Assembly (NCBI GenBank): GCA_965238275.1
Contig: OZ250186.1
Location: 2,112,001-2,176,000 of the forward strand
DNA length: 64,000 nucleotides
Direction: 5' to 3'
Origin: Nitrosopumilus sp.
Lineage (GTDB): Archaea; Thermoproteota; Nitrososphaeria; Nitrososphaerales; Nitrosopumilaceae
Part shown: one piece after another, positions 1 to 64,000 of the stretch
Layout of the letters: every line of letters starts with the position of its first letter
Position numbering within the stretch: position 1 is the stretch's first letter
Position numbers and translations under genes: made by a program
Notes under the pieces: generated by a model
Databases searched by the model: none
What the model saw: the letters and a program-made list of their open reading frames with translations, nothing else
Told to the model about the DNA's origin: nothing

Positions 1-128
1 TCCTTCATCTTGCTGATGCCGATTACAGTCTCCTTGGTCAGGCCCTTCTTGCTGAGGTGGACGTACATCTCAGTCGAGTCCTTGAAATCATACTTTGAAT
101 AATCCATGTCGAGATTTTCTGTAGCCAT
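1..128 (-). CDS. sufB: Fe-S cluster assembly protein SufB, N-terminal part (runs off window)
   Basis: Manual translation MATENLDMDYSKYDFKDSTEMYVHLSKKGLTKETVIGISKMK resembles the thaumarchaeal SufB N-terminus. Confidence 0.75.
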   Translation of the reverse strand, partial: MATENLDMDYSKYDFKDSTEMYVHLSKKGLTKETVIGISKMK

Positions 129-369
129 GTTCAGGATAACTCCGTTATATTATAAATAGATGAGGAAAAATAGGCATAGCTAAATAGCTGAAGCTAAAAC
201 CCTCCAGTCACATATTCTGCGGATGCGGTACGGTTCGGATGCAAATTCGCACGCCCCCCTGCGTGCTGCTGCAGGAGACGATCGCAGGCGTCTGACAAAA
301 CATGCCAAAATGGCCGGTTTTGCCGATGCCGTCCCCTCATGGCATGCAACAGCCGGTACACGCTGCTGC

Positions 370-1104
370 TCATGACGCCTTGGAGAGATAGAGGTTAATC
401 TGTTCCTCCAATGCCATGTTGAGCTGCTCGATTGTGCGGTTTCCGTCGATCACGTTCAGGTCGTATCTTTGTTTGAGAATCCTAAACTCTCCTGCAAGCT
501 TTTGCTGGTATTTGATAAACGACTCAAACATGTCATCAGATATTCCAAGATCCGCGCCGGATTCGTAGTGATCCAGATACTGCCTCTTTGCAAATACGCG
601 GTGAACCAGAACGTACGGGTCCACGTCAACATAAAAGATCAGATCCGGCACAAGTGCAAAGCTGTACAGATCACTTGACCACTTTCGCGCAATTCCCCGG
701 ACCGTGTTTCTGGCCATCAGGGTGTAGATGTACCTGTCTGCCATGACTACGTGCCCCGACTGGAGCGCGGGAATAATCTTGTGCTCCAGCTGATCTGCAA
801 AGTCGGCTGCATAAAACAGGGCAAGTGTCCGTTTTCCCAGGGAGACGTTGCGCTTGGCCTCCAGGATTCCCTCGCTGATAATCTCGGAGCGGTTTAGCCC
901 CGTGTTTAGCACCGCGTATCCTTCCGCCTCAAGCTTTGCAGTAAGCAGCTCAATCTGCGTGCTCCGGCCCGATGCATCCGGCCCCTCAATGACAATCAGC
1001 CGTCCGGAGATCTCCAGATCCTTCAGGTATGGAATGCCGCCGGATCTCTTTGTGCCGTACCATTCTGGCATCCTGTTTGTTACCACGCCTGTCGGATCTG
1101 CCAA
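370..1104 (-). CDS. Thymidylate-kinase-family protein with degenerate P-loop (second of tandem pair)
   Basis: LIVIEGPDASGRSTQ P-loop variant, ADRY motif. Confidence 0.85.
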   Translation of the reverse strand: MADPTGVVTNRMPEWYGTKRSGGIPYLKDLEISGRLIVIEGPDASGRSTQIELLTAKLEAEGYAVLNTGLNRSEIISEGILEAKRNVSLGKRTLALFYAADFADQLEHKIIPALQSGHVVMADRYIYTLMARNTVRGIARKWSSDLYSFALVPDLIFYVDVDPYVLVHRVFAKRQYLDHYESGADLGISDDMFESFIKYQQKLAGEFRILKQRYDLNVIDGNRTIEQLNMALEEQINLYLSKAS

Positions 1105-1672
1105 TCAGGTAACCTCCTTGTGTGTCGGTCTCTCTGTCTTATCTGGCAGAAGCCGTCGCACCTCATTCCTCATTAGCTGCTGCTGTTTCGGGATAGGGGC
1201 GGTGGCATCCATGATGCAAAAGTTCTCCCGCTGGCTCATCGCCTCGTACTGGGCGATTATCCTGCTTTGGAACATCCGAAAGCTCTCGTAAGAGTCCTTG
1301 GCAAGATGCAGATCCATTCCTGCCTCGTAAAATTTTATCTTCGGCCTGCCGGAAAGAATTCTGTCCATCGCAACATCAAGGGGCACCCGAAAGTAGAATG
1401 TAATGTCCGGCTTTATTGCAAAATTGTAGACGTGCCTTACCCAGTTGGGGTCGCACCCGCGTGTGGCGTCCCTTGCATACGCGGTGTAGACGTATCGGTC
1501 TGCAAGGACAAAGTATCCTGCATGCAGCAACGGCAGGATGTTCCTCTCAAACCGGTCGGCAAAATCAGTCGCGTGAAGAAGGCTGAACGTGGTAGGGACA
1601 AGCAGTTCCTTCTTTTTTCCCTTGGAGGTAATGGAGCGGACCATGTCCGATGAGTTCCACTCGGTTCTAAAC

Positions 1673-3143
1673 CAGTAGTTGGAAATGTGTCTAATTGCAC
1701 ATGCCCAACAGTCTTTACCAAACCCATGATTAGCAACTAACTGTCCACAAATCCCGAAGATCATCACAATTGACTGTCCTGCGCACATTCCGTTGGCACC
1801 CCGGCACCGGTTGCTGCATGTCCGCGCAGCCTTGCGGCCGGCACTTGCGTGTCAATGCGTCAAGAAACACAATTCACGTGGGTGGTTCGGCCAGGCCCAA
1901 CTCTTTCATGAACCTGAGAAACAGCCTGAGCATCTTTATGAGCGTCATGTGCCTGCCGTGGAATGAGATCCGGAGCAGGTGGCGGACCAGCGCCCAGGCG
2001 TTGTAAATGAATATCGGGAAGAACAGCAGCAGCATGCGCACCGACTCGTTCCTGCTCGTGGTGCGGGGCCTGAGGGACTCGTAGTTGCTGTACGCAGTCT
2101 CCACTCCCCAGCGGAGGCGGTACTGTTCTGCGAATCCGTGTGCGCCTGTCAGGCCGCCGCCAGACTCGAACCCCAGCACCTGCGGCACCGTGGCGTTGGT
2201 GGCAAGCGTAAAGTGGCCGTTCTTCCTCTTTTGGATTATCAGTGTAAACTCGGCAGTATCGCGTCCCGAATCTATGGAATGCCGCGACACCGCCTTCCTC
2301 CTGCCGTCTTTGAACTCCTCTACGGCTTTTTTGACGCCCTTGGTCTTGATTGCAGGCACCATGAACGGGATCCCTTCACGCTCCAGCATGTTAATGATGT
2401 CCACAGAAAAGAACTCCCGGTCTATCTTTAGTGACTTGATCATTATCCCCCGCCTTCTGCAGTCTGCTATCAGTCCTGAGACCACCTCGAGGTCTGTATC
2501 TCCCCTTCTGACCAGCCGGGCTGCCAGAAACGCCCTGGAGTCTGCCACGATGCAGTTTGCAGTCGCCAGGCAGTTAAAGTTGTACGTTCCCTTTTTTGGT
2601 TTTGACTTTATGGTGTTGACGATCCTCCGGAACCTGTCGTACCTGCAGACCAGGTGTTTGTCGATTGCAATGTCCACCGGCTCCCTGAACATGCCGTGCC
2701 GCCTCATCCTGCGCACGGTGCGGTCTGTCACCGCCTGGCACCGCTTTAACATGTAGTCGTACCGGATATGGCGTATCCTGTCAAGCAGCCACCTGCCCGT
2801 GGGAATGCCCGTCCCGCCGTCCGGGTCGCTGGACCATGCAGTCTCTGCGTATTCGGTGTGCCTGCACATGCCAAACAAGCGTTCAAAAAAGTGGACCGGT
2901 CCGTACAGGGCGTTGTACCTGTCTGAGAACTTGATCTGCAACAGGGAAAACAGTACGGGACCGATGATCTTATATGCAGATTCGGCGGACTGTATTTGGA
3001 GTGATTGCTTGTTTTTCATTTGAACGTGTAAGACTCGCGCGCTCCATTTTTAACACCCAGAGTCTAATAATGGCGAACGCCTAGTGATCATAAGGAACGC
3101 GGCAAGATTAGGTGATCCTAAAAAAACACATTTCCATCTACTG
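1673..3143 (-). mobile_element. ISH3/IS4-like insertion sequence (1471 bp)
   Basis: 18-bp TIR CAGTAG(T/A)TGGAAATGTGT; 5-bp TSD TAAAC at 1668-1672 and 3144-3148. Confidence 0.92.
1874..3019 (-). CDS. ISH3-family DDE transposase
   Basis: IAIDKH, LKIDREFFS, YRLRWGVETAY (Y-R-E motif). Confidence 0.9.
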   Translation of the reverse strand: MKNKQSLQIQSAESAYKIIGPVLFSLLQIKFSDRYNALYGPVHFFERLFGMCRHTEYAETAWSSDPDGGTGIPTGRWLLDRIRHIRYDYMLKRCQAVTDRTVRRMRRHGMFREPVDIAIDKHLVCRYDRFRRIVNTIKSKPKKGTYNFNCLATANCIVADSRAFLAARLVRRGDTDLEVVSGLIADCRRRGIMIKSLKIDREFFSVDIINMLEREGIPFMVPAIKTKGVKKAVEEFKDGRRKAVSRHSIDSGRDTAEFTLIIQKRKNGHFTLATNATVPQVLGFESGGGLTGAHGFAEQYRLRWGVETAYSNYESLRPRTTSRNESVRMLLLFFPIFIYNAWALVRHLLRISFHGRHMTLIKMLRLFLRFMKELGLAEPPT

Positions 3144-3537
3144 TAAACACCTCAAACTTGTTATACCGCAGCCACTGCTCAAGCAGGCGAAGCTGGGTGG
3201 ACTTGCCGGAGCCGTCAATGCCCTCAACCACTATGAGTTTTCCGGGGGCGGCACTGTTTTTGGATGATCTTGTAACAGCAGACAATTTCAGATTTTAAGA
3301 GAGGGCAGGGCATCTATAAGTTTTTGAACCATTCCATTTCCGAGTAACATGGACAGGGCGTATCTCACGTTTCCACGGCATCAGAATAATGGGCGGATTC
3401 GGGGGTTCTGCAAAGTTACGGTGGCCCGCGACTTGACTGATCCGCATCGACTGAAGTATTCGAATCCGGCGCGACAGAACTCACGATATCCGCATGTATC
3501 CGTGATTGTGCGCTGGTATTGGATTGGGTCACTAACT

Positions 3538-5091
3538 TTACAGTCCCGATTCAGGATAATGCACGTCTGATTCAAGTGATATCCCAAGCGTGCCTTCCAG
3601 CCTCCGGCACATCTGGTGTAGCAGCATCTCCGGAAAGATGCGCGTCTTTGGACGGATTGAGAGCGTGATGGAGTCAGGTGCATCGGATGCAGCATCCACC
3701 CTTGCAGACGTCTTGTGGAATATGTCGCATATGGAGACGACAGATGATATCTTTTTGATCAGTTTCTTGTCGCTTGATTCCAGTATATTCTCAAACCTGA
3801 GTATGAGCGGATCTATCTTGTTCTTCTTTTTGGAATAGATGAGTGCCAGGGCCACTGTGAGCTGGTCCTTGTGGCTCAGGTGGCTGTCATTATCCATGAC
3901 CGAGTACAGGACATTTTCAACATCCCTAAAGGCCCCGAGGTTGTCTATCTCGGTTAATGCATAGGAGAGCAGATCCCTTTCATGACCCGACATGAGGTTC
4001 ATGGAGAACATCAGGTGTACAAGATTGCCTGCCGATTCTGCCGGATCGCTGGGACGGGCGCAGACCACGTCCCGGATATCCGAAGGGGTCAGGGATTCGT
4101 CGCCAAACTTCTTTGGGTACTGGAGCGACAGGGCAAGTGTCCCCTCCCGAAGCCCGTGGGCGCTCACCGTAAGGCTGTCAAATCCCAGCGTCTTCATAAG
4201 CTGCAGAATCACAAGATTGCCTGCCTTGACAATGTCTGCCCGCCCCTTTCCGATTGCATGTATGCTGGCAATCTTGTCTACGGGCAGGGAGTGAATGCGT
4301 TTGTAGATCTCTGCCAGCGAATCATAACCGAGCCGGTAGTTGTGCACTTTTGAGAGGCTGTATCCCCGGCGATACTGGTCGTACCTTGCCAGTGCCCGCA
4401 GGATTCCGCCCACGCCGACTAGCACCGGTCTGTCCGAATTGGGCATGCCAAGATCGTCCCGGCTTGGAAGAATCTTGCGGACGTGGCTGGTCATTCTGTC
4501 AAGATCAGTCGTCTCGTATGTGGGCCCGTCAGAAAACATCTTAGTCAGCCTCAGCGCACCAAGCGGCAGTGACAGAACCTTCTTGATCTCATAGTTTTTG
4601 GCAAGCACCATCTCAAGGCTGCCCCCGCCAATATCAAAGAACAGTACGGATGGAATACGGAGGGCCCGGAGGGCTCCGGTGTATGAAAATACCGCCTCGT
4701 CATGATCTGAAAGTATCCTAAAGTCAAAGCCGGCTTCCCTGTGGATTCTTTGTACTATCTCGTCCCTGTTCTTGGCGTCCCTTATGGCGCTTGTGGCAAC
4801 GGATATCACATAGGATATGTTCTCAAAATCAACAATATTTCTAAAGAGCTTGAGGGACTCTACGGTTTTGTCTACATATTCCTCCCTGAGAATCTCGTCT
4901 TCCATGCCGTCAAAGAGCTTGAGGCGTACGGATTCCTGGTGGTATGGCTTGTAGGTACCGTAGCGGTTAATGGCATAGTTTGCAAGCTTGACAGAGTTTG
5001 AACCGAGATCCAGGACGGATGCGACCTTGATTTTCATGGGATTCCGGGCTTGTGCCGGTTTTGTTTCTGCACTGTCGCCCAATTGATTCAC
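3538..5091 (-). CDS. ppx: Ppx/GppA family exopolyphosphatase
   Basis: VLDLGSNSVKL, ATSAIRDA, DIGGGSLE, GLREG motifs. Confidence 0.93.
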   Translation of the reverse strand: MNQLGDSAETKPAQARNPMKIKVASVLDLGSNSVKLANYAINRYGTYKPYHQESVRLKLFDGMEDEILREEYVDKTVESLKLFRNIVDFENISYVISVATSAIRDAKNRDEIVQRIHREAGFDFRILSDHDEAVFSYTGALRALRIPSVLFFDIGGGSLEMVLAKNYEIKKVLSLPLGALRLTKMFSDGPTYETTDLDRMTSHVRKILPSRDDLGMPNSDRPVLVGVGGILRALARYDQYRRGYSLSKVHNYRLGYDSLAEIYKRIHSLPVDKIASIHAIGKGRADIVKAGNLVILQLMKTLGFDSLTVSAHGLREGTLALSLQYPKKFGDESLTPSDIRDVVCARPSDPAESAGNLVHLMFSMNLMSGHERDLLSYALTEIDNLGAFRDVENVLYSVMDNDSHLSHKDQLTVALALIYSKKKNKIDPLILRFENILESSDKKLIKKISSVVSICDIFHKTSARVDAASDAPDSITLSIRPKTRIFPEMLLHQMCRRLEGTLGISLESDVHYPESGL

Positions 5092-5095
5092 ACCC

Positions 5096-5599
5096 CTATC
5101 TGCATAGTTTTATTTGCCGAGGGGTAATGAGACTGCGCAGCGTCCCGGTAATTTTGGAGTTGTGTGTATTGCCATCCAGGATTGCAAGTCCCCCTTTTTT
5201 GAGATTTATCGCAGCAGTAGCACCAGCCTGCGATATTATTGATGAGACCAAACAGGAAAGATGGGGCTCATGGCCGACAAGAAGTATCCGGGTATCCGGG
5301 GGCAGTTTGGCAAGCAGCCTGTGCACGTCTGTCACGCTGGATTCGGGTTTCATCTCGTTCCACACGGTTACTGTCATGTCATCCCCATGGAGGGATCTTG
5401 CCACGATATCGGCAGTCTCCCTGGCCCGGGCAAGCGGACTTGACACCACATAATCAAAGGGGATGTTGATGTTCCTTATTCCGTCGGCTATCAGTTCCAT
5501 CTCATGACGGCCGGCAGGTGTCAGTCTTCTTTTGGCATCTCTCTGGACCCCGGCTGCAAAGCCCTCTGCCTTTCCGTGCCTCAGTATGTAGATCTTCAT
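5096..5599 (-). CDS. sixA: Phosphohistidine phosphatase SixA
   Basis: LRHGKAE, SSPLARARETA, LVGHEP. Confidence 0.92.
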   Translation of the reverse strand: MKIYILRHGKAEGFAAGVQRDAKRRLTPAGRHEMELIADGIRNINIPFDYVVSSPLARARETADIVARSLHGDDMTVTVWNEMKPESSVTDVHRLLAKLPPDTRILLVGHEPHLSCLVSSIISQAGATAAINLKKGGLAILDGNTHNSKITGTLRSLITPRQIKLCR

Positions 5600-5869
5600 T
5601 TGAGTTTAGGTTGAATATGGTTTCAAATAAGTTCATGCATTTGGCCGGATGGCCGATGCCGTCCAGAAAGCGGTTTGCGTCAGTTGACGCAGGAATAATG
5701 GCAATTTAATGCACGGCTGGACAATGCGTATTCAGGCATCTGCGTTGAAAGTACCAAACAAGACGACATCATGTGTTGTGGGATATGGTGTGCCGTATGG
5801 CAGAACGCAGCGGGGCTCCGGACATTCCGGTACGCCACTTGCCGTCCCTGCCAACTCCTGCAACAGGCG

Positions 5870-6667
5870 TCATGGAGCCGGGAGCAGGTCCTTGAGGGTG
5901 TCAAATGCGCCTGAAACCGTATGGACCTGGGATATTTTGTTTGGCACGCCAAACTTTTTCAGCTCGTCTGCAGTGAACGGCCCGATTGCAACCACGGCTG
6001 TCTTCTGCAGGTACGAGGACAGGGCTGCAGCATCGTGATCACGGGACATTATATCAAAGAACCCGCGCACAGACGACGCGCTGGTAAACACGACTCCGTC
6101 CACTGCACCCTCGGAGAACGCCTTGCGGAACCCGTTCCATTCCGTGGTGTCCTGGAAGGCGCACACGTCATAAAGATGAACCTCCAGCACGTCCAGGCCT
6201 ATCTTGTTTAGGAGTTCCTTGAGGAACGGGGTTGACGCCCCGCTTCTGGGAATGATGACTTTTTTGCCCACGGCGTTGAGTCCTGTAAACACCTCCCCCA
6301 CGCCCACAGACGAGTATGTCTTGGGAGGCATCTGGTTGACGCGTATTCCCTGCTCTTTGAGGGCCTCCCCCGTCTTTGGGCCCACTGCAACCACCGCGGT
6401 GTTGGCCACTGCAAGCCGCAGCTCATCAAGCTTGGAGTTTTGTCTGGCAGTCTCAAACAGCAGCCTTACTGCCTTGGAGCTCATAAAGACGGAATAGTCC
6501 GGAGAGTATTCTGCGGCATGCCCCAGAAACTCGTCTACTATCTGCAGGCCCCTGCTGACCAGCTGTATTGTGGGCAGCGCGTACGTCATTATGCCCTCCC
6601 CCTCGGCAAGACTGACAAACTCGGCTGCATCGTCAGGGGAGCGCGTTATCGCAATGGTCCGGTTCAT
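5870..6667 (-). CDS. hemD: Uroporphyrinogen-III synthase
   Basis: IAITR, VAVGPKT, VVFTSASSV, AIGPFTA; in hem cluster. Confidence 0.9.
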   Translation of the reverse strand: MNRTIAITRSPDDAAEFVSLAEGEGIMTYALPTIQLVSRGLQIVDEFLGHAAEYSPDYSVFMSSKAVRLLFETARQNSKLDELRLAVANTAVVAVGPKTGEALKEQGIRVNQMPPKTYSSVGVGEVFTGLNAVGKKVIIPRSGASTPFLKELLNKIGLDVLEVHLYDVCAFQDTTEWNGFRKAFSEGAVDGVVFTSASSVRGFFDIMSRDHDAAALSSYLQKTAVVAIGPFTADELKKFGVPNKISQVHTVSGAFDTLKDLLPAP

Positions 6668-7407
6668 GGCCTCCATCCGATCGTCTTGTGCAGGTCAACG
6701 ACCCTGCCAATTATGATGTTGGCAGGCGGTGCAATCCCATTTTCCTCTACCAGCCTTGCAATATCAGAGATTGTTCCGGTGATCATTTTTTGTCCCGGCG
6801 CGGTGCCGTCCTGAATCACTGCAACAGGCATGTCCTTGTTCATTCCCCCGGCTGCCAGCTGCCCGCAGATGGTACCAATTCGGGACAGTCCCATCATGAT
6901 TACAATCGTGTCAACAGAACCTGCAAGATTCATCCATTTGACGGATTCTGCCTCCTTTTGCGGATCCTCGTGGCCGGTTACAAACACCACAGACGAGGAG
7001 TGCCTCCGGTGCGTGAGCGGAATGCCGCAATATGCCGCAGAGCCCATCCCGGAGGTAATGCCGGGAACTATCTCATACCGGACTCCGTGTTTTTGGAGAA
7101 ACTCGGCCTCCTCGCCCCCCCTGCCAAAGATGAACGGATCCCCTCCCTTGAGCCTGACGACTGTTTTTTTGAGTCGGGCATGCCTCACCATCAGATCGTT
7201 TGTGGCATCCTGATGGGTCGTCTCATCGCCGACTGCGCGGCCGACGTACACCTTTTCTGCGGATGCAGGTATCATTGCAATTATCTTCTCGCCTACAAGC
7301 CGGTCATACAGCACCACGTCTGCGTCCCGTATAAGCTCGGCTGCGCGCAGCGTGATCAGCTTGTGATCACCGGGGCCTGCACCCACAAGGTAGACTGTAC
7401 CTGTCAT
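6664..7407 (-). CDS. cobA: Uroporphyrinogen-III C-methyltransferase
   Basis: VYLVGAGPGD, RLKGGDPFIFGRGGEE. Confidence 0.95.
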   Translation of the reverse strand: MTGTVYLVGAGPGDHKLITLRAAELIRDADVVLYDRLVGEKIIAMIPASAEKVYVGRAVGDETTHQDATNDLMVRHARLKKTVVRLKGGDPFIFGRGGEEAEFLQKHGVRYEIVPGITSGMGSAAYCGIPLTHRRHSSSVVFVTGHEDPQKEAESVKWMNLAGSVDTIVIMMGLSRIGTICGQLAAGGMNKDMPVAVIQDGTAPGQKMITGTISDIARLVEENGIAPPANIIIGRVVDLHKTIGWRP

Positions 7408-8336
7408 TTCGTGTTCCACTCCTCCACCTTTGCCCTCCAATTTAATGCAAGTCTGCCGATGCCCCTCCTTTGCATCTCCATTCCCGCGTCTGCTCCCAGT
7501 CTGCCCGGATCAGTCTTTCGGCCCCTCTCTTCAACCACAATGGAGTCGCTCCCGTCCACAGAGTATGCATGGGCCTTGATGCTCATCATGTCCCCGTCTG
7601 GTCTTGCATATGCGCCTATGGGAAACCTGCATCCGGATTCTATCATGCTGGACAGGGCGCGTTCTGCATCGGCTGCAAGCCTGGAATCGGGATCCTCAAT
7701 GCTCCCAAGCATCCGTATCGTGGCCTCGTCATCCTCCCGGGCAACCATGGCAAGGGCGCCCTGGCCTGGAGACGGGGAAAAGTCATCAGTATGAAGCGTC
7801 TCATACCGGACATCCAGGCCCAGCCTGCGGATTCCGGCCGCTGCAAGGACCACCCCGTCAAAGGAGCCGTCTGTCTTTCGTATCCTGGTCTCAATGTTTC
7901 CGCGGATTGGCCTTACCTGTACATCGGGCCTCATCCGGCGCACCTGGACTGCCCGTCGCAGGCTGCTGGTGCCGATAACCGAGTCTTTTGGTAGTGATTC
8001 CATGGAATGGCCGTCTGGCGTAACCAGCACGTCATTGACCTGCTCCCTTTTGGGAACAGACGCCAGAACCAGCCCCCCAGGCAGTCCTGACGGCACGTCC
8101 TTCATGCTGTGGACGGCAAAATGCACCCTGCCCTCGAACACGGCCCTGTCCACGTCCTTTTCAAATATCCCCCTTTGGTCTATTGCAAAGAGCGGCCTGG
8201 GATCGGTATCCCCCTTTGTGGCTATCGGGACCATCTCGTAATCGCAGTCAGGATTGGCATCCTTCAGCATGTCTATGACCCAGCGCGTCTGGGCCAGGGA
8301 CAGCCTGCTGCCGCGCGTTCCGATAAGATACTTCAA
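7404..8336 (-). CDS. hemC: Hydroxymethylbilane synthase
   Basis: IGTRGSRLSLAQ, AVHSMKD, GTSSLRR, IRGNIETR. Confidence 0.96.
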   Translation of the reverse strand: MKYLIGTRGSRLSLAQTRWVIDMLKDANPDCDYEMVPIATKGDTDPRPLFAIDQRGIFEKDVDRAVFEGRVHFAVHSMKDVPSGLPGGLVLASVPKREQVNDVLVTPDGHSMESLPKDSVIGTSSLRRAVQVRRMRPDVQVRPIRGNIETRIRKTDGSFDGVVLAAAGIRRLGLDVRYETLHTDDFSPSPGQGALAMVAREDDEATIRMLGSIEDPDSRLAADAERALSSMIESGCRFPIGAYARPDGDMMSIKAHAYSVDGSDSIVVEERGRKTDPGRLGADAGMEMQRRGIGRLALNWRAKVEEWNTK

Positions 8337-9610
8337 TTTATCACCGCTTTAAGGCCGGACCTGTACGCCTCAACGGCGCGATTCAGGTCAGAGATGGTAT
8401 GCGCGTTGGACAAAAAGACCACCTCAAACTGCGACGGTGCAACAAAGACGCCGCCCTTGAGTAGCTCATCAAAGAGCCGCTTGAACCTGCAGGCATCGGC
8501 ACCCATGGCAGTGGCATAGTCGGTTACGGGTTCCTCTGAAAAGAATATCTGCATCATGGATGATGCGGAGTTGATTTGATGGGGGATTCGGTAGTCGGTT
8601 GCAATGTCACCAATCTCCCTTGAGAACCGCTGGCAGTTTCTCTCCAGTTTGGAGTACAGCCGGCCCTTGAGCCGGTTGATCACCCGGAGGGACGCAATGG
8701 CTGCACTGACGGCTACGGGGTTTCCTGCAAACGTGCTTGCCTGGTACACCCTGCCGGAGGGGGCAAGCTGTTCCATTATGTCCCGTCTTCCCCCCACGGC
8801 GGCAATGGCAAATCCGTTGCCAAGCGCCTTGGCCATCGTGGTAATGTCGGGCCTGACGCCAAAGTACTCCTGCGCCCCGCCCGGCGAGACCCGGAACCCG
8901 GTAACCACCTCGTCAAATATCAGCACGATGCCGTTCTGCCGGGTTATTCTTCTTACCTTTTCTAGAAAGTTTTTCTCAGGCATGATCAGTCCCATGTTTG
9001 CGATAATCGGCTCAATTATTACGGCTGCAATGTCGTCATCCCCGTTTATGATACCCTCAAGATCGGCATAGTTGTTGTACTGTGCGACAAGGGTGTTCCT
9101 TGATACCTCCTCCAGCCCCCCCTCGGATACGGATATTCCGTTGTGTGCGGCCCCCGAGCCTGCCCTGACCAGAACCGAATCGTGCGCCCCGTGGTAGCAG
9201 CCTTCAAACTTTACTATCTTGTTCTTCTTGGTGTATCCCCTTGCAAGCCGGATTGCAGTCATTGTAGCCTCGCCGCCGGTGTTTACCAGCCGCACCATCT
9301 CGATTGACGGATAGTTTTCCATAATCATATCAGACAGGGTTATCTCCTGTTCTGTCGGGGCGCAGTACAGCGTTCCAAGATCCAGCTGCGCGGCAACGGC
9401 CCTGATGATCTCCGGCCTGCGGTGGCCCAGCAGCAGCGCCCCGTACCCGTTGCAGAAATCGGCAAGCCGCCTCCCGTCTGCGTCCCATATGTGGCATCTG
9501 TCAGACCGCCTTACAAAAAACGGGTACGGCTCAAAATACCTCACAGGGCTGTTGACGCCGGACGGAATAACCCCCCTTGCCTTCTCAAAGAGTCTCTCTG
9601 ACTTTGACAA
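8333..9610 (-). CDS. hemL: Glutamate-1-semialdehyde 2,1-aminomutase
   Basis: GVNSPVR, FEGCYHG, IFDEVVTGFR, PSQFE. Confidence 0.96.
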   Translation of the reverse strand: MSKSERLFEKARGVIPSGVNSPVRYFEPYPFFVRRSDRCHIWDADGRRLADFCNGYGALLLGHRRPEIIRAVAAQLDLGTLYCAPTEQEITLSDMIMENYPSIEMVRLVNTGGEATMTAIRLARGYTKKNKIVKFEGCYHGAHDSVLVRAGSGAAHNGISVSEGGLEEVSRNTLVAQYNNYADLEGIINGDDDIAAVIIEPIIANMGLIMPEKNFLEKVRRITRQNGIVLIFDEVVTGFRVSPGGAQEYFGVRPDITTMAKALGNGFAIAAVGGRRDIMEQLAPSGRVYQASTFAGNPVAVSAAIASLRVINRLKGRLYSKLERNCQRFSREIGDIATDYRIPHQINSASSMMQIFFSEEPVTDYATAMGADACRFKRLFDELLKGGVFVAPSQFEVVFLSNAHTISDLNRAVEAYRSGLKAVIN

Positions 9611-9756
9611 CGCCGGATGTAGTGTTCGGGCATTATTAATTCATAAGACAGCATGTTGTGCCTTCCCCGCACGGGCATCCACGGATACGGCCGGCTGGTA
9701 TGCAGCCACGCCATCACCATCATTCACATGCAGGTACGAACGCCAATCCTGCACAT

Positions 9757-10434
9757 CTATGACTCCCGCCTCTGCCGTTCAAACCGTCCCCGAAACAGGA
9801 CAGCGACGATCACGGTTCCCACAAAGGGCGCGCTCCAGTACAGCCAGAGATAATCAAGCACTCCTGAGAACAGCGCAGGCGCCAGCGCCCTTGCAGGATT
9901 CATCGATGCCCCGGATATGAAAGACAGGAAGAGTATGTCCAGCCCCACTATCCCGCCGATTGCAATCCCGCTGAATCCCCTCAGCCCCTTCGTATACACC
10001 ACTGCAAATATCACCGCCATGAGCAGTGCAGATGCCAGTACCTCCACTGGAAATATCAAGGACAGTGGATAGTCCGGACTTGGCGCGTTTGCCCCAAGGT
10101 CAGCCTCTCTGCCAATCACGCCCATCACGAACAATGATCCCAGCAGGGCCCCGATCATCTCTGCTGCAAAATACCACGCTATCTGTATCCTCGTGATGTG
10201 CCCTGTGATGTAGTACCCGATAGTCACTGCGGGGTTGAAGTGGGCCATTGAGATCCGTCCAAACGAGTACACCCCGATTATCAGTGCCACAAACGGTGCA
10301 GCAGCCGCAATCCAGACCCCGTACAGTCCCCCGACCTGGACATCATGCACTATCGAGCCGGTTGCAAATACCACAAGGACAAACGTCCCCACCAGTTCCA
10401 CTGCAAACATTTGAAGGTTGGAGTACGCCATCAT
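9757..10434 (-). CDS. MIP-family channel (aquaporin/aquaglyceroporin)
   Basis: Two NPA motifs (HFNPAVT, SMNPARA), six hydrophobic helices. Confidence 0.93.
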   Translation of the reverse strand: MMAYSNLQMFAVELVGTFVLVVFATGSIVHDVQVGGLYGVWIAAAAPFVALIIGVYSFGRISMAHFNPAVTIGYYITGHITRIQIAWYFAAEMIGALLGSLFVMGVIGREADLGANAPSPDYPLSLIFPVEVLASALLMAVIFAVVYTKGLRGFSGIAIGGIVGLDILFLSFISGASMNPARALAPALFSGVLDYLWLYWSAPFVGTVIVAVLFRGRFERQRRES

Positions 10435-10826
10435 GCATCGAGTTCTTCAATCAGGCGCAGAACCCGCCCCCTTATCTCATCACGAATCCTCCTGGCCTGC
10501 CCAATGTCTGCATCCCTGGGATCCGTTATCTTCCAGTCGGCCATGCCCTTGACAAGTGTTACAGGGCATGACTCCTCATCGATGCATCCCATGCTGATTG
10601 GGACTGATTCGCCGAGCATCCTGTCTGTCAGTACCTTGGGCTTCTGCTGCGTAATGTCTATTCCAACCTCCCCCATCACCTGCACCACAATAGGATTCAG
10701 CCCGGATCCGGGTTCTGTGCCTGCGCTCATTACATCAAGGTGCGGAGCAAGATTCCGGATGAACCCCTCTGCCATCTGGCTGCGTCCCGCATTCTCCCTG
10801 CAGATGAAAAGGATTTTTCTTGCCAT
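10431..10826 (-). CDS. arsC: LMW-PTP-fold arsenate reductase
   Basis: FICRENAGRSQMAE P-loop, resolving cysteines GCIDEESCP, DP motif. Confidence 0.88.
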   Translation of the reverse strand: MARKILFICRENAGRSQMAEGFIRNLAPHLDVMSAGTEPGSGLNPIVVQVMGEVGIDITQQKPKVLTDRMLGESVPISMGCIDEESCPVTLVKGMADWKITDPRDADIGQARRIRDEIRGRVLRLIEELDA

Positions 10827-10866
10827 GCCATCATATAAATATTAGTTTATATAAATTTACATTTAT

Positions 10867-11163
10867 ATGAATGGAATCGGACTTTTAAGATGCATCTGCG
10901 ATGAGGCGCGTTTTGAGATTCTAACGATGCTTCAGGACGGGGAGTCGTCGGTGGGCGAGCTGGTCTACAAAACTGGAAAGGACCAGCCGCTGGTCTCGCA
11001 CCACCTGAGAACCCTGAAGAGGTGCGGGATTGTCAGGTCAAGGGACGAGGGAAAGAGGGCCATGTACAGCATATCAAGCCCGCAGCTCTCCGCGCTGATT
11101 GCAGATATCACGGCTGCCAGCAAAAAGATTCCGGTGCTGTGTGATGGGACGACGTGCTGCTAG
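10867..11163 (+). CDS. arsR: ArsR/SmtB transcriptional repressor
   Basis: wHTH (QPLVSHHLRTLK), C-terminal CDGTTCC; divergent from arsC. Confidence 0.88.
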   Translation: MNGIGLLRCICDEARFEILTMLQDGESSVGELVYKTGKDQPLVSHHLRTLKRCGIVRSRDEGKRAMYSISSPQLSALIADITAASKKIPVLCDGTTCC

Positions 11164-11810
11164 TCTGCAGGGGACGGCTGGACATTCTTCGGGTCGTACT
11201 CCCCGGTCACGATATAGTTGACTGCCTTGCTCATAAACAGGGCGTGGTCTGCAATCCTTTCAAGATATTTTAGCAAAAGCGCCTCGGCCAGCGCGCAGCG
11301 GGTATCATCGGAGTTAATCAGCATCGGGATCCTCTCCAGGTACAGCTTGTCGACGTACTCTTCGTTCATCTGGATCAGGTTTGCCTTTCCGGTATCAAGC
11401 AGTGCAAAGGACTGCATGGCATCCTTGGTCATCCGGAGCGTCTCGTTTGAGACCTGGTACAGCCATTCTGTCTTGCACGATGAGATGTCGCCAAACTTGT
11501 CGCGTACAAGCGTGATATCATAGGCATAGCGGCCAAACCGGTGGAATGTGTAGGAGATCTCGATTGCAGAACGGATGAATCTGAAATCAGATGCCACCGG
11601 CTGGAACTTTAGAATCGTGTCGAATATCAGGTTTCCCACATCATGATACCTGTCAGTTATGCGTGCCGAGAGATCCCGGACCTGATTGATGGTGTTGGTC
11701 CCCTTGATGTATGAGTCTATTGCAAGCTCAACGCACTGGATTGCAAGATCCCCCATCTCGGACAGCGAGGCGGAGAGCTGCCCAAGGTTTGGATCCATCA
11801 ACCTGGTCAT
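11160..11810 (-). CDS. phoU: Phosphate uptake regulator PhoU
   Basis: QPVASDFR, YLERIADHA motifs; downstream of pstB. Confidence 0.92.
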   Translation of the reverse strand: MTRLMDPNLGQLSASLSEMGDLAIQCVELAIDSYIKGTNTINQVRDLSARITDRYHDVGNLIFDTILKFQPVASDFRFIRSAIEISYTFHRFGRYAYDITLVRDKFGDISSCKTEWLYQVSNETLRMTKDAMQSFALLDTGKANLIQMNEEYVDKLYLERIPMLINSDDTRCALAEALLLKYLERIADHALFMSKAVNYIVTGEYDPKNVQPSPAD

Positions 11811-11843
11811 ACAGGCTTAAGCGTGATTCTGATACTTTAATTA

Positions 11844-12943
11844 TACTGACGCGCAAAAGTTTTTGAGCAGATACCCTAGCCAACCGCAAAGTTTCTAGAT
11901 CAGGCTCCCTTCAGTGAGACATGAACGACACCAAACTGGAAGAACTCGAAAAGGTGTACAAAAAGGAAAAGGACCACAAGGTCCGAGCCAGAATGGTTGT
12001 GGTGCGCATGGTGCGCGTGCGCAACATGACCGTGGAGGAAACTGCTGACATTCAAGGACGTAGCCCAAACTGGGTCCGTAACTGGTTGCGCCGCTTCGAC
12101 GACGGGGGCCTGCAAGGCCTCCGTGATCTTCCACGATGCGGACGGCCCAGAAGGATTCCGCGAGATGTCATCGATGGAATAATTGCAAAGGCATCCTGCT
12201 GTAAAATCACACCCTCGGAGTTGCAGCAGAAGATACGCAAGGACACGGGCGTAAAACTTCACATCACGTACGTCAGGAAAATCATGCACCAGCACAACCT
12301 GTCTCCGAAGGCACCACGAAAGGTCCACGTCAATCGGGCCAACAAGAAGGCCGTGCAGAACTGGAAATATCGCTTCAACAAGCGGGTTTCACGCCTAGAA
12401 AAGGATGGTTTCACCGTATTAATGGAGGACGAGGCAATTTTCATACACGACGTGATAGTCGGCTGCAAATACTGGTCCCCGGTGGGCCGTTCCATAAGCG
12501 TGCCGTATACTGGCAGTCACAAGAGGATCGCAGCGTACGGTTCAATTGCCAAGGACGGCAGGCAGTTCTTCCGGACGTATGAGAAATTTGACGGGCCCAC
12601 GTTTGTCAGATACCTCAAGGATCTGCACAGGCACTTTGGCAAGGTGGTGGTGACCGCAGACAGGGCACCGCAGCACCGCTCAAAACTGGTAAAGGAATTT
12701 CTGCGAAATAACAAGGACGTCAAGATGATCTATTTGCCAAAGGGCTCGCCGTACCTCAACGCGATGGAAGAGTGCTGGCACCAGGGAAAGCGCGTCCTGC
12801 TAGTCTCCGAATATTACAGGACATTCCAAGACATGCACCGGGCAGTTTCGCTGTATTATCGAACCATCAGATTCAAGCTTGACCTTCTCAAATTTACCAG
12901 CCGAAAATATGAGATGCTGTGCAAGGACTTTTGATCGTCAGTA
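11844..12943 (+). mobile_element. IS630-family element (1100 bp)
   Basis: TIRs TACTGACGCGCAAAAGT / TACTGACGATCAAAAGT; TA duplication at 11842-43 and 12944-45. Confidence 0.9.
11921..12934 (+). CDS. IS630 transposase, intact ORF
   Basis: N-terminal HTH, GRPR, MEDEA, ADRAPQH, YLPKGSPYLNAMEECW. Confidence 0.93.
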   Translation: MNDTKLEELEKVYKKEKDHKVRARMVVVRMVRVRNMTVEETADIQGRSPNWVRNWLRRFDDGGLQGLRDLPRCGRPRRIPRDVIDGIIAKASCCKITPSELQQKIRKDTGVKLHITYVRKIMHQHNLSPKAPRKVHVNRANKKAVQNWKYRFNKRVSRLEKDGFTVLMEDEAIFIHDVIVGCKYWSPVGRSISVPYTGSHKRIAAYGSIAKDGRQFFRTYEKFDGPTFVRYLKDLHRHFGKVVVTADRAPQHRSKLVKEFLRNNKDVKMIYLPKGSPYLNAMEECWHQGKRVLLVSEYYRTFQDMHRAVSLYYRTIRFKLDLLKFTSRKYEMLCKDF

Positions 12944-12946
12944 TAG

Positions 12947-13771
12947 CTATCCGAACTGGCCTTCTACGTATCTTGTAGTGAGTTCGTTTTTGGGGTTTTG
13001 GAATATCTGTGCCGTGTCCCCATGCTCAACCAGATCACCCAGATACATGAATGCCGTATAGTCAGAACATCGGATTGCCTGCTGCATGTTGTGGGTTACA
13101 ATGATGATGCAGTACTCTTTTGCCAGCTCCCTTATCATCTCCTCAATCTTCTGTGTCGCGATTGGGTCAAGGGCCGATGCAGGCTCGTCCATCAACAGCA
13201 CCTCGGGCTGTATTGCCAGTGCACGTGCAATGCAGAGTCGCTGCTGCTGGCCGCCGGAGAGGTTCATTGCAGGCTTTTTTAGATCGTCTTTGACCTCGTC
13301 CCATAGATAGGACATCTTCAGGCAGTCCTCCACGATTTCATCAAGAATGGCACGATCCTTTACCCCGTTGAGTTTTACGCCGGAGACGACGTTGTCGTAT
13401 ATGGACATTGTCGGGAACGGGTTGGGTTTTTGAAATACCATGCCGACCTTTCGCCTGTGGTATATCGGATCTATGCTGCCATCATACAGATCAGCCGAGT
13501 CAATCATCACCTTCCCCTCCACCCGGGAACCCGGGGTCATGTCATGCATCCTGTTCAGGCATCTGAGAAACGTCGTCTTGCCGCATCCGGACGGGCCGAT
13601 CAGCGCGGTGACGGAGTTTTCAGGAAACTTCAGACTGATGTCCTTGACTGCAAGGTAGTCGCCATAGTACACATTTACGCCATCGGCAACCATCTTGTAA
13701 CGGATTTCAGGTTTTGCAGAGAGCGGTGCTTGGGGTTCGACATTGCCATCCCGTGATAGTATAGCAGTCAT
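12947..13771 (-). CDS. pstB: Phosphate ABC transporter ATPase
   Basis: [38 protein letters not shown]. Confidence 0.97.
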
Positions 13772-14700
13772 CCCTTGTTTGCTCCTGCCACGCTCTTTGG
13801 CAATAAACCTTTACTCCCCCGCCGTCCCTGAAAGTAGTACCTGACGCCTACATGTATTGCAAGGATTATGATCACCAGTACGAGCGCGGCCCCCCAGCCT
13901 GCCAGACGTGCATCCTCGTACGGGAGCAGCGAGAACCGCCATATTCTCAGCGGCAGCGCGTCCATGGGCGCATCCAGGCTTGCGAAGAACTGGCTGCTGC
14001 CCAGAATGGTCATTATGAGGGGGGCAGTCTCGCCGCCAATGCGCGATACGGACAATAATATTCCAGTCAGCATGCCACGTTTTGCAGTCGCAAGCACTAT
14101 TCGAAATGCAATGGTGACCTTTTTCATTCCCAGTGCAACTCCTGCCTCCCTGTATGTCCATGGGACCATCTTGAGCTGCTCCTCGGTGGAGCGTGCAACG
14201 ATCGGGAACATGATCAGCGACAGCGCAAAGGCGCCGGCCCAGATTGAAAAGTGTCCCAAAAGCAGGACGACTGCCAGAAACGCAAACAGGCCAAGAACGA
14301 TGGAGGGAATCTGCATGAACACGTCCAGAAAGAGCCTGATCTGCTTGGTGATTCTGTTGTTTCCCACCTCGGAGAGATAGATTCCGGCACAAACCCCCAG
14401 CGGAATTCCTATGAGGGACGAGAGCCCGATTATTATCAGGGTTCCCTGGATGGCAGGCCCGATGTTGATGGCTCCGGCCCCGATCGCCCCCGGCGTCTGG
14501 GTAAAGAAGTCAAGCGTGAGTGCCGGCGCTCCCCCCACCACAAGCTGCCCCAGTATCCAGAACAGCGGAATAATTGCAATAAACGCACAGCAGGTGATGC
14601 CGCCGATCATGACCTTGTCGACTGTAAGCCTCCTGCCTACGTTTGACTTGAACATCGCACGAATCTCTGCGCGCCGCCGGCTCCTGGGAGTCACGCTCAA
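13768..14700 (-). CDS. pstA: Phosphate ABC transporter permease
   Basis: [24 protein letters not shown]. Confidence 0.93.
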
Positions 14701-15680
14701 TGGACGCTCCCCTCCTGGACCTTTATCATCCTTGTAACGATATAGTGGGCAAACACGCTTACTGCCATTGCAACCAGCAGCAGCACGAGTCCCACCCCGA
14801 TCAGCGCAGGCAGGTGCAGGGACGCGGGGGATGCCTCGATGAACTCGTTGGCAATGATGCTGGACATGGTCTGGCTTGGATGAAAGAGCGACTGCGGTAT
14901 TGCCGAGAATCCGATGGTGTTTCCAATCAGCATGGTGACTGCCATGGTCTCCCCGATGGCACGTCCCAGTCCAAGGATTGAGGCGCCCATCAGCCCGGCC
15001 TTGGAGTACGGGAATACTGCCAGCCGGAACATCTCCCAGGTGGTGGAGCCGAGCATGTATGCTGCCTCCTTTTGCTGGTGCGGGACTGCCATCATCACCT
15101 CCCGGGACACGGCAGATATGGTCGGAATTATCATTATTGCAAGTATGATGCTTGCAGAGAGGACGTCTAGCCCGAACGGCGTTCCCGAGAACAGGAATAT
15201 CGAGTCGCCAAACATGTCATGGAGGGGCTTTTCAATTATGTCCCTAAAGTAGATTCTAAAGATGAACAGTCCCCACAGCCCGTAGACTACGCTTGGCACT
15301 GCCTCAAGCAGCTCGATGAGATACCCCATGGGCTGGCCGATCCGTTTTGGGACTATCATTACAAACATTGCTATGCCGATGCTGAGCGGCAGGGCAATCA
15401 CCATTGCAATCGCAGAGGTTACCAGCGTGCCCACTATGTATGGCAGGGCGCCAAACGACTCCCTCCCCTCCACGGGGTTCCAGTCGGTTCCCCCGATGAA
15501 GCCTGCGACGCCCTCCTCCTCCCAGATCGGTCCGGACTCCCAGCCAAGCTGCAGGACCATGATGGCAATTATGGCAAGCACGTAGATTCCTGCGATGGTC
15601 GTTCCCACCTTGAAGATCTTGTCGGCAAGCGGGGATCTGCCCTCCTTTCTTATCCGGCCTGCAAGATGATCCCTTGGCAT
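14697..15680 (-). CDS. pstC: Phosphate ABC transporter permease
   Basis: PSVVYGLWG, LGRAIGETMAV. Confidence 0.95.
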   Translation of the reverse strand: MPRDHLAGRIRKEGRSPLADKIFKVGTTIAGIYVLAIIAIMVLQLGWESGPIWEEEGVAGFIGGTDWNPVEGRESFGALPYIVGTLVTSAIAMVIALPLSIGIAMFVMIVPKRIGQPMGYLIELLEAVPSVVYGLWGLFIFRIYFRDIIEKPLHDMFGDSIFLFSGTPFGLDVLSASIILAIMIIPTISAVSREVMMAVPHQQKEAAYMLGSTTWEMFRLAVFPYSKAGLMGASILGLGRAIGETMAVTMLIGNTIGFSAIPQSLFHPSQTMSSIIANEFIEASPASLHLPALIGVGLVLLLVAMAVSVFAHYIVTRMIKVQEGSVH

Positions 15681-15984
15681 ACTGTATAGGCAGGATCATA
15701 CTAAATCTCAAATGCGAATATAGTTTATGTTGTCAATAGATCTACATTATGTCTATATAGAACATCAAACATATCAGTATATTCCATAAAATACAAGTCA
15801 TTCCATGGCACTGGTCAAACCCCACACGCAGACTTTGGATCAGCGGCGGCCCCACTCACACACGTCGTCTCGCCCCCAAAGACGCGGGTTGAAGACCAGA
15901 GACTGGGGGGGTCTGCCGGCCGTATTCAGCTGTATTCGGTCTGTACCTGCGATGAAAGAAGGATATAAAAAAAAGCAGTTGCTT

Positions 15985-17223
15985 TTATTCCAGTTTGATG
16001 ATGCCCTGATTTATCAGGTAGGTGATTGCACTGATCAGCTCGTCATCAGATATCAGTCCGTCTCCGTAGAATTTGAATACTTGTTGTACCCATGCAGGAA
16101 TCTTGTCCTCTTCTGGCTCCTGAACTTCAACGCTGACAGGGCCGGCGTATACTGGCTGGCCGTCATAGGTGATATTGGAGAGTCCCTCCAGTCCGATGTT
16201 GGCTACGGGTGCTGCGATTGGCACGTATAGCAGATCATCGTTGAACTCTTGGCCGTCAGTTATGATCCAGGCGACGAGGTTTACAACCTCCACTGCATGA
16301 TCAAGGTCCCTTACTGATCCCTTCAGATCAGGGTGCAGCAGTATGTATGAGAAGCTGGTGATTGGGTACGAGTTATCCCCGGGTGCTGCCAGCAGGTCAA
16401 CACTTCTCCAGCTCTCCTGCGCGGCAGGCAGAGTGGCTGCTGCCCCCTCGGATGCATCAGATGCGCTCTCCAAGGTTGGCAGTACAAAGTTTGTTTCGTC
16501 ACCATTCTCAATGGCTGCAGTTGTAAGATCATTCTGGAAGGCATAGGCAAGGGTGACATAGCCGATTGAGCCTTCTGTCGTGGTTACGATGCCTGCGACT
16601 CCCTCGTTTCCTGGAGAGCCGATGCCGATGGGCCATGGAACGCTCTTGCCTGCACCTACCCGCTCATCCCACTCAGGACAGACCTTGGTAAGATAACTGG
16701 TAAATGCAAACGTCGTGCCGGATCCGTCAGACCTGTGCACTATAATGACATCCTGATCAGGTATCTCCAGGTCGGGATTGGCCTCGGCAATCAGGGGATC
16801 ATTCCAAGATTTAATCTTGCCCAGATGCATGTCACACAGCGCCTCTGGCGTGATCCTGATTCCCGTATCCACTCCCGGAATGTTGTACACCAGGGATATG
16901 GCACCGATCATCACAGGGATCGTAAGTGTATCGGGCGCCCGCTCATATTCGGAATCCCGGAGCGGGACATCAGATGCTGCAAAGTTTACCGTCTTTTGGA
17001 TGTGCTGCGTGACGCCGCCGCCGCTGCCAATTGACTGGTAGTTCATCTGCACGTCGGGGCGTACCTCGGCATACTTTACCCTCCACAAGTCCATCAGGGG
17101 GAACGCAAACGATGCGCCGGCCCCGTCAATTCTTGTCTGGTCTCCCTGTGCATCTGCATGGTATGGCGGAACAGCAGAGATCAAGAGTACTGCGATCAAC
17201 ACCATAGAAGTCGCTTTCTTCAT
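15985..17223 (-). CDS. pstS: Phosphate-binding protein with thaumarchaeal C-terminal IPxW domain
   Basis: Signal peptide, GAGASF, YQSIGSGGG, HRSDGSGTT. Confidence 0.95.
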   Translation of the reverse strand: MKKATSMVLIAVLLISAVPPYHADAQGDQTRIDGAGASFAFPLMDLWRVKYAEVRPDVQMNYQSIGSGGGVTQHIQKTVNFAASDVPLRDSEYERAPDTLTIPVMIGAISLVYNIPGVDTGIRITPEALCDMHLGKIKSWNDPLIAEANPDLEIPDQDVIIVHRSDGSGTTFAFTSYLTKVCPEWDERVGAGKSVPWPIGIGSPGNEGVAGIVTTTEGSIGYVTLAYAFQNDLTTAAIENGDETNFVLPTLESASDASEGAAATLPAAQESWRSVDLLAAPGDNSYPITSFSYILLHPDLKGSVRDLDHAVEVVNLVAWIITDGQEFNDDLLYVPIAAPVANIGLEGLSNITYDGQPVYAGPVSVEVQEPEEDKIPAWVQQVFKFYGDGLISDDELISAITYLINQGIIKLE

Positions 17224-17329
17224 TATTGGGATGGGTGTTATGTGGTATATAGAAATACCAGACATGGATTACGATACTGCCATACATGCTATATAGAGTG
17301 GATGCCGTCCCGGGCTACAGGCCGGTCCG

Positions 17330-18892
17330 TCACGACTCGCAGTTTGCCAGAAGATCATTGCTGCCTACATGTGCATGGCAGTCGTCTGAATCAGAACCGC
17401 CGTTAATTATATCGTCTCCTTCCCCGCCGTCAATCGCATCATCACCAGATTCCCCCTTGATGATATCGTCGCCTGCATTGCCATATATTGCATCATCGCC
17501 AGACCCGCCAAATATGATGTCGGCCCCGTCCCCGCCAAAGATGCAGTCGCTGCCTGATGCCCCGTTGATGTGATCATCGCCGCCCAGTCCGAATATCAGA
17601 TCCCTCTCTTCGGTGCCAATGAGGGCGTCGTCGATGGTGGTTCCGCGAATCATGCTAAATTCAGAGTGTGATTCCCCGCACGCCAGAACCGTGATGTACT
17701 GGTATCCCTCAGACGTGTTCCGGGCGTTGTCAGATGCTATCCACGTAATCTTTGTCACTCCCAGCGGAAACTTGTCTGGGGCGTTGTTCAGGATTGTGTG
17801 TATGCCGCCTTCATCTGTTGCGACTGCCTGGCCAACGGAGATATTGGTATAGAGATCATCTGCATTCACGACCATGTCCGAGGGAAGAGTCAGCACTGGA
17901 CGGATCACGTCTGTTGAGTCCACTTCAGGCTCGTCCGTATCAACTGGCAGCTCCGGAGTCACCGGGGGTGCCACATATGAGGGGGTCGTGTAGGCATGGA
18001 TTGCGTGGTTGAACGAGTCAACTGCATACAGCTCGCCGTTTATGCCTATTGCAACATCAGCATAGCGTGCAGACGATGACTCGGTTATACTGTAGTCTGA
18101 AGGCGATATGGCCGAATCGGAATCAGACTCAAAGTAGTACAGCATCCCCTGGCCGGCATCGGTCACATACAGTCCGCCTGCGCCATCTGCATGAATTCCG
18201 CCGGGCAGAAAGTTGCTGTATTCTGTAAATGACAAAAGGCGCAGATGGCTGCCATCCGAATCAAACACCTCTATCTTTTGGTTTCCCTTGTCAGTCACGT
18301 ATATGGTTCCGTTGCCACCGATATGGATTCCGTTGGGGGTAAGAAACTGGCCTGCACCTGTCCCGCTTGAACCAATGGACAGTACAAACTCGCCGTCTGC
18401 AGTAAACTTTTGCACCCGGTAGTTTCCAGTATCCACCACATATACAGATCCGTTATACGTGGCGATGTCGTCAGGCAGCAGCAGCATGCCGTCGGATCTG
18501 CCGCGCTCGCCCCACTCGGACACGTATGTTCCGTTGTGGGCAAATTTTTGTATACGGTTCAGGTTACGATCGGCGACATAGACAAACGAGTCATCGGATG
18601 CGATGCCTGTTGGATAATGAAACTGGCCGTCTCCGCGTCCGCTGGAGCCCCATTCAAGGACAAACTCCCCGCCTGCGTCAAACTTTTGAATCCGCTTGTT
18701 TCCATAATCACTCACATAGACGTTGCCGGATTCGTCAACGTCAACAAACTGCGGGTGTGAGAACAATCCGGGGTCTGATATTCCAAACGAGCCCCATTCA
18801 TACAGGCTTTCATGCTCAAATGCGTATGAATACTGGACTCCGACAAGTATGACAGCAGACAGTGCCAGTACGGCCAGATGTATCATTGCCAA
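17330..18892 (-). CDS. Secreted NHL-repeat beta-propeller protein with HYR-like domain and RTX-type Ca-binding repeats
   Basis: Repeated G.F..P..I...YV.D.GN.RIQKF; C-terminal GGxGxD nonapeptides. Confidence 0.85.
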   Translation of the reverse strand: MAMIHLAVLALSAVILVGVQYSYAFEHESLYEWGSFGISDPGLFSHPQFVDVDESGNVYVSDYGNKRIQKFDAGGEFVLEWGSSGRGDGQFHYPTGIASDDSFVYVADRNLNRIQKFAHNGTYVSEWGERGRSDGMLLLPDDIATYNGSVYVVDTGNYRVQKFTADGEFVLSIGSSGTGAGQFLTPNGIHIGGNGTIYVTDKGNQKIEVFDSDGSHLRLLSFTEYSNFLPGGIHADGAGGLYVTDAGQGMLYYFESDSDSAISPSDYSITESSSARYADVAIGINGELYAVDSFNHAIHAYTTPSYVAPPVTPELPVDTDEPEVDSTDVIRPVLTLPSDMVVNADDLYTNISVGQAVATDEGGIHTILNNAPDKFPLGVTKITWIASDNARNTSEGYQYITVLACGESHSEFSMIRGTTIDDALIGTEERDLIFGLGGDDHINGASGSDCIFGGDGADIIFGGSGDDAIYGNAGDDIIKGESGDDAIDGGEGDDIINGGSDSDDCHAHVGSNDLLANCES

Positions 18893-18994
18893 TGCCAGAA
18901 TGTTGCCAAGTTTGGCAAATATTGCACATGTAAGAAAACATTGTTGTTTTGGTCAAAATAGATACTGTTGACCTATCGGGACCCCAAATTAAAG

Positions 18995-19780
18995 TCAGAA
19001 CGGCTTGTTTACCTCGCGCGTAAAGACGTAGCTTGTCAGGACGACCATCGCAAGCACGAATACAAGGATTATTCCAAGACTGAGCAGCACCGAAACCCCT
19101 TCCTCTGATACTCCAGTCATCATCTCCCTTACCAGCAGGACAGTATAGGTCACGGGGTTCAGTTTTGCAATTGCAGCCAGCCAGTCAGGGAGAAGCGACA
19201 GCGGGAAGAGGGCCGGACTGAGCATGAACAGGGGCATTCCAAGAAAGTTGATCATTCCCCAGAACGTCTCCTGGGATTTTGCAGTCGCGGCAATCGCCAC
19301 AGAGATTCCAGAGAATCCCAGCGAGAACAGAATCACGATTGCCATGATTGGTATGATCATTATCGGGTTGGGAAACTCTACCCCTATCGCCAGAACGATT
19401 CCCAGGATCAGGCTGGCCTGCAGGGCCGCAATCATGGCTATTGCAGACATCTTTCCGACGGCTATTGCAGAACGCGAGATTGGCGAGGTCAGCGCCTTGT
19501 TCATAAAGCCGTAGCGCCGATCCCACAGCGTGTTGACGCCTCCAAAGATGCTGGTAAAGATGGCAGTGAGGATGATGACGCCGGGGGCCATAAACTCGAT
19601 GTACTCTCCGTCAAACCCGGCTGACTGTAAAAGTGGCTGGGTCTCTGCAAAGGTGTTTCCAATTACCAGAATCCATACTGCGGGCTGGATCAGCCTGATC
19701 AGTACTCCGCTCCGGGACTTTTTGTACCTCTTCATCTCCCGCCAGAATATCGTGTATGTGTCACGAATTATGGTGCTCAT
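18995..19780 (-). CDS. ABC-2 type exporter permease
   Basis: Six TM segments, NPVTY motif. Confidence 0.88.
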   Translation of the reverse strand: MSTIIRDTYTIFWREMKRYKKSRSGVLIRLIQPAVWILVIGNTFAETQPLLQSAGFDGEYIEFMAPGVIILTAIFTSIFGGVNTLWDRRYGFMNKALTSPISRSAIAVGKMSAIAMIAALQASLILGIVLAIGVEFPNPIMIIPIMAIVILFSLGFSGISVAIAATAKSQETFWGMINFLGMPLFMLSPALFPLSLLPDWLAAIAKLNPVTYTVLLVREMMTGVSEEGVSVLLSLGIILVFVLAMVVLTSYVFTREVNKPF

Positions 19781-20796
19781 GGCCGCAGCCTCGTCATCTT
19801 TGCGTGTTCGCGCTGCCGGTTGAACGTGGTATCGTCATCCCGAATCTTGTGGCCCGTGTATGATATGAAGACATCATCAAGGGTGGGCCGGGTAAGCGTA
19901 ATGGATGTAATTTTGATGCCGTGCTCAGAGGCGATTTGAAATATCCTTGGAATTATCTTGGAGCCGTCGGATGTAAAGAGCGTGATTCGTGAATCTTTCC
20001 GGGTAACCTTGGTCAGCAGATCCGTCTTTTCCAGACCGGATATGAGTTCCTGGTGCCCCCCTGAGACGACGATGGACACTATCTCGCTTCCCATTGCATT
20101 CTTCATGTTCTCAGGCTTGTCAATCACCTGGATCTTTCCGCCGTCGATTATCCCAATCCGGTCACACAGCTTATCTGCCTCCTCCATATAGTGGGTGGTG
20201 AGAAATATGGTCATATCGTACTCGTCATGAATCTTTTTTATGTACTCCCAGATCTTCCTGCGGGTCTGGATGTCCAGTCCCACGGTGGGCTCGTCAAGGA
20301 ACAGTACCTTTGGCATGTGCAGCAGGCCGCCGGCAATATCCAGCCGCTTTCGCATCCCGCCAGAGTACGTGGTTACGGCGTCATCCTGCCTGCCTGCAAG
20401 TTCTATGAGATCCAGGACCTGATCAATTCTTGCATTGACCTTGTCCTTGGGGATGTGGTTGAGTCTTGCATGGAGCAGCAGGTTCTCCCGCCCCGTCAGG
20501 TATTCGTCTGCAGTGGTCTCCTGCTGCACGTATCCTATGCTGTACCTGACCTGTTTTGGATTCTTTGTCACATCAAACCCGCAGATGAGGGCCTGTCCTG
20601 ACGTAGGTTTTAGCAGGGTGGTCAGAATCATCATGGTGGTGCTCTTTCCGGCACCGTTGGGGCCCAGAAATCCGAAGATCTCCCCGGTGTTCACTGAAAA
20701 GGAGATGTCATCGACTGCCACAACATCTCCAAACGATTTGGTAAGGGAGCGCGTCTCAATGGAGGGTACGCCTGGTGCATCCTTGGGTGTCGTCAT
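19777..20796 (-). CDS. DrrA-like ABC exporter ATPase
   Basis: GPNGAGKST, YSGGMRKR, LDEPTVGLD. Confidence 0.92.
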   Translation of the reverse strand: MTTPKDAPGVPSIETRSLTKSFGDVVAVDDISFSVNTGEIFGFLGPNGAGKSTTMMILTTLLKPTSGQALICGFDVTKNPKQVRYSIGYVQQETTADEYLTGRENLLLHARLNHIPKDKVNARIDQVLDLIELAGRQDDAVTTYSGGMRKRLDIAGGLLHMPKVLFLDEPTVGLDIQTRRKIWEYIKKIHDEYDMTIFLTTHYMEEADKLCDRIGIIDGGKIQVIDKPENMKNAMGSEIVSIVVSGGHQELISGLEKTDLLTKVTRKDSRITLFTSDGSKIIPRIFQIASEHGIKITSITLTRPTLDDVFISYTGHKIRDDDTTFNRQREHAKMTRLRP

Positions 20797-20973
20797 TCAC
20801 ACCATATGGCATCCAGAGTATCTTATACTCTACGCAGGAATCGCTGCATGTTTCCGGATCCGGGATGTGTTTGGGTATGAGTGTGAACGGTTTGGCAAGT
20901 AATCGTGCCGGGTTTTGGGCGGAACCAGACGATGTCTTCAAAAAAATTTAAAGGGTGACTGACAGGGAATTTT

Positions 20974-21084
20974 GTGAAAGGACTTTGTCAGAAGTGTCAT
21001 AGGTCAAATCTGGAGACAACCATCAACGGGGGGGTTCCCACGTGTGCGGCATGCCTCAAAAGCGGTAAAGAGCCGGCAGGATGA
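20974..21084 (+). CDS. Small CxxC...CxxC zinc-finger protein (36 aa, GTG start)
   Basis: Manual translation VKGLCQKCHRSNLETTINGGVPTCAACLKSGKEPAG; TTTAAA box about 25 bp upstream. Confidence 0.6.
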   Translation: MKGLCQKCHRSNLETTINGGVPTCAACLKSGKEPAG

Positions 21085-21187
21085 TGGGCGCTGCCGTCAG
21101 CGCACAGCCGCCATCAGGTTTGGATCCAAATACGGCATGGGATAACCACACGTGCATGAATCATGATGAGAGGGCTGATGGATGCAG

Positions 21188-21640
21188 TCAGTTCGTCTTC
21201 CTAAAGTGATCCCGGGTCATATTCAGGATGACCTTCTCGCCTATGCCCCAGATCTCGGATTTGGAGAGGATTTTTGAGTGGGCCAGGCCGTATGAGACCT
21301 CGATGGATTCCAGTTCGTTGCTTTCAGGATTCCTGTGCAGGCTTTTTACCTTGCCAATCTTGCGGCGGTCTATGTCAATTACGGGAATTCCGATGCGGAC
21401 GGGGGGCCTGCTCAGAAACAGCGTCTTGTCAGAAAACTTGTCGATATAGTCGGCTGCAAGAAAATAGTCCTTGTGAAATCCCTGATGAATTGTCACGCCT
21501 GAAACTACTAGGGTGTCCGGATTGATGTGAATGTGTTTGACCTTTCCGTATTCTATTCCCTCCCGGTCCATGACCTTCCTGCCGGTAAAGGCGTCTGCGG
21601 TGACCAGATTCTCAGACATTCCGTACATTTTTGCAGCCAT
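21188..21640 (-). CDS. Tandem PRC-barrel domain protein
   Basis: Two G..V.D..G...GKV repeats. Confidence 0.75.
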   Translation of the reverse strand: MAAKMYGMSENLVTADAFTGRKVMDREGIEYGKVKHIHINPDTLVVSGVTIHQGFHKDYFLAADYIDKFSDKTLFLSRPPVRIGIPVIDIDRRKIGKVKSLHRNPESNELESIEVSYGLAHSKILSKSEIWGIGEKVILNMTRDHFRKTN

Positions 21641-21728
21641 GGTTCAATATCTGCAGGTTTCGCTTATCACTTCAGATATCAGAAATTCCTATCAATGAGG
21701 TTAAATTACTTGACACAAAAGGCCACTC

Positions 21729-22043
21729 ATGCAGGATGTGTTCGCGGCAGTACTGGCCACAACCGGAAGAAGGACCGGAAGAGAACACCGGGTGATGCTC
21801 CGCGCGGTGGGGTACAACGGAAAAATATACCTTTCCAGGCACAGGCCCGATGGTGATTGGTTCTTGAACGCGCTGGCAAATCCAGAGGTAAGGATACAGC
21901 ACGGGCAGCAGACGTTTTTGGGAAACGCAAGACGTGTCACGGACGAAGAATTGGCAAAAAAGATCTCCGAGTTAAAGTACCATGGTGAAGAGAGGGCAAA
22001 GGAGAAGAGGGCCGTAATCGAGATAACGCTTGCAAATAACTAG
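21729..22043 (+). CDS. Split-barrel flavin/F420-dependent (Ddn-like) reductase family protein
   Basis: LATTGRRTG, DWFLNALANPEV. Confidence 0.75.
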   Translation: MQDVFAAVLATTGRRTGREHRVMLRAVGYNGKIYLSRHRPDGDWFLNALANPEVRIQHGQQTFLGNARRVTDEELAKKISELKYHGEERAKEKRAVIEITLANN

Positions 22044-23089
22044 GATCTTTTCAGGTATTTGGCAAGATAAAATATGGTCAGTCCGCCCAGAACGGCAGTA
22101 ACGGCGACTAGCGGAAGGAACAGTTCGGGGAAAGGACTTGACGGGAACAACGCAGCAGACGACGACGCAGTATCGCTCAAGGTTTCGATGGCATCCAGGC
22201 CAGCAGAGAGACCATCCTGCGTTTCAAGAGAAGATGACAACTCCGCGTACTCTGGCGGCACGGGCTCTGACGGTGCAGCGGACTCGAGCGCATGGGATGG
22301 ATCACTGTCAAGGTCTGCCGACTCCATCTCAACGGCAGCAGGGTCGTCAGCAGCCATGGAGTCTGTTTCGGATGTCCCTGCTGTTATCGCCTGCTCTTGT
22401 GGTGCATCCTCCATTTTCGCCATGGATTGATCCTGTACTTGTGGCGCATCATCTTGCGGCATTGATTCTTCGGGAGGCATGTCCTGCTGCCGGGGTTCTT
22501 TCTGCGATGCATCCTGCTGTTGTGTGGCTGGTTGCGTTGCCTGCAGGGTGTCTTCCCCTCCTCCTCCTTCCCCAGCGATCCCCTCTTGTTCCACGTCGGG
22601 TACAGGAGAGACGGTAGAGGCAAAGTCCTGCGTGAGCCGACTGCCTTGTTGTAGCTGCAACGCAGAGAACATGCCGGATATTCCGGTCGCAACTCCCAAC
22701 CCTGCAACCTTGTAAATGTGCCGAAATGAGTGGATGAGCAGCCTGCTGCTCTTTGTCTTTTCAGAGAGTTTTGGCGGGACAACCACTACGCTGAAGCTCT
22801 TGGCAGTGTAATGCTTCATGTCATGTGATTTTGAGTTCTTGCTGGTTTTGGATATTTGAACTACTCCCAGTTCCTGCAGTTTTTGAAGGTGGTACTTGAC
22901 TAGTTGGAGGGAGATGTCTGTCCTCTGGGATATCCGGGCTGCAGTCATTTCCTCGTTGAACAGCAGTTGAAGAATCTTGCGGGCCGAGTCGTTGGCAAAC
23001 AGCTGTCCAAACGATTTTAACCGCTCATCATCTGTGGCAAGAATCTTTATGCTCTCAGCAAGATCATCTTGTTCTTCATCAATCGGCAT
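22040..23089 (-). CDS. Membrane-anchored ArsR-type wHTH regulator with acidic low-complexity linker
   Basis: N-terminal wHTH (ISLQLVKYHLQKL), central and C-terminal hydrophobic helices. Confidence 0.7.
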   Translation of the reverse strand: MPIDEEQDDLAESIKILATDDERLKSFGQLFANDSARKILQLLFNEEMTAARISQRTDISLQLVKYHLQKLQELGVVQISKTSKNSKSHDMKHYTAKSFSVVVVPPKLSEKTKSSRLLIHSFRHIYKVAGLGVATGISGMFSALQLQQGSRLTQDFASTVSPVPDVEQEGIAGEGGGGEDTLQATQPATQQQDASQKEPRQQDMPPEESMPQDDAPQVQDQSMAKMEDAPQEQAITAGTSETDSMAADDPAAVEMESADLDSDPSHALESAAPSEPVPPEYAELSSSLETQDGLSAGLDAIETLSDTASSSAALFPSSPFPELFLPLVAVTAVLGGLTIFYLAKYLKRS

Positions 23090-23227
23090 TAAACATACTT
23101 GCCGAACCGAAATATCTAAGTTGTTTGGTAAAGGCTGAATTTCACTAATCCTTTTATCCAAAAGTGTCGGAGAAATACCATCACATCGAACCAAACCGGC
23201 TCGGATGTGGTAAAAGGAAAAGAGAAA

Positions 23228-25595
23228 ATGAACACAAAAAAAACAATTGCAATGGTCGCGCTAGTGATTGGCGCAGGAGGAATCATGTACTTGGTGGGGC
23301 TTGGGATGCAGATAGGGAACGACAGGGGGACAGACGTTATTCAGGTAACCGACATAGTCTACGTCGAGGATTCTGCCAGGCTGTTTAGCGGAGGAAACAG
23401 CGTCATAAAGATTACATCCCAAGAGGCACTAGTCGAGATTCTTCATGCATCGCAGATGCTCGAAGACCGCTTTTGCCAGGCTGTTTAGCGGAGGAAACAG
23501 CGTCATAAAGATTACATCCCAAGAGGCACAGGGCTTTTACAGGGATTTGGGGTCTCAGAGATTCGCAGAGTTTGAACCAGTGATTGTGATGGAATCCGCC
23601 GACATGATGGTGGCAGACCAAGACGCGTCATTCCAATCGACGTCCGCGCCGTCGTCTGCAGTAAAGGCGCAGGTCGCCCAGGATTACTCCACAACCAACG
23701 TGCAGGTAAAGGGAGTCGATGAGCCGGATTATCTTAAAACCGACGGAAAGTACGTCTACATCGTAGCAGACAACACGCTTTCGATAATTGACGCATACCC
23801 GGCACAGGACGCAAGGCTGGTCCTAAAGACTGCCATCGACGTGGACTCGAGTTACATTGAGGACATGTTCCTGAATGGGGACAGGCTGGTAATATTTTAC
23901 AACGGAGAGAGTTTTGAAGAGACAATTCCAGAGTTTGGCTTTGCCCCGCAGTCAACTTACGTCCCGGCTACCCACGCGCTGGTTGTTGATATTGCAGACA
24001 GGGGAAATCCAACCATCCTCAAGGACTACTCGATAGGAGGACATTTCACTGATGCCAGAATGATAGGCAACCACGCATACTTTGTGACAAACAGCCATGT
24101 GGACTACCAAAATCCCAGGCTACCAACAATCCACGAGGGTTCCAGGCATGTCATGACCCCTGACGCGTTCTATTTTGACAACCCCGAGAGGCTCTCAAAC
24201 TTTAACACGCTTACTGCGATCGATGTCTTTGGAGACGACATCAGCTCAAAGTCATACCTGATGGGATACTCTGGGACGCACTATGTGTCTGAGGACAACT
24301 TTTACCTGACATACCAGCAGAGCAACAACCTGCCCGAACTGTTTGAGGACGCCCAGGAAGACGGGTTCTATGATGTAGTCGTGCCGCTGCTCCCCGACAG
24401 TACACTCCAAGAAGAGATAATGGCCGTACGCGATGACGCCTCGCTGAGCCCGCCTGAACGGTGGGCCAAGATATCAGGCATGCTGCAGGAGTTCTATGAT
24501 GGCATCGACAAGAACAACAGACGGGAACTGTTCCAAAACATAGAGAGGGCGCTCATCGAATACGACCTGGCGGTGCTCGAAGACGGCGGATCGGCGACCC
24601 AGAAGGTGGTGATCCACAAGATTGCAATCAACGGGACAGACATAGAGCATACTGCAAGTGGCTCTGTGCCGGGCAGGCTCCTCAACCAGTTTTCAATGGA
24701 CGAGCACGGGGACAGGTTCAGGATAGCGACCACGACTGACCGTTACACCCAGCACTCCGGAACCCTCCGGGAAAACGCAGTCTATATCCTGGATGAGGAG
24801 CTGAGCATTGTGGGAGGGCTGGACAATATCGCCCCAGACGAGAGCATATTCTCTGCAAGATTCATCGATGACAGGCTGTACCTGGTCACCTTCCAGCAGA
24901 TCGATCCGTTCTTTGTGATCGACCTCTCAGAGGACACGCCAAAGATACTCGGAGAGTTGAAGATTCCGGGATTCTCAAACTATCTGCATCCGTATGACGA
25001 TGAGCACGTCATCGGGATAGGCAGGGATACGAAAACAAACCAGTGGGGAGGCGCCACCACACTTGGCGTAAAGATAGCGCTGTTCAACGTGGCAGACGTG
25101 AGCAACCCCAAGGTCGCAGACGAGGTGGTGATAGGGGACAGGGGGACCCAGTCAGAGGCACTGCACAACCACAAGGCATTCTTCCTTGGAAGGGGAGCAG
25201 CAGACGGGGAAGGCAGGATCCTGTCAGTTCCGATCACCGGCAACATAAAGAACCTAGACGGGCCGGCGGCTCAAAAGAAGATAAGCGGGATACAGGACAA
25301 CGACGAGATAAGCTGGAGTGGATTCTACGTGTTTGATCTGGACCCGGCTAACGGATTCGATCTAAAGGGGACCATAAAGCATTGGGAGGGCGTCAGGTAT
25401 AGTCCAGGATACCTCGGGCTAGACTACCATGCCAGAACGTTCTACATCGAAGACGTGTTGTATACGGCATCGGAGAGGTTCCTGAAGATGAACTCGCTTG
25501 ACACCCTTGGTGGGGAAAACTCCATCATGCTCAAGAACACTGGAGGATTCATAGGGTTCCTCGACGATCGTTCCAGAATCGTCCCAGAAGGCTAA
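23228..25595 (+). pseudogene. Secreted beta-propeller protein, frameshifted near the N-terminus
   Basis: YSTTNVQVKGVDEPD, GRLLNQFSMDE, GELKIPGFSNYLHP; the signal-anchor ORF 23228-23488 is out of frame with the rest because of a 56-bp repeat. Confidence 0.8.
23374..23529. repeat. 56-bp direct repeat, period 100 bp
   Basis: TGCCAGGCTGTTTAGCGGAGG...CAAGAGGCAC at 23374 and 23474. Confidence 0.92.
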
Positions 25596-26212
25596 ACTAT
25601 GTGGACGATAGTCGTCAATCCCCGCCTGTCAAACTCGTTTCCGGCTTTGTCAACCTCGCAGACGGTGACGGTAAACGAGATCACGTCGCGCCGTTTTGCG
25701 TCTTGGGCGTCAAGGTGCAGGGTTACGTCCATCAGATCAAACTCGCCTGCAGGCAGCGCTGCCTCGTCCAGGAACGCCCCGCACGTAGACTCTATTCTGA
25801 ACCGGTTGTTCTTGAAATGAAACCCCAGCTTTGTCTTTCTTTTGTTCCTTCCGCTTGCCTTTACGTTGAGATCGATTATCCCGGGCTTTGATTCGGTATA
25901 GCCTGATTGCTTGTTGACAAAGACGCCAAACTCAAAGGGTTTCCCGGCAGTCGACTCGGCCATCTTTTGGATACCGTCGTTCATTACAACGTCGACTGCC
26001 TTGATCGACTGCGCCACCTTGGCAATCCACTGGTTGGTCCGGGGGATTATTGTCTTGATTCCTGTTCGCCTGCGTTTGTCTTCGTCTGCGGGAAGTTTGT
26101 AATAGTCAACCCATGCCTCATAGTCGTGTGAGATGTCCTCGATAAAGTCGATGCACGTGCGCCGGTACTCGTCTACGTTGTCGGTTCTCTCGGATGCATC
26201 GTCTGTCCTCAT
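25592..26212 (-). CDS. Hypothetical protein
   Basis: Long ORF with protein-like composition that fills the gap; no motif recognised. Confidence 0.7.
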   Translation of the reverse strand: MRTDDASERTDNVDEYRRTCIDFIEDISHDYEAWVDYYKLPADEDKRRRTGIKTIIPRTNQWIAKVAQSIKAVDVVMNDGIQKMAESTAGKPFEFGVFVNKQSGYTESKPGIIDLNVKASGRNKRKTKLGFHFKNNRFRIESTCGAFLDEAALPAGEFDLMDVTLHLDAQDAKRRDVISFTVTVCEVDKAGNEFDRRGLTTIVHIV

Positions 26213-26351
26213 TCCGTCGTAGCCCATCGGCATTGCCATGCAGTGGATGCATTGTGGTTCTAAAAAAACCAATCTTAGTTATTTCCCGGATATGCCCCGC
26301 ATTCAGGGCAACAGGCATTTTTTGTACCGGGGGAGACTCGGACCGACATTA

Positions 26352-26861
26352 ATGATTATATCTGGAATCCTGCCACCAGACGTTGTGATATTTTCAGAGA
26401 TAGTTTTGGCCCTGCAGGACGACCTGAAGAGGAATATGGCGCAGATACGGTTTCTCCTAAACAAGAATCCCGGGATGGGCTACACCAGAATAGTCGAGAT
26501 TGGCAGGGAGGTGGGCAAGAGATACGGCATAAAGCTGATCGTAAACTTTCCAAAGGAGGGAAGGATTGAGGAGTTTGAGATGTATGGAAGAAGGGATCTG
26601 AGCCTGATAGTGGACTATGAAAAGAAACGGTTCCCCGTGGACAGGGAGGTAATCAAGAAAAAGGCGACAGAGACGCTTGGCAACGTGAGGACGCAGGATG
26701 CATACATGTATGAGAACAAGGAGGGCGTCAGGGTATACACGGATGACTGGAAGATCGACATCCTGCCCCATTCGTTGCACATCTGGACCGAGTTTGACGA
26801 CGGTGTCACTGCGTTTTGTGACTGGTTGATGGAGGAGGTGTACCAGGTTAGGAGGAGATAG
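26352..26861 (+). CDS. Hypothetical protein
   Basis: ORF with coding-like composition. Confidence 0.7.
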   Translation: MIISGILPPDVVIFSEIVLALQDDLKRNMAQIRFLLNKNPGMGYTRIVEIGREVGKRYGIKLIVNFPKEGRIEEFEMYGRRDLSLIVDYEKKRFPVDREVIKKKATETLGNVRTQDAYMYENKEGVRVYTDDWKIDILPHSLHIWTEFDDGVTAFCDWLMEEVYQVRRR

Positions 26862-26866
26862 TAGCC

Positions 26867-27226
26867 CTACAGGTCCTCAAGGGTCTCTAGCAGATCCCTG
26901 GCCTCGGAATTTTTTGGCTGCAGTTCCACTACGCGTCTGCAGCACCTGAGGGCCTCGTCCTTCTGATTCAGGGCCAGATGAACGTTGGTCTTGAGGCTAA
27001 GTGTCTCCACATCATCAGGGCTTATCCCTACGGCCTTTTCAAAGTAGGGCAACGCCCTGTCTGGATCATCGACTATAAAGTATATGCTTCCCATGATGAA
27101 CATGAAATCGTGATCGTCTGAGAATCCAGACTCGATGCTCCTTCCAAACTCAATTGCCTGGATGTACTCGCCGTCCTTGATCAGTTTTCGCAGCTTGCGT
27201 TTCGGATACCTAAAGAGGGTTACCAT
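26867..27226 (-). CDS. TPR-repeat protein
   Basis: A..YFEKA...SPDD and EALRCC...LQPKNSEA TPR patterns. Confidence 0.85.
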   Translation of the reverse strand: MVTLFRYPKRKLRKLIKDGEYIQAIEFGRSIESGFSDDHDFMFIMGSIYFIVDDPDRALPYFEKAVGISPDDVETLSLKTNVHLALNQKDEALRCCRRVVELQPKNSEARDLLETLEDL

Positions 27227-27389
27227 ACAGCATCATGGATCGGTCTGGGATTTTAACTAATGGTGTCATGACGGGACGGTTATGATTCCCTCTACAACCA
27301 GGTACTGGATTACCTCTATGAAGGTGGCGTCATCTATTACATCGTCTGCCCACAGTCCTGCATTGCGCTTTACCCAGGACGGAATCTCA

Positions 27390-28835
27390 CTATAGCGGCG
27401 AGCGAAAGTTCGTGCAAACAGATCTCTCTGTAGCATGTCCTGATGCTCTTTCCGGCGCTCTGTCAGACCTTCCAATATTGTCGTCGTTGCCGGATCCAAG
27501 CCGACCTGTCGAATTGTTCATTCCAGAACCATCCGATCCGTGATCCTCGCGCCTTGTGACGACCTCGACACCTGCAATGGTGCCTCCACGATTCCCGTGG
27601 GCTTGGCCGCCAGTCTCCTCCGTATGGAGACAGTCATTATCCAAAATGTTTTTTGCCGCGTTCTTGTCGGCATGGTGGCACCATCCGCATGAGACGCAGA
27701 CAAATGATTCGCCGTTCCTGGATTTCTTGTCCACTACCCCGCAGGCAGCGCACCTCTGGCTTGTATGTGCGGATTCCACGCGTCTTGAAATTCCGCCTTT
27801 CTTTTTCATCTGCCATTCAAGCTGGATCCTGAACTCGCCCATTCTGGAATAGGCCATCTCGCGGTTCAACCCCGTCTTTGAAGCCGCCCCGCAGGATCGC
27901 CTCATCTTGGTCAAATCCAGGTCTTCCAGGAACAATACGGACAGTCCTTTTGTTATCCGCCTGGCAATGTCGGCCTCGTTGTGTTTTTGCCTGTTTGATA
28001 TCTTTTTCAATTCATGCGTTACCTTGCGGCCGATCTCTTTCCATCTTCTGGAGCCTGCCTGGCATCTTGATCTAAGTGATTTCAGCTGATCAATCCTGTC
28101 GCCGTCATGCCTCTTGCAGCCTCCGGGGACATTGTGCAGTTTTTCGTTCCCATGCTCGTCTGCGACTGCCGCAAGGTGCCTGACTCCAAGATCCAGCCCT
28201 GCCTTGCATCCGCCGCCGCCACCGCCTGTCGCGGGTTCGGGGTCTGGGACTTCTATCTGCAAATGCAGTTTGAATTCGCGATCACCATCCTTGGTCTTAC
28301 GCGTGACCTTGCCCGTGGTGTCAATCATCTGGAATGACACGAGCCTGCCTTCTGGAACCTTCGTGCGTGGCCTTGCTTCCCCGAGTCCGGGCAGAAACAC
28401 GGCTCCACTGTCTCGCAGTTTTGGCTTTGCGCGTGAATTCAGCGAGCGCAGCCTGGTTGTTTTCCTGCCGCGCCTCATCAGGCTGGACGGCTCGGTCCAC
28501 CGATTGTGCCTGTACGTCTTCTTTTTCCCCAGCTTGATCTGCTTCTTGCGCCAGATGCGCTTGTTGTGCTTGAGCCGGTTTGCCTTGCGGAATTTGACTG
28601 CCGCCTGGAAAGCCTGTTTTGAGGCGGCCTCGTGCATGCGGACGCTGCTGGCCAGGTTGAATTCCCTGCGCCATCCTGTTATCAGGTTGTTGATGTCAAA
28701 CTGTGTGATCCCCGGGTGTGCAAGTTTCATCATGATTGTCATGTCGTAAACGATGTCTGTTTCCCGGGAGCATTTCACGATCTTGCGTGACAGTTCCCGG
28801 GATTGTGTTATCTTGATGATTTTGCTGACAATCAT
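27390..28835 (-). CDS. tnpB: TnpB RNA-guided nuclease
   Basis: RuvC-I GLDLG, RuvC-II FLEDL, Zn finger CAACG..CVSCG, RuvC-III HADKNAAKNI. Confidence 0.92.
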   Translation of the reverse strand: MIVSKIIKITQSRELSRKIVKCSRETDIVYDMTIMMKLAHPGITQFDINNLITGWRREFNLASSVRMHEAASKQAFQAAVKFRKANRLKHNKRIWRKKQIKLGKKKTYRHNRWTEPSSLMRRGRKTTRLRSLNSRAKPKLRDSGAVFLPGLGEARPRTKVPEGRLVSFQMIDTTGKVTRKTKDGDREFKLHLQIEVPDPEPATGGGGGGCKAGLDLGVRHLAAVADEHGNEKLHNVPGGCKRHDGDRIDQLKSLRSRCQAGSRRWKEIGRKVTHELKKISNRQKHNEADIARRITKGLSVLFLEDLDLTKMRRSCGAASKTGLNREMAYSRMGEFRIQLEWQMKKKGGISRRVESAHTSQRCAACGVVDKKSRNGESFVCVSCGWCHHADKNAAKNILDNDCLHTEETGGQAHGNRGGTIAGVEVVTRREDHGSDGSGMNNSTGRLGSGNDDNIGRSDRAPERASGHATERSVCTNFRSPL

Positions 28836-28903
28836 ACCTGTAGTTGGGATTTATTTTCTTAAAAAGGATCTCAAAAAATTGCACGAACTTTCGCTTTTCA
28901 CTA
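27393..28903 (-). mobile_element. TIR-bounded TnpB-only element, copy 1 (1511 bp)
   Basis: 25-bp TIRs (21/25 match), TA duplication at 27391-92 and 28904-05; excision restores the host frame SDSSEIPSW. Confidence 0.92.
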
Positions 28904-30213
28904 TAGAATCGGAAGCGTCATCGGACTCGGTGGGGGGAAGGTCTATGACGCCCTCTGTTATCAGGAACTGGATTGCCTCTATGAAGGTGGCGTCATCTAT
29001 TACATCGCCTGCCCACAGTCCTGCATTGCGCTTTACCCAGGACGGGATGCTTACGGGTTCGTCGCTCACGGGTTCGTCGCCTGGAAATATCGTTATTGGA
29101 ACGAGCAGATAATCAGCGGGTCCCTCTGGAACAATATTTTCCTTAGCTTGGCCGTATATCCACACTGCATAGTCGACAGTGCCAGCATCCTCATCTACAG
29201 TCATTTCAAGAGAGTATTGGCCCGAGGTCGTATAGAGAACTCGCACACCTTCATCCTGTGCAAGTGATCTTATTGGCACACCAGAGTCATCCAGCACCAG
29301 AACATCAAACTGAACCTGGTTCAGGAACTCCGTGTCGTCCTCCTTTTTGATAAACTTGATAAGCCACTCCATCTCGCAGCCCTCGGCGGGATCCTCTGGC
29401 CCGTAGGAGACGTGTACCTGGTAGTGGTGGTGTTCGGTTGCCTTTTTGACCACGACTGTTCTTTGAACATCATCATCGCACCACGGCGGCAACAGATCAC
29501 TCCCCGTGGGGACTATGCCCGCAAACGGATTCTCCTGTACATACTGTTCATAGTCACGAAGTTCAAATTCATACTCTGTCGGAGGAATGCCTTCAGACAC
29601 ATGGACAAGTGTTGCAGCCTTAATCGGGAATGGGAAATCATCCACCACCCACACGTTGCTGACATATCCGCCCGTCTTCCAGGATATCCGAACAGTCTTC
29701 CATGTTCCTGCCGGAACAGTGACATCCTCGATCTCTTTTGGACGTATCTGCTCGCCGCCGATGTTTGCAATCTTGCCCCAGGATATATCAGTGAATGCCT
29801 TTGGGCCCTTCTGGCTCTCATCGATATTTGCAGTTGCATATGCAGACAGCCATGACACAGATGAGCCGAATGCACGCCTGTATTTATCCAGTTCAGGACT
29901 GCTGCCTGTCGGCTCAGGGATGAGTTTTCCCAGAGTCATATTTCCCACAATCACCTTGTTGCCGTCACGCACCACAACCTCTGCAAGCAGCTGTGTCTCA
30001 CTGCCGACTGTAACATCCCCCTTTATCCACATCTCAAAACTAAAATCCCTGCACTCCCTGTAGTCAAAATGACACATGGTATAATGAAAATAGTCGCCCT
30101 GCGCTAGTCCCTAGCCGACATACCATTCCCCCTCCTTGTCTACGCCGCCTGACTCGTACTGGGCAAATGCATCAGAAGAGTACGTCGCCAATAAAAGTAC
30201 CGTAATAGACAAG

Positions 30214-31895
30214 AGATCCTATGCAGAATGTGCCTGACGTGGCAAATCATAAAATCATGTCAGAACTGCGCTAGCCGTGGCCATATTTGAAAATCTCGTC
30301 TGCCGTATATTTTACAAATTTGTCTTGCACGTCCATGTGAAAAATCCAGTTTCCAGTATTGGATAATAAGGCACGTCCTGTGGATGTGCGGCATCCGTCC
30401 CCGGGGCGGCAGGTTGTTTCATGGGGAATGGTGGGGGAATTTGCACAAATATTGGATGCCGTGCGCGACATTCCTGCACTGCCTGATGCCACCTGCCTTT
30501 CACTCCGTCAGGCGGCTCGTGCCGCCCTGTCTCAGAGGCGCGCCCTTTTTTCGGCCAGCCTTTTGAGAAGGTCCGCGTCCCTGAGTTTTATTTCGTCCCA
30601 CATCAGATCCTGGTTTACCATTCCCGCAATCGCGTTGAGCTCGTCGTTGTACTCCTCCTCGGTGCCGTCGTACGGGTCAGTCAGCCTCTTGTACTGTTTC
30701 AGGCTTCCGATAACGTGCTCTATGGCCACACGGGAGCTGTTTACCCTCTTGTTGTAGGCGCGCTGCTTCTTTGTCAGGCCGCCGGTCTTTTTGTCGGCTC
30801 CACGCTTTTTCTTGTGCGGGTGCCTGATGTGCCATCCGGGATATTCCTCTCTTGTCCCTTGGTAGCCCTTGTCCATCAGGACGTCAGGCTTTTCCTTTTC
30901 GGGCACGTCCTTCTGGCCCATCCTTGCCGTAATGATTCCAAGGTTTGGCGGATCCTCGTTGAGCAGGGTCTTGTCGTGGACGCTGCCCGGAACGGTCTTG
31001 CTTATCGCCACTATCACGCGGCGCTTGTTGATCACGATGTTGGTATTGTACGTGTGCGCCTTCTTCTTGCCAGAGTACGTCTTTTTGCGCCTCTCCTTGT
31101 CCGCGGACCTTCTGACCCGGTTGTGCGTGCCGTCCACCATCAGTTCTCCTCCCCTCCTGCCGGGTATTATCTTCTTGCTCTCCTCGAGTGTCTTGGCCTT
31201 TTGTACAGCCTCGCTGATTTTGCGCGGCGCCGTGCCTGTCTCGCCTAGCAGCCTGGTCATCAACGGGAGATACCTGGAGACGGTGGCCTGGTCGACGCCA
31301 AACATCGCGGCAAGGGCTTCCTGCGGTATGCTCAGCCTTGTCCGAAGCAGCCACGGCAGGTACGCGTGCCTCAGGGGCAGGATGCGCCTGCTCCCGGAGT
31401 TTTTCGATCTGTTCTCGATTTCCCGGAAGAGCGCAGTCTCCCCGTTCCGCTCCAAAAGCTCCTCGAGGCGGTTCAGCGTGTGGCCAAACTTTTCCGGGGT
31501 GCGCAGCGTCATGGCGTGCAGGAATTCCGGATATTTTATGATGTCGTCGAGAACCCTCGACGTGACGGTCCAGTGATCAGTCAGGCGTTCCTTGAGCGCC
31601 TCGCACTTCTGTCGGTCTGTCCTGCGTGCTTCCCTGAGGGCCCTGATCCTCTGCCGGCAGGATTCATCCGACTCCCTGAGCGCCTCGTTTTCCTGCCGTA
31701 ATCTCTGCACCGTTGGATCGACTAGCATTGCCATCACGGTGTGGCGTAAAAATCACCGATCTTAACGTTTCGGTTATCCTTCTTGGATTGGCATGCTTTA
31801 CGATTCTGTGGATATTCGGCCGCATGTGGTGCCGCACGTGGGAATAACCCAATTTAATTCAGTTTTTTAAATCAGGCACATTCTGCATGAGATCT
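30214..31895 (-). mobile_element. IS5/ISL2-like element (1682 bp)
   Basis: 24-bp TIR AGATC(CT/TC)ATGCAGAATGTGCCTGA; 3-bp TSD AAG. Confidence 0.9.
30532..31737 (-). CDS. IS5-family (DDE_Tnp_4-like) transposase
   Basis: FGVDQATVSR HTH, VDGT, YSGKKK, GSVHD, DKGYQG, RVAIEHVIG. Confidence 0.9.
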   Translation of the reverse strand: MMAMLVDPTVQRLRQENEALRESDESCRQRIRALREARRTDRQKCEALKERLTDHWTVTSRVLDDIIKYPEFLHAMTLRTPEKFGHTLNRLEELLERNGETALFREIENRSKNSGSRRILPLRHAYLPWLLRTRLSIPQEALAAMFGVDQATVSRYLPLMTRLLGETGTAPRKISEAVQKAKTLEESKKIIPGRRGGELMVDGTHNRVRRSADKERRKKTYSGKKKAHTYNTNIVINKRRVIVAISKTVPGSVHDKTLLNEDPPNLGIITARMGQKDVPEKEKPDVLMDKGYQGTREEYPGWHIRHPHKKKRGADKKTGGLTKKQRAYNKRVNSSRVAIEHVIGSLKQYKRLTDPYDGTEEEYNDELNAIAGMVNQDLMWDEIKLRDADLLKRLAEKRARL

Positions 31896-31979
31896 AAGGC
31901 TACAATTAGCACATTCAATATGTAAAATAGTAAACACGGATAATTAAAAGTTAGTTTAAAGGGTTGGGTGCCTGCAGAA

Positions 31980-34259
31980 GTAAGCGTTCACGTCCCCCCT
32001 AGATACTGCGCCCACCCCATGCCAGTCATCCCCATGCACAGGCGTCAAACAACACAAACCAATGAATGAGTTTTTTCCAAATCTGTGCTTAAAATGACAA
32101 CGCATGAGTCAGTAAACAACGAATCCACATGAAACATGCGCGTCAATATCCATACACGAAATCAATATTTAAAAAAACCGATCCGGCATCCGCGGGATGC
32201 CCCGGGCAGGTGTCCCTTTAGGCATGGCTCCTTCTCCTCCTCCAAAATCCGAAAAGCTGATCCTGCAGGCGGAGCTGCGCCGCGCATGGGGCGTGGCCGA
32301 CTGCCTGATCGGAGTGGTTGCGACGTGTTTGGGACTGGTGGATTCGCTGAGGGGCAGGCTGGCACAAAAAACCAGGGAGAATGACGACTTGAAAAAAGAG
32401 ATAGTCAAGCTCAAAAGGATGCTGTCGGTCCACGAGAGTTGGAACCACTCGTCCAGGGAGGCAGTCCTGTTTGCCAAGAAGCGAAAAGAGTTCCAGAGGA
32501 GGGCCGGCGCCGGGACCGGCGGGGACGGTGGTGAGGAAGACGGTCAATATCCATCCAGAGGAGGGCCGGCGCCGGGACCGGCAGTGCCAGTCCTGACGGA
32601 AAACGGTGCGGACACCAGCCCGGGACAGAGGGCGTCTCCCACGGCCACAAGCCGACTGAAACCAAGACATATCGGGCAGACATGTGCAAAAACTGCAGCA
32701 GCACGGACACGCAGCCCGAAGGGATGTATTGGAAGATTGTACTTGATTTGACCCGATGTGATGGCAACAACAACATGGTCTGCCATGTGGAGGAGACCGT
32801 GCCGGCATACTGCACCAGGTGCGGCACCGTCACGCACCCCGAGACTGGCACCATTGCGGGATCATCACTTGGGCCCGGCCTGAGGAGAATAATCGCCAAC
32901 ATACACGAAGTCGTGCCATCCGTAAGGTCCATCCAAAGGCTCCTGGCATCAAACCACGGCGTCACGTTATCGACGGGGTGCATATCCAACTGCCTGTCGG
33001 GGGTGACCAAACGCGCAAAAGGGAACTGTCCGGAAACGACTCCCGGCCATGCAGAAACCCCGTTGGTCTCCAAGGGGCCGTTGTCGCTGCTGCCGCCGTC
33101 GCCTGCAGACTGCGGGCCGTATGACCCGAGCCGGGATGCCGTCTGGTCCGGCATGGCAACACAGCCGCTTGTCAGACAGATAGAGGAAAAGATCAGCATG
33201 GCCCCATGCGTGCAGATAGACGAGTCGCGAAAAAACATCGGGGGCAGGCAGGCACAGGCCCTGGTGCTGGACACAGAGCATGCTGTCCTCATACGCATAG
33301 AGAAGGACAAGTCCAGGAAGACCATGGAGGGTGCCTTTTGGATGGCGCTGAACAGGCCGTTTGTGGCAGACATGTACCGCGGCGGCTGCGCCTTTGCAGG
33401 AGAGTTCCAGTCGTGCTTTGTGCACGTGAACCGCAAGAGCGAGGGCCTGGCCATTCGCCACGGCATCGACTCGTTCGAGTACGTCCTGTACGTCATGATG
33501 CGCGGCATATACCATGACGCCAAGGCAGCAGCTGCCAGGACCCTCGAGATGGCCGGGGGGCAAGCAGTGCAGTCTGCCTGCGACATCGGCGCCGCCGTCA
33601 GGACAGTTCCAGGACTGGCAGAACACGTCGAATCAAGCCGGTCTGACCTGCTCAAGCGCCTCGGAAAGGTGGCCCACGCATACCGGAACGGCGCAGTCTC
33701 TGATGATGCCAGCCGCGAGTTTGCAGGCACGCTTGAAAACGCAATGCCGTACCTCCTCACGTTCATCGGACATCCGGGAATGGAGGGCAGCACCAACGCC
33801 TGTGAGAGAACCATACGCGGGTATGTCGTGAGGCCGCGCAACATACAGCGCATACTTCCGAACCGGCGCGCCGCAGACAACCTTGCCACGCTCCAGACGA
33901 TTCACGCCACGTGCGCAAAACGCGGAATATTCTCAGGCGATGCAGTCACCGCGTGCGACTCGTGGAACATGTTCGAGGCCGGGACGCCGCCGCCGATACT
34001 TCCGAATCTCAAATGACCGCGCCACGGCATCCGGCAGATCAGGGTTGTTGCCGCACCATTTTGGTTTAGACAGGACACGTTGCAGAACATGCCACAAAAA
34101 GCCGCAGGCATGTCTGCATGATGACATCTTATTCTTGCTATGCATTTTCACACACTGGCATATCTCTGATGGATGCTTCCATAATGGAGTCAGAATCACA
34201 TACCCATGTATGACATCCCAGCTAGCGTGGAATTGGCAAGGGGGGACGTGAACGCTTAC
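31980..34259 (+). mobile_element. IS66-family element (2280 bp)
   Basis: Perfect 21-bp TIR GTAAGCGTTCACGTCCCCCCT; 9-bp TSD CCTGCAGAA. Confidence 0.92.
32224..34016 (+). pseudogene. IS66 transposase, frameshifted in the N-terminal region
   Basis: Coiled coil, CxxC/CxxC, QIDES, QSCFVHVNR, STNACERTIR; 29-bp repeat at 32492/32554 (period 62) coincides with the frame change. Confidence 0.8.
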
Positions 34260-34394
34260 CCTGCAGAATGCCCCAATGCGTAAGCGGCTGGGTTTACGCC
34301 TAATTCCACAATGTTGCAGACATCAAGCCCAAACAGTTTGCCTCCAATGCCTCAAATAGGCAAATATAGAGGAAGAACGGCACAGATCTCAGAT

Positions 34395-34562
34395 ATGTGT
34401 GAATGCTCAAAGGTTCACCTGTACGAGGTTGAATTCAAGCTTGATGGCATGACAGTCGTCCCCACCCACAAGAACTGCGGATTCGCCCTGGATCAAAAGC
34501 AGTCCGACAAGTTTCAGAAGGATCTTGTAAGATCATGGGGCATGGAAGACGAAGAGGACTAA
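34395..34562 (+). CDS. Small hypothetical protein (CxC...HxxC)
   Basis: MCECSKVHLYEVEFKLDG...THKNCG, AAATATA box upstream. Confidence 0.7.
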   Translation: MCECSKVHLYEVEFKLDGMTVVPTHKNCGFALDQKQSDKFQKDLVRSWGMEDEED

Positions 34563-34586
34563 AAAATAAAAGGAATGTAAGTTTTT

Positions 34587-34721
34587 CTAGTGTTCAGTGT
34601 TCTTGCATATATCTTGATTGCAATCGCAAGAAGCGTCACAATAACACTCACTCTGCATTGCGCAGTCACATTCGGTGCCGTTCTCGGCCTGTGCTGCACA
34701 TCCACATGCTGCATCTGACAT
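34587..34721 (-). CDS. Metallothionein-like Cys-rich small protein (44 aa)
   Basis: MSDAACGCAAQAENGTECDCAMQSECYCDASCDCNQDICKNTEH: 9 Cys, four CxC; TTTTAAAA box upstream. Confidence 0.7.
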   Translation of the reverse strand: MSDAACGCAAQAENGTECDCAMQSECYCDASCDCNQDICKNTEH

Positions 34722-34752
34722 ACTATACCTCACATGCACTTGTTTTAAAAGG

Positions 34753-36198
34753 TTATAGCGGCGAGCGAAAATTCGTGCAAACAGATCTCTCTGTAGCATG
34801 TCCTGATGCTCTTTCCGGCGCTCTGTCAGACCTTCCAATATTGTCGTCGTTGTCGGATCCAAGCCGACCTGTCGAATTGTTCATTCCAGAACCATCCGAT
34901 CCGTGATCCTCGCGCCTTGTGACGACCTCGACACCTGCAATGGTGCCTCCACGATTCCCGTGGGCTTGGCCGCCAGTCTCCTCCGTATGGAGACAGTCAT
35001 TATCCAAAATGTTTTTTGCCGCGTTCTTGTCGGCATGGTGGCACCATCCGCATGAGACGCAGACAAATGATTCGCCGTTCCTGGACTTTTTGTCCACTAC
35101 CCCGCAGGCAGCGCACCTCTGGCTTGTATGTGCGTGTTCCACGCGTCTTGAAATTCCGCCTTTCTTTTTCATCTGCCATTCAAGCTGGATCCTGAACTCG
35201 CCCATTCTGGAATAGGCCATCTCGCGGTTCAACCCCGTCTTTGAAGCAGCCCCGTTGGATCGCCTCATCTTGGTCAAATCCAGATCTTCCAGGAACAATA
35301 CGGACAGTCCTTTTGTTATCCGTCTGGCAATGTCGGCCTCGTTGTGTTTTTGCCTGTTTGATGTCTTTTTCAATTCATGTGCTATCTTGCGCCCGATCTC
35401 TTTCCATCTTCTGGAGCCTGCCTGGCATCTTGATCTAAGTGATTTCAGCTGATCAATCCTGTCGCCGTCATGCCTCTTGCAGCCTCCGGGGACATTGTGC
35501 AGTTTTTCGTTCCCATGCTCGTCTGCGACTGCCGCAAGGTGCCTGACTCCAAGATCTAGCCCTGCCTTGCATCCGCCGCCACCGCCTGTCGCGGGTTCGG
35601 GGTCTGGGACTTCTATCTGCAAATGCAGTTTGAATTCGCGATCACCATCCTTGGTCTTGCGCGTGGCCTTGCCTGTGATATCGATCATCTGGAATGACAC
35701 GAACCTGCCTTCCGGGATCTTTACGCGCGGCCTTACTTCCCCGAATCCGGGCAGAAATACGGCTCCACTGTCTCGCAGTTTTGGCTTTGCGCGTGAATTC
35801 AGCGAGCGCAGCCTGGTTGTTTTCCTGCCGCGCCTCATCAGGCCAGACGGCTCGGTCCACCGATTGTGCTTGTACGTTTTCTTTTTCCCCACCAGCTTGA
35901 TCTGTTTCTTGCGCCAGATGCGCTTGTTGTGCTTGAGCCGGTTTGCCTTGCGGAATTTGACTGCCGCCTGGAAAGCCTGTTTTGAGGCGGCCTCATGCAT
36001 GCGGACGCTGTTGGTCAGGTTGAATTCCCTGCGCCATCCTGTTATCAGGTTGTTGACATCAAACTGCGTGATCCGTGAGTGTGCAAGTTTCATCATGATT
36101 GTCATGTCGTAAATGATGTCTGTTTCCCGGGAGCATTTCACGATCTTGCGTGACAGTTCCCGAGATTGTGTTATCTTGATGATTTTACTGACAATCAT
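34753..36198 (-). CDS. tnpB: TnpB RNA-guided nuclease
   Basis: Near-identical to copy 1; D/E/D catalytic residues intact. Confidence 0.92.
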   Translation of the reverse strand: MIVSKIIKITQSRELSRKIVKCSRETDIIYDMTIMMKLAHSRITQFDVNNLITGWRREFNLTNSVRMHEAASKQAFQAAVKFRKANRLKHNKRIWRKKQIKLVGKKKTYKHNRWTEPSGLMRRGRKTTRLRSLNSRAKPKLRDSGAVFLPGFGEVRPRVKIPEGRFVSFQMIDITGKATRKTKDGDREFKLHLQIEVPDPEPATGGGGGCKAGLDLGVRHLAAVADEHGNEKLHNVPGGCKRHDGDRIDQLKSLRSRCQAGSRRWKEIGRKIAHELKKTSNRQKHNEADIARRITKGLSVLFLEDLDLTKMRRSNGAASKTGLNREMAYSRMGEFRIQLEWQMKKKGGISRRVEHAHTSQRCAACGVVDKKSRNGESFVCVSCGWCHHADKNAAKNILDNDCLHTEETGGQAHGNRGGTIAGVEVVTRREDHGSDGSGMNNSTGRLGSDNDDNIGRSDRAPERASGHATERSVCTNFRSPL

Positions 36199-36252
36199 AC
36201 CTGTGGTTGGGATTTATTTTCTTAAAAAGGATCTCAAAAAATTGCACGAACT

Positions 36253-37863
36253 CCCATGTGTTACGGGCATCCAAACCCGTTGATGTTGTGTGTTGACAAT
36301 GCGTCTGGTCCAGTCCGGTTTGGGTTGGTCGGGCAGTTTTTTAAAGATTTGTGGATCAATTGGGTAATTTTAGGCATGTCCGTGTCCGAACCGGCAGGCA
36401 CTGCGTGCGTATCCAGAAGAATGGTGCACAGCTGCCGCTAGGAATCCCCTCCCCCGTATCCGGAGGAAATGGTAGGCCAAACTCCTACAGTCAATATCAT
36501 TTTCGGCAAGCCGGGGGGACGGAAGGGGGCGTTGAGTCGCCCTCCGCTTGTGCAGGGGCGGCGAAACGCACCCCGGGTTCTCCAGTTTCCCCCAGGACGC
36601 CTAGACCTTGGATTCGGCAATGCGTTTTATTCTCTGGAATTTTCGTCTTACAAGATCCCTGTCCTGGGTCCTGTACTCGGTGCTGTGCTCAAGCATCTCC
36701 CAGACCCATTCGAGCATCTGCCTGGCCACGGCGACCCTTGCCTTCATGGGTCCTATGCGGGTTGCCAGTCTTTGGTAGCGCGCCCCTATCCGGACATCGT
36801 GCTGGACGGCAACTAACGCGGCCTCGACCATGGCGCGGCGCAGCCAGACGGAGCCGCGTTTTGTGATGCCGCCGGTCCTGACGGTCTCCCCGCTGTTGTG
36901 GTGTTTTGGCACCAGGCCGGCGTATGAGGCCATCTTTTCGGCGTCAGCAAACCTGCTGTGGTCGACTATTTCGGCAAGTATGGTTACTGCCGTAATGTAG
37001 CCTATTCCGGGTATGGTCATGATCAGCTGTGCCCTCCTGTCGCTCATTGCAATCCCGGCTACCTTTTTTTCAAATTTTGCCACCTGCTTTAGTACGGTAT
37101 CGATGGTGGCCAGATGCGACTGCACCGCCATGCGGTCAACCTCCCTCAGGGGCACGGCCTGCAGCCACTCGAGTCCAGGTCCCGTAAAGTCCTCCCTTGG
37201 GCTGCTCGTGCGGGTATTTGGCCAGGATCGCGTGGATGCGGTTCTTTGGGGCGGTGGCGTACATCTTCATGCCCAGGCGGGTGCGGGTCAGTTCGCGCAG
37301 GTCCCGCGCGGGCTTGTCGGCCACGAACGACTCCGGGATCATGTCCAGCCTGCACAGGTCTGCCAGCTTTGCCGAGTCTGCCTTGTCGTTTTTGTAGACG
37401 GTTTCGGTTATGATCTTCGTGTTGTGTGGGTGGGCCAGCAGGGTGTTGATGCCGACATCCTCGAGCATGTCGTGCACGACTATCCAGTAGTTGGCCGTGG
37501 ATTCGCAGACGGCCGTAGCCGGCACGTATCCTTCCTTGCGGATCATCTTGACGAATTCGGTTATTCCCCGGACATTATTGTCAAATTCAGCCTGCCTTAG
37601 TATCTTGTTGGTTTTGCCCTTGATGGTTGAAACGCATTTCTTTTTGTGAACGTCTATTCCAATGTAATACGTGCTATCACCTCCTTTGCAGCATATCGGA
37701 CCCGACCAGCGGAAAACTCCCATTCACCGTCAAAGCGGTATTTGACCATCCGCATACCTTGAGTCACTCTTTCGCACGCCATCATAAGTGGCAAGTTCGT
37801 GTCGACTCTCAGGTCCAACAGGGTAAATGCCATGATCACCGTTACAACGGCAACACATGGCGT
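36253..37863 (-). mobile_element. IS110/IS1111-type element
   Basis: CT core on both sides (36251-52, 37864-65); sub-terminal IR CCATGTGTT/AACACATGG; long 3' non-coding region. Confidence 0.88.
36601..37672 (-). pseudogene. IS110 DEDD recombinase, frameshifted, with ACG at the expected start
   Basis: YIGIDVHK, CESTANYW, KNDKADS, IPGIG, YAGLVP...SG; frame change near 37185; GGAGGTGA precedes ACG. Confidence 0.85.
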
Positions 37864-37973
37864 CTTTCGCTTTTCACTATAGTACAGGAACATGGTTTAT
37901 ACAAATAGGATCAACTCCCCCCATACATGGCAGTCGACTGTGATTTCCTGTGCGGTGTCCGGGCAGAACCGGG

Positions 37974-38852
37974 CTATACGCCTGATACTGTCTCGAGTAT
38001 GGAGTTGCACGAGGTTTTGATGAGGCCGGCCTGCTCCTCCAGCAGGCCAGAGTCGGCCCCCGTGTCAAAGGCGGTTCTCAGTACATGGAAGAGATCCCGC
38101 CTCTCATCCAGGGTGCCCTTGATTCTTTCAAAGTTCTGCCTGTTGACATACCCCAGATAAAAATAACAGTCAGTAGGCATGGAGTTTCCTAGGAAGAAAT
38201 CATATTTTGACCGGATGGTCCCAGAAACGCCTGCCCGGACCATGTCAGAGAATCCGATCGTTGATTTGAGCATCCGCTCAAGGAGGGTGGTAGTCGCCCT
38301 CTCCATTCCTATCGTCTGGGTCACAGACGAGATGTGCTCGTTGATGGGATTCTTGGGAAGCAGCCGAAGCGTCTCAAGCATGTGGGAGGGACTTGGTTTC
38401 CGATGGTTCAGGAGACATATCGCGTCTGCCAGGCAGTATGAGGCACATTTTTGCCAGAACGGGGCAAATGCGTCGGATGCTTGGATCCCCTTCATGGTTC
38501 TCTGAATGCAGAACAGCGCCTCGATCAGATTGTTCCGGGCAAGATTGGTAAAGAGTGCCGGCTTTTTTGCCTGGACCCTTGATACAAGCATTCTCAAATC
38601 CCACGACTCGTCCTGGATTATGTGCATCCCGTCATATCCGAGGAGAACCTTTGGGTCATTCCAGGACAGGGAGGCATGGCGGATGACGGCATACGAATCC
38701 CCGTACCGGACCGTCTCATGCCCGGATCTTTCGTCAAAGACAAAGACGTCATACCCGCATGATTCAAAATGGGTGCCGGCGGCCCTGCATCCCCCCAGTC
38801 CGGCCGGAAACGAGTCCAACCCCCTCCCCTCAAGAAGTCTTTTCAGATCCAC
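37974..38852 (-). CDS. Hypothetical protein (possible nucleotidyltransferase-like N-terminus)
   Basis: Long ORF, GLGG...YDVFVFD. Confidence 0.65.
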   Translation of the reverse strand: MDLKRLLEGRGLDSFPAGLGGCRAAGTHFESCGYDVFVFDERSGHETVRYGDSYAVIRHASLSWNDPKVLLGYDGMHIIQDESWDLRMLVSRVQAKKPALFTNLARNNLIEALFCIQRTMKGIQASDAFAPFWQKCASYCLADAICLLNHRKPSPSHMLETLRLLPKNPINEHISSVTQTIGMERATTTLLERMLKSTIGFSDMVRAGVSGTIRSKYDFFLGNSMPTDCYFYLGYVNRQNFERIKGTLDERRDLFHVLRTAFDTGADSGLLEEQAGLIKTSCNSILETVSGV

Positions 38853-39025
38853 ACCATGACAAATAGCAAAATTCCCTTAAAGGGTGTCAGCCCACAAAAT
38901 TTTACAAACCGCACAAAGTCAGAGTCCCCCCTGCTGTCAGTCCGGAATGGGTTCCGGCCGTGCCGCGTGCAAGGGCAGGTTCCAAGCATTTCCTTTAAAT
39001 TGAGAAACAGCCCGCCTTTTATCAA

Positions 39026-39100
39026 GCTCCTATAGTGTAGTCCGGTTAAGCATACTGCCCTCTCAAGGCAGTGACTCGGGTTCAAATCCCGATGGGAGCA
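39026..39100 (+). tRNA. tRNA-Glu(CTC)
   Basis: Acceptor GCTCCTA/TGGGAGC, anticodon stem CTGCC/GGCAG with loop CTCTCAA, TTCAAAT T-loop. Confidence 0.95.
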
Positions 39101-39135
39101 TTGCATTACTAAAATAGTTAGGCTGCGTACACGTA

Positions 39136-39786
39136 GTGTTGAGCCTGAAAGAGATCAAACTCAAAGACGAATACCGGTCTGACACGAGCAACATCACAGA
39201 GGACTTTTTCATCCCGTGCCTTGAAAACTGCACGGAGTATCACAGGTGTACAGAGACGCTCTCAATCAAGGCGCTAATCATGATGGCTACAAGACTTGAC
39301 AACATTACAGACGGCACCACGGTGCTGAGAATGGTCATAGGCCACAGGCTCAGAGTCAGTGACCTGAACATGCTCATAAGGCTGTTCTCTGAAGGAGCCA
39401 GACTTCCCAGGGGAAAGCACGCAAAGACCATTCAACGGATAAAGGATGCAGTCAGACAGGGCAGCATTCAGGTCAGGATTGCAGTACCAAACTCAGATCA
39501 CATCATAGATTCCGTATCAGAAAGGGTTGGGATATTCAGGGACGGCGAGAACAACATGGTGGCATTTACCGGAACTTTTAGGGAGGCCATCGCATCCCCG
39601 ACAAAGGAGTTTGAGGCAATAGATGTCTTTACGTCATGGAATGACATGTCAAGGGTGAAAAGAAAGATGGAGCACTTTGAGCAGCTGTGGCAGAACAAGG
39701 CAAAACATCTGGACGTGTATGACTTTGTGCATGCAGAAAAAAAAAGCCTTCTCAAATACTCCTCGGACTGGCTGATGCAGTGCTAG
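39136..39786 (+). CDS. Stand-alone PLD-like domain resembling the N-terminus of SF2 DNA-repair helicases
   Basis: EYRSD...EDFFIPCL, GIFRD...VAFTG, EAIDVFTSW, HFEQLW. Confidence 0.65.
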   Translation: MLSLKEIKLKDEYRSDTSNITEDFFIPCLENCTEYHRCTETLSIKALIMMATRLDNITDGTTVLRMVIGHRLRVSDLNMLIRLFSEGARLPRGKHAKTIQRIKDAVRQGSIQVRIAVPNSDHIIDSVSERVGIFRDGENNMVAFTGTFREAIASPTKEFEAIDVFTSWNDMSRVKRKMEHFEQLWQNKAKHLDVYDFVHAEKKSLLKYSSDWLMQC

Positions 39787-40349
39787 GCCTCAAACGGCTC
39801 CTCTGGCGTGGCGGACTTGTTTTCATAAAAATTCATCCTGTTAATCTTGTAGTATATGACCTCGCCGCGGCGCTCAATGACTGCAATTATCGGCTCCTTT
39901 CCCATCTGCGTAATCTCGTCAATCTTTTTTTGCAGGGCGCCCATCCTCTCCTGCCGGCCTTCGCTGAGGCCAAATATGAGAAACTTGGCACCCTTTTGTC
40001 CATAGTCCCCCCTCTCATAAACCCTAAAATCAGAACCGAACCCAAAGCCGTCCTTTACCACATAGCCGCGATTGCGAAGGTCGCGATATATCAGGAATCT
40101 TGTCAGTATCTCAGGATCGGTCTTTTGGCATGTGCTGACAAAGGAGTCAAAGTCAGTCTGCCGTCCTCCCTTGGTCAGGGTAAGGCGGTTGGTGTACAGC
40201 AGGTAGAGCGTTTCAAACTGCTTTAAGACAAGTCTCTTTCCTTCGGCGTCTCCAAACCCCTTCTGTTCAAGCTCGTGGATCATCTCCCGGTCGGATATGT
40301 ATACGCGTGAGGAGATCAGCTTACCGGTAACCAGCGGGGTCTCATCCAT
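39783..40349 (-). CDS. endA: tRNA-intron lyase (splicing endonuclease) subunit
   Basis: FETLYL, IYRDLRNRGYVVKDGFGFGSDFRVY. Confidence 0.85.
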   Translation of the reverse strand: MDETPLVTGKLISSRVYISDREMIHELEQKGFGDAEGKRLVLKQFETLYLLYTNRLTLTKGGRQTDFDSFVSTCQKTDPEILTRFLIYRDLRNRGYVVKDGFGFGSDFRVYERGDYGQKGAKFLIFGLSEGRQERMGALQKKIDEITQMGKEPIIAVIERRGEVIYYKINRMNFYENKSATPEEPFEA

Positions 40350-40448
40350 GATATGATGGGTGCCTGATGGTTTCCATATAAGCATTGGAATGGCGGCGGT
40401 TTGGGGGACCGGTCGGTTCAGGGGGAGGCGTTATAGGGTTCGTATCCG

Positions 40449-40492
40449 GGCAGGCAGGCAGGCAGGCAGCAGCAGCAGCAGCAGCAGCAGCA
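40449..40492. repeat. (GGCA)n-(GCA)n microsatellite
   Basis: GGCAGGCAGGCAGGCAGGCAGCAGCAGCAGCAGCAGCAGCAGCA, intergenic. Confidence 0.85.
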
Positions 40493-40567
40493 CCCCACAA
40501 ATGCGCGGCAGGCGTTGAAGGGATTGGAACCGGCACGGGCCGGTCCGGCGGTTTGGTCACATGCGCA

Positions 40568-42209
40568 GTAAACACTCAGGTCCCCCCAATCCACCTTGTT
40601 AATTCAGACTGCGACTGTCATTGCAGGTACTTCGCATGGAGGAGGCTTGAATATTTTCCAGCCAGGATCCCTGATGAGCGATTCCACTGCGATGCGTGGC
40701 AGTATTCCCTGCTTGTGGCAGGTGCGCGCAACTGAAACAAGTACAGAAAAGACCTTCATTCCCTCCGCCACTGACAGCTTGTGGCGCACGTTCCTCTGTA
40801 GCACGACGGCGTCGCGTATGTCCCGTTCTGCATCGTTATTGTGTGGAGGCATGCCGGGGTACTGCAGATACGTAAACAGGTCGGGGGCCGCACCCTCAAG
40901 GGTGGTCTTGAAGGGGTGGGATTCCCCGTAGGAGGCGGCAATTCCAAGCACGCGTTTTTCCAGGTCCCGACGCTTCGCGGCATCAGCCGTGTCCAGATCC
41001 TTAATGTCATGATACATTTTGAGCAGCCTTTCGTACTGGAGCAGATCATTGCCGCCGTTCCTGATTGCCAGCTTTTCAGCCTCGCGGAGCAGGTGTACCC
41101 AGCACCGCTGTTTGATTGGAAACACGCTGTATCCGGCATACCCGTCCACCACGACAGGAATGCCCAAAAGCCCGGCAAAGTGAAGTTCCAGTACGGCAGC
41201 GGCCCTGGTGTGGGCCACCACCACGTATGTTGCGTCTTTTATGGTGACAAGCCACGCATAGCCCCTCTTGCCGTTGATCTTGATGTATGATTCGTCCATC
41301 TGGATGTAGGGCGCGTCTGCCATCCTGTCCATGATCTCCTTGTATGCGCCCTCCAGGAGGCGCTTTAGCGCCACGCGCGCATTCCATATGGTGTTGGACG
41401 AGATCTCAAACTTGTATAATGCGTTGAAATAGTATGCGACGGTCTGGTCCGTGCTTCTCTTGTTGTAGTATTCCAGCACGAATCCCAGCGCCTTGGGGCC
41501 CAGTGACGTGCCGCACAGCGTGGGATCCGGGGCGGCAGTTATTGTGCCGCATTTGCAGCATGCTGCCTTTTCCATCACGTATGCGATACATTTGATCCCA
41601 ATCGCGTCGTCGTCGGGAAAGTCATAGACCATCTTCACTTTTGGAGCCGTATGCTGGAGCGTCTTGCTTCCGCAGCTGCCGCACCTGCTTACGCCCAGGG
41701 TAATCGTTCTGCCTGCCTTGTTCTTGTGCGAAACTCCGACATGGCCCATGGGCGGTCCGCGGCCGGTATTGTTGTTTTTTGATTCTGCATCGCCTGCTTC
41801 CGGTTTTGTGCCATCTTCTTCGGGTTCTGCATCACCCCCTTTTGGTTCTGCATCCTTTTCACGCTCCTTCCGGAAGGCATCGCGCTCTGCATTGTACATG
41901 GAAATGGTGGATGATGACATGTGCTCGCTTTCGTATGCTGCAAGCTTTCTGTCACGTTCTGCCAGATCAGATCTCAATGAATCTATTTCACGTACAAGCC
42001 TGATTGTCTCCTTGGCCAACGTGTCCTCCATCTCTTTTACCTTGGTTCTGAACATTTCATTCTCTCCGGCCAGTTTTCTGAATTCCTCGCGCAGGAGCGT
42101 AAGATCGGATTTACTCATGTGGTGGTTTTTAGACGCTACGATCTAAATTGTGATGGTCTAAATGGATGCATGTTCTGGTCAATGTTTAGGCAGGGACCTG
42201 AGTGTTTAC
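40568..42209 (-). mobile_element. IS66-family element, single-ORF type (1642 bp)
   Basis: 17-bp TIR GTAAACACTCAGGTCCC; 8-bp TSD CATGCGCA. Confidence 0.93.
40604..42118 (-). CDS. IS66 transposase, intact ORF
   Basis: Coiled coil, Zn finger, QMDES, VDGYAGY, QRCWVHLLRE, HNNDAERDIR. Confidence 0.92.
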   Translation of the reverse strand: MSKSDLTLLREEFRKLAGENEMFRTKVKEMEDTLAKETIRLVREIDSLRSDLAERDRKLAAYESEHMSSSTISMYNAERDAFRKEREKDAEPKGGDAEPEEDGTKPEAGDAESKNNNTGRGPPMGHVGVSHKNKAGRTITLGVSRCGSCGSKTLQHTAPKVKMVYDFPDDDAIGIKCIAYVMEKAACCKCGTITAAPDPTLCGTSLGPKALGFVLEYYNKRSTDQTVAYYFNALYKFEISSNTIWNARVALKRLLEGAYKEIMDRMADAPYIQMDESYIKINGKRGYAWLVTIKDATYVVVAHTRAAAVLELHFAGLLGIPVVVDGYAGYSVFPIKQRCWVHLLREAEKLAIRNGGNDLLQYERLLKMYHDIKDLDTADAAKRRDLEKRVLGIAASYGESHPFKTTLEGAAPDLFTYLQYPGMPPHNNDAERDIRDAVVLQRNVRHKLSVAEGMKVFSVLVSVARTCHKQGILPRIAVESLIRDPGWKIFKPPPCEVPAMTVAV

Positions 42210-42259
42210 CATGCGCATTGTGAACCGTTAAAATATGGGCGTCACGGCTTGAGGGCATC

Positions 42260-42774
42260 ATGCATGGTGCCAACTACAGGAACGGAACAGGCCAGCCATT
42301 TACGCGAAAGCAGTACATCAAGGGAAAACCGCAGATAAAGATCGCCAAGTTTCAGGGCGGCAAGAGGGGAACATACCAGTACTGCGTCCAGCTTCTCATT
42401 AATGAAAAGATTCAGATCAGGCACATGGCCATCGAGTCGACCAGACTTGCGGCAAACAAGACCCTGGAGAAGACAGTCGGGGAGACTGGCTACTATTCCA
42501 GACTCAGGATATACCCGCACAATCTCCTCAGGGAGAACAAGATGATTGCCGCCGCAGGCGCAGACAGGCTTCAGGAGGGAATGAGGCGTGCATGGGGCAA
42601 GGCAACAAGCCTCGGGGCAAGGGTCAGACAGGGCCAGTGCATCATAGACCCCGACATTATGTCAACGGGAGTGAACACCTGGAGGCTTCGAAAAAGGCAC
42701 TCAGGGGATCGTGCGTAAAGCTGCCCGGAACCCCGACAATCAAGGTAATCGAGTGGAACAAGCCATCACCATAG
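42260..42774 (+). CDS. rpl10e: 50S ribosomal protein L10e/uL16, apparent frameshift near 42645-42660
   Basis: RIYPHNLLRENK, GADRLQEGMRRAWGK; the C-terminus (EASKKALRGSCVKLPG) is in another frame. Confidence 0.88.
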
Positions 42775-43029
42775 GCCCTCCAGCTGCTGCTTTTTGCCCC
42801 TTACAAACGCCAAGAATTCCTCAAACTCTTCTTTTGTCGGTTCGCGCCCAAGCACCCTCCTTGACTGATAGTAGAATGCGTTATAGAGCCTCCCCATCGC
42901 TATCCCCAGTACAAACGACCGGGAATAGTCTGCCTCAGAAAGGGATCTGGCCAGCTGCAGTATCTCATCCCTGTTTGAGACAGTCTCCTGAATCTTCTGT
43001 TCCAGCCGCTCAAGGATCACCCCATTCAC
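42766..43029 (-). CDS. Hypothetical protein
   Basis: 87-aa ORF, YNAFYYQSRRVLGREPT. Confidence 0.7.
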   Translation of the reverse strand: MNGVILERLEQKIQETVSNRDEILQLARSLSEADYSRSFVLGIAMGRLYNAFYYQSRRVLGREPTKEEFEEFLAFVRGKKQQLEGLW

Positions 43030-43092
43030 GACTAATGTTGGTCTTTACTGTTAAAAACAGTTTAATATTCAAATCCGGATTCTAGAACTGTC

Positions 43093-43166
43093 GCAGTTAT
43101 AGTATAGTTTGGTTATTATGCGAGCTTGCCAAGTTCGTGACCCGGGTTCAAATCCCGGTAACTGCA
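43093..43166 (+). tRNA. tRNA-Gly(GCC)
   Basis: Acceptor GCAGTTA/TAACTGC, loop TTGCCAA, TTCAAAT T-loop, followed by CCA. Confidence 0.93.
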
Positions 43167-43597
43167 CCATCGGGTTCCAGGGGCGTCAGGGCCTTCCTGA
43201 TTATTGCCAGGGCATCCTGTGCCCTTGCAGGATTGGGCAGCTGAATCATAAAGACGTTATCCCTGCCGTAGTGGGATCTTGGGGAGGATAGTGCAAGCAT
43301 CGTGGCATCTGCAAGGGACTCGAAGAATGCCAGATCGGTTTTTGCATTGACCATGAATCTTTCAACCATGCCGCCCTTTGAGAACTCTAGAACAACATCC
43401 ACAAAGACATGCCCCAGCCCGTCCTGCAGGATGTTCAGATTGGTGTCGATCGAGAGCGGCCTGCCTGCAATCTCAGACAGCAGATCGTCATACCGGCTCG
43501 CCTCAATAACAATGCACGGGACCCTCCTGCCGTCAAAGTCAAAGGTGGTGACTCCGTCATGCACCCGGCTGAGCAGTCTCTTTAATTCGTCAGGCAT
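43148..43597 (-). CDS. Hypothetical protein
   Basis: 149-aa ORF coupled to the antiporter. Confidence 0.7.
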   Translation of the reverse strand: MPDELKRLLSRVHDGVTTFDFDGRRVPCIVIEASRYDDLLSEIAGRPLSIDTNLNILQDGLGHVFVDVVLEFSKGGMVERFMVNAKTDLAFFESLADATMLALSSPRSHYGRDNVFMIQLPNPARAQDALAIIRKALTPLEPDGAVTGI

Positions 43598-44915
43598 CGT
43601 CGTCCTGCTCGTCCATTGAAAGTACCTTGTCTCCGGCCCGTACCATGTATGGTGTAAGAAACGAGGTGATTATCGCGATCATTCCCATCAGCGGAAAGAG
43701 AAAGGCGCTGACTGCGCCTATGTCCACGCCGGTCTTAATAATTACGATTGAGAATTCGCCTCTTGGCGCAGCCAGGGTAAATGCGGAGCGAAACACGCCT
43801 CCGCGCCGCTGGCGGAATATCAGGCTGGCAATCGTGTTTCCCCCAAACTTTGTACCGATGGCCACTGCAATCAGTGCGACGGCTATGAGCATATAGTCGC
43901 CAATATTGGTAATGTCCATCAGGGCGCCTATGGATATGAAAAATATTGCCACGAACATGTCCTTGATCGGGCTTGAGAGCAGCTTGGCCACTTCGGCCGA
44001 CTTTGATTCGGCCACAAGCACCCCTGCCAAAAACGCCCCGATTGCAACAGAGAGCCCCACGACGTTTGTCAGCAGGGCGTATCCAAAGCAGATTCCAAGA
44101 ATGGTAAGCAGTAGGATTTCACGATGCTCGGTTGCAGCAACCCTGTCGATCAGGGGCGTGATCAGGCGGGTGCCGACTGCAAACGTTCCAAAGATCAGTG
44201 CGGCGGCGACTGCCACAACAGTTGCAACCGACTCTGGAGATACGGTTCCAATCAGGGCAACGGACTGCAGCGAGCTGAGCAGTATTACGGCAATTACATC
44301 CTCCACAATCAGGATTCCCAGAACCCGGATGGACGACTTTTGTTGGATCTTCCCTGCATCCTCCAGAATCTTGACGATTACAGCAGTGCTGGAGATGGAC
44401 AGGGCCGCTGCAATAAACAGGGCGTCCATGAACTCCAGGCCAAGCGCAGTCGCCACGTAAAATATGGCCCCCAGCGACATGAGCAGCCCCATCGTGCCCA
44501 CGCCTATGGTGGCCCGGCCTATGCTTCGAATCTTTGCGTACGGGAACTCGATTCCAATGACAAACAGTAGCAGTATGACTCCGATATCGGCAAAGAGGTG
44601 CAGGGCAGAGATGTCAGCCAGCAGCCCCACCTCGCCGAAGATGCTGGGATCCCTCCCGTCAGGCAGAATCCATGACCAGAACGGCGAGAGAGGGCCTATC
44701 AGCATTCCCGCAAAGAGATATCCGATGATCAGCGGCTGCCGTATCTTAAAGAATGCAAGGGCGACTACGGCCCCAATAATCATGATAAAAGCCAGATCAG
44801 TGATAAAGTTGGTATGGTAAAATCCAGGAGTGACCTGGTCAATAATGGTGGTTACGGTACTGTTGAACGAGTCTTGGATTGTTGACGGATCCAGCTGGAG
44901 TAAGAAGTTCTGCAT
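43590..44915 (-). CDS. CPA2-family cation:proton antiporter
   Basis: LLFVIGIE, SISSTAV, GILIVED, GAFLAG, PRGEFS. Confidence 0.92.
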   Translation of the reverse strand: MQNFLLQLDPSTIQDSFNSTVTTIIDQVTPGFYHTNFITDLAFIMIIGAVVALAFFKIRQPLIIGYLFAGMLIGPLSPFWSWILPDGRDPSIFGEVGLLADISALHLFADIGVILLLFVIGIEFPYAKIRSIGRATIGVGTMGLLMSLGAIFYVATALGLEFMDALFIAAALSISSTAVIVKILEDAGKIQQKSSIRVLGILIVEDVIAVILLSSLQSVALIGTVSPESVATVVAVAAALIFGTFAVGTRLITPLIDRVAATEHREILLLTILGICFGYALLTNVVGLSVAIGAFLAGVLVAESKSAEVAKLLSSPIKDMFVAIFFISIGALMDITNIGDYMLIAVALIAVAIGTKFGGNTIASLIFRQRRGGVFRSAFTLAAPRGEFSIVIIKTGVDIGAVSAFLFPLMGMIAIITSFLTPYMVRAGDKVLSMDEQDDDA

Positions 44916-45230
44916 ACTAACAGTTTGTACAGTATGCTTAAAAATAGATGCCATGGCAGATGGCACCCATACCCCGGAACTGACGCGGATCCGGCATCAC
45001 ATAGCCTGCAGGCCAAACCGCACCATGCCGTAGGACGTATTGGACTCACGGATTCGTGCGATCCGGAGATACGGCGCATGCCAAATCCCTTTATTGTCAT
45101 GGAACCGCACACACACATAGAGACAGTCACATGACCAAGTGCGGGGTGATGAGTAGGTCGACTGAAACGGGATGTGGAGACATGACCTGGGGTATTTGAC
45201 TGCATTAGGTTATGCCGTGTTTGGGTTCTG

Positions 45231-46720
45231 TAGTGAAAAGCGAAAGTTCGTGCAATTTTTTGGATCCCTTTTTAAGAAAACAAATTCTATCCACATACAT
45301 GATTGTCAGCAAACGCGTTACGATAATGCAGTCTCGGGAATTGTCACGCAAGATTGTAAAATGTTCCCTGGAAACAGACGTCGTTTACGACATGACCATA
45401 CTGATGAAACTGGCCCATCCCAAAATGACCCAGTTTGACGTGAACAACCTGATAACTGGCTGGCGCAAAGAATTCAACCTGACCAACAGCGTCCGCATGC
45501 ATGAGGCCGCGTCCAAGCAGGCCCTCCAGTCGGTAATCAAATTTAAGAAATCAAATGTGAAAAAACACGCAAAACGGATCTGGCGCAAGAAGCAGATAAA
45601 GCTCGGCAAGGCCAGAACGTACAGGCACAACAGGTGGACGGATCCGTCCAGCCTGATGAGGCGCGGCAAGAAGACAACCAGGCTGCGTTCGCTGAATTCG
45701 CGCGGAAAGCCAAAACTGCGAGACGACGGCACGGTGTTCCTGCCCGGACTCGGAGGGGTAAGGCCGCGCACGGAGATCCCCGAAGGCAGGTTTGTGTCGT
45801 TCCAGATGATCGACATTACAAACAAGGTCACGCGCAAGACCAATGACGGTGATCGCAGGTTCAAACTGCATTTGCAGGTAGAAGTTCCAGACCCCGAACC
45901 AGCTGCAGGCTGCAAGGCAGGGATCGATCTGGGCGTCAGGCACCTTGCGGCAGTCGCAGACGAGGACGGGAACGAAAAACTGTACAATGTTCCTGGCGGG
46001 TGCAGGCGTCACGACGGCGACAAGATTGACCGGTTGAAGTCACGCCGGTCAAAATGCGTGCGCGGTTCGCGCAAATGGGGAAAGGTCGGCCGCATGATAC
46101 AACGTGAATTGAAAAAGATATCCGACAGGCAGAAACACAACGAAACGGGCATTGCCAGGCGGATAACAAAAGGCCTGTCTGCGGTATTTTTGGAAGACAT
46201 GGATTTGACCAGGATGAGGAGATCCAACGGAAAGGCACCAAAGACCGGGTTGAACCGCGAGATGGCATACTCTAGGATGGGGGAGTTTCGGAGCCAGGTT
46301 GAATGGCAGATGAAAAAGAAAGGCGGAGTTTCAAAACGCGTGGAATACAAGAATACCAGCCAGAGGTGTGCTGTTTGCGGAACTGTGGACAAAAAGTCCA
46401 GAAACGGCGAATCCTTTGCCTGCACTGCATGCGGGTGGTACCACCACGCCGACAAGAACGCGGCAAAAAATATTTTGGATAATGACTGCCTCCACATGGG
46501 GGCTGGCGGCCAAGCCCACAAAAACAGTGGAGGCACCATTGCAGGTGTCAAGGTCGTCACAAGGCGCGAGGATCACGGTTCAGGCAGTCCTGCAAGGGAC
46601 AGCTTGACAAGTCGGCTTGGACCCGACAACGATGATTTTGGAAGATCTGACAGAGCGCCGGAAAGGGCATCAGGGCATGCTACGGAGAAATCTGTTTGCA
46701 CAAACTTTCGCTCGCCGCTA
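45231..46720 (+). mobile_element. TIR-bounded TnpB-only element, copy 3 (1490 bp, diverged)
   Basis: TAGTGAAAAGCGAAAGTTCGTGCAA ... TTGCACAAACTTTCGCTCGCCGCTA; TG duplication at 45229-30 and 46721-22. Confidence 0.9.
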
Positions 46721-46780
46721 TGGTACCAGTCACACTGCAGAGCCAGAACCCAGACGGCCCGCATAAGGAACCGCCAATAG
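45299..46780 (+). CDS. tnpB: TnpB RNA-guided nuclease (reads through the right end into the flank)
   Basis: GIDLG, FLEDM, CAVCG..CTACG, HADKNAAKNI; TTTTTAAG box about 25 bp upstream. Confidence 0.92.
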   Translation: MIVSKRVTIMQSRELSRKIVKCSLETDVVYDMTILMKLAHPKMTQFDVNNLITGWRKEFNLTNSVRMHEAASKQALQSVIKFKKSNVKKHAKRIWRKKQIKLGKARTYRHNRWTDPSSLMRRGKKTTRLRSLNSRGKPKLRDDGTVFLPGLGGVRPRTEIPEGRFVSFQMIDITNKVTRKTNDGDRRFKLHLQVEVPDPEPAAGCKAGIDLGVRHLAAVADEDGNEKLYNVPGGCRRHDGDKIDRLKSRRSKCVRGSRKWGKVGRMIQRELKKISDRQKHNETGIARRITKGLSAVFLEDMDLTRMRRSNGKAPKTGLNREMAYSRMGEFRSQVEWQMKKKGGVSKRVEYKNTSQRCAVCGTVDKKSRNGESFACTACGWYHHADKNAAKNILDNDCLHMGAGGQAHKNSGGTIAGVKVVTRREDHGSGSPARDSLTSRLGPDNDDFGRSDRAPERASGHATEKSVCTNFRSPLWYQSHCRARTQTARIRNRQ

Positions 46781-47158
46781 TCATCACATGCAGCAGTGGC
46801 AGATGCCAAGACATGGTTCTGATGAACGGTGCATAAAAGCAGTCGAGTGTCACATCAGGCAGATTCTGCACAAGGCAGGCATGCTGCAGGGGATACAGCA
46901 TCAGGCCACAGGCATGGCATTACAGGAATGGAAGGGGCAGACGCCTCTAACACGTGGCGGCAGGCCGTGCAATTTGGATCCACAAAGTATTAGTAGTACC
47001 GTACTATACAGTACCATATGATTCGATGCCAGCACTGCACCATGCCATTCACGGCAACTGCAGACGGGATGGCCGAAAAGACATTTCATGAGATTCTCCA
47101 CGGTCCCAAAGTAGTCAACTAGCCCAACTCTTTTATGATAATTTTTTTAATGGAATGC

Positions 47159-48661
47159 ATGGCAAGTGCCGCAAAAAAGACTACTGGGACTGCAAAGAAG
47201 AGGGAGCCGAGTCCGGCCGCACTTTTAAAGAAGGTCGCATCAGTCTCGGACTCTACAAAGGCGCTGCAAAAGGAGATCAAGGCAATGTCAAAGATCTTTG
47301 CGGGCAACCAAAAGATACTTGTCTCGATGAAGGGTATGATGGATGCGCTGGCATCAACGCTGGAGCATGTCCAAAAGCACTCAAGGCAGATCAGCATAAT
47401 GGAGGAGGATACGCAAAAGCTGTATGCCGGCCTGAATCGCGCAAAGTCCCAGTCGGACATTATAGGCAGGCTCAACGATCAGACTGCAAGGCTGCAGGAG
47501 GAGGTGAACAGGGTCCAGAAGATACAGGAGGCATCAAACACCGGGGAGCTTGCACGGCAGGTCGAGGACAGCATGCATTCAATCCAGAACAACTCCAAGA
47601 TGATCATCAGGATTGCACAGAGAATCGACGAGATAAGGGACGAGCTCAGGGATGTCTCGGGAAGGACAGACTCGCTTTTGGAGATTGGCAGCGACATTGA
47701 CAGGCTCAAAAACAGCATGGATGACATATCAGAAAAGACCACAAGGCTGGATGCAGGGACGCATGTGATTGAAGACATCAAGGGCGAGCTTGGAAGGATT
47801 GCCGAGAAGGTCTCGTCAGATTCCAATCTTGGCTCCGAACTGGACGCAATCAGGTCGACGATTGACGCCATATCGGCAAAGGCCTCAAGGATCGACTCGC
47901 TGGGCGGCGTCATAGAGAATCTTCAGAACCAGTTTGAGGCAGTTGCCGCAGATGCCACGGACACAAACAGCATGTGCGCAAGGTCAGTCAGTGATCTTGC
48001 AGGCAAGATAGACAGGATAGAGACCGATATCGGGACACTGTCACGCAGGGCAGACTCGACGGCGTTTGTAGGGGAGGGACTCAAGTCGGTCCAGTCGGAT
48101 CTGAACAACCTCAAGGAAGGCATGCTTGAGAGGACCGACGGCATAGAGCAGAAGATTGCATCTGCCTCGGAGATGATAAGGAGGCAGGATGCAGGAAACG
48201 CAGAATTTCACAAAAAAACGGAGAGCATATTCAAGGATATTCAGGCGATCAAGAGCGCGGCAAGCAAGGCATCAGGGGACTCTTCAAGGGAGATGATGGC
48301 GCTGCTAAGGCTCTCAGAGTACCAGTCGGGCATCAGGATGAATGCAGAATCCAAGTACGGGGATTCGGTGGATCTGGAGAAGATGGCGCAGCAGACTGTG
48401 CAGATTATCAACTTGTTTGACAGAATCTCAATTGAGGCAGGTGAGGAGATCCCGCTTCCCCGCGAGGTAAGGCAGTGGGCCATAAGCAAGATTCTGGACT
48501 GTGCTGACAGGTGGGAGATTCGGTTTGAGGAGGTCTATTCCATGCTGAAAAATACGATGGGCAAAAAAACCCTCAACGAGTCCCTGAGAATTCAGCAGGT
48601 AAGGGACATTTACGGAATCAGGGCAGTAGACAAGATCAGGCGGGAACTGGACATATCCTAG
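47159..48661 (+). CDS. Long coiled-coil protein
   Basis: Heptad-rich 500-aa ORF. Confidence 0.75.
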   Translation: MASAAKKTTGTAKKREPSPAALLKKVASVSDSTKALQKEIKAMSKIFAGNQKILVSMKGMMDALASTLEHVQKHSRQISIMEEDTQKLYAGLNRAKSQSDIIGRLNDQTARLQEEVNRVQKIQEASNTGELARQVEDSMHSIQNNSKMIIRIAQRIDEIRDELRDVSGRTDSLLEIGSDIDRLKNSMDDISEKTTRLDAGTHVIEDIKGELGRIAEKVSSDSNLGSELDAIRSTIDAISAKASRIDSLGGVIENLQNQFEAVAADATDTNSMCARSVSDLAGKIDRIETDIGTLSRRADSTAFVGEGLKSVQSDLNNLKEGMLERTDGIEQKIASASEMIRRQDAGNAEFHKKTESIFKDIQAIKSAASKASGDSSREMMALLRLSEYQSGIRMNAESKYGDSVDLEKMAQQTVQIINLFDRISIEAGEEIPLPREVRQWAISKILDCADRWEIRFEEVYSMLKNTMGKKTLNESLRIQQVRDIYGIRAVDKIRRELDIS

Positions 48662-50749
48662 ACGCCGACCTCGTCGATCCTGTTGAGTTGTTCCTTCTTC
48701 CTCTTCAGGGCCGCAAATATTCCCAGAATTACGGCAATCCACATGGTGGCAAGGAGTATGTTGGTGATGCTGACGTACATGTATGGCATTGCATCAGTGA
48801 CGTTGGACTGCAGCAGCAACGCCCTGCTGTTGATGTCCATCATTCCGGTATGGTACGCAGAACTGTCCTTTGGGACGGTTGCAATCTTTTGAATGCTCTC
48901 AGATATGGTGTTGATGTCAGTCTGGATTCTAAGGAAGTTTGTAGACTCTGTGGCAAAGAGCCATACGGGGTTTTTGGCAACAAGCTCGCCGCCCGTGTCG
49001 GTCGTTTCAGGCAGCTTTGTAAGCACGATCGTCATGTCATTATTGATTGCAGCCAGATGGGCCTGGATGACTGCAGGATCAGATGAGCCGACTGTCAAGG
49101 TTACCCCTTATCCTGTCAAGCGGGTATATGTCAGAGTTGTACCCGTAGAGTGCCATAAATCCGCCAAACATGATAACTGCAACTATTCCCACCATCGAAA
49201 GCTTGTAAACCCTGTTAGCCATCTTCTCCTTCTCAGTCATTACAGGATTGGGGTTTGATTTATTTCTTTTATACCGGGTGTGCGACAGGCTCATGTAGGC
49301 GATATAAAAGAACCCGACCACCTGCAGTCCGATGATCGGTGCAAAGATTGGATTGTTTGAGAATATGGCAATGAATATCCCGGCCACGCCGTACACTCCA
49401 AAGAATATCTCCAGGAGGGTGGTCTGGGTAAAGGGCAGGTTGTATGCCTTGTTCTTCCAGCCGTCATCGTTTTTGATTATGCCGTACTTGGGAGTTCGAA
49501 GAAACTCGTTCTTTCTTCCAACCACGGCATCAAAGACTGCGACGGTATTGTTGACTGACATTCCGGCGTTATACACCAGCAGGGCCGGAAGTATCTTTGC
49601 CTTTGACTTCCACGACTTGTTGTACATCTTTTGTATTATCATGATGTATGCGCCCGGCCCCATCGCAAGGTATGTTGCAATCGTCAGTGCCGGAAGAAGG
49701 CTGATTATGTAGAGGTCCACCCTCCCTGCCAGCAGTACAGGCAGTGCCAGAAACTGTATGAGCATCAGCGGGTACACGATGTGGCGCGTCAGCTGAATGA
49801 ATGCCTGGATCTTGGTCTCCACTGCAACTGTGCGCTTGATGACAATGTCAGAGAGCAGCTTTATTGCACACTGTATGGAGCCCTTTGCCCAGCGAAACTG
49901 CTGGCGTTTTGCCGCATTCATCTGGACTGGAAGCTCTGCATCCACCACAACGTCAGGCAAAAAGATACACTTCCATCCCTTCATCTGCGCCCTGTAGCTC
50001 AGGTCCAGATCCTCTACCAGCGTGGCCGTATGCCAGCCCCCGGAATCCTCAATGCAGTCCCGCTTCCAGATTCCGGCGGTTCCGTTAAAGTTCATAAAGA
50101 GACTGGAGTTGCTTTTTGCCTTTTGTTCTATCAGAAAATGAAAGTCAAGGCTCAGCGCCTGCGCCTGGGTTATTGCAGAGTAGTTCTCGTTGACGTGCCC
50201 CCAGCGGCACTGTACCAGGCCTATGCCCGGCTCTGAAAAGTACGGGATTGCCTTCCTGAGAAACCACTCAGGCGGGATAAAGTCTGCATCAAATATGGCA
50301 ACAAGCTCCGTGTCTGTCGTCTCCATTGCATGCTTGAGGGCGCCGGCCTTGTATCCCCTCCTTGTTCCGCGCCGGACATGCTCTATTTGAAATCCCTGCT
50401 TTTGGTAGTCACGGACGGTGTCCCTGAGCAGGTCCACGGTGTCATCATCAGAGTCGTCCAGCACCATTATCCTCATCTCGTCCTTGGGGTAGTCCAGGCT
50501 GCACACTGCACTGACAAGCCTCCTTGCGACGTACTTTTCATTGTATATTGGAAGCTGGATGGTAATTGACGGGGTGCCCAGATCAGCAGTGGGCAGAACG
50601 TCATTTCTCCTGCTGGACAGGTATGCCAGATAGTAAAAGTTGCAGGTGTACGCAGTGATTATAACCGCAGATATCATGAAGATGCTGAGCATAAAGCTTA
50701 CAAACGGAGTATAGTCCATGTTCCCTAATGCCTGAGAGGCGCCATTCAC
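48658..50749 (-). pseudogene. GT2 (cellulose-synthase-like) glycosyltransferase, probable frameshift near 49090
   Basis: QLPIYNE, GYKAG, IFDAD, EDLD, QQFRW; the downstream ORF 49098-48658 overlaps without a good start and reads as the C-terminal continuation. Confidence 0.7.
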
Positions 50750-50767
50750 TATTTATAGTTGCAAGCG

Positions 50768-51715
50768 CTATTTCGGCTCGAATATCTTGATTGCCTGGGG
50801 CGGACAGACCCCCTCGCAGGCAAGACAGAATATGCAGTCAGGCTCCTTTGACATCAGCGGCTTCTTCTCGGATCCGGGGTTTCCCGGGGTGTCAAACCAC
50901 TCGTAGACGCTGACCGGACAGGCCTCGATGCAGCCGCCGTCGGCAATACAGATGTCATAGTCTACAGATACAAACTCGCCCCACACGCCCATGATTCCGT
51001 TGCTGGTGCCTCTTCGGCCCCAGGTCTTGATGGTGTGTTCTGCAGCATCATACGAGAGGGACGGCTTGAGTTTTGATTTGAATTCGATGTCGATTGGGCC
51101 ATCTTTTGCGCCGTCTGGAATCTCGATTGCGCCGTCGTCTTCCTCGTCCAATTCCTCGGTAGCCTCTATCGGCTTTGGCTTTGCGCCAAGGACGATCTTG
51201 GCCAGCGGGGTCAGATCCTCAAGTTTTTGAAGTGCCACCACCTCGGAGATCTTTTCAGATTTTACATAATATGCGACAAGCTTGTCTGCAAGGATGGTGT
51301 TGCGCAGTATCGTATCGATGATCATCTTGGCAAAGTGATCGGCTTTTTTGCGGTAGTCCTGAACCCAGTTGGGATCACCGAACTTTTCAATCGGGAATAT
51401 CTGGTATATGATATCAACTACTTCCCCGGTTACAATCTCCACCGTAATTGACAGGTTCACCTCCTCGTAGCCTTTAGCGTCAGGATCATTCATGTTTCGC
51501 TCCGTCCACCTGTACGTGGCAAAGATCCTGTCAGCGTACATGTCCATCTCAAATGACTTTTTGAGGCCGTCATGAACCGACTTTAATTCCACAGGATCCT
51601 CAAGTTTGACTGGCAGTCTGTAAAGGCCAAGCTTGAAGCCGTGCAGCGGATAGACGCCGCGTTTGGCAGTGGGTGCTTCCATCGACCATACGCGATCCTT
51701 TAGGAGCAGTGACAT
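50768..51715 (-). CDS. Protein with C-terminal dicluster ferredoxin domain
   Basis: CIADGGCIEACP and CIFCLACEGVCP. Confidence 0.88.
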   Translation of the reverse strand: MSLLLKDRVWSMEAPTAKRGVYPLHGFKLGLYRLPVKLEDPVELKSVHDGLKKSFEMDMYADRIFATYRWTERNMNDPDAKGYEEVNLSITVEIVTGEVVDIIYQIFPIEKFGDPNWVQDYRKKADHFAKMIIDTILRNTILADKLVAYYVKSEKISEVVALQKLEDLTPLAKIVLGAKPKPIEATEELDEEDDGAIEIPDGAKDGPIDIEFKSKLKPSLSYDAAEHTIKTWGRRGTSNGIMGVWGEFVSVDYDICIADGGCIEACPVSVYEWFDTPGNPGSEKKPLMSKEPDCIFCLACEGVCPPQAIKIFEPK

Positions 51716-52164
51716 TCAATATTGATTGTCCGGATTTAGTTAAAAAGGTTGTCAAATGTAATTTGCGGTGTAGTATCCAAGAATCATGTCGCCTCTGATC
51801 TTGATTGTCAATCATTGATATCTGCCTCCATCCATTTGGGGTTCTGCTGTCTTATCTCGTCAGTCACACGCTTGTTGCGGAATGCCATCATGGGAGTCTC
51901 GTAGTTGTCAATGTCCAGAGAAAAGTGCAACCTGTCGGCGTTATAGTATTCGACGTAATCGTCCAGATCCTTGTAGTGCCATATCTCATCTTCGATCGTT
52001 CTGTGGAACCTTTCCAGTTTTCCGTTGGTCTGCGGGTGATATGGCCGTGAATTGATCAGTCCTACGTTGAGGTTCAGCAGCTCGTTTTCAAAGAATGTTG
52101 GGATCCAGGTTCCGGTCTGCTTCTTGCGGCCACCCCTGCCGACGAAGCACGAACCGTTGTCAGA

Positions 52165-52476
52165 CAGGATTGTCGCCGGCGTCCCGAACCTGCTGACTGC
52201 CTGACGGAGTACTGTTACCGCGTTCTCCGAAGTGGCCTCCCTGAACAGCGCAGCGCCTGTGATGCACCTGGAGGCGTCGTCAAGGTACGTAATCAGGTTC
52301 AGATTCCTCATGCGCTGATCAGGATTGTCGCCGGCGTCCCGAACCTGCTGACTGCCTGACGGAGTACTGTTACCGCGTTCTCCGAAGTGGCCTCCCTGAA
52401 CAGCGCAGCGCCTGTGATGCACCTGGAGGCGTCGTCAAGGTACGTAATCAGGTTCAGATTCCTCATGCGCTGATCA
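52165..52476. repeat. 155-bp tandem duplication inside the IS481 integrase core
   Basis: Identical blocks starting at 52165 and 52320. Confidence 0.92.
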
Positions 52477-53016
52477 TTCATGACGTGCCAGTCCGTGTGC
52501 CACATAGCATTGGAGTAGATGCGTTCGTACCTGATCCACTTGCGTTTTTTGGATTTTGCAGGAGGGTCGACCACGAGGCCGTTGGATTTCATAATTTGGT
52601 ATACCCTAGAGCGGCTCATATTGTGTCCATCACCCTTGAGTCTCCTGGCAGTCCTGGGCCGGACCCCGCTAGAATGAGACCGATCAAATCCGAATGCCTT
52701 TTGGAGCAGGGGGTCGAGGGAAGGACATGAGCAAGAGACGTAGTCCCCAGGACAAGGCCAGGATAGTGATGGAGTTTTTTACCACCAATGTGCCAGCTGC
52801 CGAATTGTGCCGAAAGCACAACGTGTCGCCTGCAACCTTCCAAGACTGGAAGGACAAGTTCCTGCAGGGAGACAAGCAGGCTCTCATAAACAGGGGGGAT
52901 GCAGCCAAAAACCATTTGGCAGAGGTGGAAAACCTCAAGCGCATAATAGAAGATATGCGTAATCCGGAACTTTTTCAAACTCCGCGCTGACATGTTAGCC
53001 CTGCTGTCAAAAATTT

Positions 53017-53700
53017 ATGATCCATCCAATTAAAACCAGAATATGCCGGTTCATACTGTTGTCGAATCAGGAAACAAGTGACCTGCAAAAAGAGAACAAG
53101 GCTCTCAGAGACATGATCAAGCGCCAGGACGCTGACATCAAGCGCTTGGAGGCAGCCGCCAAGCACGAGCAAAGCCTGTGGGGTACGCGAGACGGCTCCG
53201 AGTCTGGAGCCGCAGGAGAGCCCGCCCTGCTGCATCGCGTGGAGGTCTTTGATGAGATCATCAGAGTCGAGAAAAATCTTCATGACGCGACGCTGAAGTG
53301 CAGGGAACAGTTCCAATACATGCTTGACAGGGTCGAGGCATGGATAAGGCAAAGCGGCAAATCCCCGCTCTTCAGGAACGACGAGACGAGGGCGTCGGAT
53401 CCCGGGAACCGCTGCAAGCTGTACCCCAGGCACGCGCTGCTCATGGCGCTGATGTACAAAAAGGGCAACCCCACGCAGGGCGCACTTGCGGCATTCTTTG
53501 GAATAGACCAGGCAACCGTGTCCCGGTATATCGATGTACTAGACGGGGTGCTTGAGGCGGTGCTGCCCACCGCTGCCAACATCTCAAAGGAGATAGCAGG
53601 CACGGAGACAAAAGAGGATCTCAAAAAAATAATTTCCGGGCCGGACGGGGGCATCATGATGATCGACGGCACGCACTGCCCCATAAGAAAATATGCGTAA
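53017..53700 (+). pseudogene. Truncated IS5-family transposase (copy of 56063-57313)
   Basis: Near-identical until IDGTHCP, then interrupted. Confidence 0.88.
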
Positions 53701-53754
53701 TCCCCCTGTTCACATCGATAAATTTAGATCAGGCACGATCGCGTCTCACATCAA

Positions 53755-55125
53755 ATGCCAGACTCGCCTGATCAGATCATGCACAGATTGGAACAGGAAA
53801 ACAGAAGCCTAAAAAATATTCTAAAGCAGAAAGACAAAAAGCTGGAACAGAAAGACAAAAAGCTGGAACAGAAAGACAAAAAGCTGGAACAGAAAGACAA
53901 AACCCTAAAAAATATTCTAAAGCAGAAAGACAAAAAGCTGGAACAGAAAGACAGAAGCCTAAAAAATATTCTAAAGCAGAAAGACAAAAAGCTGGAACAG
54001 AAAGACAGGGAGTTGGGCCTTGAACGCGGCCTGTGGAAGAGCAGGAACGATGGCTGGAACCCCGGCAAGGGGCCCGCGTTGCACCTGCTAGAGGTGCTAG
54101 ACGGCATAATACGCGACGGGGACAAGCTCCGCCATGTCACGCTGGCAGACGGGGAACAGTTCCGGTACATGCTGGAGCGGGCCAAGGTGTTTCTGACGCA
54201 TTCGGGCCAGATGCCGCTGTTCCGCGATAACGCATCCCGGGTCTCCGATCCCGGAAACCGGTGCAAACTGTACCTGAGACACGCACTGCTCCTAGCACTT
54301 ATCCGCAAAAAGGACAACCCCGCCCAAGGCGTGCTTGCCGCATTCTTCGGGATAGACCAGACCACCGTGTCCCGGTACATTCCGGTGATGGATGCGATGC
54401 TGACAGGAATACTTCCGACGGCAGACAACATATCCGAGGAGGTAGCTGCTGCCCCGACCAAGGAGGATTTCAAGAAGATCGTGCCCGGGTCCGACGGGGG
54501 CGAGATATTCATAGACGGCACGCACTGCCCCGTGCAGCGCCCGTCTGTAAAGTCAGTCCGGCGCATGGGATACTCCGGCAAGAAGAAAAAGTTCACCAAC
54601 AATACCAACGTGTACACCAACCGGGACGGGGTGGTGATCGGCATATCAAAAAGCACCGTCGGGTCAGTCGGCGACATCACGTTGCTCAAGGAACGCCCCA
54701 TGCCGTTTGGAAAGTGGGAGGAGGCGATGCACGATCCGGACCTGCCAGAATCAGACAGGTGCCACCCCTTCGTCGACCGCGGCTACCAGGGAATCGCAGA
54801 TCACCTGCCCGGCACCACGCCGGAGATCCCGTACAAGAAGACCAGGGACACGCCGCTGACGCCGGAGCAAAAAAAGCACAACCACAGGATCAACTCCACC
54901 AGGGTGTTGGTGGAGCACACGATAGGCAGGCTCAAGCGCTACGCGCGTCTTGCCGACCCGTACGACGGCAACGCGGCCCAGTTCAACAGGGAGTTCAACG
55001 TGATCACCGGGCTGGTAAACCTGAACCTTTTGTGGGACTGCATGGAAAAGGGTCCGCCACCACCGGGGCAGTGGAAGACGTCAGTAGACTGGGACAGGGC
55101 CTGCTCCGAAGCTCCGGTCAAGTAG
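53755..55125 (+). CDS. IS5-family transposase with N-terminal heptad repeats
   Basis: IDGTHCP, YSGKKKK, DRGYQG, RVLVEHTIGRLK. Confidence 0.9.
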   Translation: MPDSPDQIMHRLEQENRSLKNILKQKDKKLEQKDKKLEQKDKKLEQKDKTLKNILKQKDKKLEQKDRSLKNILKQKDKKLEQKDRELGLERGLWKSRNDGWNPGKGPALHLLEVLDGIIRDGDKLRHVTLADGEQFRYMLERAKVFLTHSGQMPLFRDNASRVSDPGNRCKLYLRHALLLALIRKKDNPAQGVLAAFFGIDQTTVSRYIPVMDAMLTGILPTADNISEEVAAAPTKEDFKKIVPGSDGGEIFIDGTHCPVQRPSVKSVRRMGYSGKKKKFTNNTNVYTNRDGVVIGISKSTVGSVGDITLLKERPMPFGKWEEAMHDPDLPESDRCHPFVDRGYQGIADHLPGTTPEIPYKKTRDTPLTPEQKKHNHRINSTRVLVEHTIGRLKRYARLADPYDGNAAQFNREFNVITGLVNLNLLWDCMEKGPPPPGQWKTSVDWDRACSEAPVK

Positions 55126-55898
55126 AATTCAGGGCACGATGAAGTGCTGCAAGGCTGCGCACGTCATTTTGGATTTTGGGGTGAACAGACTTGCCACATA
55201 CACGACACGAGCAGTTTTAGGCCGTATTTTTCCGGTTTTTTATGGCCGGGTTGGCAAAATGGGTGGATTACGCATATCTTCTAATAGGCGAGATCACCGT
55301 AGCCAACGACATTTTAAAAAAAACTTTGGAGGGAACAAAGTGATGAGGATGCAGGCCGTAAGTGACGTAAGCAAGTGCATGAGCCTGAACAGGGCCCTGC
55401 AATACTGCGGCATGTCCAAACACTCCTGGTACTACACCAAGAAGCCAAGAGACATGGCCATCATCTGGCCGCATGAGTTTGCGCGCTTTCAAGATGCAGA
55501 GGTCGTACTTGCAAAGGCCTTTGAGGACTACAACAAGGACAGGATCCACTCGGCTCTGGGGTATCTCACACCCGACGAGTTTATCGGCAAGATGGAGGTT
55601 GAGAATAGATGAGAGACATGATTATTCGGAAAAAGATGCAAAAAGTGGTACCAAAAACAAGGGTCCAGATCAGTCCGTACTGCACCCTCCGGCCTGCGGC
55701 GGTGGGCGTCCAGTAACGCTTGGATCTCCAGATCAGACGGCACGGGATTTCTCGGTCTCCCTGCAAGGATCTGTTGGTGTGCTGTTCCCGTCTTGAGGTA
55801 CTCTGCCCACAACCACTGGATGTGCCGCTGCGTCACGTGCATCTCCTTTGCCACGGTATCGGTGTCCTTGCCATTTTTCATCTGGTTGATGATGTATT

Positions 55899-57382
55899 AG
55901 AAGCCATGCGTAATCCCTCCATTTCGTTGGGTTAAACCAGAAAAACCCAGAAAATATTAAAAATTCTGATTTAATTCCCGTCATGTCAAGCGTGTGGAAA
56001 CCCGTCCTGCCAGAAATACAAAATAACGTGCGCAACCTTGCAGCACCACGATGTGCACGGAATTAATTGTTTGAAACGGCGCTGCCGGGGACGTTTGCCT
56101 CTTCCCAGTTTATTACCGGCCCCAGCGTGCTACCTGAAGGAGGTCCTTTCTTCATCTGGTTCCACAGGAGGTCCAGGTTTACGAGTCCGGTTATTATGTT
56201 AAATTCCCTGTTAAAGTCGCCAATCTTTCCTTTGTATGGCGCGGTAAGCCGGCCGTACCGCTTCAGCCTGCCGATGGAGTGCTCCACCTTTACCCTGGCC
56301 GAGTTGACGGCGTGGTTGTGCTCCTTTTCCTCCTTTGTAAAGCGCTTGTGGTTCTTGGTCTTCTTGTGCGGCTGCAGGGTGTTTGTGCCGGGCAGATCCT
56401 TTGCGATTCCCTTGTAGCCGCGGTCAGTAAGGGTGTGGATCCTGTCTTCTTCGGGGGTGTCCTCGTCGCACATCCTGTCCCACCATCTTCCAAATGGCAG
56501 CGGGCTCTCCCTGAGCAGCGTGATGTCGTGGACGGATCCCACGGTGCTGCCGGATATGGCGACTATCACCCCGTTTTCATTTATGCACACGGTGGTGTTG
56601 AGCGTGAATTTCTTCTTCTTGCCAGAATACATCATGCTCCTCATCTGTTTTTCGTCTGGCCGCTGCAGCGGACAGTGCGTGCCGTCGATCATCATGATGC
56701 CCCCGTCAGGCCCGGAAATTATTTTTTTGAGATCCTCTTTTGTCTCCGTGCCTGCTATCTCCTTTGAGATGTTGGTAGCGGTGGGCAGCACCGCCTCAAG
56801 CACCTCGTCTAGCACATCGATATACCGGGACACGGTCGCCTGGTCTATTCCAAAGAATGCCGCAAGCACGCCCTGCGTGGGGTTGCCCTTTTTGTACATC
56901 AGCGCCATGAGCAGCGCGTGCCTTGGGTACAGCTTGCAGCGGTTCCCGGGATCCGACGCCCTCGTCTCGTCACTCCTGAAGAGCGGGGATTTGCCGCTTT
57001 GCCTTATCCACGCCTCGGCCCTGTCAAGCATGTATTGGAACTGTTCCCTGCACTTCAGCGTCGCGTCATGAAGATTTTTCCCGACTCTGATGATCTCATC
57101 AAGGACCTCCACGCGATGCAGCAGGGCGGGCTCTCCTGCGGCTCCGGACTCGGAGCCGTCCCGTGTGCGCCACAGGCTTTGCTCGTGCCTGGCAGCTGCG
57201 TCCTGGCGCTTGATCATGTCTCTGAGAGCCTTGTTCTCTTTTTGCAGGTCACTTGTTTTCTGATTCGACAACAGTATGAACCGGCATATTTTGGTTTTAA
57301 TTGAATGGATCATAAATTTTTGACAGCAGGGCTAACATGTCAACGCGGAGTTTGAAAAAGTTCTGGATTACGCATATTTTCT
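55899..57382 (-). mobile_element. IS5-family element A (1484 bp)
   Basis: TIRs AGAAGCCATGCGTAATCC / AGAAAATATGCGTAATCC; TSD ATT. Confidence 0.9.
56063..57313 (-). CDS. IS5-family transposase, intact ORF
   Basis: IDGTHCP, GSVHD, DRGYKG, RVKVEHSIGRLK. Confidence 0.9.
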   Translation of the reverse strand: MIHSIKTKICRFILLSNQKTSDLQKENKALRDMIKRQDAAARHEQSLWRTRDGSESGAAGEPALLHRVEVLDEIIRVGKNLHDATLKCREQFQYMLDRAEAWIRQSGKSPLFRSDETRASDPGNRCKLYPRHALLMALMYKKGNPTQGVLAAFFGIDQATVSRYIDVLDEVLEAVLPTATNISKEIAGTETKEDLKKIISGPDGGIMMIDGTHCPLQRPDEKQMRSMMYSGKKKKFTLNTTVCINENGVIVAISGSTVGSVHDITLLRESPLPFGRWWDRMCDEDTPEEDRIHTLTDRGYKGIAKDLPGTNTLQPHKKTKNHKRFTKEEKEHNHAVNSARVKVEHSIGRLKRYGRLTAPYKGKIGDFNREFNIITGLVNLDLLWNQMKKGPPSGSTLGPVINWEEANVPGSAVSNN

Positions 57383-57609
57383 ATTGTATGGACTTGGCCG
57401 TTAGTTTCGGCCTCATTGCCTCACTGGATTTGTGTAGCTTAAAGTAGTCTCGGAATGTGCGCTTGACTACACCCAAGCGACATGATTTTTGGACAATAGA
57501 AAATGTAATTTGCGGATCATCAGGCCCAACCAGTTGGATGTGGGGTATGCAAATGCCTTGCGTGCGGTGCTAGCCTGCCGCGTACGTTATTTGACAGGCG
57601 AACCACGTA

Positions 57610-59058
57610 TTATCCTACGACTATGATTCCCTCTTTTATGAGGAACTGTATGGCAGATACAAACGAGGCATCATCTATGTCTCCATTTACCCAGTGTCCT
57701 GCGGTACCCTTTATCCAGTCTGGGATTGGCTTTTCCCCCGGATCCTTCTCAGACAAAGTCGGCGGAATCTGTAGTATCCCTTCGTTTACCAGAAACTGCA
57801 TGGCAGATACAAACGAGGCATCATCTATGTCTCCATTTACCCAGTGTCCTGCGGTACCCTTTATCCAGTCTGGGATTTTTTGGACAGAAACGGTGCTTTC
57901 CTTGGCAAATATTTGGACGGGGATTTCCACATAATCCGCAGTGGCGGATGGGACGATGTGCTCAGGCGACAATCCGTAAACCCAGACGACATAATTTGCG
58001 ATCCCGGGTTCCTCTTTAACGATAAAATCAATCATGGCCTGTCCGGATGGGGAGTAAAGAAAGTCTCTGCCCTCCTCCTGTGCCAGTGATCTCAGCGGTT
58101 TCAGGTCGTCATCCACTACAAGAAAGTCGTACTGAACCTGGTTTAGAAACTCGGTATCGTCAAACTTGCTGATGAATTTTATGAGCCACTGCATCTCACA
58201 GCCTTCCACGGGGTCTTCAGGTCCGTAGAAAGCGTGGATTTGGTAGTCGGAGTTGCTCGTAGGCTTTTTGACACTTACCGCTTTTTCTATACTAGTGTCA
58301 CAGCCGGATGTGGCAAGCAGATCTGCCGTGGACTCAATCCCGGCAAAGGGAGTCTCCAGGACGTTTTCCCTGTATTCCCGTAACTCGAATATGTATTCCG
58401 GGGGAGGAATGCCTTCAGATACGTGTGTATACGTTTGCGCCTTTATCGGAAAGGGAAAATCGTCAACTATCCAAACCTTACTTACGGCACCGCCCGTCTT
58501 CCAGCCAACTTGGACCGTTTCCCATGTGCCAGCTCGAACTGTGACCGTCTCAATTGCCACGGGGACTACTTGCTGGCCGCCAATGTTACCAATTTTTCCC
58601 CAAGACACCGCTGAGAATTCTTTTGGTCCCTTGCCGCCGGAGCTTCCGTCGGCTGTCGCAAATGCGGACAGCCAGACAATCGAGGATTTGAAGGCCCCCC
58701 TGTAAGTACTCAGGTTCTCAGTGCCGCCTGTCGGCTCGGGAGCGATTTTTCCCAGCTCCATTTCGCCCCTGATGACCTTGTTGCCGTCATAGACGACGAC
58801 CTCTGATAGCCACTTGATTTCGCTTCCTACCTGCTTGTCCCCCTTTATCCAGATGTCCATTTCAAATTTGACGCATTCTTTGTAATCCACATGGCACATT
58901 GAATAGGAGAAGTAGTCGCCCTGTTTGAGACCCTCGCCTGCAAACCAAGTGCCCTCTTTGTCAACGCCGCCTGCCTCAATTTGTGCAAAGGTGGTAGCCG
59001 GTATGAATAACGCCAAAAGAAGCATGGGAATAATCGAAAACAGCAAAGTTTGTTTCAA
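57610..59058 (-). CDS. Secreted surface protein with two IPDWIK C-terminal domains
   Basis: Signal peptide; duplicated IPDWIKGTAGHWVNGDIDDASFVSA.QFL. Confidence 0.85.
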   Translation of the reverse strand: MKQTLLFSIIPMLLLALFIPATTFAQIEAGGVDKEGTWFAGEGLKQGDYFSYSMCHVDYKECVKFEMDIWIKGDKQVGSEIKWLSEVVVYDGNKVIRGEMELGKIAPEPTGGTENLSTYRGAFKSSIVWLSAFATADGSSGGKGPKEFSAVSWGKIGNIGGQQVVPVAIETVTVRAGTWETVQVGWKTGGAVSKVWIVDDFPFPIKAQTYTHVSEGIPPPEYIFELREYRENVLETPFAGIESTADLLATSGCDTSIEKAVSVKKPTSNSDYQIHAFYGPEDPVEGCEMQWLIKFISKFDDTEFLNQVQYDFLVVDDDLKPLRSLAQEEGRDFLYSPSGQAMIDFIVKEEPGIANYVVWVYGLSPEHIVPSATADYVEIPVQIFAKESTVSVQKIPDWIKGTAGHWVNGDIDDASFVSAMQFLVNEGILQIPPTLSEKDPGEKPIPDWIKGTAGHWVNGDIDDASFVSAIQFLIKEGIIVVG

Positions 59059-59328
59059 ACCTGATAAAAATTGTCAAATCGGATAGTTAAACATTTTGCA
59101 ACTGTTTGGCGTTGTCCACGTCTTCGTCAAAAACCATCAATTAGCTTAAAGATCATTGGCATCAGGCATCAGAAAGGTTTTGGATCACCGATCCCGCCCA
59201 CAATTAATGAATCCCAATAGAAAAAAGAGGAAGGCAAAGAACATTCCGCGAGACCAAGAAAATAAGAAGAAATGGACATGTCCGGGTGCCAGAATCAGAA
59301 TAACGCCAGACTGCATCTTGGAGACGCA

Positions 59329-59634
59329 CTAGTCATCCGGACAGGTAAGAGCCCTGAGATCCGTATACCTCTTCTCCATGGCGTTGGCATGGGCCTGAAC
59401 CTGTGGCAGTCCGTAGCATTCCTTGGAAAAGTACCACCGGATCGGAACCCAGTGTCCTATACCATCCATGTCATGTATCATGCCCTTGTCGGCATTGACG
59501 TTTAGTTTTTCGTCAACAGACGTGTCCCGGATGGAGAGTCCCCTCTTGGTTTTATCCTCCATGACAAGATCCGCATCGCTTTCCTTGATTAGATAAAAGG
59601 AACCCTCTTTGAGAACAGGAAGGTCCAGTAGCAA
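59329..59634 (-). CDS. Hypothetical protein
   Basis: ORF coupled to the sulfurtransferase. Confidence 0.7.
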   Translation of the reverse strand: MLLDLPVLKEGSFYLIKESDADLVMEDKTKRGLSIRDTSVDEKLNVNADKGMIHDMDGIGHWVPIRWYFSKECYGLPQVQAHANAMEKRYTDLRALTCPDD

Positions 59635-59635
59635 T

Positions 59636-60481
59636 TTACCGTTCCACGGGATTTCCTATCATGTTGCCCCATTCAGTCCACGAGCCATCGTAGTTTCTAA
59701 CCCTGGGGTATCCCAGCAGGTACTTGAGCACAAACCAGCTGTGAGAGGATCTCTCGCCAATTCTGCAGTAGCAGATTACATCCTTGTCTGCAGTGACACC
59801 CAGAGGTTCGTAATTCTGCCTCAGTTCCTCGACAGACTTGAATGTCCCGTCAGCATCGTTGACTGCCGTGGCCCACGGAATGTTGTTTGCGTCAGGAATG
59901 TGTCCGCCCCTCTGTGCATGCTCCGTCGGGTATTCCGGGGGTGCGGTGATCTTGCCTGAAAATTCCGCAGGAGAACGTACATCGACCATCACCGTATCTT
60001 CCCGGTCCAGTGCGCGCCGAACATCAAACAGGTACGCCCTCAGTCCCTCATCGGGTGGTTGGGCGCTATACCCGACAGGCTCCAGATTGGGCTCGCCAGT
60101 CGTGTATTTGCGATCCTCCAGCTCCCACTTTTTCCGTCCGCCGTTCATAATCCGGACGTCATCATGACCGTAATACTTGAACACCCAGAAGACGAATGCG
60201 GCAAACCAGTTGTTAAAGTCGCCGTACAAAACAACGGCAGTGTCAGAACCGATTCCATTCCTTGACATTAATTCTTCAAACTGTTTTTTGTTGATAATGT
60301 CCCGTGTTACCGGATCGTTAATGTCGCGCTTCCACCAGATCAGGCTTGCGCCATCGATGTGGCCCTTTTGGTACGCGTTTACAGGATCATAATCGACTTC
60401 CACCAGTCGCCGGTTTTTGCCGGGGGGGTTCTGTGAGACCCACTGGGTATCCACCAGCACGTCAGGATCCGCATAACTCAT
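59636..60481 (-). CDS. Two-domain rhodanese / thiosulfate sulfurtransferase
   Basis: GHIDGA, GGHIPDA, YCRIGERS, NYDGSWTEWG. Confidence 0.95.
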   Translation of the reverse strand: MSYADPDVLVDTQWVSQNPPGKNRRLVEVDYDPVNAYQKGHIDGASLIWWKRDINDPVTRDIINKKQFEELMSRNGIGSDTAVVLYGDFNNWFAAFVFWVFKYYGHDDVRIMNGGRKKWELEDRKYTTGEPNLEPVGYSAQPPDEGLRAYLFDVRRALDREDTVMVDVRSPAEFSGKITAPPEYPTEHAQRGGHIPDANNIPWATAVNDADGTFKSVEELRQNYEPLGVTADKDVICYCRIGERSSHSWFVLKYLLGYPRVRNYDGSWTEWGNMIGNPVER

Positions 60482-60662
60482 GATGCCGGTATGGCTTGTT
60501 CATAATTAACTGTTTACTGAAAGGCGGAAACCAATTCCATAAGCCGCATACAGCAGGCATGGGGGCGATGCAGGGCACGGCTTTTGACAGGACGGGTCGT
60601 CGGATTGTGCGGGACTGCCGACAAAAGATGACTTTTATGTAAATGCAAACAAGGTAGGGTGG

Positions 60663-61478
60663 TTGAATCTTCAAAGGGTCGCAGTAGTCAGCAAGGTTGG
60701 ATCAAAAGAGTCAGAGCAGGCTGCAAGGGATGTTGCAGGGAAGCTTCTGGCAAAGGGGATCATAGTGTATACGATATCGCCAATCAGCGTGGAGTCGGCA
60801 AAGGAGATGGAGTCCCTTGAGGAACTAAAGAAGATCAGGCTGGACCTTGTCATAACCCTTGGAGGGGACGGCACCACCCTGAGGGTCTTTAGAAACCTGG
60901 ACAACGAGGCCCCCATTCTGACAATAAACGTGGGGGGGAACAGGGGAATACTCTCGGAGATAACCATTGGGGAGATCGACGACGCGATAGAACAGATTCT
61001 TGCAGGCAAGTTTTTTCTGGACAGGAGGATCAGGGTGGTCGCATCCTGCGGAGGCGAGGAGTTTCCGCCCGCCCTCAACGAGATCTACATCAGCAGGACA
61101 AACCTGACAAGAACCTCAGAGATTGAGATAAAGTTTCAAAACGACACCGTGCAGCAAAAGATGGACGGGGTGATCGTTGCGACGCCTAGCGGCTCCACCG
61201 GGCATTCGTTTTCGCTGGGCGGTCCGATCCTGCACGAGAGCCTGGATGTCCTCATCATAACCCCGGTCGCCCCGGTATACAGGCTGGAGTCAATCGTAGT
61301 CCCCGACGAGAAGATTGAGATCGTATCGTCGCACGACAGCAGCATTGTGATGGATGCGCAGGTGGTAAAGGCGGCAGGGTACGGAGAGCCCATCATCATC
61401 AAAAAGTACAGAAAGCACGCAGTCTTTGTAAGACTCAAAAAGCGCGGACTCAGGCAGATGGGCAAGCTTGGGTACTAG
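60663..61478 (+). CDS. nadK: NAD(+) kinase
   Basis: LGGDGT, ALNE, DGVIVATPSGSTGHSFSLGGP. Confidence 0.93.
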   Translation: MNLQRVAVVSKVGSKESEQAARDVAGKLLAKGIIVYTISPISVESAKEMESLEELKKIRLDLVITLGGDGTTLRVFRNLDNEAPILTINVGGNRGILSEITIGEIDDAIEQILAGKFFLDRRIRVVASCGGEEFPPALNEIYISRTNLTRTSEIEIKFQNDTVQQKMDGVIVATPSGSTGHSFSLGGPILHESLDVLIITPVAPVYRLESIVVPDEKIEIVSSHDSSIVMDAQVVKAAGYGEPIIIKKYRKHAVFVRLKKRGLRQMGKLGY

Positions 61479-61965
61479 AATTCTGGATGCAAGTGCATTT
61501 TATGCAGGGGTTCCGTTTGGATCCCCCGTACGCTCCCACACGTCCCGGCTGGTCTACGAGGAGATCAAGCACATAAAGAAGAGCCACGACGCGCTGGGCA
61601 TCCTGCTGGACACCGGAAGGCTGCAGGTCAGGGAGCCGGACGGTGCGTCAGTCGATGCAGCGCTCAGGGCTGCAAGAAGAACCGGGGACATCCTGCAGCT
61701 TTCAAGGCAGGACATATCAATTATTGCCATGGGCATTGAGATGAAAGGCGAGATTGTTACTGACGATTTTGCAGTCTCAAACGTGGCAAGGAGTCTGGGC
61801 CTGAAGGTCTCGCCCGTGATGACCCGCGGGATAACTGATGTAGGCAGGTGGGTTCATTACTGTCCGGGATGCAGGACAAACCACACAGGCACGTCAGAGT
61901 GTCCTGCATGCGGAACGCGTCTCAAAAGGAAGCTTCTCAAGGGTCGTGCAGGGTCTTCTGGCTAG
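61468..61965 (+). CDS. nob1: NOB1-family PIN endonuclease
   Basis: ILDASAF, LSRQD, TDDFAVSNVA, C-terminal Zn ribbon. Confidence 0.88.
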   Translation: MGTRILDASAFYAGVPFGSPVRSHTSRLVYEEIKHIKKSHDALGILLDTGRLQVREPDGASVDAALRAARRTGDILQLSRQDISIIAMGIEMKGEIVTDDFAVSNVARSLGLKVSPVMTRGITDVGRWVHYCPGCRTNHTGTSECPACGTRLKRKLLKGRAGSSG

Positions 61966-62623
61966 ACTCCTTTGAGAAGCTGCTTTTGGTGCACAGCGTC
62001 CTTTTGATCTTCTTTGATCTGGCCTGGCCGAATCCCTCAATCTTGGCAATCTCCGTGCTGCTTGCAGAGAATGCCTTGAGCGGCGTCTCAAACCTCTCAA
62101 GCATTCTTACTGCAAACTTTTCACCGACCCCCGGAAGGCTGCAGAGGACGGACAGCTGCTGCTTTTCAAGATCGGCGGACTTTTTGATCTTCTTGAGGTA
62201 TGGCCCCTTGGCAGACTCCTTTCTGGAGCACATGGAGACTAGCAGCTTGGCTGTGTGGGCGGCGCTGGGGGTCGGAATTACTGGAATTTTAAAATCAAGC
62301 GCGACAGTGGACAGGGCACCGTAGAATATCATCGGGTTGTCTGTGATCTCATCAATCTCATCTACGTTTCCCTCCATGAGGACGACAGGGTATTCAAAGT
62401 GCTCCTTGAGCCGGGAGCATTGATCAAACAGCCTTCCGTCAAATACGGACGACATCAGATCACGGATGCTCTTTCGCTCCACGACAGTCTCGGATGCGAC
62501 GATGTAGTCCCCTACCAGAAGCGTCTTTGTCTCGACGCTCAGGCCAATCGACTTGAGAAGATCAGGAATTCCGCTCTTCTTCTCCCTCTCATCTGCGACT
62601 ATCCGAAGGCCTGCCAGGTTCAT
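61937..62623 (-). CDS. xpf: XPF/ERCC4 nuclease with HhH2 domain
   Basis: VADERE, VGDY, VERKS, LPGVG..A. Confidence 0.88.
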   Translation of the reverse strand: MNLAGLRIVADEREKKSGIPDLLKSIGLSVETKTLLVGDYIVASETVVERKSIRDLMSSVFDGRLFDQCSRLKEHFEYPVVLMEGNVDEIDEITDNPMIFYGALSTVALDFKIPVIPTPSAAHTAKLLVSMCSRKESAKGPYLKKIKKSADLEKQQLSVLCSLPGVGEKFAVRMLERFETPLKAFSASSTEIAKIEGFGQARSKKIKRTLCTKSSFSKESSQKTLHDP

Positions 62624-62682
62624 TACTGGTACATGCCAGACTGCGGGTATATCAAGCCATGCGCACACCCAGGCTACTACTA

Positions 62683-63075
62683 CTACCGCCTGGAACTATC
62701 AGAAGGCGGCGCACCCGGGGGGCCGCCACCGCTCTTCATCATCTGGGTAATGTGTGCCTCCTGTTCCTTGAGGGTCTCCTTGAGGCGCGTCTCCTGCTTT
62801 TCAAGCACGGTCATGCGCGTCTTTGCCATGACCTGCCTCTCCTCTAGATCATCGATTAGATCCTTCCTCGTTGATCGTATCATGACAGTTCCCACGTGTT
62901 TAAAGACGGCATCGTCATCGCCTGCCCTTTGCAGCTCCTCTAGCGCCTTTGTCGTTTCAGCCCTTTCCATCTCAAGGTGTTGTCTCTGGGTCATGACCGA
63001 CTGCAGGTTCTGCTGGGACTGCTGCATCTTGGTTATCTGTTCCTGAAGCCACGGCGGCATCTGTCTTGATGACAT
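62683..63075 (-). CDS. pfdB: Prefoldin beta subunit
   Basis: Coiled-coil hairpin with VFKHVGTVMI. Confidence 0.9.
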   Translation of the reverse strand: MSSRQMPPWLQEQITKMQQSQQNLQSVMTQRQHLEMERAETTKALEELQRAGDDDAVFKHVGTVMIRSTRKDLIDDLEERQVMAKTRMTVLEKQETRLKETLKEQEAHITQMMKSGGGPPGAPPSDSSRR

Positions 63076-63098
63076 GGCTACCCTGAAACTTTGTTTCG

Positions 63099-63341
63099 TT
63101 ATATCTTTACCGATTCTATCGAGTCATGGCAGGCCCGGATGAGGCGCAGCGTGGAGTTGAGGTTTGCCCTCAGGTGTGCAAGATTCTCGGACTCTACGCG
63201 GATAAGGATTGCATCATCATCATCATCATCACCCATCTGGATGCTGGTTTTGACAGTGTTGTCAATCCCAATGGAGTCAAAAATGGCTTTTGTCTTGTCC
63301 CCTGCATCGACGGTAATTCTTGCGCTAAAGCTTGATGTCAT
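63099..63341 (-). CDS. pcc1: KEOPS subunit Pcc1
   Basis: LRANLNSTLRLI; exosome superoperon context. Confidence 0.8.
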   Translation of the reverse strand: MTSSFSARITVDAGDKTKAIFDSIGIDNTVKTSIQMGDDDDDDAILIRVESENLAHLRANLNSTLRLIRACHDSIESVKI

Positions 63342-63537
63342 ATGCGGTTCCGGCTATCTTGAGGTTGCATTTTTTGCAGGACCATATCCCCACGGCATCC
63401 CGGCCAAACGTCTTGGAACCGCATTCAGGGCAGGTTCTCTTCTCTTTTAGCTGGAGATGGATCTTTGTGTACTGTTTTCTCAACTTGATGCCATACCTTG
63501 CACCAAGGCCCTTGAGTGATTTCTTTGCCTTTGCCAT
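63325..63537 (-). CDS. rpl37ae: 50S ribosomal protein L37ae
   Basis: GARYGIKLRK, CPECG, GIWSCKKC. Confidence 0.92.
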   Translation of the reverse strand: MAKAKKSLKGLGARYGIKLRKQYTKIHLQLKEKRTCPECGSKTFGRDAVGIWSCKKCNLKIAGTAYDIKL

Positions 63538-63538
63538 T

Positions 63539-64000
63539 TCAGGCCCCCTGTGCGGATTCCTTGATCTGCTCGCGTATCTTTGCCCCAATCCGGACAGATA
63601 TCTCTCCGCATCGGACTACCTCGTCCTGGGTGAATCCGTCGGCTCCGCCCTTTTGGAGTGCACAGATGTTTCCGTCAGAGTTGCTGGCAATGGTTATCCT
63701 GGCATCCATGCAGCTCCACTCGTCTGCGTTTGGATCGACTATGATGTGACTTCCAATCTTGCCCATGGTTACAGAGACAGGTATGGTCGTGACAGGCACA
63801 GGCAACTCCTCGCCCTCTACCAGCGTGGGGATGTCATTTACCATGCTCCACGTGGGCATTTTGGATGTGAGCAGGGCCGCAGTGGCAGCATAAGAGCATG
63901 CATCAAACAGGTTTCCGTCATAGTCTACTACCACGTTGTCTGCAAAGACGCCCACTACGGACTTGTTGGCCTCAATTACCAGCTGGGAGACGTCCACCAT
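63539..64000 (-). CDS. rrp42: Exosome subunit Rrp42, C-terminal part
   Basis: DYDGNLFDA, IVDP..DE, ALQKGG. Confidence 0.9.
   Translation of the reverse strand: MVDVSQLVIEANKSVVGVFADNVVVDYDGNLFDACSYAATAALLTSKMPTWSMVNDIPTLVEGEELPVPVTTIPVSVTMGKIGSHIIVDPNADEWSCMDARITIASNSDGNICALQKGGADGFTQDEVVRCGEISVRIGAKIREQIKESAQGA

Follow-up and report, generated by a model that had tools for sequence, protein, structure and literature searches.

TnpB-only elements with IS630-like ends in a Nitrosopumilus genome and their probable mobilisation in trans

How an RNA-guided nuclease could aid a cut-and-paste DDE transposon is a question common to the DDE-linked TnpBs of prokaryotes and the Fanzors of eukaryotes. 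It is posed in compact form by a stretch of 64,000 nt (hereafter the window; positions 2,112,001-2,176,000 of contig OZ250186.1, assembly GCA_965238275.1) from Nitrosopumilus sp. (Nitrosopumilaceae), the genome of which is a single contig of 2.2 Mb and 99.9% complete. Within this window three elements, each carrying a tnpB gene, are bounded by terminal inverted repeats (TIRs) and by a repeated dinucleotide. We consider them, with a probability of about 0.8, to be non-autonomous elements of the IS630/Tc1-mariner type having TnpB and its omega-RNA as their only cargo, which would be moved in trans and would home by means of TnpB; for both the mobilisation and the homing it is the anatomy of the elements that argues.

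The elements and their cargo

All three window copies are members of one family of TnpB-only elements of about 1.5 kb, of which the host genome holds around two dozen copies, including 22 two-ended elements. Copy 1 (27393-28903, 1511 bp, minus strand) sits in a host gene between TA dinucleotides at 27391-27392 and 28904-28905, copy 2 (34756-37879, minus strand) lies between TA at 34754-34755 and 37880-37881, and copy 3 (45231-46720, plus strand), which belongs to a divergent subfamily with 81% identity to copy 1, is flanked by TG at 45229-45230 and 46721-46722. The extents of these copies and their TA, TA and TG flanks agree with the earlier note. Its description of them as encoding only TnpB is accurate for copies 1 and 3, but not for copy 2, in which an additional 1.6 kb is accounted for by a nested IS110-family element (36251-37863, minus strand; with the DEDD and Transposase_20 domains of its frameshifted transposase split over two frames) that sits between bases 16 and 17 of the left TIR and so interrupts it. 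Likewise, in the host genome and in the sister genome G111, also a Nitrosopumilus sp., uninterrupted elements are about 1.5 kb long and the longer ones are carriers of later insertions. The sister genome contains 17 TnpB loci in two subfamilies (45-57% amino acid identity), whose TIRs are of the same kind and whose flanks are TA. A transposase of their own is absent from all 22 two-ended elements of the host genome and from all 17 loci of G111, and relatives of the element were found in none of the viral or metagenome collections searched.

The TnpB ORFs of copy 1 (27390-28835) and copy 2 (34753-36198), both on the minus strand, are each of 481 aa. In copy 1 a stop codon is absent within the element, and the frame is closed by a TAG composed of the flanking TA and the first base beyond it, while the ORF of copy 3 (45299-46780, plus strand), counted from the ATG homologous to that of copy 1, runs 58 nt past the right end into the flank. 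The ORFs match the Pfam families OrfB_IS605 (PF01385) and Cas12f1-like_TNB (PF07282), both above cut-off, and score 120 bits with the NCBIfam model NF040570 (cut-off 100). Residues D215, E304 and D390, together with C362/C365/C380/C383, are invariant or nearly so in 12 relatives, and the D/E/D and CxxC...CxxC motifs can be aligned to their RuvC and zinc-finger counterparts in TnpB-like chains of solved structure, in keeping with the intact catalytic triad and zinc finger proposed earlier. Judged by its RuvC triad, zinc finger and family HMMs, the cargo is a TnpB-type nuclease. The long open frame is kept in 16 of the 22 elements of the host genome, and solved Fanzor chains are no closer in sequence to its core of about 400 aa than is bacterial TnpB.

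Target duplication, ends and the transposase supply

Paralogous empty sites, one of which corresponds to copy 1, read in all three cases (3/3) as left flank, 2 nt and right flank, aligned without gaps. Removal of copy 1 together with 2 bp yields a host ORF of 432 aa that runs through the second copy of a C-terminal repeat, as against 398 aa when the element alone is removed and 391 and 397 aa when 1 or 3 extra bases are taken out. The proposals that excision of copy 1 with one TA restores the host frame and that insertion duplicates 2 bp are thereby sustained. The flanking dinucleotide is TA at 38/39 left ends and 40/41 right ends (78/80 overall), the sole other pair being the TG...TG of copy 3, and a TA target with a 2-bp duplication is characteristic of IS630/Tc1-mariner insertions. 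The TG duplication itself is represented by one copy, the orthologous empty site of which is not alignable.

The 25-bp TIRs, TAGTGAAAAGCGAAAGTTCGTGCAA and TAGCGGCGAGCGAAAGTTCGTGCAA, are identical at 21/25 positions, the figure first reported. In copy 1 the left-end repeat, on the 5' side of TnpB, lies at 28879-28903 (minus strand), preceded by C-TA in the orientation of TnpB, and the right-end repeat, which doubles as the 3' end of the predicted omega-RNA scaffold, lies at 27393-27417 (minus strand). A 16-nt core of the TIR occurs five times in the window, as against 0.05 occurrences expected. When compared with IS630 elements of the same genome, the TIRs agree at 19-21/25 positions with the ends of subfamily C and at 17/25 with subfamily A; the two ends of one IS630 agree with each other at 19/25, that is, no more closely than the TnpB element agrees with IS630. 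The window itself contains an intact IS630-family element (11844-12943, plus strand; transposase of 337 aa at 11921-12934) that is flanked by TA and has TIRs with homology to the TIRs of the TnpB element, and the match between the two right TIRs at 17/24 positions was reproduced (17/25 when 25 positions are taken). Among 3349 genomic 25-mers, TA-preceded and TA-starting, the commonest score was about 8/25, and 29, counted by score alone and not by coordinate, reached at least 17. TIRs of the IS630 sequence family thus delimit the elements in both the host genome and G111, and in G111, too, intact IS630 genes are accompanied by TIRs that match.

The search for an IS630 sharing these ends exactly, or linked to this TnpB, returned the similar ends just described, none in the host genome being identical and none linked. 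Because no composite element holding both an IS630 transposase and TnpB was found, the connection to a particular transposase goes by TIR likeness only. The earlier note had also pointed out that the TnpB and IS630 ORFs enter the TIR in the same frame. The shared frame is seen (...LCKDF* and ...VCTNFRSPL*), but it does not extend to the sister genome, where the TnpB ORF ends about 31 nt short of the element end, and the common read-through is probably a coincidence.

Which enzyme, then, would move the element? The host genome encodes two intact 337-aa IS630 transposases, that of the window and a second at genome positions 1873267-1874277, and contains an internal-deletion derivative of IS630. 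In the complete host genome there are 0 matches to Y1_Tnp (PF01797) and 0 to Resolvase (PF00239), for which the positive controls registered in 6/14 and 12/14 genomes, respectively. Since Y1 and serine TnpA are absent from this complete genome and intact IS630 transposases are present, mobilisation in trans by IS630 is the best reading; the non-autonomous shell envisaged by the earlier note gains support from the homologous ends, the 2-bp duplication, the lack of an own, Y1 or serine transposase and the intact IS630 genes. The points on which that note had staked its interpretation came out in its favour, in that the empty sites reveal the duplication, the boundaries end at the TIRs and a linked TnpA is absent.

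The same observations bear on two other origins. TnpB-only elements are common in the IS200/IS605 family (IS1341 group), which shares with our element, as does IS607, a TnpB with a 3'-overlapping omega-RNA and a guide taken from the flank, and the strict left-flank motif discussed below would suit a TnpA target or a TAM. On such an account a Y1 TnpA would have inserted the element as single-stranded DNA downstream of a motif like C-TA, and the likeness of the TIRs to IS630 would be incidental. Yet IS200/IS605 makes no duplication, in contrast to the 2 bp seen in every empty site, the ends are inverted repeats with 19-21/25 matches to IS630, Y1_Tnp is missing from the complete genome, and with the IS200_TnpB model, for which the cut-off is 425 bits, the protein reaches 61; we regard this origin as extremely improbable. 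That the element is IS607-like and owes its movement to a serine recombinase is very improbable. In that case the flanking TA would be the crossover dinucleotide common to circle and target, a 2-bp core which would mimic a 2-bp duplication from a staggered cut, and the IS607_TnpB model does rank second in NCBIfam. Its 89 bits, however, fall far under the cut-off of 350, the genome lacks Resolvase domains, the TG...TG copy is more readily explained by duplication at an off-target site than by a crossover with mismatches, and the ends are 25-bp repeats homologous to those of IS630, whereas IS607 is described in PMC13565253 as having neither TIRs nor target-site duplications (TSDs). Both families have subterminal hairpins or asymmetric ends, no duplication and a Y1 or serine TnpA; the TnpB element has TIRs and a 2-bp duplication in a genome without TnpA.

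The omega-RNA, the base before the TA and a possible homing cycle

The predicted omega-RNA scaffold of copy 1 (27393-27631, minus strand, about 240 nt) has 11 helices, overlaps the last 80 or so codons of TnpB and ends at the element boundary, within the right TIR, where GCUC pairs in helix 11 with an upstream GAGC. Such a structured RNA at the 3' end of the gene, terminating at the right boundary of the element, is characteristic of OMEGA systems. Of the 50 predicted pairs, 21 have compensatory changes. Paired cells amount to 98.4%, compared with 33-46% after sliding the partners, a control which is free of inflation by relatedness and can favour a structure derived from the same sequences. 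On shuffling, the observed values were reached by 0/500 on four of five measures and by 473/500 on the fifth ('further pair types'), a control that is inflated by relatedness because just two genomes supplied the sequences. The guide of copy 1 would correspond to the flank below 27391. Matches in RNA libraries are to contigs only, come from one study and are not a sign of transcription.

The base preceding the TA on the 5' side of TnpB (position -3) is C at 39/39 left ends as against 17/41 right ends (Fisher p = 1e-9), and in the genome as a whole only 17% of TA dinucleotides are preceded by C. Transposase-bearing copies of IS630, a small control of 19 ends, have C at 10/19 and lack a side bias. 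This C-TA bias is new here, and it suggests that the target-adjacent motif (TAM) would be C followed by the duplicated TA. The C at -3 could alternatively reflect an unrecognised asymmetric target preference.

Together these features outline a cycle. A DDE transposase of the IS630 family, supplied from another locus of the genome, with subfamily A (that of 11844-12943) and subfamily C as the candidates, would bind the ends and cut and paste the TnpB element. Transcription across the right end would produce an omega-RNA with the flank past the duplicated TA as its guide, and TnpB would then cut alleles reading C-TA-flank, as a site does when it is empty or after precise excision, but not an occupied site, where the sequence is A-TA-flank. 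Cut alleles would regain the element through recombinational repair templated by an occupied copy. On this scheme the right inverted repeat would have two roles, serving the transposase as a binding site and doubling as the 3' stem of the guide-RNA scaffold. The prediction is sharp: the TAM should be a C-TA overlapping the target duplication, such that a single base spares the occupied site.

The same shell, mobilised in the same way, might instead carry a TnpB and omega-RNA that do not home and are a passenger or have a role in regulation or defence, the C then arising from the transposition machinery or from needs of expression. TnpB relatives exapted as regulators are known. We find this unlikely given the intact catalytic residues, conserved over 45-100% identity, an RNA scaffold whose structure is strongly selected as far as the element boundary, sensible only with the flank as guide, and a C bias that is side-specific at TnpB elements and absent from transposase-bearing IS630 copies. 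In its favour, DDE excision already makes a break, and a 2026 review (PMC13565253) raises this point. That cut-and-paste excision leaves a double-strand break in any case calls the added value of TnpB into question. The homing reading, to which the covarying omega-RNA reaching into the right TIR and the side-specific C both lend weight, places that value in the retention of the element.

Relation to known systems

The elements belong to a kind catalogued in 2023. According to Altae-Tran et al. (2023, PNAS, PMC10691335), IS630-linked TnpBs form a large branch, 'DDE-6', with symmetric ends and a possible link to Fanzor, and solo TnpBs lie within the same ends as the transposase-bearing elements and are inferred there to move in trans. 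Since the general idea is already published, no new class is discovered here, and the novelty claimed at first for this kind of element was overrated. Like DDE-6, our element has TnpB within symmetric IS630-family ends, with the 3' end of TnpB no more than 250 bp from the element end. Unlike it, the published branch being described with two genes in cis, one for an IS630 DDE transposase and a separate one for an HTH protein, and as extending to giant viruses, neither gene lies within the ends in any copy (22 elements of the host genome and 17 loci of G111), and the hosts are archaea of the Nitrosopumilaceae. The element also resembles IS630-derived MITEs in being non-autonomous, with IS630-type TIRs, a TA duplication and the need for a transposase in trans. 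Such MITEs and deletion derivatives, for example RUP of pneumococcus, combine IS630-type TIRs and a TA duplication with transposase supplied in trans, and differ in being empty shells, whereas our element, at 1.5 kb, contains a gene that looks functional as well as a structured RNA.

Fanzor1 was reportedly found by Bao and Jurka in 2013 in eukaryotic Tc1/mariner transposons. Both cases have a TnpB-type nuclease in a TA-duplicating, TIR-bounded DDE transposon and, according to PMC13565253, a guide RNA running through the right TIR. The same review states for Fanzor that the 5' TSD belongs to the TAM and the 3' TSD lies inside the scaffold, and the C-TA bias of the TnpB element suggests the same arrangement. 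In contrast to Fanzor1 the element is prokaryotic, compact and intronless, its host being one of the Nitrosopumilaceae and not a eukaryote or eukaryotic virus; the resemblance is one of architecture, not of demonstrated descent.

A more tentative idea, possible though we lean against it, is that the thaumarchaeal clade arose independently of DDE-6, when a TA-duplicating DDE transposon captured TnpB. Nuclease and shell would then have become co-adapted through a C-TA TAM, an A-TA escape of the occupied site, and a right TIR whose outer half diverged from the left to form a stem of the omega-RNA and yet continued to serve the transposase. Were this so, the element would have converged naturally, in a prokaryote, on the solution seen in Fanzor1 and mariner, and the 39/39 bias would mean that TnpB-dependent retention, and not the choice of the transposase, decides which insertions survive. 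The family offers a compact natural test case, in which two complete genomes provide dozens of independent insertions, candidate transposases are encoded alongside the elements, and the guide-RNA scaffold is well defined.

Copies of the element and its target duplication

The window spans bases 2112001-2176000 of a genome that consists of one contig (2,216,668 bp, G+C 52.7%) and belongs to the Nitrosopumilaceae, its genus being shared with a MAG that carries the label Nitrosopumilus sp. The three TnpB elements described in the earlier note are real and their coordinates correct: copy 1 at 27393-28903 and copy 2 at 34756-37879, both on the minus strand with TA on either side, and copy 3 at 45231-46720 on the plus strand with TG on either side. 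The element ends in 25-bp terminal inverted repeats (TIRs), TAGTGAAAAGCGAAAGTTCGTGCAA at the left end (TnpB 5' side) and TAGCGGCGAGCGAAAGTTCGTGCAA at the right end (TnpB 3' side), which are identical at 21/25 positions. Collected genome-wide with copy 1 as BLAST query, as the earlier note had proposed, the family amounts to 22 two-ended elements plus fragments, at 80-100% identity, none of the elements carrying a transposase gene of its own. A motif search for the outer ends returned 22 left and 24 right ends, all in distinct flanks, and the left set was widened by two more divergent ends picked by coordinate. A long open frame round the nuclease domain is retained in 16 of the 22 two-ended elements. 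Mini-elements consisting only of omega-RNA were also sought, and the two right-end and two left-end fragments examined are plain truncations. In RNA libraries of a single study (four runs) the element appears in contigs, at 95-99% identity, which is no proof of transcription or of RNA ends; these contigs switch to unrelated sequence exactly at both ends (window 27389-27391 and 28906), as expected for a multi-copy element.

The 2-bp duplication is real. Three elements have a diverged paralogue of their insertion site elsewhere in the genome (five paralogous sequences), and for 3/3 of these elements the left flank, 2 nt and the right flank align gaplessly with the same-genome empty sites across the junction. 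These sites carry CA, AA or CT at the target position, so that the paralogues are not targets themselves. In the gene split by copy 1 (window 26900-30077, minus strand), removal of copy 1 alone yields a host ORF of 398 aa, removal of copy 1 plus 2 bp yields one of 432 aa that extends through the second copy of a C-terminal repeat, and taking out 1 or 3 extra bases instead yields 391 and 397 aa; the host frame is restored, as had been claimed, by removing copy 1 together with one TA. The product of this gene ends in two ~45-aa repeats, reading ...IPSWVKRNAGLWA.DVIDDATFIE.IQ..., and both repeats recur in a paralogue near genome 766100-766430. For copy 3 an orthologous empty site was sought in same-genus genomes. 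These have its neighbouring 70-nt element as well as the gene further downstream, but the stretch between the two has diverged too far for an alignment, and the TG duplication thus rests on one copy. This conserved ~70-nt element (window ~45137-45214), directly 5' of copy 3, has C/D-box-like motifs (GTGATGA ... CTGA) and is found in most same-genus genomes; ARAGORN detected no tRNA at it or beside copy 3.

IS630-type ends, transposases and relatives

Several IS630 subfamilies are present in the genome, every copy being flanked by TA. The copy at window 11844-12943 (subfamily A) encodes an intact 337-aa transposase (DDE_3 match; NCBIfam IS630 172 bits, cut-off 100), and a second intact gene, at genome 1873267-1874277 (subfamily C), is 63% identical to it. 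The proposal that the TnpB element has IS630-type ends is borne out by its TIRs, which share 19 and 21 of 25 positions with the subfamily C right TIR; the corresponding value for the right TIR of subfamily A is 17 of 25, and as a benchmark the two ends of one IS630 agree at 19 of 25. In a genomic background of 3349 25-mers beginning with TA directly after another TA, the commonest score is ~8 of 25, and only 29, not matched to coordinates, score at least 17. The TnpB ORF in this genome has no stop within the element; it ends in TA together with the first base of the flank, or continues, so the earlier observation that the TnpB and transposase ORFs cross the repeat in a shared frame holds for this genome. 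It is not conserved in the sister genome of the same genus, where the TnpB ORF stops ~31 nt short of the element end, before the TIR; a shared frame, having a chance of one in three, is probably a coincidence and was dropped as a sign of descent.

As regards other transposases, this genome, which is 99.9% complete, has no Y1_Tnp match and no Resolvase match, although of 14 genomes used as controls the Y1_Tnp search was positive in 6 and the Resolvase search in 12. Neither a Y1 nor a serine TnpA, of the sort that accompanies classic TnpB elements and that the earlier note had considered as another explanation of the ends, was found. Some eight loci of other TnpB families (for example genome 171837-172034, 577394-577591, 1130379-1130573 and 787096-787290) likewise occur in this genome devoid of any Y1 or serine TnpA, and one copy of the TnpB element described here has entered the 5' region of one of these other families. 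A composite of IS630 transposase and TnpB element was seen neither in this nor in the sister genome, and no relative appeared among 133 pattern matches of a metagenome contig scan or among 64 of a viral contig scan.

The TnpB clade is narrow, with 38 clusters in a large protein collection and identity dropping from 45% straight to ~30%. Of 200 further genomes sampled from the Nitrosopumilaceae, only the sister genome holds a close relative, with 17 loci in two subfamilies (45-57% amino acid identity), 15 of them with both ends, and all 32 of 32 ends are IS630-type repeats with TA flanks. The intact IS630 genes of that genome share 88, 82 and 65% identity with the gene in the window, and their TIRs are of the same family. 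Close IS630 relatives (at least 58% identity) occur in at least 4 of 201 genomes searched, the present one included, and both TnpB-bearing genomes are among the holders. The next-closest TnpBs (28-38% identity) reside in other Nitrosopumilaceae genera, in TnpB-only elements of 1.4-1.9 kb whose repeat is another one, GGGAATTATATAC..., and whose target duplications are 8 bp long; these constitute a putative second DDE-type shell with TnpB in this archaeal family.

The nuclease, its RNA and the flanking motif

The ORF of the element is TnpB. It matches Pfam OrfB_IS605 and Cas12f1-like_TNB and scores 120 bits with NCBIfam guided_TnpB (cut-off 100), while falling far under the cut-offs of the IS607-specific and IS200-specific NCBIfam TnpB models. 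D215, E304, D390 and four zinc-finger cysteines are kept in relatives down to 31% identity and line up with RuvC motifs in TnpB-like chains of solved structure.

A conserved structured RNA, overlapped by the ORF, takes up the element's final ~240 nt. For 19 aligned sequences (this genome 8, sister genome 11) RNAalifold predicts 50 pairs, 21 of which stay paired through changes on both sides, and 98.4% of cells are paired as against 33-46% with the 3' partners slid by 1-3 columns. Shuffles matched the observed values in 0/500 cases on four of five measures and in 473/500 on the fifth, 'further pair types', a control that overstates the case because the sequences come from only two genomes; the slid control is free of this weakness, and can favour a structure derived from the same sequences. 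In the final helix an upstream GAGC pairs with GCUC in the right-end repeat, with covariation (AU 12, GU 3, UG 3, CG 1). Both in place and in form this RNA is as expected for an omega-RNA scaffold and, since the scaffold stops where the element does, flanking DNA would serve as the guide.

Left ends, read in TnpB orientation, have C directly before the TA in 24/24 cases in this genome and 15/15 in the sister genome, as against 10/24 and 7/17 at right ends read outside-in (left vs right, Fisher p = 1e-9), and C precedes only 17% of all genomic TA. The C is also present in the paralogous empty sites and hence belongs to the target DNA, not to the element. Transposase-bearing IS630 copies have C at 5/10 left and 5/9 right ends. 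Most simply, TnpB would require C together with the duplicated TA as its target-adjacent motif (TAM). An empty site, C-TA-flank, would then be cuttable; an occupied site, ...GCTA-TA-flank, would present A-TA ahead of the guide match and be spared. Alternatively, the transposition complex may have an asymmetric preference that has gone unrecognised. At position -5, T is found in 19/24 ends in this genome but A in 10/15 in the sister genome. The C-TA arrangement proposed here is the same as that reported for Fanzors, whose TAM includes the 5' duplication and whose scaffold contains the 3' duplication (PMC13565253).

Proposed working, precedents and insertions into the repeats

The ends, the duplication and the absence of a TnpA support the earlier reading of a non-autonomous IS630-type shell that carries TnpB and is moved in trans. 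The anatomy, duplication, end homology, intact nuclease, structured RNA and absence of TnpA are observed. On the most likely reading of how the element works, an IS630 transposase would act in trans, read-through transcripts across the right-end repeat would supply each copy with its own guide, unoccupied or precisely vacated C-TA sites would be cut by TnpB, and an occupied copy would restore the element by recombination. A weak point is that the gain from TnpB is harder to see here than in IS605 or IS607, because DDE excision itself leaves a break, a point also raised in a 2026 review (PMC13565253).

Altae-Tran et al. 2023 (PMC10691335) described a TnpB branch with symmetric ends, DDE-6, that is associated with IS630 transposases and with a separate HTH protein, all six DDE-linked groups being bounded by inverted repeats, as well as solo TnpBs within near-identical ends, read as mobile in trans, and a possible Fanzor link; the 2026 review restates these findings (PMC13565253). 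The novelty claimed in the earlier note was thus overrated: since DDE-6 and solo TnpBs in the same ends had already been reported (PMC10691335), the element is a well-resolved further case of an already published kind. The 2023 main text is silent on target duplications, Thaumarchaeota and Nitroso- taxa (PMC10691335), and no paper turned up in a literature search that combined TnpB, Nitrosopumil* and sponge. What is added is the archaeal host lineage, direct evidence of the TA duplication, the double use of the right repeat and the C-TA prediction.

The extra length of copy 2 is due to a 1613-bp IS110-family element (36251-37863) inserted in its left-end repeat. Genome-wide, 8/8 of the 5' junctions of this IS110-family element follow base 16 of an IS630-type inverted repeat (after ...AAAG), three of the repeats hit being from TnpB elements and five from IS630-type ends, and 4/5 of the 3' junctions continue with the inner repeat half. 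The element appears to target IS630-type inverted repeats and in this respect resembles IS1111-group elements that target transposon end repeats. The TnpB element at genome 642579-645958 has its left repeat broken by a ~1.8-kb element with inverted repeats of its own and an 8-bp duplication, AAAGTTCG.

Follow-up and report, generated by a model that had tools for sequence, protein, structure and literature searches.

The insertion sequences IS4321 and IS5075 reportedly insert in the 38-bp terminal repeat of Tn21-family transposons, as Partridge & Hall are said to have described in 2003. Targeting of TIRs by RNA-guided IS110/IS1111 elements is a behaviour already known. The IS1111 seekRNA elements ISEc11, ISKpn4 and ISPa11 are described as encoding their RNA in a non-coding region downstream of tnp, and a few IS1111 members as having an upstream non-coding region or both regions; the subterminal repeats of the group are given there as usually 11–13 bp, with terminal extensions of 7 bp to the left and 3 bp to the right of the repeats (Siddiquee et al. 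2024, PMC11187229). The bridge RNA of IS621 is, by the published accounts, encoded at the left end and presents a target stem-loop followed by a donor stem-loop (Durrant et al. 2024, PMC11208160; Hiraizumi et al. 2024, PMC11208158). The locus described here, which lies in a 64,000-nucleotide stretch of archaeal DNA (hereafter the window), is a clear natural example of TIR targeting by an element of this kind.

An initial annotation of the window had placed an IS110/IS1111 element precisely in the TIR of a TnpB element at a CT dinucleotide, and the junctions confirm this, with a 28-bp TIR split and CT flanking the IS on both sides. The left junction reads TTGCACGAA (36242–36250), CT (36251–36252) and then the element, which begins at 36253 with CCCATGTGTT; at the right junction the element ends at 37863 with AACACATGGCGT and is followed by CT (37864–37865), TTCGCTTTTCACTA (37866–37879) and TA (37880–37881). 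Intact sites contain a single CT, no further target duplication is present, and on the IS coding strand AG is read at both junctions. The two parts of the TIR, 16 bp on the outside and 9 bp on the inside (besides the duplicated CT core), now lie 1.6 kb apart. The range originally proposed (36241–37881) identified the right locus but takes in the split TIR and the TA, the element proper spanning 36253–37863 (Table 1). Both of the sub-terminal inverted repeats claimed for the IS were found in the sequence, 9 bp each (CCATGTGTT at 36254–36262 and AACACATGG at 37852–37860), and beyond them lie terminal extensions of ACG on the left (5 bp with one core copy) and G on the right (3 bp with the core). 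The repeats of the window IS, perfect over 9 bp and matching at 11/13 when extended, compare with the 11–13 bp usual for IS1111 members as described in PMC11187229, and its extensions are shorter than 7 and 3 bp.

Table 1. Features of the split TIR, the inserted element and its predicted guide RNA (positions in the window).
Feature	Position	Strand	Remarks
Host: TnpB-only element with 28-bp IS630-type TIRs	34756..37879	-	TA at 34754-34755 and 37880-37881; tnpB ORF 36198..34753
IS110-family (IS1111-like) IS, 1611 bp	36253..37863	-	Edges from intact TIRs and other copies; PF01548 and PF02371
Inner half of host TIR, TTGCACGAA, with one CT core	36242..36252	+	Continuous with 37864-37879 in unsplit TIRs
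Second CT core, outer TIR half TTCGCTTTTCACTA and the host's TA duplication (37880-37881)	37864..37881	+	
Subterminal inverted repeat, left end, CCATGTGTT in recombinase sense	37852..37860	.	Partner 36254-36262; kept in relatives
Predicted bridge/seek RNA: outer stem around target-binding and donor-binding stem-loops	37695..37819	-	RNAalifold, 12 sequences
Target loop, putative 5' guide ACACGAACU; copy of TIR CACGAA-CT (window + strand), pairs with the opposite strand	37794..37802	-	
Target loop, putative 3' guide GCGAAAG (37769-37775), complement of CT-TTCGC, then two handshake-position nt (37767-37768)	37767..37775	-	
Donor loop, putative 5' guide AUGGUC, approximate complement of left-end nt 2-7	37744..37749	-	
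Donor loop, putative 3' guide AUGGGAG (last 5 nt of right end and core) and UU (the right flank's first 2 nt)	37715..37723	-	
N-terminal recombinase ORF (DEDD/RuvC-like domain)	37136..37723	-	PF01548, E 4.8e-19
C-terminal recombinase ORF (Transposase_20 domain, NSGE serine motif)	36601..37155	-	PF02371, E 1.5e-28; out of frame
Downstream non-coding region, 348 nt	36253..36600	-	Conserved GC-rich hairpin 36525-36574; conserved TTTAAAAAA box 36327-36335; then hairpin and subterminal repeat

The unsplit 28-mer (TTGCACGAACTTTCGCTTTTCACTATAG) exists elsewhere in the genome, with 41 matches at up to six mismatches and 10 of them perfect, which shows that the two halves make up a single TIR and lie outside the IS. 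The flanks are alike in all copies, as they would be if they belonged to a longer element and nothing had been split; however, the halves are contiguous in those 41 places without an IS, similarity among the IS copies stops at CCCATG... and ...GGCGT, and the flanks follow the host family, which leaves that explanation with a negligible probability. The ORF adjoining the insertion matches OrfB_IS605 and a Cas12f1-like TNB domain (Pfam) and is thereby identified as TnpB, the unsplit host transposon being a TnpB-only element of roughly 1.5 kb. The window also contains an IS630 (11844–12943) with a DDE_3 match, TIRs and flanking TA. The TIRs of the TnpB element are related to those of IS630 and are likewise bordered by TA, but it carries no DDE_3 gene and is therefore non-autonomous. 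The 13-mer that spans the insertion point, CACGAACTTTCGC (CACGAA-CT-TTCGC; near-palindromic as CGAA-CT-TTCG), is found intact 22 times in the genome as compared with 0.07 expected for a random 13-mer. All 22 occurrences sit in TnpB-element TIRs, in agreement with the earlier statement that the same target core recurs in other TIRs.

The window element belongs to the IS110 family and is a DEDD recombinase IS. Its ORFs hold YIGIDVHK, with the first aspartate in an IGID motif, and HHNSGETVRTGGITKRGS, from the conserved serine region. Against NF033542 (‘IS110 family RNA-guided transposase’, cut-off 140), an intact relative (locus L044, genome G006) reaches 248.8 bits; it also aligns with chain 8wt6_A, the transposase of IS621 (E 4e-20), and in that alignment YIGIDTAK and YESGSSVRG...KAG of the IS621 protein fall on the first-aspartate and serine motifs. 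The window copy had been called decayed because of a frameshift and an ACG start. The frameshift was confirmed: 2 nt are missing near 37188/37189, which separates the N- and C-terminal ORFs. The ACG (37672–37670) stands where relatives carry ATG and has a ribosome-binding-site-like GGAGGTGA directly upstream, but it is not clearly a decay of this copy, since it is common to all five copies or fragments of the genome that reach that position and an in-frame ATG is available 17 codons 5' of it, at 37723.

All four full or near-full copies of the IS in this genome lack an intact recombinase gene, so that current activity would be impossible without help in trans, and the lineage is probably inactive in this genome now. 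An IS110-family ORF at 1923482 (371 aa) was considered as such a helper and is an unlikely one, being merely 30% identical. On the other side of the gene, the 348-nt downstream region contains no target-matching words of at least 6 nt, and the right end of the IS holds a conserved TATA-like box that faces outward.

All four candidate guide segments lie upstream of tnp, within a leader of roughly 190 nt that carries copies of both flanks and both IS ends at fixed positions. We predict from these in silico data that the element encodes its own bridge/seek RNA, with target-pairing and donor-pairing segments. The consensus fold comprises 30 pairs (93.8% paired), 10 of which show compensatory changes; 0 of 500 shuffles matched the observed pairing, and slid controls were at most 46% paired. 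The guides occupy the internal loops of both stem-loops. The 5' target guide of the window copy matches at eight of nine nucleotides, with the first mismatched (A vs G). Among relatives, the 5' donor guide covaries with the left end (ATAGTG, ATAGTA, ATGGCA, AGCTTC), and the 3' donor guide is ATGGAAG in the G100 copies, whose right end reads ...CATGGA. The two nucleotides after the 3' target guide, corresponding to the handshake, equal left-end nucleotides 1–2 in 17 of 28 loci (AC, AT, AA and CC classes). Guide/DNA mismatches inspected by eye at three loci (c502, L045 and L046) place a guide G against a DNA A and would be read as rG:dT wobbles; together with conserved G:U pairs in the predicted stems, they are consistent with an RNA of the same sense as the recombinase gene. 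The word ATGGCGT, which immediately precedes the 3' target guide, was tried as a donor guide and rejected: in relatives it fails to change along with the left end, and it belongs to the apical stem, of which it is the 3' strand. An Rfam scan of 36100–38000 returned four chance-level matches only (E 3.4–9.7), with no bridge-RNA family among them, and a search for RNA runs containing the sequence yielded none.

The predicted RNA resembles the IS621 bridge RNA, as described in PMC11208160 and PMC11208158, in its left-end position, in its two stem-loops with internal loops (target first, donor second), and in a 5' guide of ~9 nt ending in CU and a 3' guide ending in AG, with the core included in each pairing. 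Handshake positions after the 3' guide (PMC11208158), tolerated rG:dT wobbles and a related recombinase (the match at E 4e-20 given above) are further points of likeness. It differs from IS621 in its mirror guide order, with the left flank copied in the 3' guide of the window IS and in the 5' guide of IS621; in the coding-strand core (AG vs CT); in the length of the 3' target guide (7 nt vs 4); and in its longer subterminal repeats. We considered this mirror orientation as a novelty and set that aside, because the same order is known in IS1111-type seekRNAs (PMC11187229): the 5' guide of the window IS complements the coding-strand right flank and the 3' guide copies the coding-strand left flank. 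With ISEc11, ISKpn4 and ISPa11, as that paper presents them, the window IS shares subterminal repeats, two RNA segments complementary to the two target strands, a top-strand complement located 5' of the bottom-strand complement, and natural reprogramming among relatives. Unlike those elements, it has its guides upstream of the recombinase gene, even though a downstream non-coding region exists.

Covariation between guides and flanks was assessed over 28 loci from six archaeal genomes, after removal of duplicate guide/flank combinations and with the right ends of relatives placed by similarity to that of the window IS. The 3' target guide matched the left flank perfectly in 10 of 17 distinct combinations, with a mean of 4.41 of 5 non-core nucleotides as compared with 1.47 for mismatched pairings; partial matches (three of five nucleotides each) were seen in L044 and L051. 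The 5' target guide, evaluated against the right flank at 15 loci (11 distinct combinations), gave a mean of 3.9 of 7 against 2.77, and was poor in four relatives (L044, where the register is shifted, L045, L046 and L047). None of 100,000 shuffles reached the observed mean for the 3' guide and 216 of 100,000 did so for the 5' guide, figures that overstate independence because the loci are related to one another. Within the genome of the window, guide variants track TIR variants, GCAAAAG fitting TTTGC and TCAAAAG fitting TTTGA. The pair ACAAAAACU and GCAAAAG fits CAAAAA-CT-TTTGC, a 13-mer with two occurrences in the genome, each within the 5' TIR of an IS630; one of these TIRs is at ~11865 of the window. 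The proposal that a multicopy transposon end is the programmed target of an RNA-guided IS with a 2-nt core is supported by these data, as the leader guides match the TIR on either side of the CT and change together with the flanks, both among further copies and across genomes.

The partly palindromic nature of the target suggests another means of recognition, in which protein–DNA contacts or DNA structure would specify the site and the matching words in the leader would be incidental; a preprint (10.64898/2026.03.19.712850) reportedly describes a structure component in how an IS110 element recognises its target. The covariation nevertheless holds at unrelated, non-palindromic targets (TTACC-AG-TTCC, TAAGT-AG-TTCC, GTAAG-AG and others), and the fold in whose internal loops the matching words lie is conserved. 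RNA guidance has, moreover, been demonstrated experimentally for the family, as reported in PMC11208160 and PMC11187229. We therefore consider recognition without a guide RNA to be quite improbable.

The initial annotation had pointed to the flanks of other copies as a check, insertion at unrelated sites being the outcome that would speak against TIR targeting. Seven of the eight insertion events in the genome lie in IS630-type TIRs, the eighth being a right-end fragment at 1754009 with no family recognised in its flank, and in all seven TIR insertions the orientation is identical, with the left end of the IS toward the outer TIR half. The copy at 827297–828616, which shares 99.9% identity with that in the window, has lost most of the 348-nt downstream region and carries the identical 2-nt deletion; its host TnpB element and that of the window copy are 95% identical in nucleotide sequence and 89% in amino acid sequence. 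A third copy (502654–504356) is inserted at the identical TIR position of a more distant TnpB element (44.5% identity at the protein level), a fourth (1289009–1289808) lies within the 3' TIR of an IS630 remnant, and left-end fragments at 1920768, 1926102 and 1089473/1091319 adjoin outer TIR halves. All four of the TnpB-associated insertions are in the tnpB-proximal TIR. Joints labelled ‘skips 1624’ (in contigs of four DNA runs) were considered as an empty allele and rejected, because TTGTACGAA or TTGCACGGA between the two sides assigns them to other TnpB copies with intact TIRs; the ‘skips 321’ joint in DNA-run contigs is the deletion variant that the 827-kb copy represents.

The deletion shared by the window and 827-kb copies implies either that a dead copy moved in trans or that gene conversion homogenised the two, and it weakens, without removing, the independence of those two insertions. 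It might also be taken to mean that there is no TIR targeting at all, and that the several copies in TIRs all go back to one chance insertion, multiplied through duplication or through transposition of a composite of TnpB element and IS; both copies retain the outer TIR half, so that such a composite would in principle still be movable. Spread of that kind is difficult to reconcile with two host elements that have diverged to the extent given above, with the further copies in the distant TnpB element, in the IS630 3' TIR and at IS630-like 5' TIR halves, and with guides that differ in step with the TIR variant, and we regard it as very improbable.

We believe that the locus very probably represents a defective IS1111-type IS110 element that was guided to the TIR by a bridge/seek RNA encoded upstream of its own recombinase gene, a reading for which the boundaries, guide–target identity, covariation, RNA structure and independent insertions form the computational basis. 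According to this model, an RNA would be made from the leader, adopt two stem-loops with internal loops and be bound by the recombinase. Its target loop would pair, through ACACGAACU and GCGAAAG, with opposite strands of CACGAA-CT-TTCGC in the middle of the 28-bp TIR, and its donor loop, through AUGGUC and AUGGGAG, with the joined IS ends (...ATGGCGT-CT-CCCATG...), with a circular intermediate as a presumed step. Exchange at the shared CT would then insert the element in a single orientation, leaving a CT at each end and duplicating nothing else. The host TIR, being multicopy and dispensable, would serve as a safe landing site, and sub-lineages of the IS in this genome would carry changed guides fitted to other IS630-type TIR variants.

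The window IS shares with IS4321 and IS5075 a DEDD recombinase, subterminal repeats, and a fixed position and orientation of insertion within the TIR of a different transposon. It differs from them in its archaeal host, in a target that is a 28-bp IS630-type TIR (of TnpB-only and IS630 elements) rather than a 38-bp Tn21-family repeat, in a guide RNA predicted upstream of the recombinase gene, and in the presence of several guide variants in one genome. Among the papers and listings surveyed, we found no IS110/IS1111 element that targets IS630 or TnpB TIRs; the supplementary member list and target catalogues of PMC11187229 and PMC11208160 may already contain this clade or targets of this kind.

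As for the host, it is reasonable to infer that splitting of the TIR would immobilise the TnpB element. The distance that now separates the two parts of the TIR, and the several TIR variants that the guides follow, might even indicate that insertion was selected for disabling TnpB and IS630 elements, as an anti-transposon function, and not as a selfish choice of a safe site. However, in the main TnpB family only two TIRs carry the insertion, as compared with 22 intact target 13-mers, every copy of the IS is dead, and dispensable repeats are described as usual targets of the family (PMC11208160); selection for disabling the host elements is therefore unlikely. More tentatively, we suggest that the target loop may have diversified within one genome to follow diverging IS630-type TIRs (those of two TnpB-only families and both IS630 ends), in a form of parasite-on-parasite co-evolution. 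Because the orientation is fixed and the TATA-like box faces outward, insertion in the tnpB-proximal TIR would produce transcription into tnpB, and the relationship could be one of hitch-hiking or activation rather than immobilisation.

The known IS110/IS1111 mechanism is left unchanged by this locus. The locus does widen the range of TIR targeting by these elements, which now takes in archaea as well as transposons of the IS630 type and those that carry TnpB, and it brings together two RNA-guided systems at one site, the omega-RNA system of TnpB and the predicted bridge-RNA system of IS110. It would provide an example of subterminal repeats and an IS1111-type guide order with the RNA upstream. 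It also appears to be a clean natural record of bridge/seek RNA reprogramming, with several guide variants in one genome that each adjoin a matching TIR variant. For annotation, the insertion site of such an element may be predictable from its leader alone. If the suggested co-evolution is true, the pairs of guides and targets would let parasite-on-parasite co-evolution be read.

Sequence reading places the insert, an IS110-family (IS1111-like) element, between the two parts of a terminal inverted repeat (TIR) of a TnpB-only element, with CT on both sides (see table). The uninterrupted 28-mer TIR occurs at 41 sites in the genome at six or fewer mismatches (10 of the 41 perfect), and because it is contiguous elsewhere, the two flanking halves represent one repeat split by the block. 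The precise insertion proposed in the initial annotation, with its flanking CT and subterminal inverted repeats, is thus borne out. The same target core was also said to occur in other TIRs, and this too was found: the 13-mer spanning the insertion point, CACGAACTTTCGC, has 22 intact occurrences in the genome, against 0.07 expected. A 15-mer version was absent from all 100 further genomes searched within this family. The genome carrying the window is a single contig of 2.217 Mb, archaeal by its rRNA genes.

The insert's gene, with a Pfam match in each of two frames, is an IS110-family recombinase gene. The sole gene of the host element encodes a 481-aa TnpB (NF040570, 121.6 bits), and about 24 genome loci encode proteins with 72% or more identity to this TnpB. 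Three ~1.5-kb copies of the TnpB-only element lie in the window (27390-28906, 34756-37879 and 45228-46723). They have IS630-type TIRs of 28 bp and a duplicated TA; the tnpB frame crosses the distal TIR and ends in a TAA or TAG made with the target duplication. Because its only gene is tnpB and its TIRs, with the TA, are related to those of IS630, the host is a non-autonomous element whose ends are of IS630 type. TnpB within TIR-bounded IS630-type elements was reported earlier, in passages of a review (PMC13565253). The genome has 34 DDE_3 (IS630-type) matches, and in this IS630 background no autonomous IS630 with near-identical TIRs matching the TnpB-only element was identified.

Other copies were sought by blastn of the insert against the genome, and the flanks of each were then read. 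Beyond the window copy, the search yielded three copies that are full or nearly so, plus fragments of the left end (four) and of the right end (one). The host of the 827-kb copy (copies are named by genome coordinate) is 95% identical to the window host over 400 nt, with a TnpB protein 89% identical, and the 502-kb copy lies in another TnpB element (protein 44.5% identical), in the TIR nearer the gene. The sequences adjoining the left-end fragments are outer halves of IS630-type TIRs; the 1089473 and 1091319 fragments are a single duplicated segment. Seven of eight insertion events are in IS630-type TIRs, with the left end toward the outer TIR half in all seven. The check set by the initial annotation, in which other copies at unrelated sequences would have spoken against it, thus came out in its favour.

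Features of the insert, its host, its predicted guides and its other copies
Feature	Position	Strand	Description
TIR part before insert; CT	36242-36250; 36251-36252	plus	TTGCACGAA; CT
Insert	36253-37863		first bases CCCATGTGTT at 36253, last bases AACACATGGCGT at 37863 (plus strand)
CT; TIR part after insert; TA	37864-37865; 37866-37879; 37880-37881	plus	CT; TTCGCTTTTCACTA; TA
Subterminal repeats of insert	36254-36262; 37852-37860		CCATGTGTT; AACACATGG
PF01548 match, insert	ORF 37723..37136	minus	Pfam
PF02371 match, insert	ORF 37155..36601	minus	Pfam
TnpB host element, ~1.5 kb	TA duplication at 34754-34755 and 37880-37881		bounded by 28-bp inverted repeats
IS630 copy	11844-12943		338-aa ORF, DDE_3 domain; TIRs TACTGACGCGCAAAAGTTTTTGAG / TACTGACGATCAAAAGTCCTTGCAC related to TnpB element's; flanking TA
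5' target guide	nt 62-70		ACACGAACU in window; reverse complement of core + right flank
3' target guide	nt 89-95		GCGAAAG in window; copy of left flank + core
Donor guide	nt 115-120		AUGGUC in window; approximate reverse complement of left-end nt 2-7
Donor guide	nt 141-147		AUGGGAG in window; copy of right end's last 5 nt + core
Window guide type			22 intact targets; both kinds of TIR, main TnpB family
827-kb copy	827315-828604		same position, same kind of TIR; 99.9% identical to window copy
502-kb copy	502654-504356		93% identical; equivalent TIR position, CCTGCACAAA-CT / CT-TTTGCGTGTCAGTTAG; guide type with 0 perfect targets
1289-kb copy	1289009-1289808		in 3' TIR of IS630 remnant; guide type with 1 intact target, IS630 3' TIR at 1873010
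Left-end fragment	ends 1920768		adjoins CT-TTTGCGCGTCGCTATAG; guide type with 2 intact targets, IS630 5' TIRs, one in window near 11865
Left-end fragment	ends 1926102		adjoins CT-TTCGTTTTTCACCATAG
Left-end fragments	end 1089473/1091319		adjoin CT-TCGGCGCGTCGCTAAAG; 1089-kb guide type with 0 perfect targets
Right-end fragment	1754009		eighth event, outside the seven assigned to IS630-type TIRs

Alignment of the copies revealed a 7-nt word in the leader that varies with the left flank (GCGAAAG in the window, GCAAAAG at 502 kb, TCAAAAG at 1289 kb). The leader was searched in 100 genomes of the same taxonomic family, 12 of which gave matches; 20 relative loci were retrieved, with right ends placed for 11. 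Four leader segments recur at fixed alignment positions among loci, numbered here from the left end's first base (37863) along the recombinase strand. Compared with its own left flank at 28 loci (17 distinct combinations), the 3' target guide is perfect at the five non-core positions in 10 of 17; the mean match is 4.41 (attained by 0 of 100,000 shuffles), versus 1.47 in foreign pairings, a test in which independence is overstated since the loci are kin. The 5' target guide matches the right flank (15 loci, 11 distinct combinations) with a mean of 3.9 of 7 versus 2.77, reached by 216 of 100,000 shuffles, where kinship again overstates independence. Misfits of the 5' guide are the intact relative L044 (a one-base register shift) and the related loci L045, L046 and L047; those of the 3' guide are L044, L051 and the 1089/1091 fragments (3/5) and L046, L058, L061 and the 1926-kb fragment (4/5). 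The donor guides ATAGTG, ATAGTA, ATGGCA and AGCTTC track left ends ACACT, ATACT, ATGCC and AAGCT, respectively, and ATGGAAG tracks the right end ...CATGGA in the relative genome G100. At 17 of 28 loci, the dinucleotide that follows the 3' target guide is identical to left-end nt 1-2, which is how the handshake positions of IS621 are described to behave (PMC11208158); the window copy has AG there, versus AC at the left end.

RNAalifold analysis of 12 leaders predicts an outer stem around two stem-loops, with the target guides forming the two sides of the first stem-loop's internal loop and the donor guides likewise in the second. With three RNAalifold pairs within the donor guides left out, the 30 pairs scored are 93.8% paired, with compensatory changes at 10; none of 500 shuffles pairs or covaries as well as observed, and pairing falls to 29-46% when partners are slid by 1-3 columns. 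Conserved G:U pairs in the leader stems fit an RNA in the recombinase sense, as do the guide mismatches at the 502-kb copy, L045 and L046, which are G-for-A. Covariation of guides and flanks, together with the leader fold, supports in its main point the earlier proposal of RNA guidance with a 2-nt core, programmed against the TIR.

When intact targets were counted as the predicted 13-mer of each guide type, every such 13-mer present in the genome fell within an IS630-type TIR. The 5' TIR of the window IS630 holds CAAAAA-CT-TTTGC, which the target loop in left-end fragment 1920595-1920768 matches perfectly. Among relatives, L048 and L049 (G065:C1:1677815-1681200) are two full elements, head to tail and 57 nt apart, each in its own target copy ...CGGTAAGT-AG-TTCCGCC...; in L063, a further copy in G065, the two target guides both differ, with the 3' guide fitting its flank. 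L045 (G100:C1:137524-139059) has a 3' target guide in 7/7 agreement with the left flank and a 5' guide with no match to the right flank, a flank similar to the target of another G100 sub-lineage; this mix may reflect recombination between copies.

In IS621 (PMC11208160 and PMC11208158), the 5' guide is a copy of the left flank, with CT as the coding-strand core. As there, the predicted bridge RNA is encoded in the left end, target loop before donor loop; unlike there, the core here is AG on the coding strand, and it is the right flank of that strand that the 5' guide complements. The insert resembles IS1111 members in its guide order, the mirror of that in IS621, and in its subterminal repeats, and differs from a typical member in that its RNA lies upstream of tnp, its repeats are 9 bp perfect (usually 11-13) and its terminal extensions fall short of 7 and 3 bp. 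PMC11187229 describes a few IS1111 members with an upstream non-coding region, or both regions. IS4321/IS5075 are known to target the TIR of another transposon. A limited literature search found no published case of an IS110/IS1111 element with IS630 or TnpB TIRs as its target.

The window copy was also thought to be decayed, and its frameshift holds: 2 nt near 37188/37189 that the 502-kb and 1289-kb copies and the relatives have are missing from the window and 827-kb copies. Since two independent-looking insertions have this frameshift in common, either a copy was moved in trans or gene conversion took place. The other copies are damaged too: most of the non-coding region downstream is missing at 827 kb as well, the 502-kb ORF is interrupted early by a ~90-nt insertion and carries further indels, and the 1289-kb copy has a large internal deletion. 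The ACG start does not stand as a clear sign of decay. It occupies the relatives' ATG position (37670-37672) in all five copies or fragments of the genome that extend there, and an in-frame ATG lies 17 codons upstream (37721-37723, within the donor-loop guide), present with an open frame in the intact relative too; ACG therefore probably predates the loss of mobility. The genome's sole full-length open IS110-family frame (G000:C1:1923482-1924600; 371 aa, 30% identical) has a left-end fragment of the studied element on either side.

A conserved TTTAAAAAA box (36327-36335, minus strand), 74 nt inside the right end, is present in 8/8 aligned sequences from five genomes. It could be an archaeal TATA box or promoter from which transcription crosses the circle junction and enters the leader; once integrated, it would be directed outward, which in the window is the sense of tnpB. 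About 30 nt past the recombinase stop codon, a conserved GC-rich nested hairpin (36525-36574, minus strand; GGGGCG..GCCGCCCC..GGGCGGC..CGCCCC) occurs in 7/8 aligned relatives from several genera; the 827-kb copy has lost it.

With its TIR split 16 bp from the outer end, the host element is probably no longer recognised by its transposase. TIR occupancy by the insert is low. The evidence best supports a selfish element that uses a multicopy, dispensable sequence as its landing site and whose guides drift along with TIR variants. The mechanism is not new; the insert illustrates well how guides are reprogrammed in nature.

Follow-up and report, generated by a model that had tools for sequence, protein, structure and literature searches.

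TnpB guide RNAs have been studied mostly in IS200/IS605 and IS607 elements, both of which excise without a scar; ISDra2, which we take to be an IS200/IS605 TnpB element with its guide RNA at the right end, is one of the former. According to the sections of PMC13565253 that treat these families, IS200/IS605 elements possess neither inverted repeats nor a target duplication, rely on a Y1 transposase and insert 3' of a 4-5-nt site, and IS607 elements use a serine recombinase and lack both inverted repeats and a duplication. In Fanzors, by the same sections, the 5' duplication belongs to the target-adjacent motif and the 3' duplication to the scaffold. IS630-linked TnpBs with symmetric ends, as well as solo TnpBs mobilised in trans, are described in PMC10691335. 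How TnpB serves a cut-and-paste DDE transposon is presented in PMC13565253 as an open point in the field: such an element already leaves a break at excision, which makes it harder to see what it gains from a homing nuclease than in the case of IS605.

Here we describe a 1.49-kb mobile element at 45231-46720 of the window (the whole 64,000-nucleotide stretch of Nitrosopumilus sp. DNA that was analysed), whose sole encoded protein is a TnpB nuclease. This element, copy 3, two further copies and a neighbouring IS630-family element are laid out as follows.

45228..45230, + strand: left flank of copy 3, with C at 45228 and the left duplicate dinucleotide TG; candidate target-adjacent motif
45231..45256, + strand: left terminal inverted repeat, with a 17-bp core that is the reverse complement of 46696-46712; 15-20 of 26 bases agree with IS630 termini
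45299..46780, + strand: tnpB open reading frame, 493 aa from the ATG at 45299; core to about 46480, tail 46481-46780 crossing the RNA region into the flank
46481..46722, + strand: candidate omega-RNA scaffold, matching covariance model R1 over its full length (253.7 bits, model positions 1-239)
46696..46720, + strand: right terminal inverted repeat, also containing the 3' strand of helix P4
46721..46722, + strand: right duplicate dinucleotide TG; the orthologous empty site of another copy has a single TA
46723..46742, + strand: candidate guide, flank-specific; the 20-nt length is taken by analogy
27391..27638, - strand: RNA region of copy 1 (element 27393-28903); full-length model match, G000:C1:2139391-2139638
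34754..35001, - strand: RNA region of copy 2 (element 34756 to about 36266); full-length model match, G000:C1:2146754-2147001
11844..12943, + strand: intact IS630-family element, TA-flanked; open reading frame 11921-12934, 337 aa, with DDE_3 (1.3e-19) and HTH domains; 15-21 of 26 terminal bases shared with the TnpB element

The boundaries of the element are sharply defined. The 2.2-Mb genome contains 24 right ends of the TnpB-only element, and all 24 share a common sequence up to ...GCTA followed by TA or TG, beyond which the flanks differ; the 16 right ends found in other genomes likewise all diverge past the duplicated dinucleotide. Copy 3 carries TG on both sides, and all other copies carry TA. 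The outer left end of copy 2 has been replaced. An earlier note on this DNA had quoted the right flanks of the three copies as the starts of predicted guides, and these flanks are found as quoted.

The protein is a recognizable TnpB, with OrfB_IS605 (PF01385, 7.1e-15) and Cas12f1-like_TNB (zinc-finger; PF07282, 3.5e-16) domains that both pass the Pfam cut-offs. Among 17 TnpB sequences, D210 and C357 are invariant, and conservation stands at 90% or more for E299, D385, C360, C375 and C378; from motif context, we take D210/E299/D385 to be the RuvC triad, accompanied by the CxxC...CxxC motif. The core is compact, at 390 aa. As the earlier note had observed, about 240 nt lie between the RuvC-III motif and the right end and remain in frame: the Asp codon of the motif begins at 46451, and the frame continues past the element end at 46720 to the stop at 46780. 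This tail differs from the core in several respects. The structure prediction is confident in the core, while residues 397-493 have pLDDT below 50 (23-44 in the tail), and a Pfam scan of the tail returned no domain. In the core, third codon positions are about twice as variable as first and second positions (e.g. 0.30 vs 0.13 and 0.12), whereas in the tail the variability is flat (0.14-0.19 at third positions vs 0.12-0.14). The flat profile, together with the low pLDDT, points to constraint on RNA rather than on protein. Tail motifs are nevertheless kept at the protein level down to 45% identity, although the kept motifs coincide with RNA helices P1, P2, P3 and H5 (listed below). In 13 of 21 near-full copies the open frame reaches the element end or goes beyond it, and indels between lineages in the tail are multiples of three, so some translational constraint on the tail is possible.

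The termini relate the element to IS630. A 17-bp perfect inverted-repeat core is accompanied by matching tips, and the termini agree at up to 22 of 26 bases with those of IS630-family (DDE_3) elements in the same genomes, compared with 4-13 of 26 for other IS630 subgroups. At the orthologous empty site in L263 (the closest genome, with a 95% identical flank) and in L264, one TA is present where the genome studied here has TA-element-TA, indicating that TA is duplicated upon insertion. At one insertion flank, removal of the element brings back what is presumably a potassium-channel filter motif in frame only if a single TA is left. Reconstruction of 18 empty sites gave a spanning open frame for 10 with one TA and for 12 with two, a noisy measure in a 53% G+C genome. 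DDE_3 (PF13358) has 34 and 16 matches in two genomes. The Y1 transposase (PF01797) has no match in the two genomes searched, G000 and G017 (control matches, 6 of 14), and the serine transposase (PF00239) none in two genomes (control matches, 12 of 14). Membership of IS200/IS605 (IS1341 group) was considered and rejected on the inverted repeats, the duplication and the zero PF01797 matches in two genomes; IS607 membership was rejected likewise, on the inverted repeats, the TA duplication and the zero PF00239 matches in two genomes. The sequence evidence thus marks the TnpB element as non-autonomous with IS630-type ends, and the IS630-family element at 11844-12943 is a candidate source of transposase acting in trans, as is a further IS630 copy at G000 1873247-1874354.

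The 3' part of the element encodes a conserved RNA fold. About 235 nt of the sense strand form a structure that is conserved with many compensatory changes, consisting of H1, P1 (enclosing H2 and H3), P2/P3 (enclosing H4 and H5) and P4 (enclosing H6), all on the + strand.

46488..46503, + strand: hairpin H1 (46488-46493/46498-46503); 3 of 5 pairs changed on both sides in the model-fitted alignment
46504..46559, + strand: long-range helix P1 (46504-46510/46553-46559), enclosing H2 and H3; 99.5% of cells paired, one U-A to C-G switch
46516-46520/46526-46530, + strand: H2, inside P1; 3 of 5 pairs changed on both sides
46532-46537/46544-46549, + strand: H3, inside P1; 5 of 6 pairs changed on both sides
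46563-46566/46656-46659, + strand: P2, 100% of cells paired; with P3 it spans 46563..46659 and encloses H4 and H5
46570-46574/46644-46648, + strand: long-range helix P3, 100% of cells paired; 2 pairs changed on both sides
46580-46590/46597-46607, + strand: H4, a 10-pair stem with an internal mismatch; 9 of 10 counted pairs changed on both sides
46611-46615/46623-46627, + strand: H5; 1 of 5 pairs changed on both sides, with G-U intermediates
46665-46668/46710-46713, + strand: P4 of the 3' domain, closing H6; pair 238:284 found as A-U, U-G, G-U and C-G
46682-46695, + strand: hairpin H6; single-sequence folds predict a hairpin here in 23 of 23 distinct sequences

We aligned 28 sequences, comprising element copies and diverged copies from two congeneric genomes. 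Of the 55 pairs that RNAalifold returned, 24 have changed on both sides, and 97.6% of cells pair; the sequences represent three genomes within a single genus, and perhaps six lineages, so that the cell counts exceed the number of independent events. Whether judged by the share of cells paired, by compensated pairs or by covariation score, none of 500 shuffles equalled the real alignment, for a structure derived from that alignment, and slid controls gave 4-6 compensated pairs vs 24. The covariance-model alignment of 33 sequences gave a similar picture (94.6% paired, 30 of 62 pairs compensated, equalled by 0 of 500 shuffles). In L026, which stood outside the model training and is 62% identical to copy 3, 53 of 62 pairs are kept and 16 have changed on both sides. 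G-U pairs make up 164 of 1484 cells, one pair is G-U in all 27 rows, and pairing would fall to 86.5% on the opposite strand: the conserved fold is strand-specific and belongs to the sense strand. Thus the covariation proposed in the earlier note as a check on the region is, for the region as a whole, far above chance.

All the strings quoted in the earlier note are found where they had been placed (TGCCTCCAC at 46487-46495, GTGGAGGCA at 46527-46535, GTCC-TGCAAG-GGAC at 46587-46600, GTCGG-CTTGGAC-CCGAC at 46611-46627 and CTGA...TCAG at 46647-46673), and the compensatory version GTTC-TGGAAT-GAAC is present in copies 1 and 2. Of the four hairpins built from them, GTCC/GGAC survives as the tip of H4 and GTCGG/CCGAC is H5, but TGCCTCCAC/GTGGAGGCA and CTGA/TCAG do not hold: their cells are 80.1% paired vs a shuffled mean of 80.8%, 454 of 500 shuffles do as well or better, and 1 of 13 pairs has changed on both sides. 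The bases concerned are used instead by the local hairpins H1, H2 and H3 and by long-range P3.

At its 3' end, the fold reaches into the transposon terminus. P4 is the last long-range helix with support; its 3' strand falls within the right inverted repeat, and one of its pairs covaries. The conserved fold ends within the repeat, in agreement with the suggestion that a DDE-type inverted repeat doubles as the 3' end of the scaffold. H6 aligns poorly (78.2% paired in the model-fitted alignment), being out of register across genomes in both the MAFFT and the covariance-model alignments, so that this hairpin rests on single-sequence folds. A further closing helix, which would join the RuvC-III codons (columns 16-18) to the extreme 3' end of the element (columns 286-288), is tentative: it has 3 pairs, and 3 of 27 rows are unpaired at one of them. 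An Rfam scan by E-value over 26500-47500 listed two tRNAs and, below threshold, one match that overlaps a tRNA; the scaffold matched no family, though Rfam may lack one for TnpB guides. A 20-base degenerate pattern from H5 found at least 105 stretches over genome contigs, nearly all titled as unrelated bacteria, and one relative was re-found. A 219-nt contig, from a run guessed to be RNA, covers 46505-46721; because the X3 and X4 contigs, from unclassified runs, break at the same repeat boundary, it is uninformative on the transcript end.

The flanks of the element are asymmetric. On the left, all 36 elements have TA or TG, and in each of the 36 the base immediately 5' of it is C; this suggests that C-TA may serve as a target-adjacent motif read by TnpB. 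The same asymmetry could instead reflect target choice by the IS630 transposase, a rival to the motif alone, which we consider possible but less likely. IS630 ends in the same genomes are indeed enriched for C or G adjoining TA (18 of 23), and the left and right termini of the TnpB element differ in their outer 8 bases. However, C itself is found at just 10 of 23 IS630 ends and at the mirror position of 16 of 40 right ends of the TnpB element, against its invariance on the left, and in a distant TnpB family, whose termini are different and whose duplication measures 8 bp, one base is likewise invariant on the left side only (G, 13 of 13).

These observations are probably best explained if 46481-46722 is the omega-RNA scaffold of a TnpB carried on a non-autonomous element with IS630-type inverted repeats, a reading drawn from sequence comparison. 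The conserved fold, the stop of shared sequence at the boundary and the DDE-type ends agree with the earlier proposal of an omega-RNA running through the 3' tail of tnpB into the right inverted repeat, in which the flank would act as guide. An archaeal-type promoter in the left end would drive tnpB, with transcription continuing past the right end; TnpB would retain the 3' part of the transcript as scaffold, with about 16-20 nt of flank past the TA as guide. The complex would cut the empty site (C-TA followed by the flank) and, we propose, spare the occupied site, since there the right TA follows the A that ends the element and not a C. Repair of the break from the occupied copy would keep or spread the element, and new insertions would be made in trans by an IS630 transposase.

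Covariation by itself proves only selection on an RNA fold, and the fold might therefore be a cis-acting part of the tnpB mRNA, with a role in message stability, termination, translation or access of the transposase to the right end, and with a flank that has no role. Translation of the frame through the fold makes interplay between ribosome and RNA conceivable. We nevertheless regard this as unlikely. In position, size and multi-helix form the region fits the TnpB guide RNAs described in PMC10691335, at most 250 bp from the end of the transposon; a C that is invariant on the left alone suits the motif of a nuclease and not an mRNA element; and the TnpB catalytic residues are retained. It is much less probable that conservation stems from the translated C-terminal tail and that pairing is a by-product. 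The long open frame, the indels in threes and the protein motifs noted above would suit such a tail, but 24-30 pairs change on both sides and yet remain paired, and the tail has flat codon-position variability, low pLDDT, no Pfam domain and conserved motifs that fall on the helices. The least probable explanation is that the hairpins are single-stranded DNA structures for transposition, comparable to the subterminal hairpins of IS200/IS605. Covariation is expected for DNA hairpins too, and the classical TnpB elements are IS200/IS605 according to PMC13565253, but that review assigns neither inverted repeats nor a duplication to this family, whereas the present element has true inverted repeats and a TA duplication; moreover, PF01797 has no match in G000 or G017, and the fold extends over 235 nt with long-range helices and G-U pairs.

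The omega-RNA interpretation can be taken one step further, in a speculation that we hold to be possible rather than likely. If the nuclease reads C plus the duplicated TA, only insertions beside C might survive, and cutting of the empty allele might be needed to fix each DDE-made insertion, not merely to restore excised copies. The element would then be a prokaryotic counterpart of Fanzor1 in Tc1/mariner, in which an inverted repeat has been recruited as the last strand of a scaffold helix and the whole scaffold also serves as codons. The element offers a compact, multi-copy natural case, with a supported fold, clear boundaries, a candidate C-TA motif and an identified candidate for the partner transposase, and with these worked out the role of TnpB in a DDE transposon is directly open to experiment. 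The short motif and the small core may also interest genome editing.

It is instructive to compare this locus with the known systems. The nuclease shares its Pfam domains with ISDra2 and IS200/IS605 generally, and, as there, the candidate scaffold extends over both the 3' part of tnpB and the right end, the guide would come from the flank and the motif would adjoin the left end. Unlike IS200/IS605, the element has inverted repeats and duplicates TA, its probable partner is a DDE transposase, and a search of two genomes found no Y1 gene. Fanzor1 in eukaryotic Tc1/mariner-type DDE transposons resembles it in that an RNA-guided TnpB homologue sits in a TA-duplicating DDE element, and the guide RNA of Fanzor1 extends across the 3' inverted repeat and on into the duplication (PMC13565253 and PMC10312701, in the passages on Fanzor1); we infer the same split between motif and scaffold here. 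Compared with Fanzor1 as portrayed in those passages, the present system is archaeal, has a 390-aa core and no introns, and carries its RNA wholly inside the open reading frame rather than in a 3' UTR. Also close are the IS630-linked TnpBs, which form the large branch 'DDE-6', and further TnpBs associated with DDE transposases (Altae-Tran et al. 2023; PMC10691335). On the evidence of the sections quoted from that paper, these share TnpB within symmetric IS630 inverted-repeat ends, a gene 3' end at most 250 bp from the transposon end and, for the solo TnpBs, ends resembling those of transposase-bearing elements, which implies mobilisation in trans. One text supplement of that paper does not name the genus of the present element. 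Unlike the systems in those sections, the transposase here is never inside the element but on separate 1.1-kb IS630 copies, and HTH and DDE_3 are joined in one open reading frame where those systems have a separate HTH protein. Neither an RNA structure nor a target-adjacent motif is given for those systems in the sections quoted. An IS630-borne TnpB with symmetric ends is thus an already published kind, of which this locus is a well-resolved further case.

The DNA element that carries the candidate ω-RNA scaffold (window 46481-46722) belongs to a TnpB family with 24 right ends in the host genome, a single 2.22-Mb contig (G000). Copy 3 contains the candidate scaffold in its right end, overlapping the 3' tail of tnpB and the right inverted repeat. 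Its single open frame (window 45212-46780, + strand) encodes both TnpB Pfam domains, OrfB_IS605 and Cas12f1-like_TNB, and it is the divergent family member, about 81% identical to the remaining copies.

Mobile elements and tRNA genes in the window
45231-46720, + strand: TnpB element copy 3, 1,490 bp
27393-28903, minus strand: TnpB element copy 1, a further copy
34756 to about 36266, minus strand: TnpB element copy 2, a further copy
11844-12943: IS630-family element of the subgroup with related termini; TA on both sides; intact HTH + DDE_3 open reading frame of 337 aa
39026-39100: tRNA gene, Rfam 64.2 bits
43093-43166: tRNA gene, Rfam 63.4 bits

When 41 related genomes were searched at the DNA level, only G000 and the congener G017 had the scaffold region (66-75% identity), and we aligned 28 right-end regions from these two genomes (alignment A2; row 1 is window 46451-46722). 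RNAalifold on A2 found 55 pairs, of which 24 show changes on both sides. These counts are not independent events, since the sequences behind the fold come from three genomes of a single genus, in about six lineages, and the alignment that was scored also supplied the structure. Pairing extends to 97.6% of the 1,484 cells, and none of 500 shuffles equalled the alignment in its share of paired cells, its number of compensated pairs or its covariation score. When the 3' partners were slid by 1-3 columns as a control, 33-50% of cells paired, with 4-6 compensated pairs.

Helices of the proposed fold (window coordinates, + strand)
46488-93 with 46498-503: local hairpin H1
46504-10 with 46553-59: long-range helix P1, enclosing H2 and H3
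46516-20 with 46526-30: hairpin H2, within P1
46532-37 with 46544-49: hairpin H3, within P1
46563-66 with 46656-59: long-range helix P2
46570-74 with 46644-48: long-range helix P3, enclosing H4 and H5
46580-90 with 46597-607: hairpin H4, within P3
46611-15 with 46623-27: hairpin H5, within P3
46665-68 with 46710-13: long-range helix P4, with H6 inside
46682-95: hairpin H6, inside P4, from single-sequence folds

A hairpin forms at the H6 position in all 23 distinct sequences, each folded alone; because G000 and G017 differ there by one loop base, it was not brought into register across genomes. Run against 151 genomes of the genus, a covariance model of the fold (239 positions, 62 pairs) found the RNA in three: G000, G017 and a second congener, G151. 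The model-made alignment of 33 sequences, which is biased towards the structure since it was fitted to the model, is 94.6% paired and compensated at 30 of 62 pairs, a result reached by 0/500 shuffles. Four sequences left out of model building matched it at full length. Locus L026, likewise not used for the model and from a subfamily whose protein is just 45% identical, keeps 53 of 62 pairs; 16 of these differ from copy 3 on both sides, at 62% nucleotide identity. Covariation, proposed in the earlier note as the check on this region, is present in A2 and in the model-made alignment alike.

The hairpins suggested in that note fared unevenly. The quoted strings all occur where it placed them, and the three right flanks read as given. 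Two of its four hairpins are part of the fold, GTCC/GGAC as the tip of H4 and GTCGG/CCGAC as H5. The long hairpin TGCCTCCAC/GTGGAGGCA and the CTGA/TCAG stem lack support: jointly they pair in 80.1% of cells versus a shuffled mean of 80.8%, a share that 454 of the 500 shuffles equal or exceed, and compensation is seen at 1 of 13 pairs.

H4 itself is unusually variable in one G017 subfamily (L045, L047, L049, L053, L057, L175-L177, L185; columns 143-170 of A2, 112-140 of alignment A4), where it takes at least five unrelated sequences, most of them perfect 10-11-bp stems, though the copies are otherwise nearly identical. The stem seems to have been swapped wholesale with pairing retained, and template switching within the hairpin is one possible source of such coordinated changes.

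Several observations point to conservation of this region as RNA rather than as protein or DNA. G-U accounts for 164 of the 1,484 cells, one pair being G-U in all 27 distinct rows, and pairing on the opposite strand would fall to 86.5%. The frame is open through the entire fold, between-lineage indels are multiples of three, and 13 of 21 near-full G000 copies stay open to the element end or beyond. The tail nevertheless does not show coding-type evolution. Between copy 3 and the main family, the TnpB core has roughly double the rate of differences at third codon positions (0.30) that it has at first and second (0.13 and 0.12), whereas the three positions of the tail are alike (0.19, 0.12, 0.12), and other pairs are similar. 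The conserved protein motifs of the tail coincide with P1, P2, P3 and H5, and AlphaFold2 assigns residues 397-493 a pLDDT of 23-44, with a confident core. The tnpB stop codon lies outside the element (window 46718-46780 and other right ends): in 7 of the 21 near-full copies the duplicated TA and the flank base next to it make up the stop, and in others the frame extends 5-75 nt or more into the flank, so that the last protein residues vary with the insertion site.

The TnpB element is a non-autonomous IS630-type transposon with tnpB as cargo, as indicated by its inverted repeats, TA duplication and IS630-like termini. The ends are true inverted repeats (17-bp perfect core, matching tips). Every right end stops at ...GCTA; the next two bases are TA in 23 copies and TG in copy 3, whose left side also has TG. 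For the copy in G000 196568-198108, G151 has a flank of 95% identity and, at the orthologous site, one TA in place of TA-element-TA; G017 shows this too. Between the flanks of another copy, a potassium-channel filter motif is restored in frame with a single TA only. Six-frame searches of G000 and G017 found neither Y1 transposase (PF01797) nor serine recombinase (PF00239); IS630-type DDE_3 genes gave 34 and 16 matches, respectively. The termini of one IS630 subgroup are identical to those of the TnpB element at up to 22 of 26 bases, versus 4-13 of 26 in three others among the several G000 subgroups with unrelated termini. The 3' strand of P4 falls within the right repeat, and A-U, G-U, U-G and C-G are all seen at one P4 pair, which supports the earlier proposal that the repeat doubles as the scaffold end.

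Individual copies show further rearrangements. Copy 2 and the copy at G000 828591-830104 have in common a changed outer left end and the sequence upstream of it, so the pair arose by duplication of a larger segment, or its left end was replaced before it was copied. Copy 1 is bracketed by 105-nt direct repeats, 90% identical (27281-27385 and 28944-29048), with weaker copies 29 kb away (57622-57726, 57772-57876); it seems to have inserted into an internally repetitive gene, which means that these repeats are not a target duplication. The copy at G000 883621-891002 is split by an insert of about 5.9 kb that includes another IS630-type element, and in L240 (G151) the right end is cut by the terminus of a different IS630 subgroup. 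An element of roughly 150 bp in G017 (L216 1503-1652) has the inverted repeats of the TnpB element with TA at either end and is too short to hold a gene; it resembles a miniature derivative (MITE) of this transposon group. Elsewhere in the window are an exact 155-bp tandem duplication (52165-52474), a 21-nt-period repeat array (53789-54016), and 545-nt and 188-nt inverted repeats of 95-97% identity, about 3-4 kb apart (52940-57385).

The left flank suggests how the nuclease might select its sites. A left end could be recognised in 36 elements, 20 of them in G000 and 16 in loci retrieved by protein similarity, with titles naming Nitrosopumilus. In all 36, C stands immediately 5' of the left TA, and of the two bases before this C, one is A or T in 25 elements and the other in 30. 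Asymmetric target choice could also place a C there, but we consider this less likely: the mirror position at the right end is the expected G in only 16 of 40 cases, C adjoins TA at 10 of 23 ends of related IS630 elements, and a symmetric transposase is not expected to yield a one-sided rule. A left-only C fits a nuclease motif, and C-TA is thus a candidate target-adjacent motif of TnpB. An empty site, C-TA-flank, would then be a target for the nuclease; an occupied site would be spared, since there the right TA follows the A that ends the element. Where the RNA begins, how long its guide is and the nuclease activity itself are inferred.

A distant TnpB family (about 30% protein identity; L186-L201, titles naming a Cenarchaeum MAG; e.g. 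L186 846-2869) has different inverted repeats of about 13-40 bp and 8-bp target duplications; the ...AGAGCGCCAGAAA... module of the RNA 3' domain is common to both families. G stands directly 5' of the left duplication in all 13 elements with a recognisable duplication; the right side of these 13 has no such invariant base.

In the full-text literature, outside subscription journals, we found no paper pairing TnpB with Nitrosopumilus and no description of the fold or motif of a prokaryotic IS630-borne TnpB; a supplement of PMC10691335 does not name Nitrosopumilus. A nuclease motif adjoining the left end is known for TnpB, and in Fanzors the 5' duplication is part of the target-adjacent motif (PMC13565253). 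TnpBs linked to IS630 whose ends are symmetric, solo TnpBs that are mobilised in trans, and TnpB genes ending within 250 bp of the transposon end have been described (PMC10691335). The element studied here is thus a well-resolved member of a known TnpB type.
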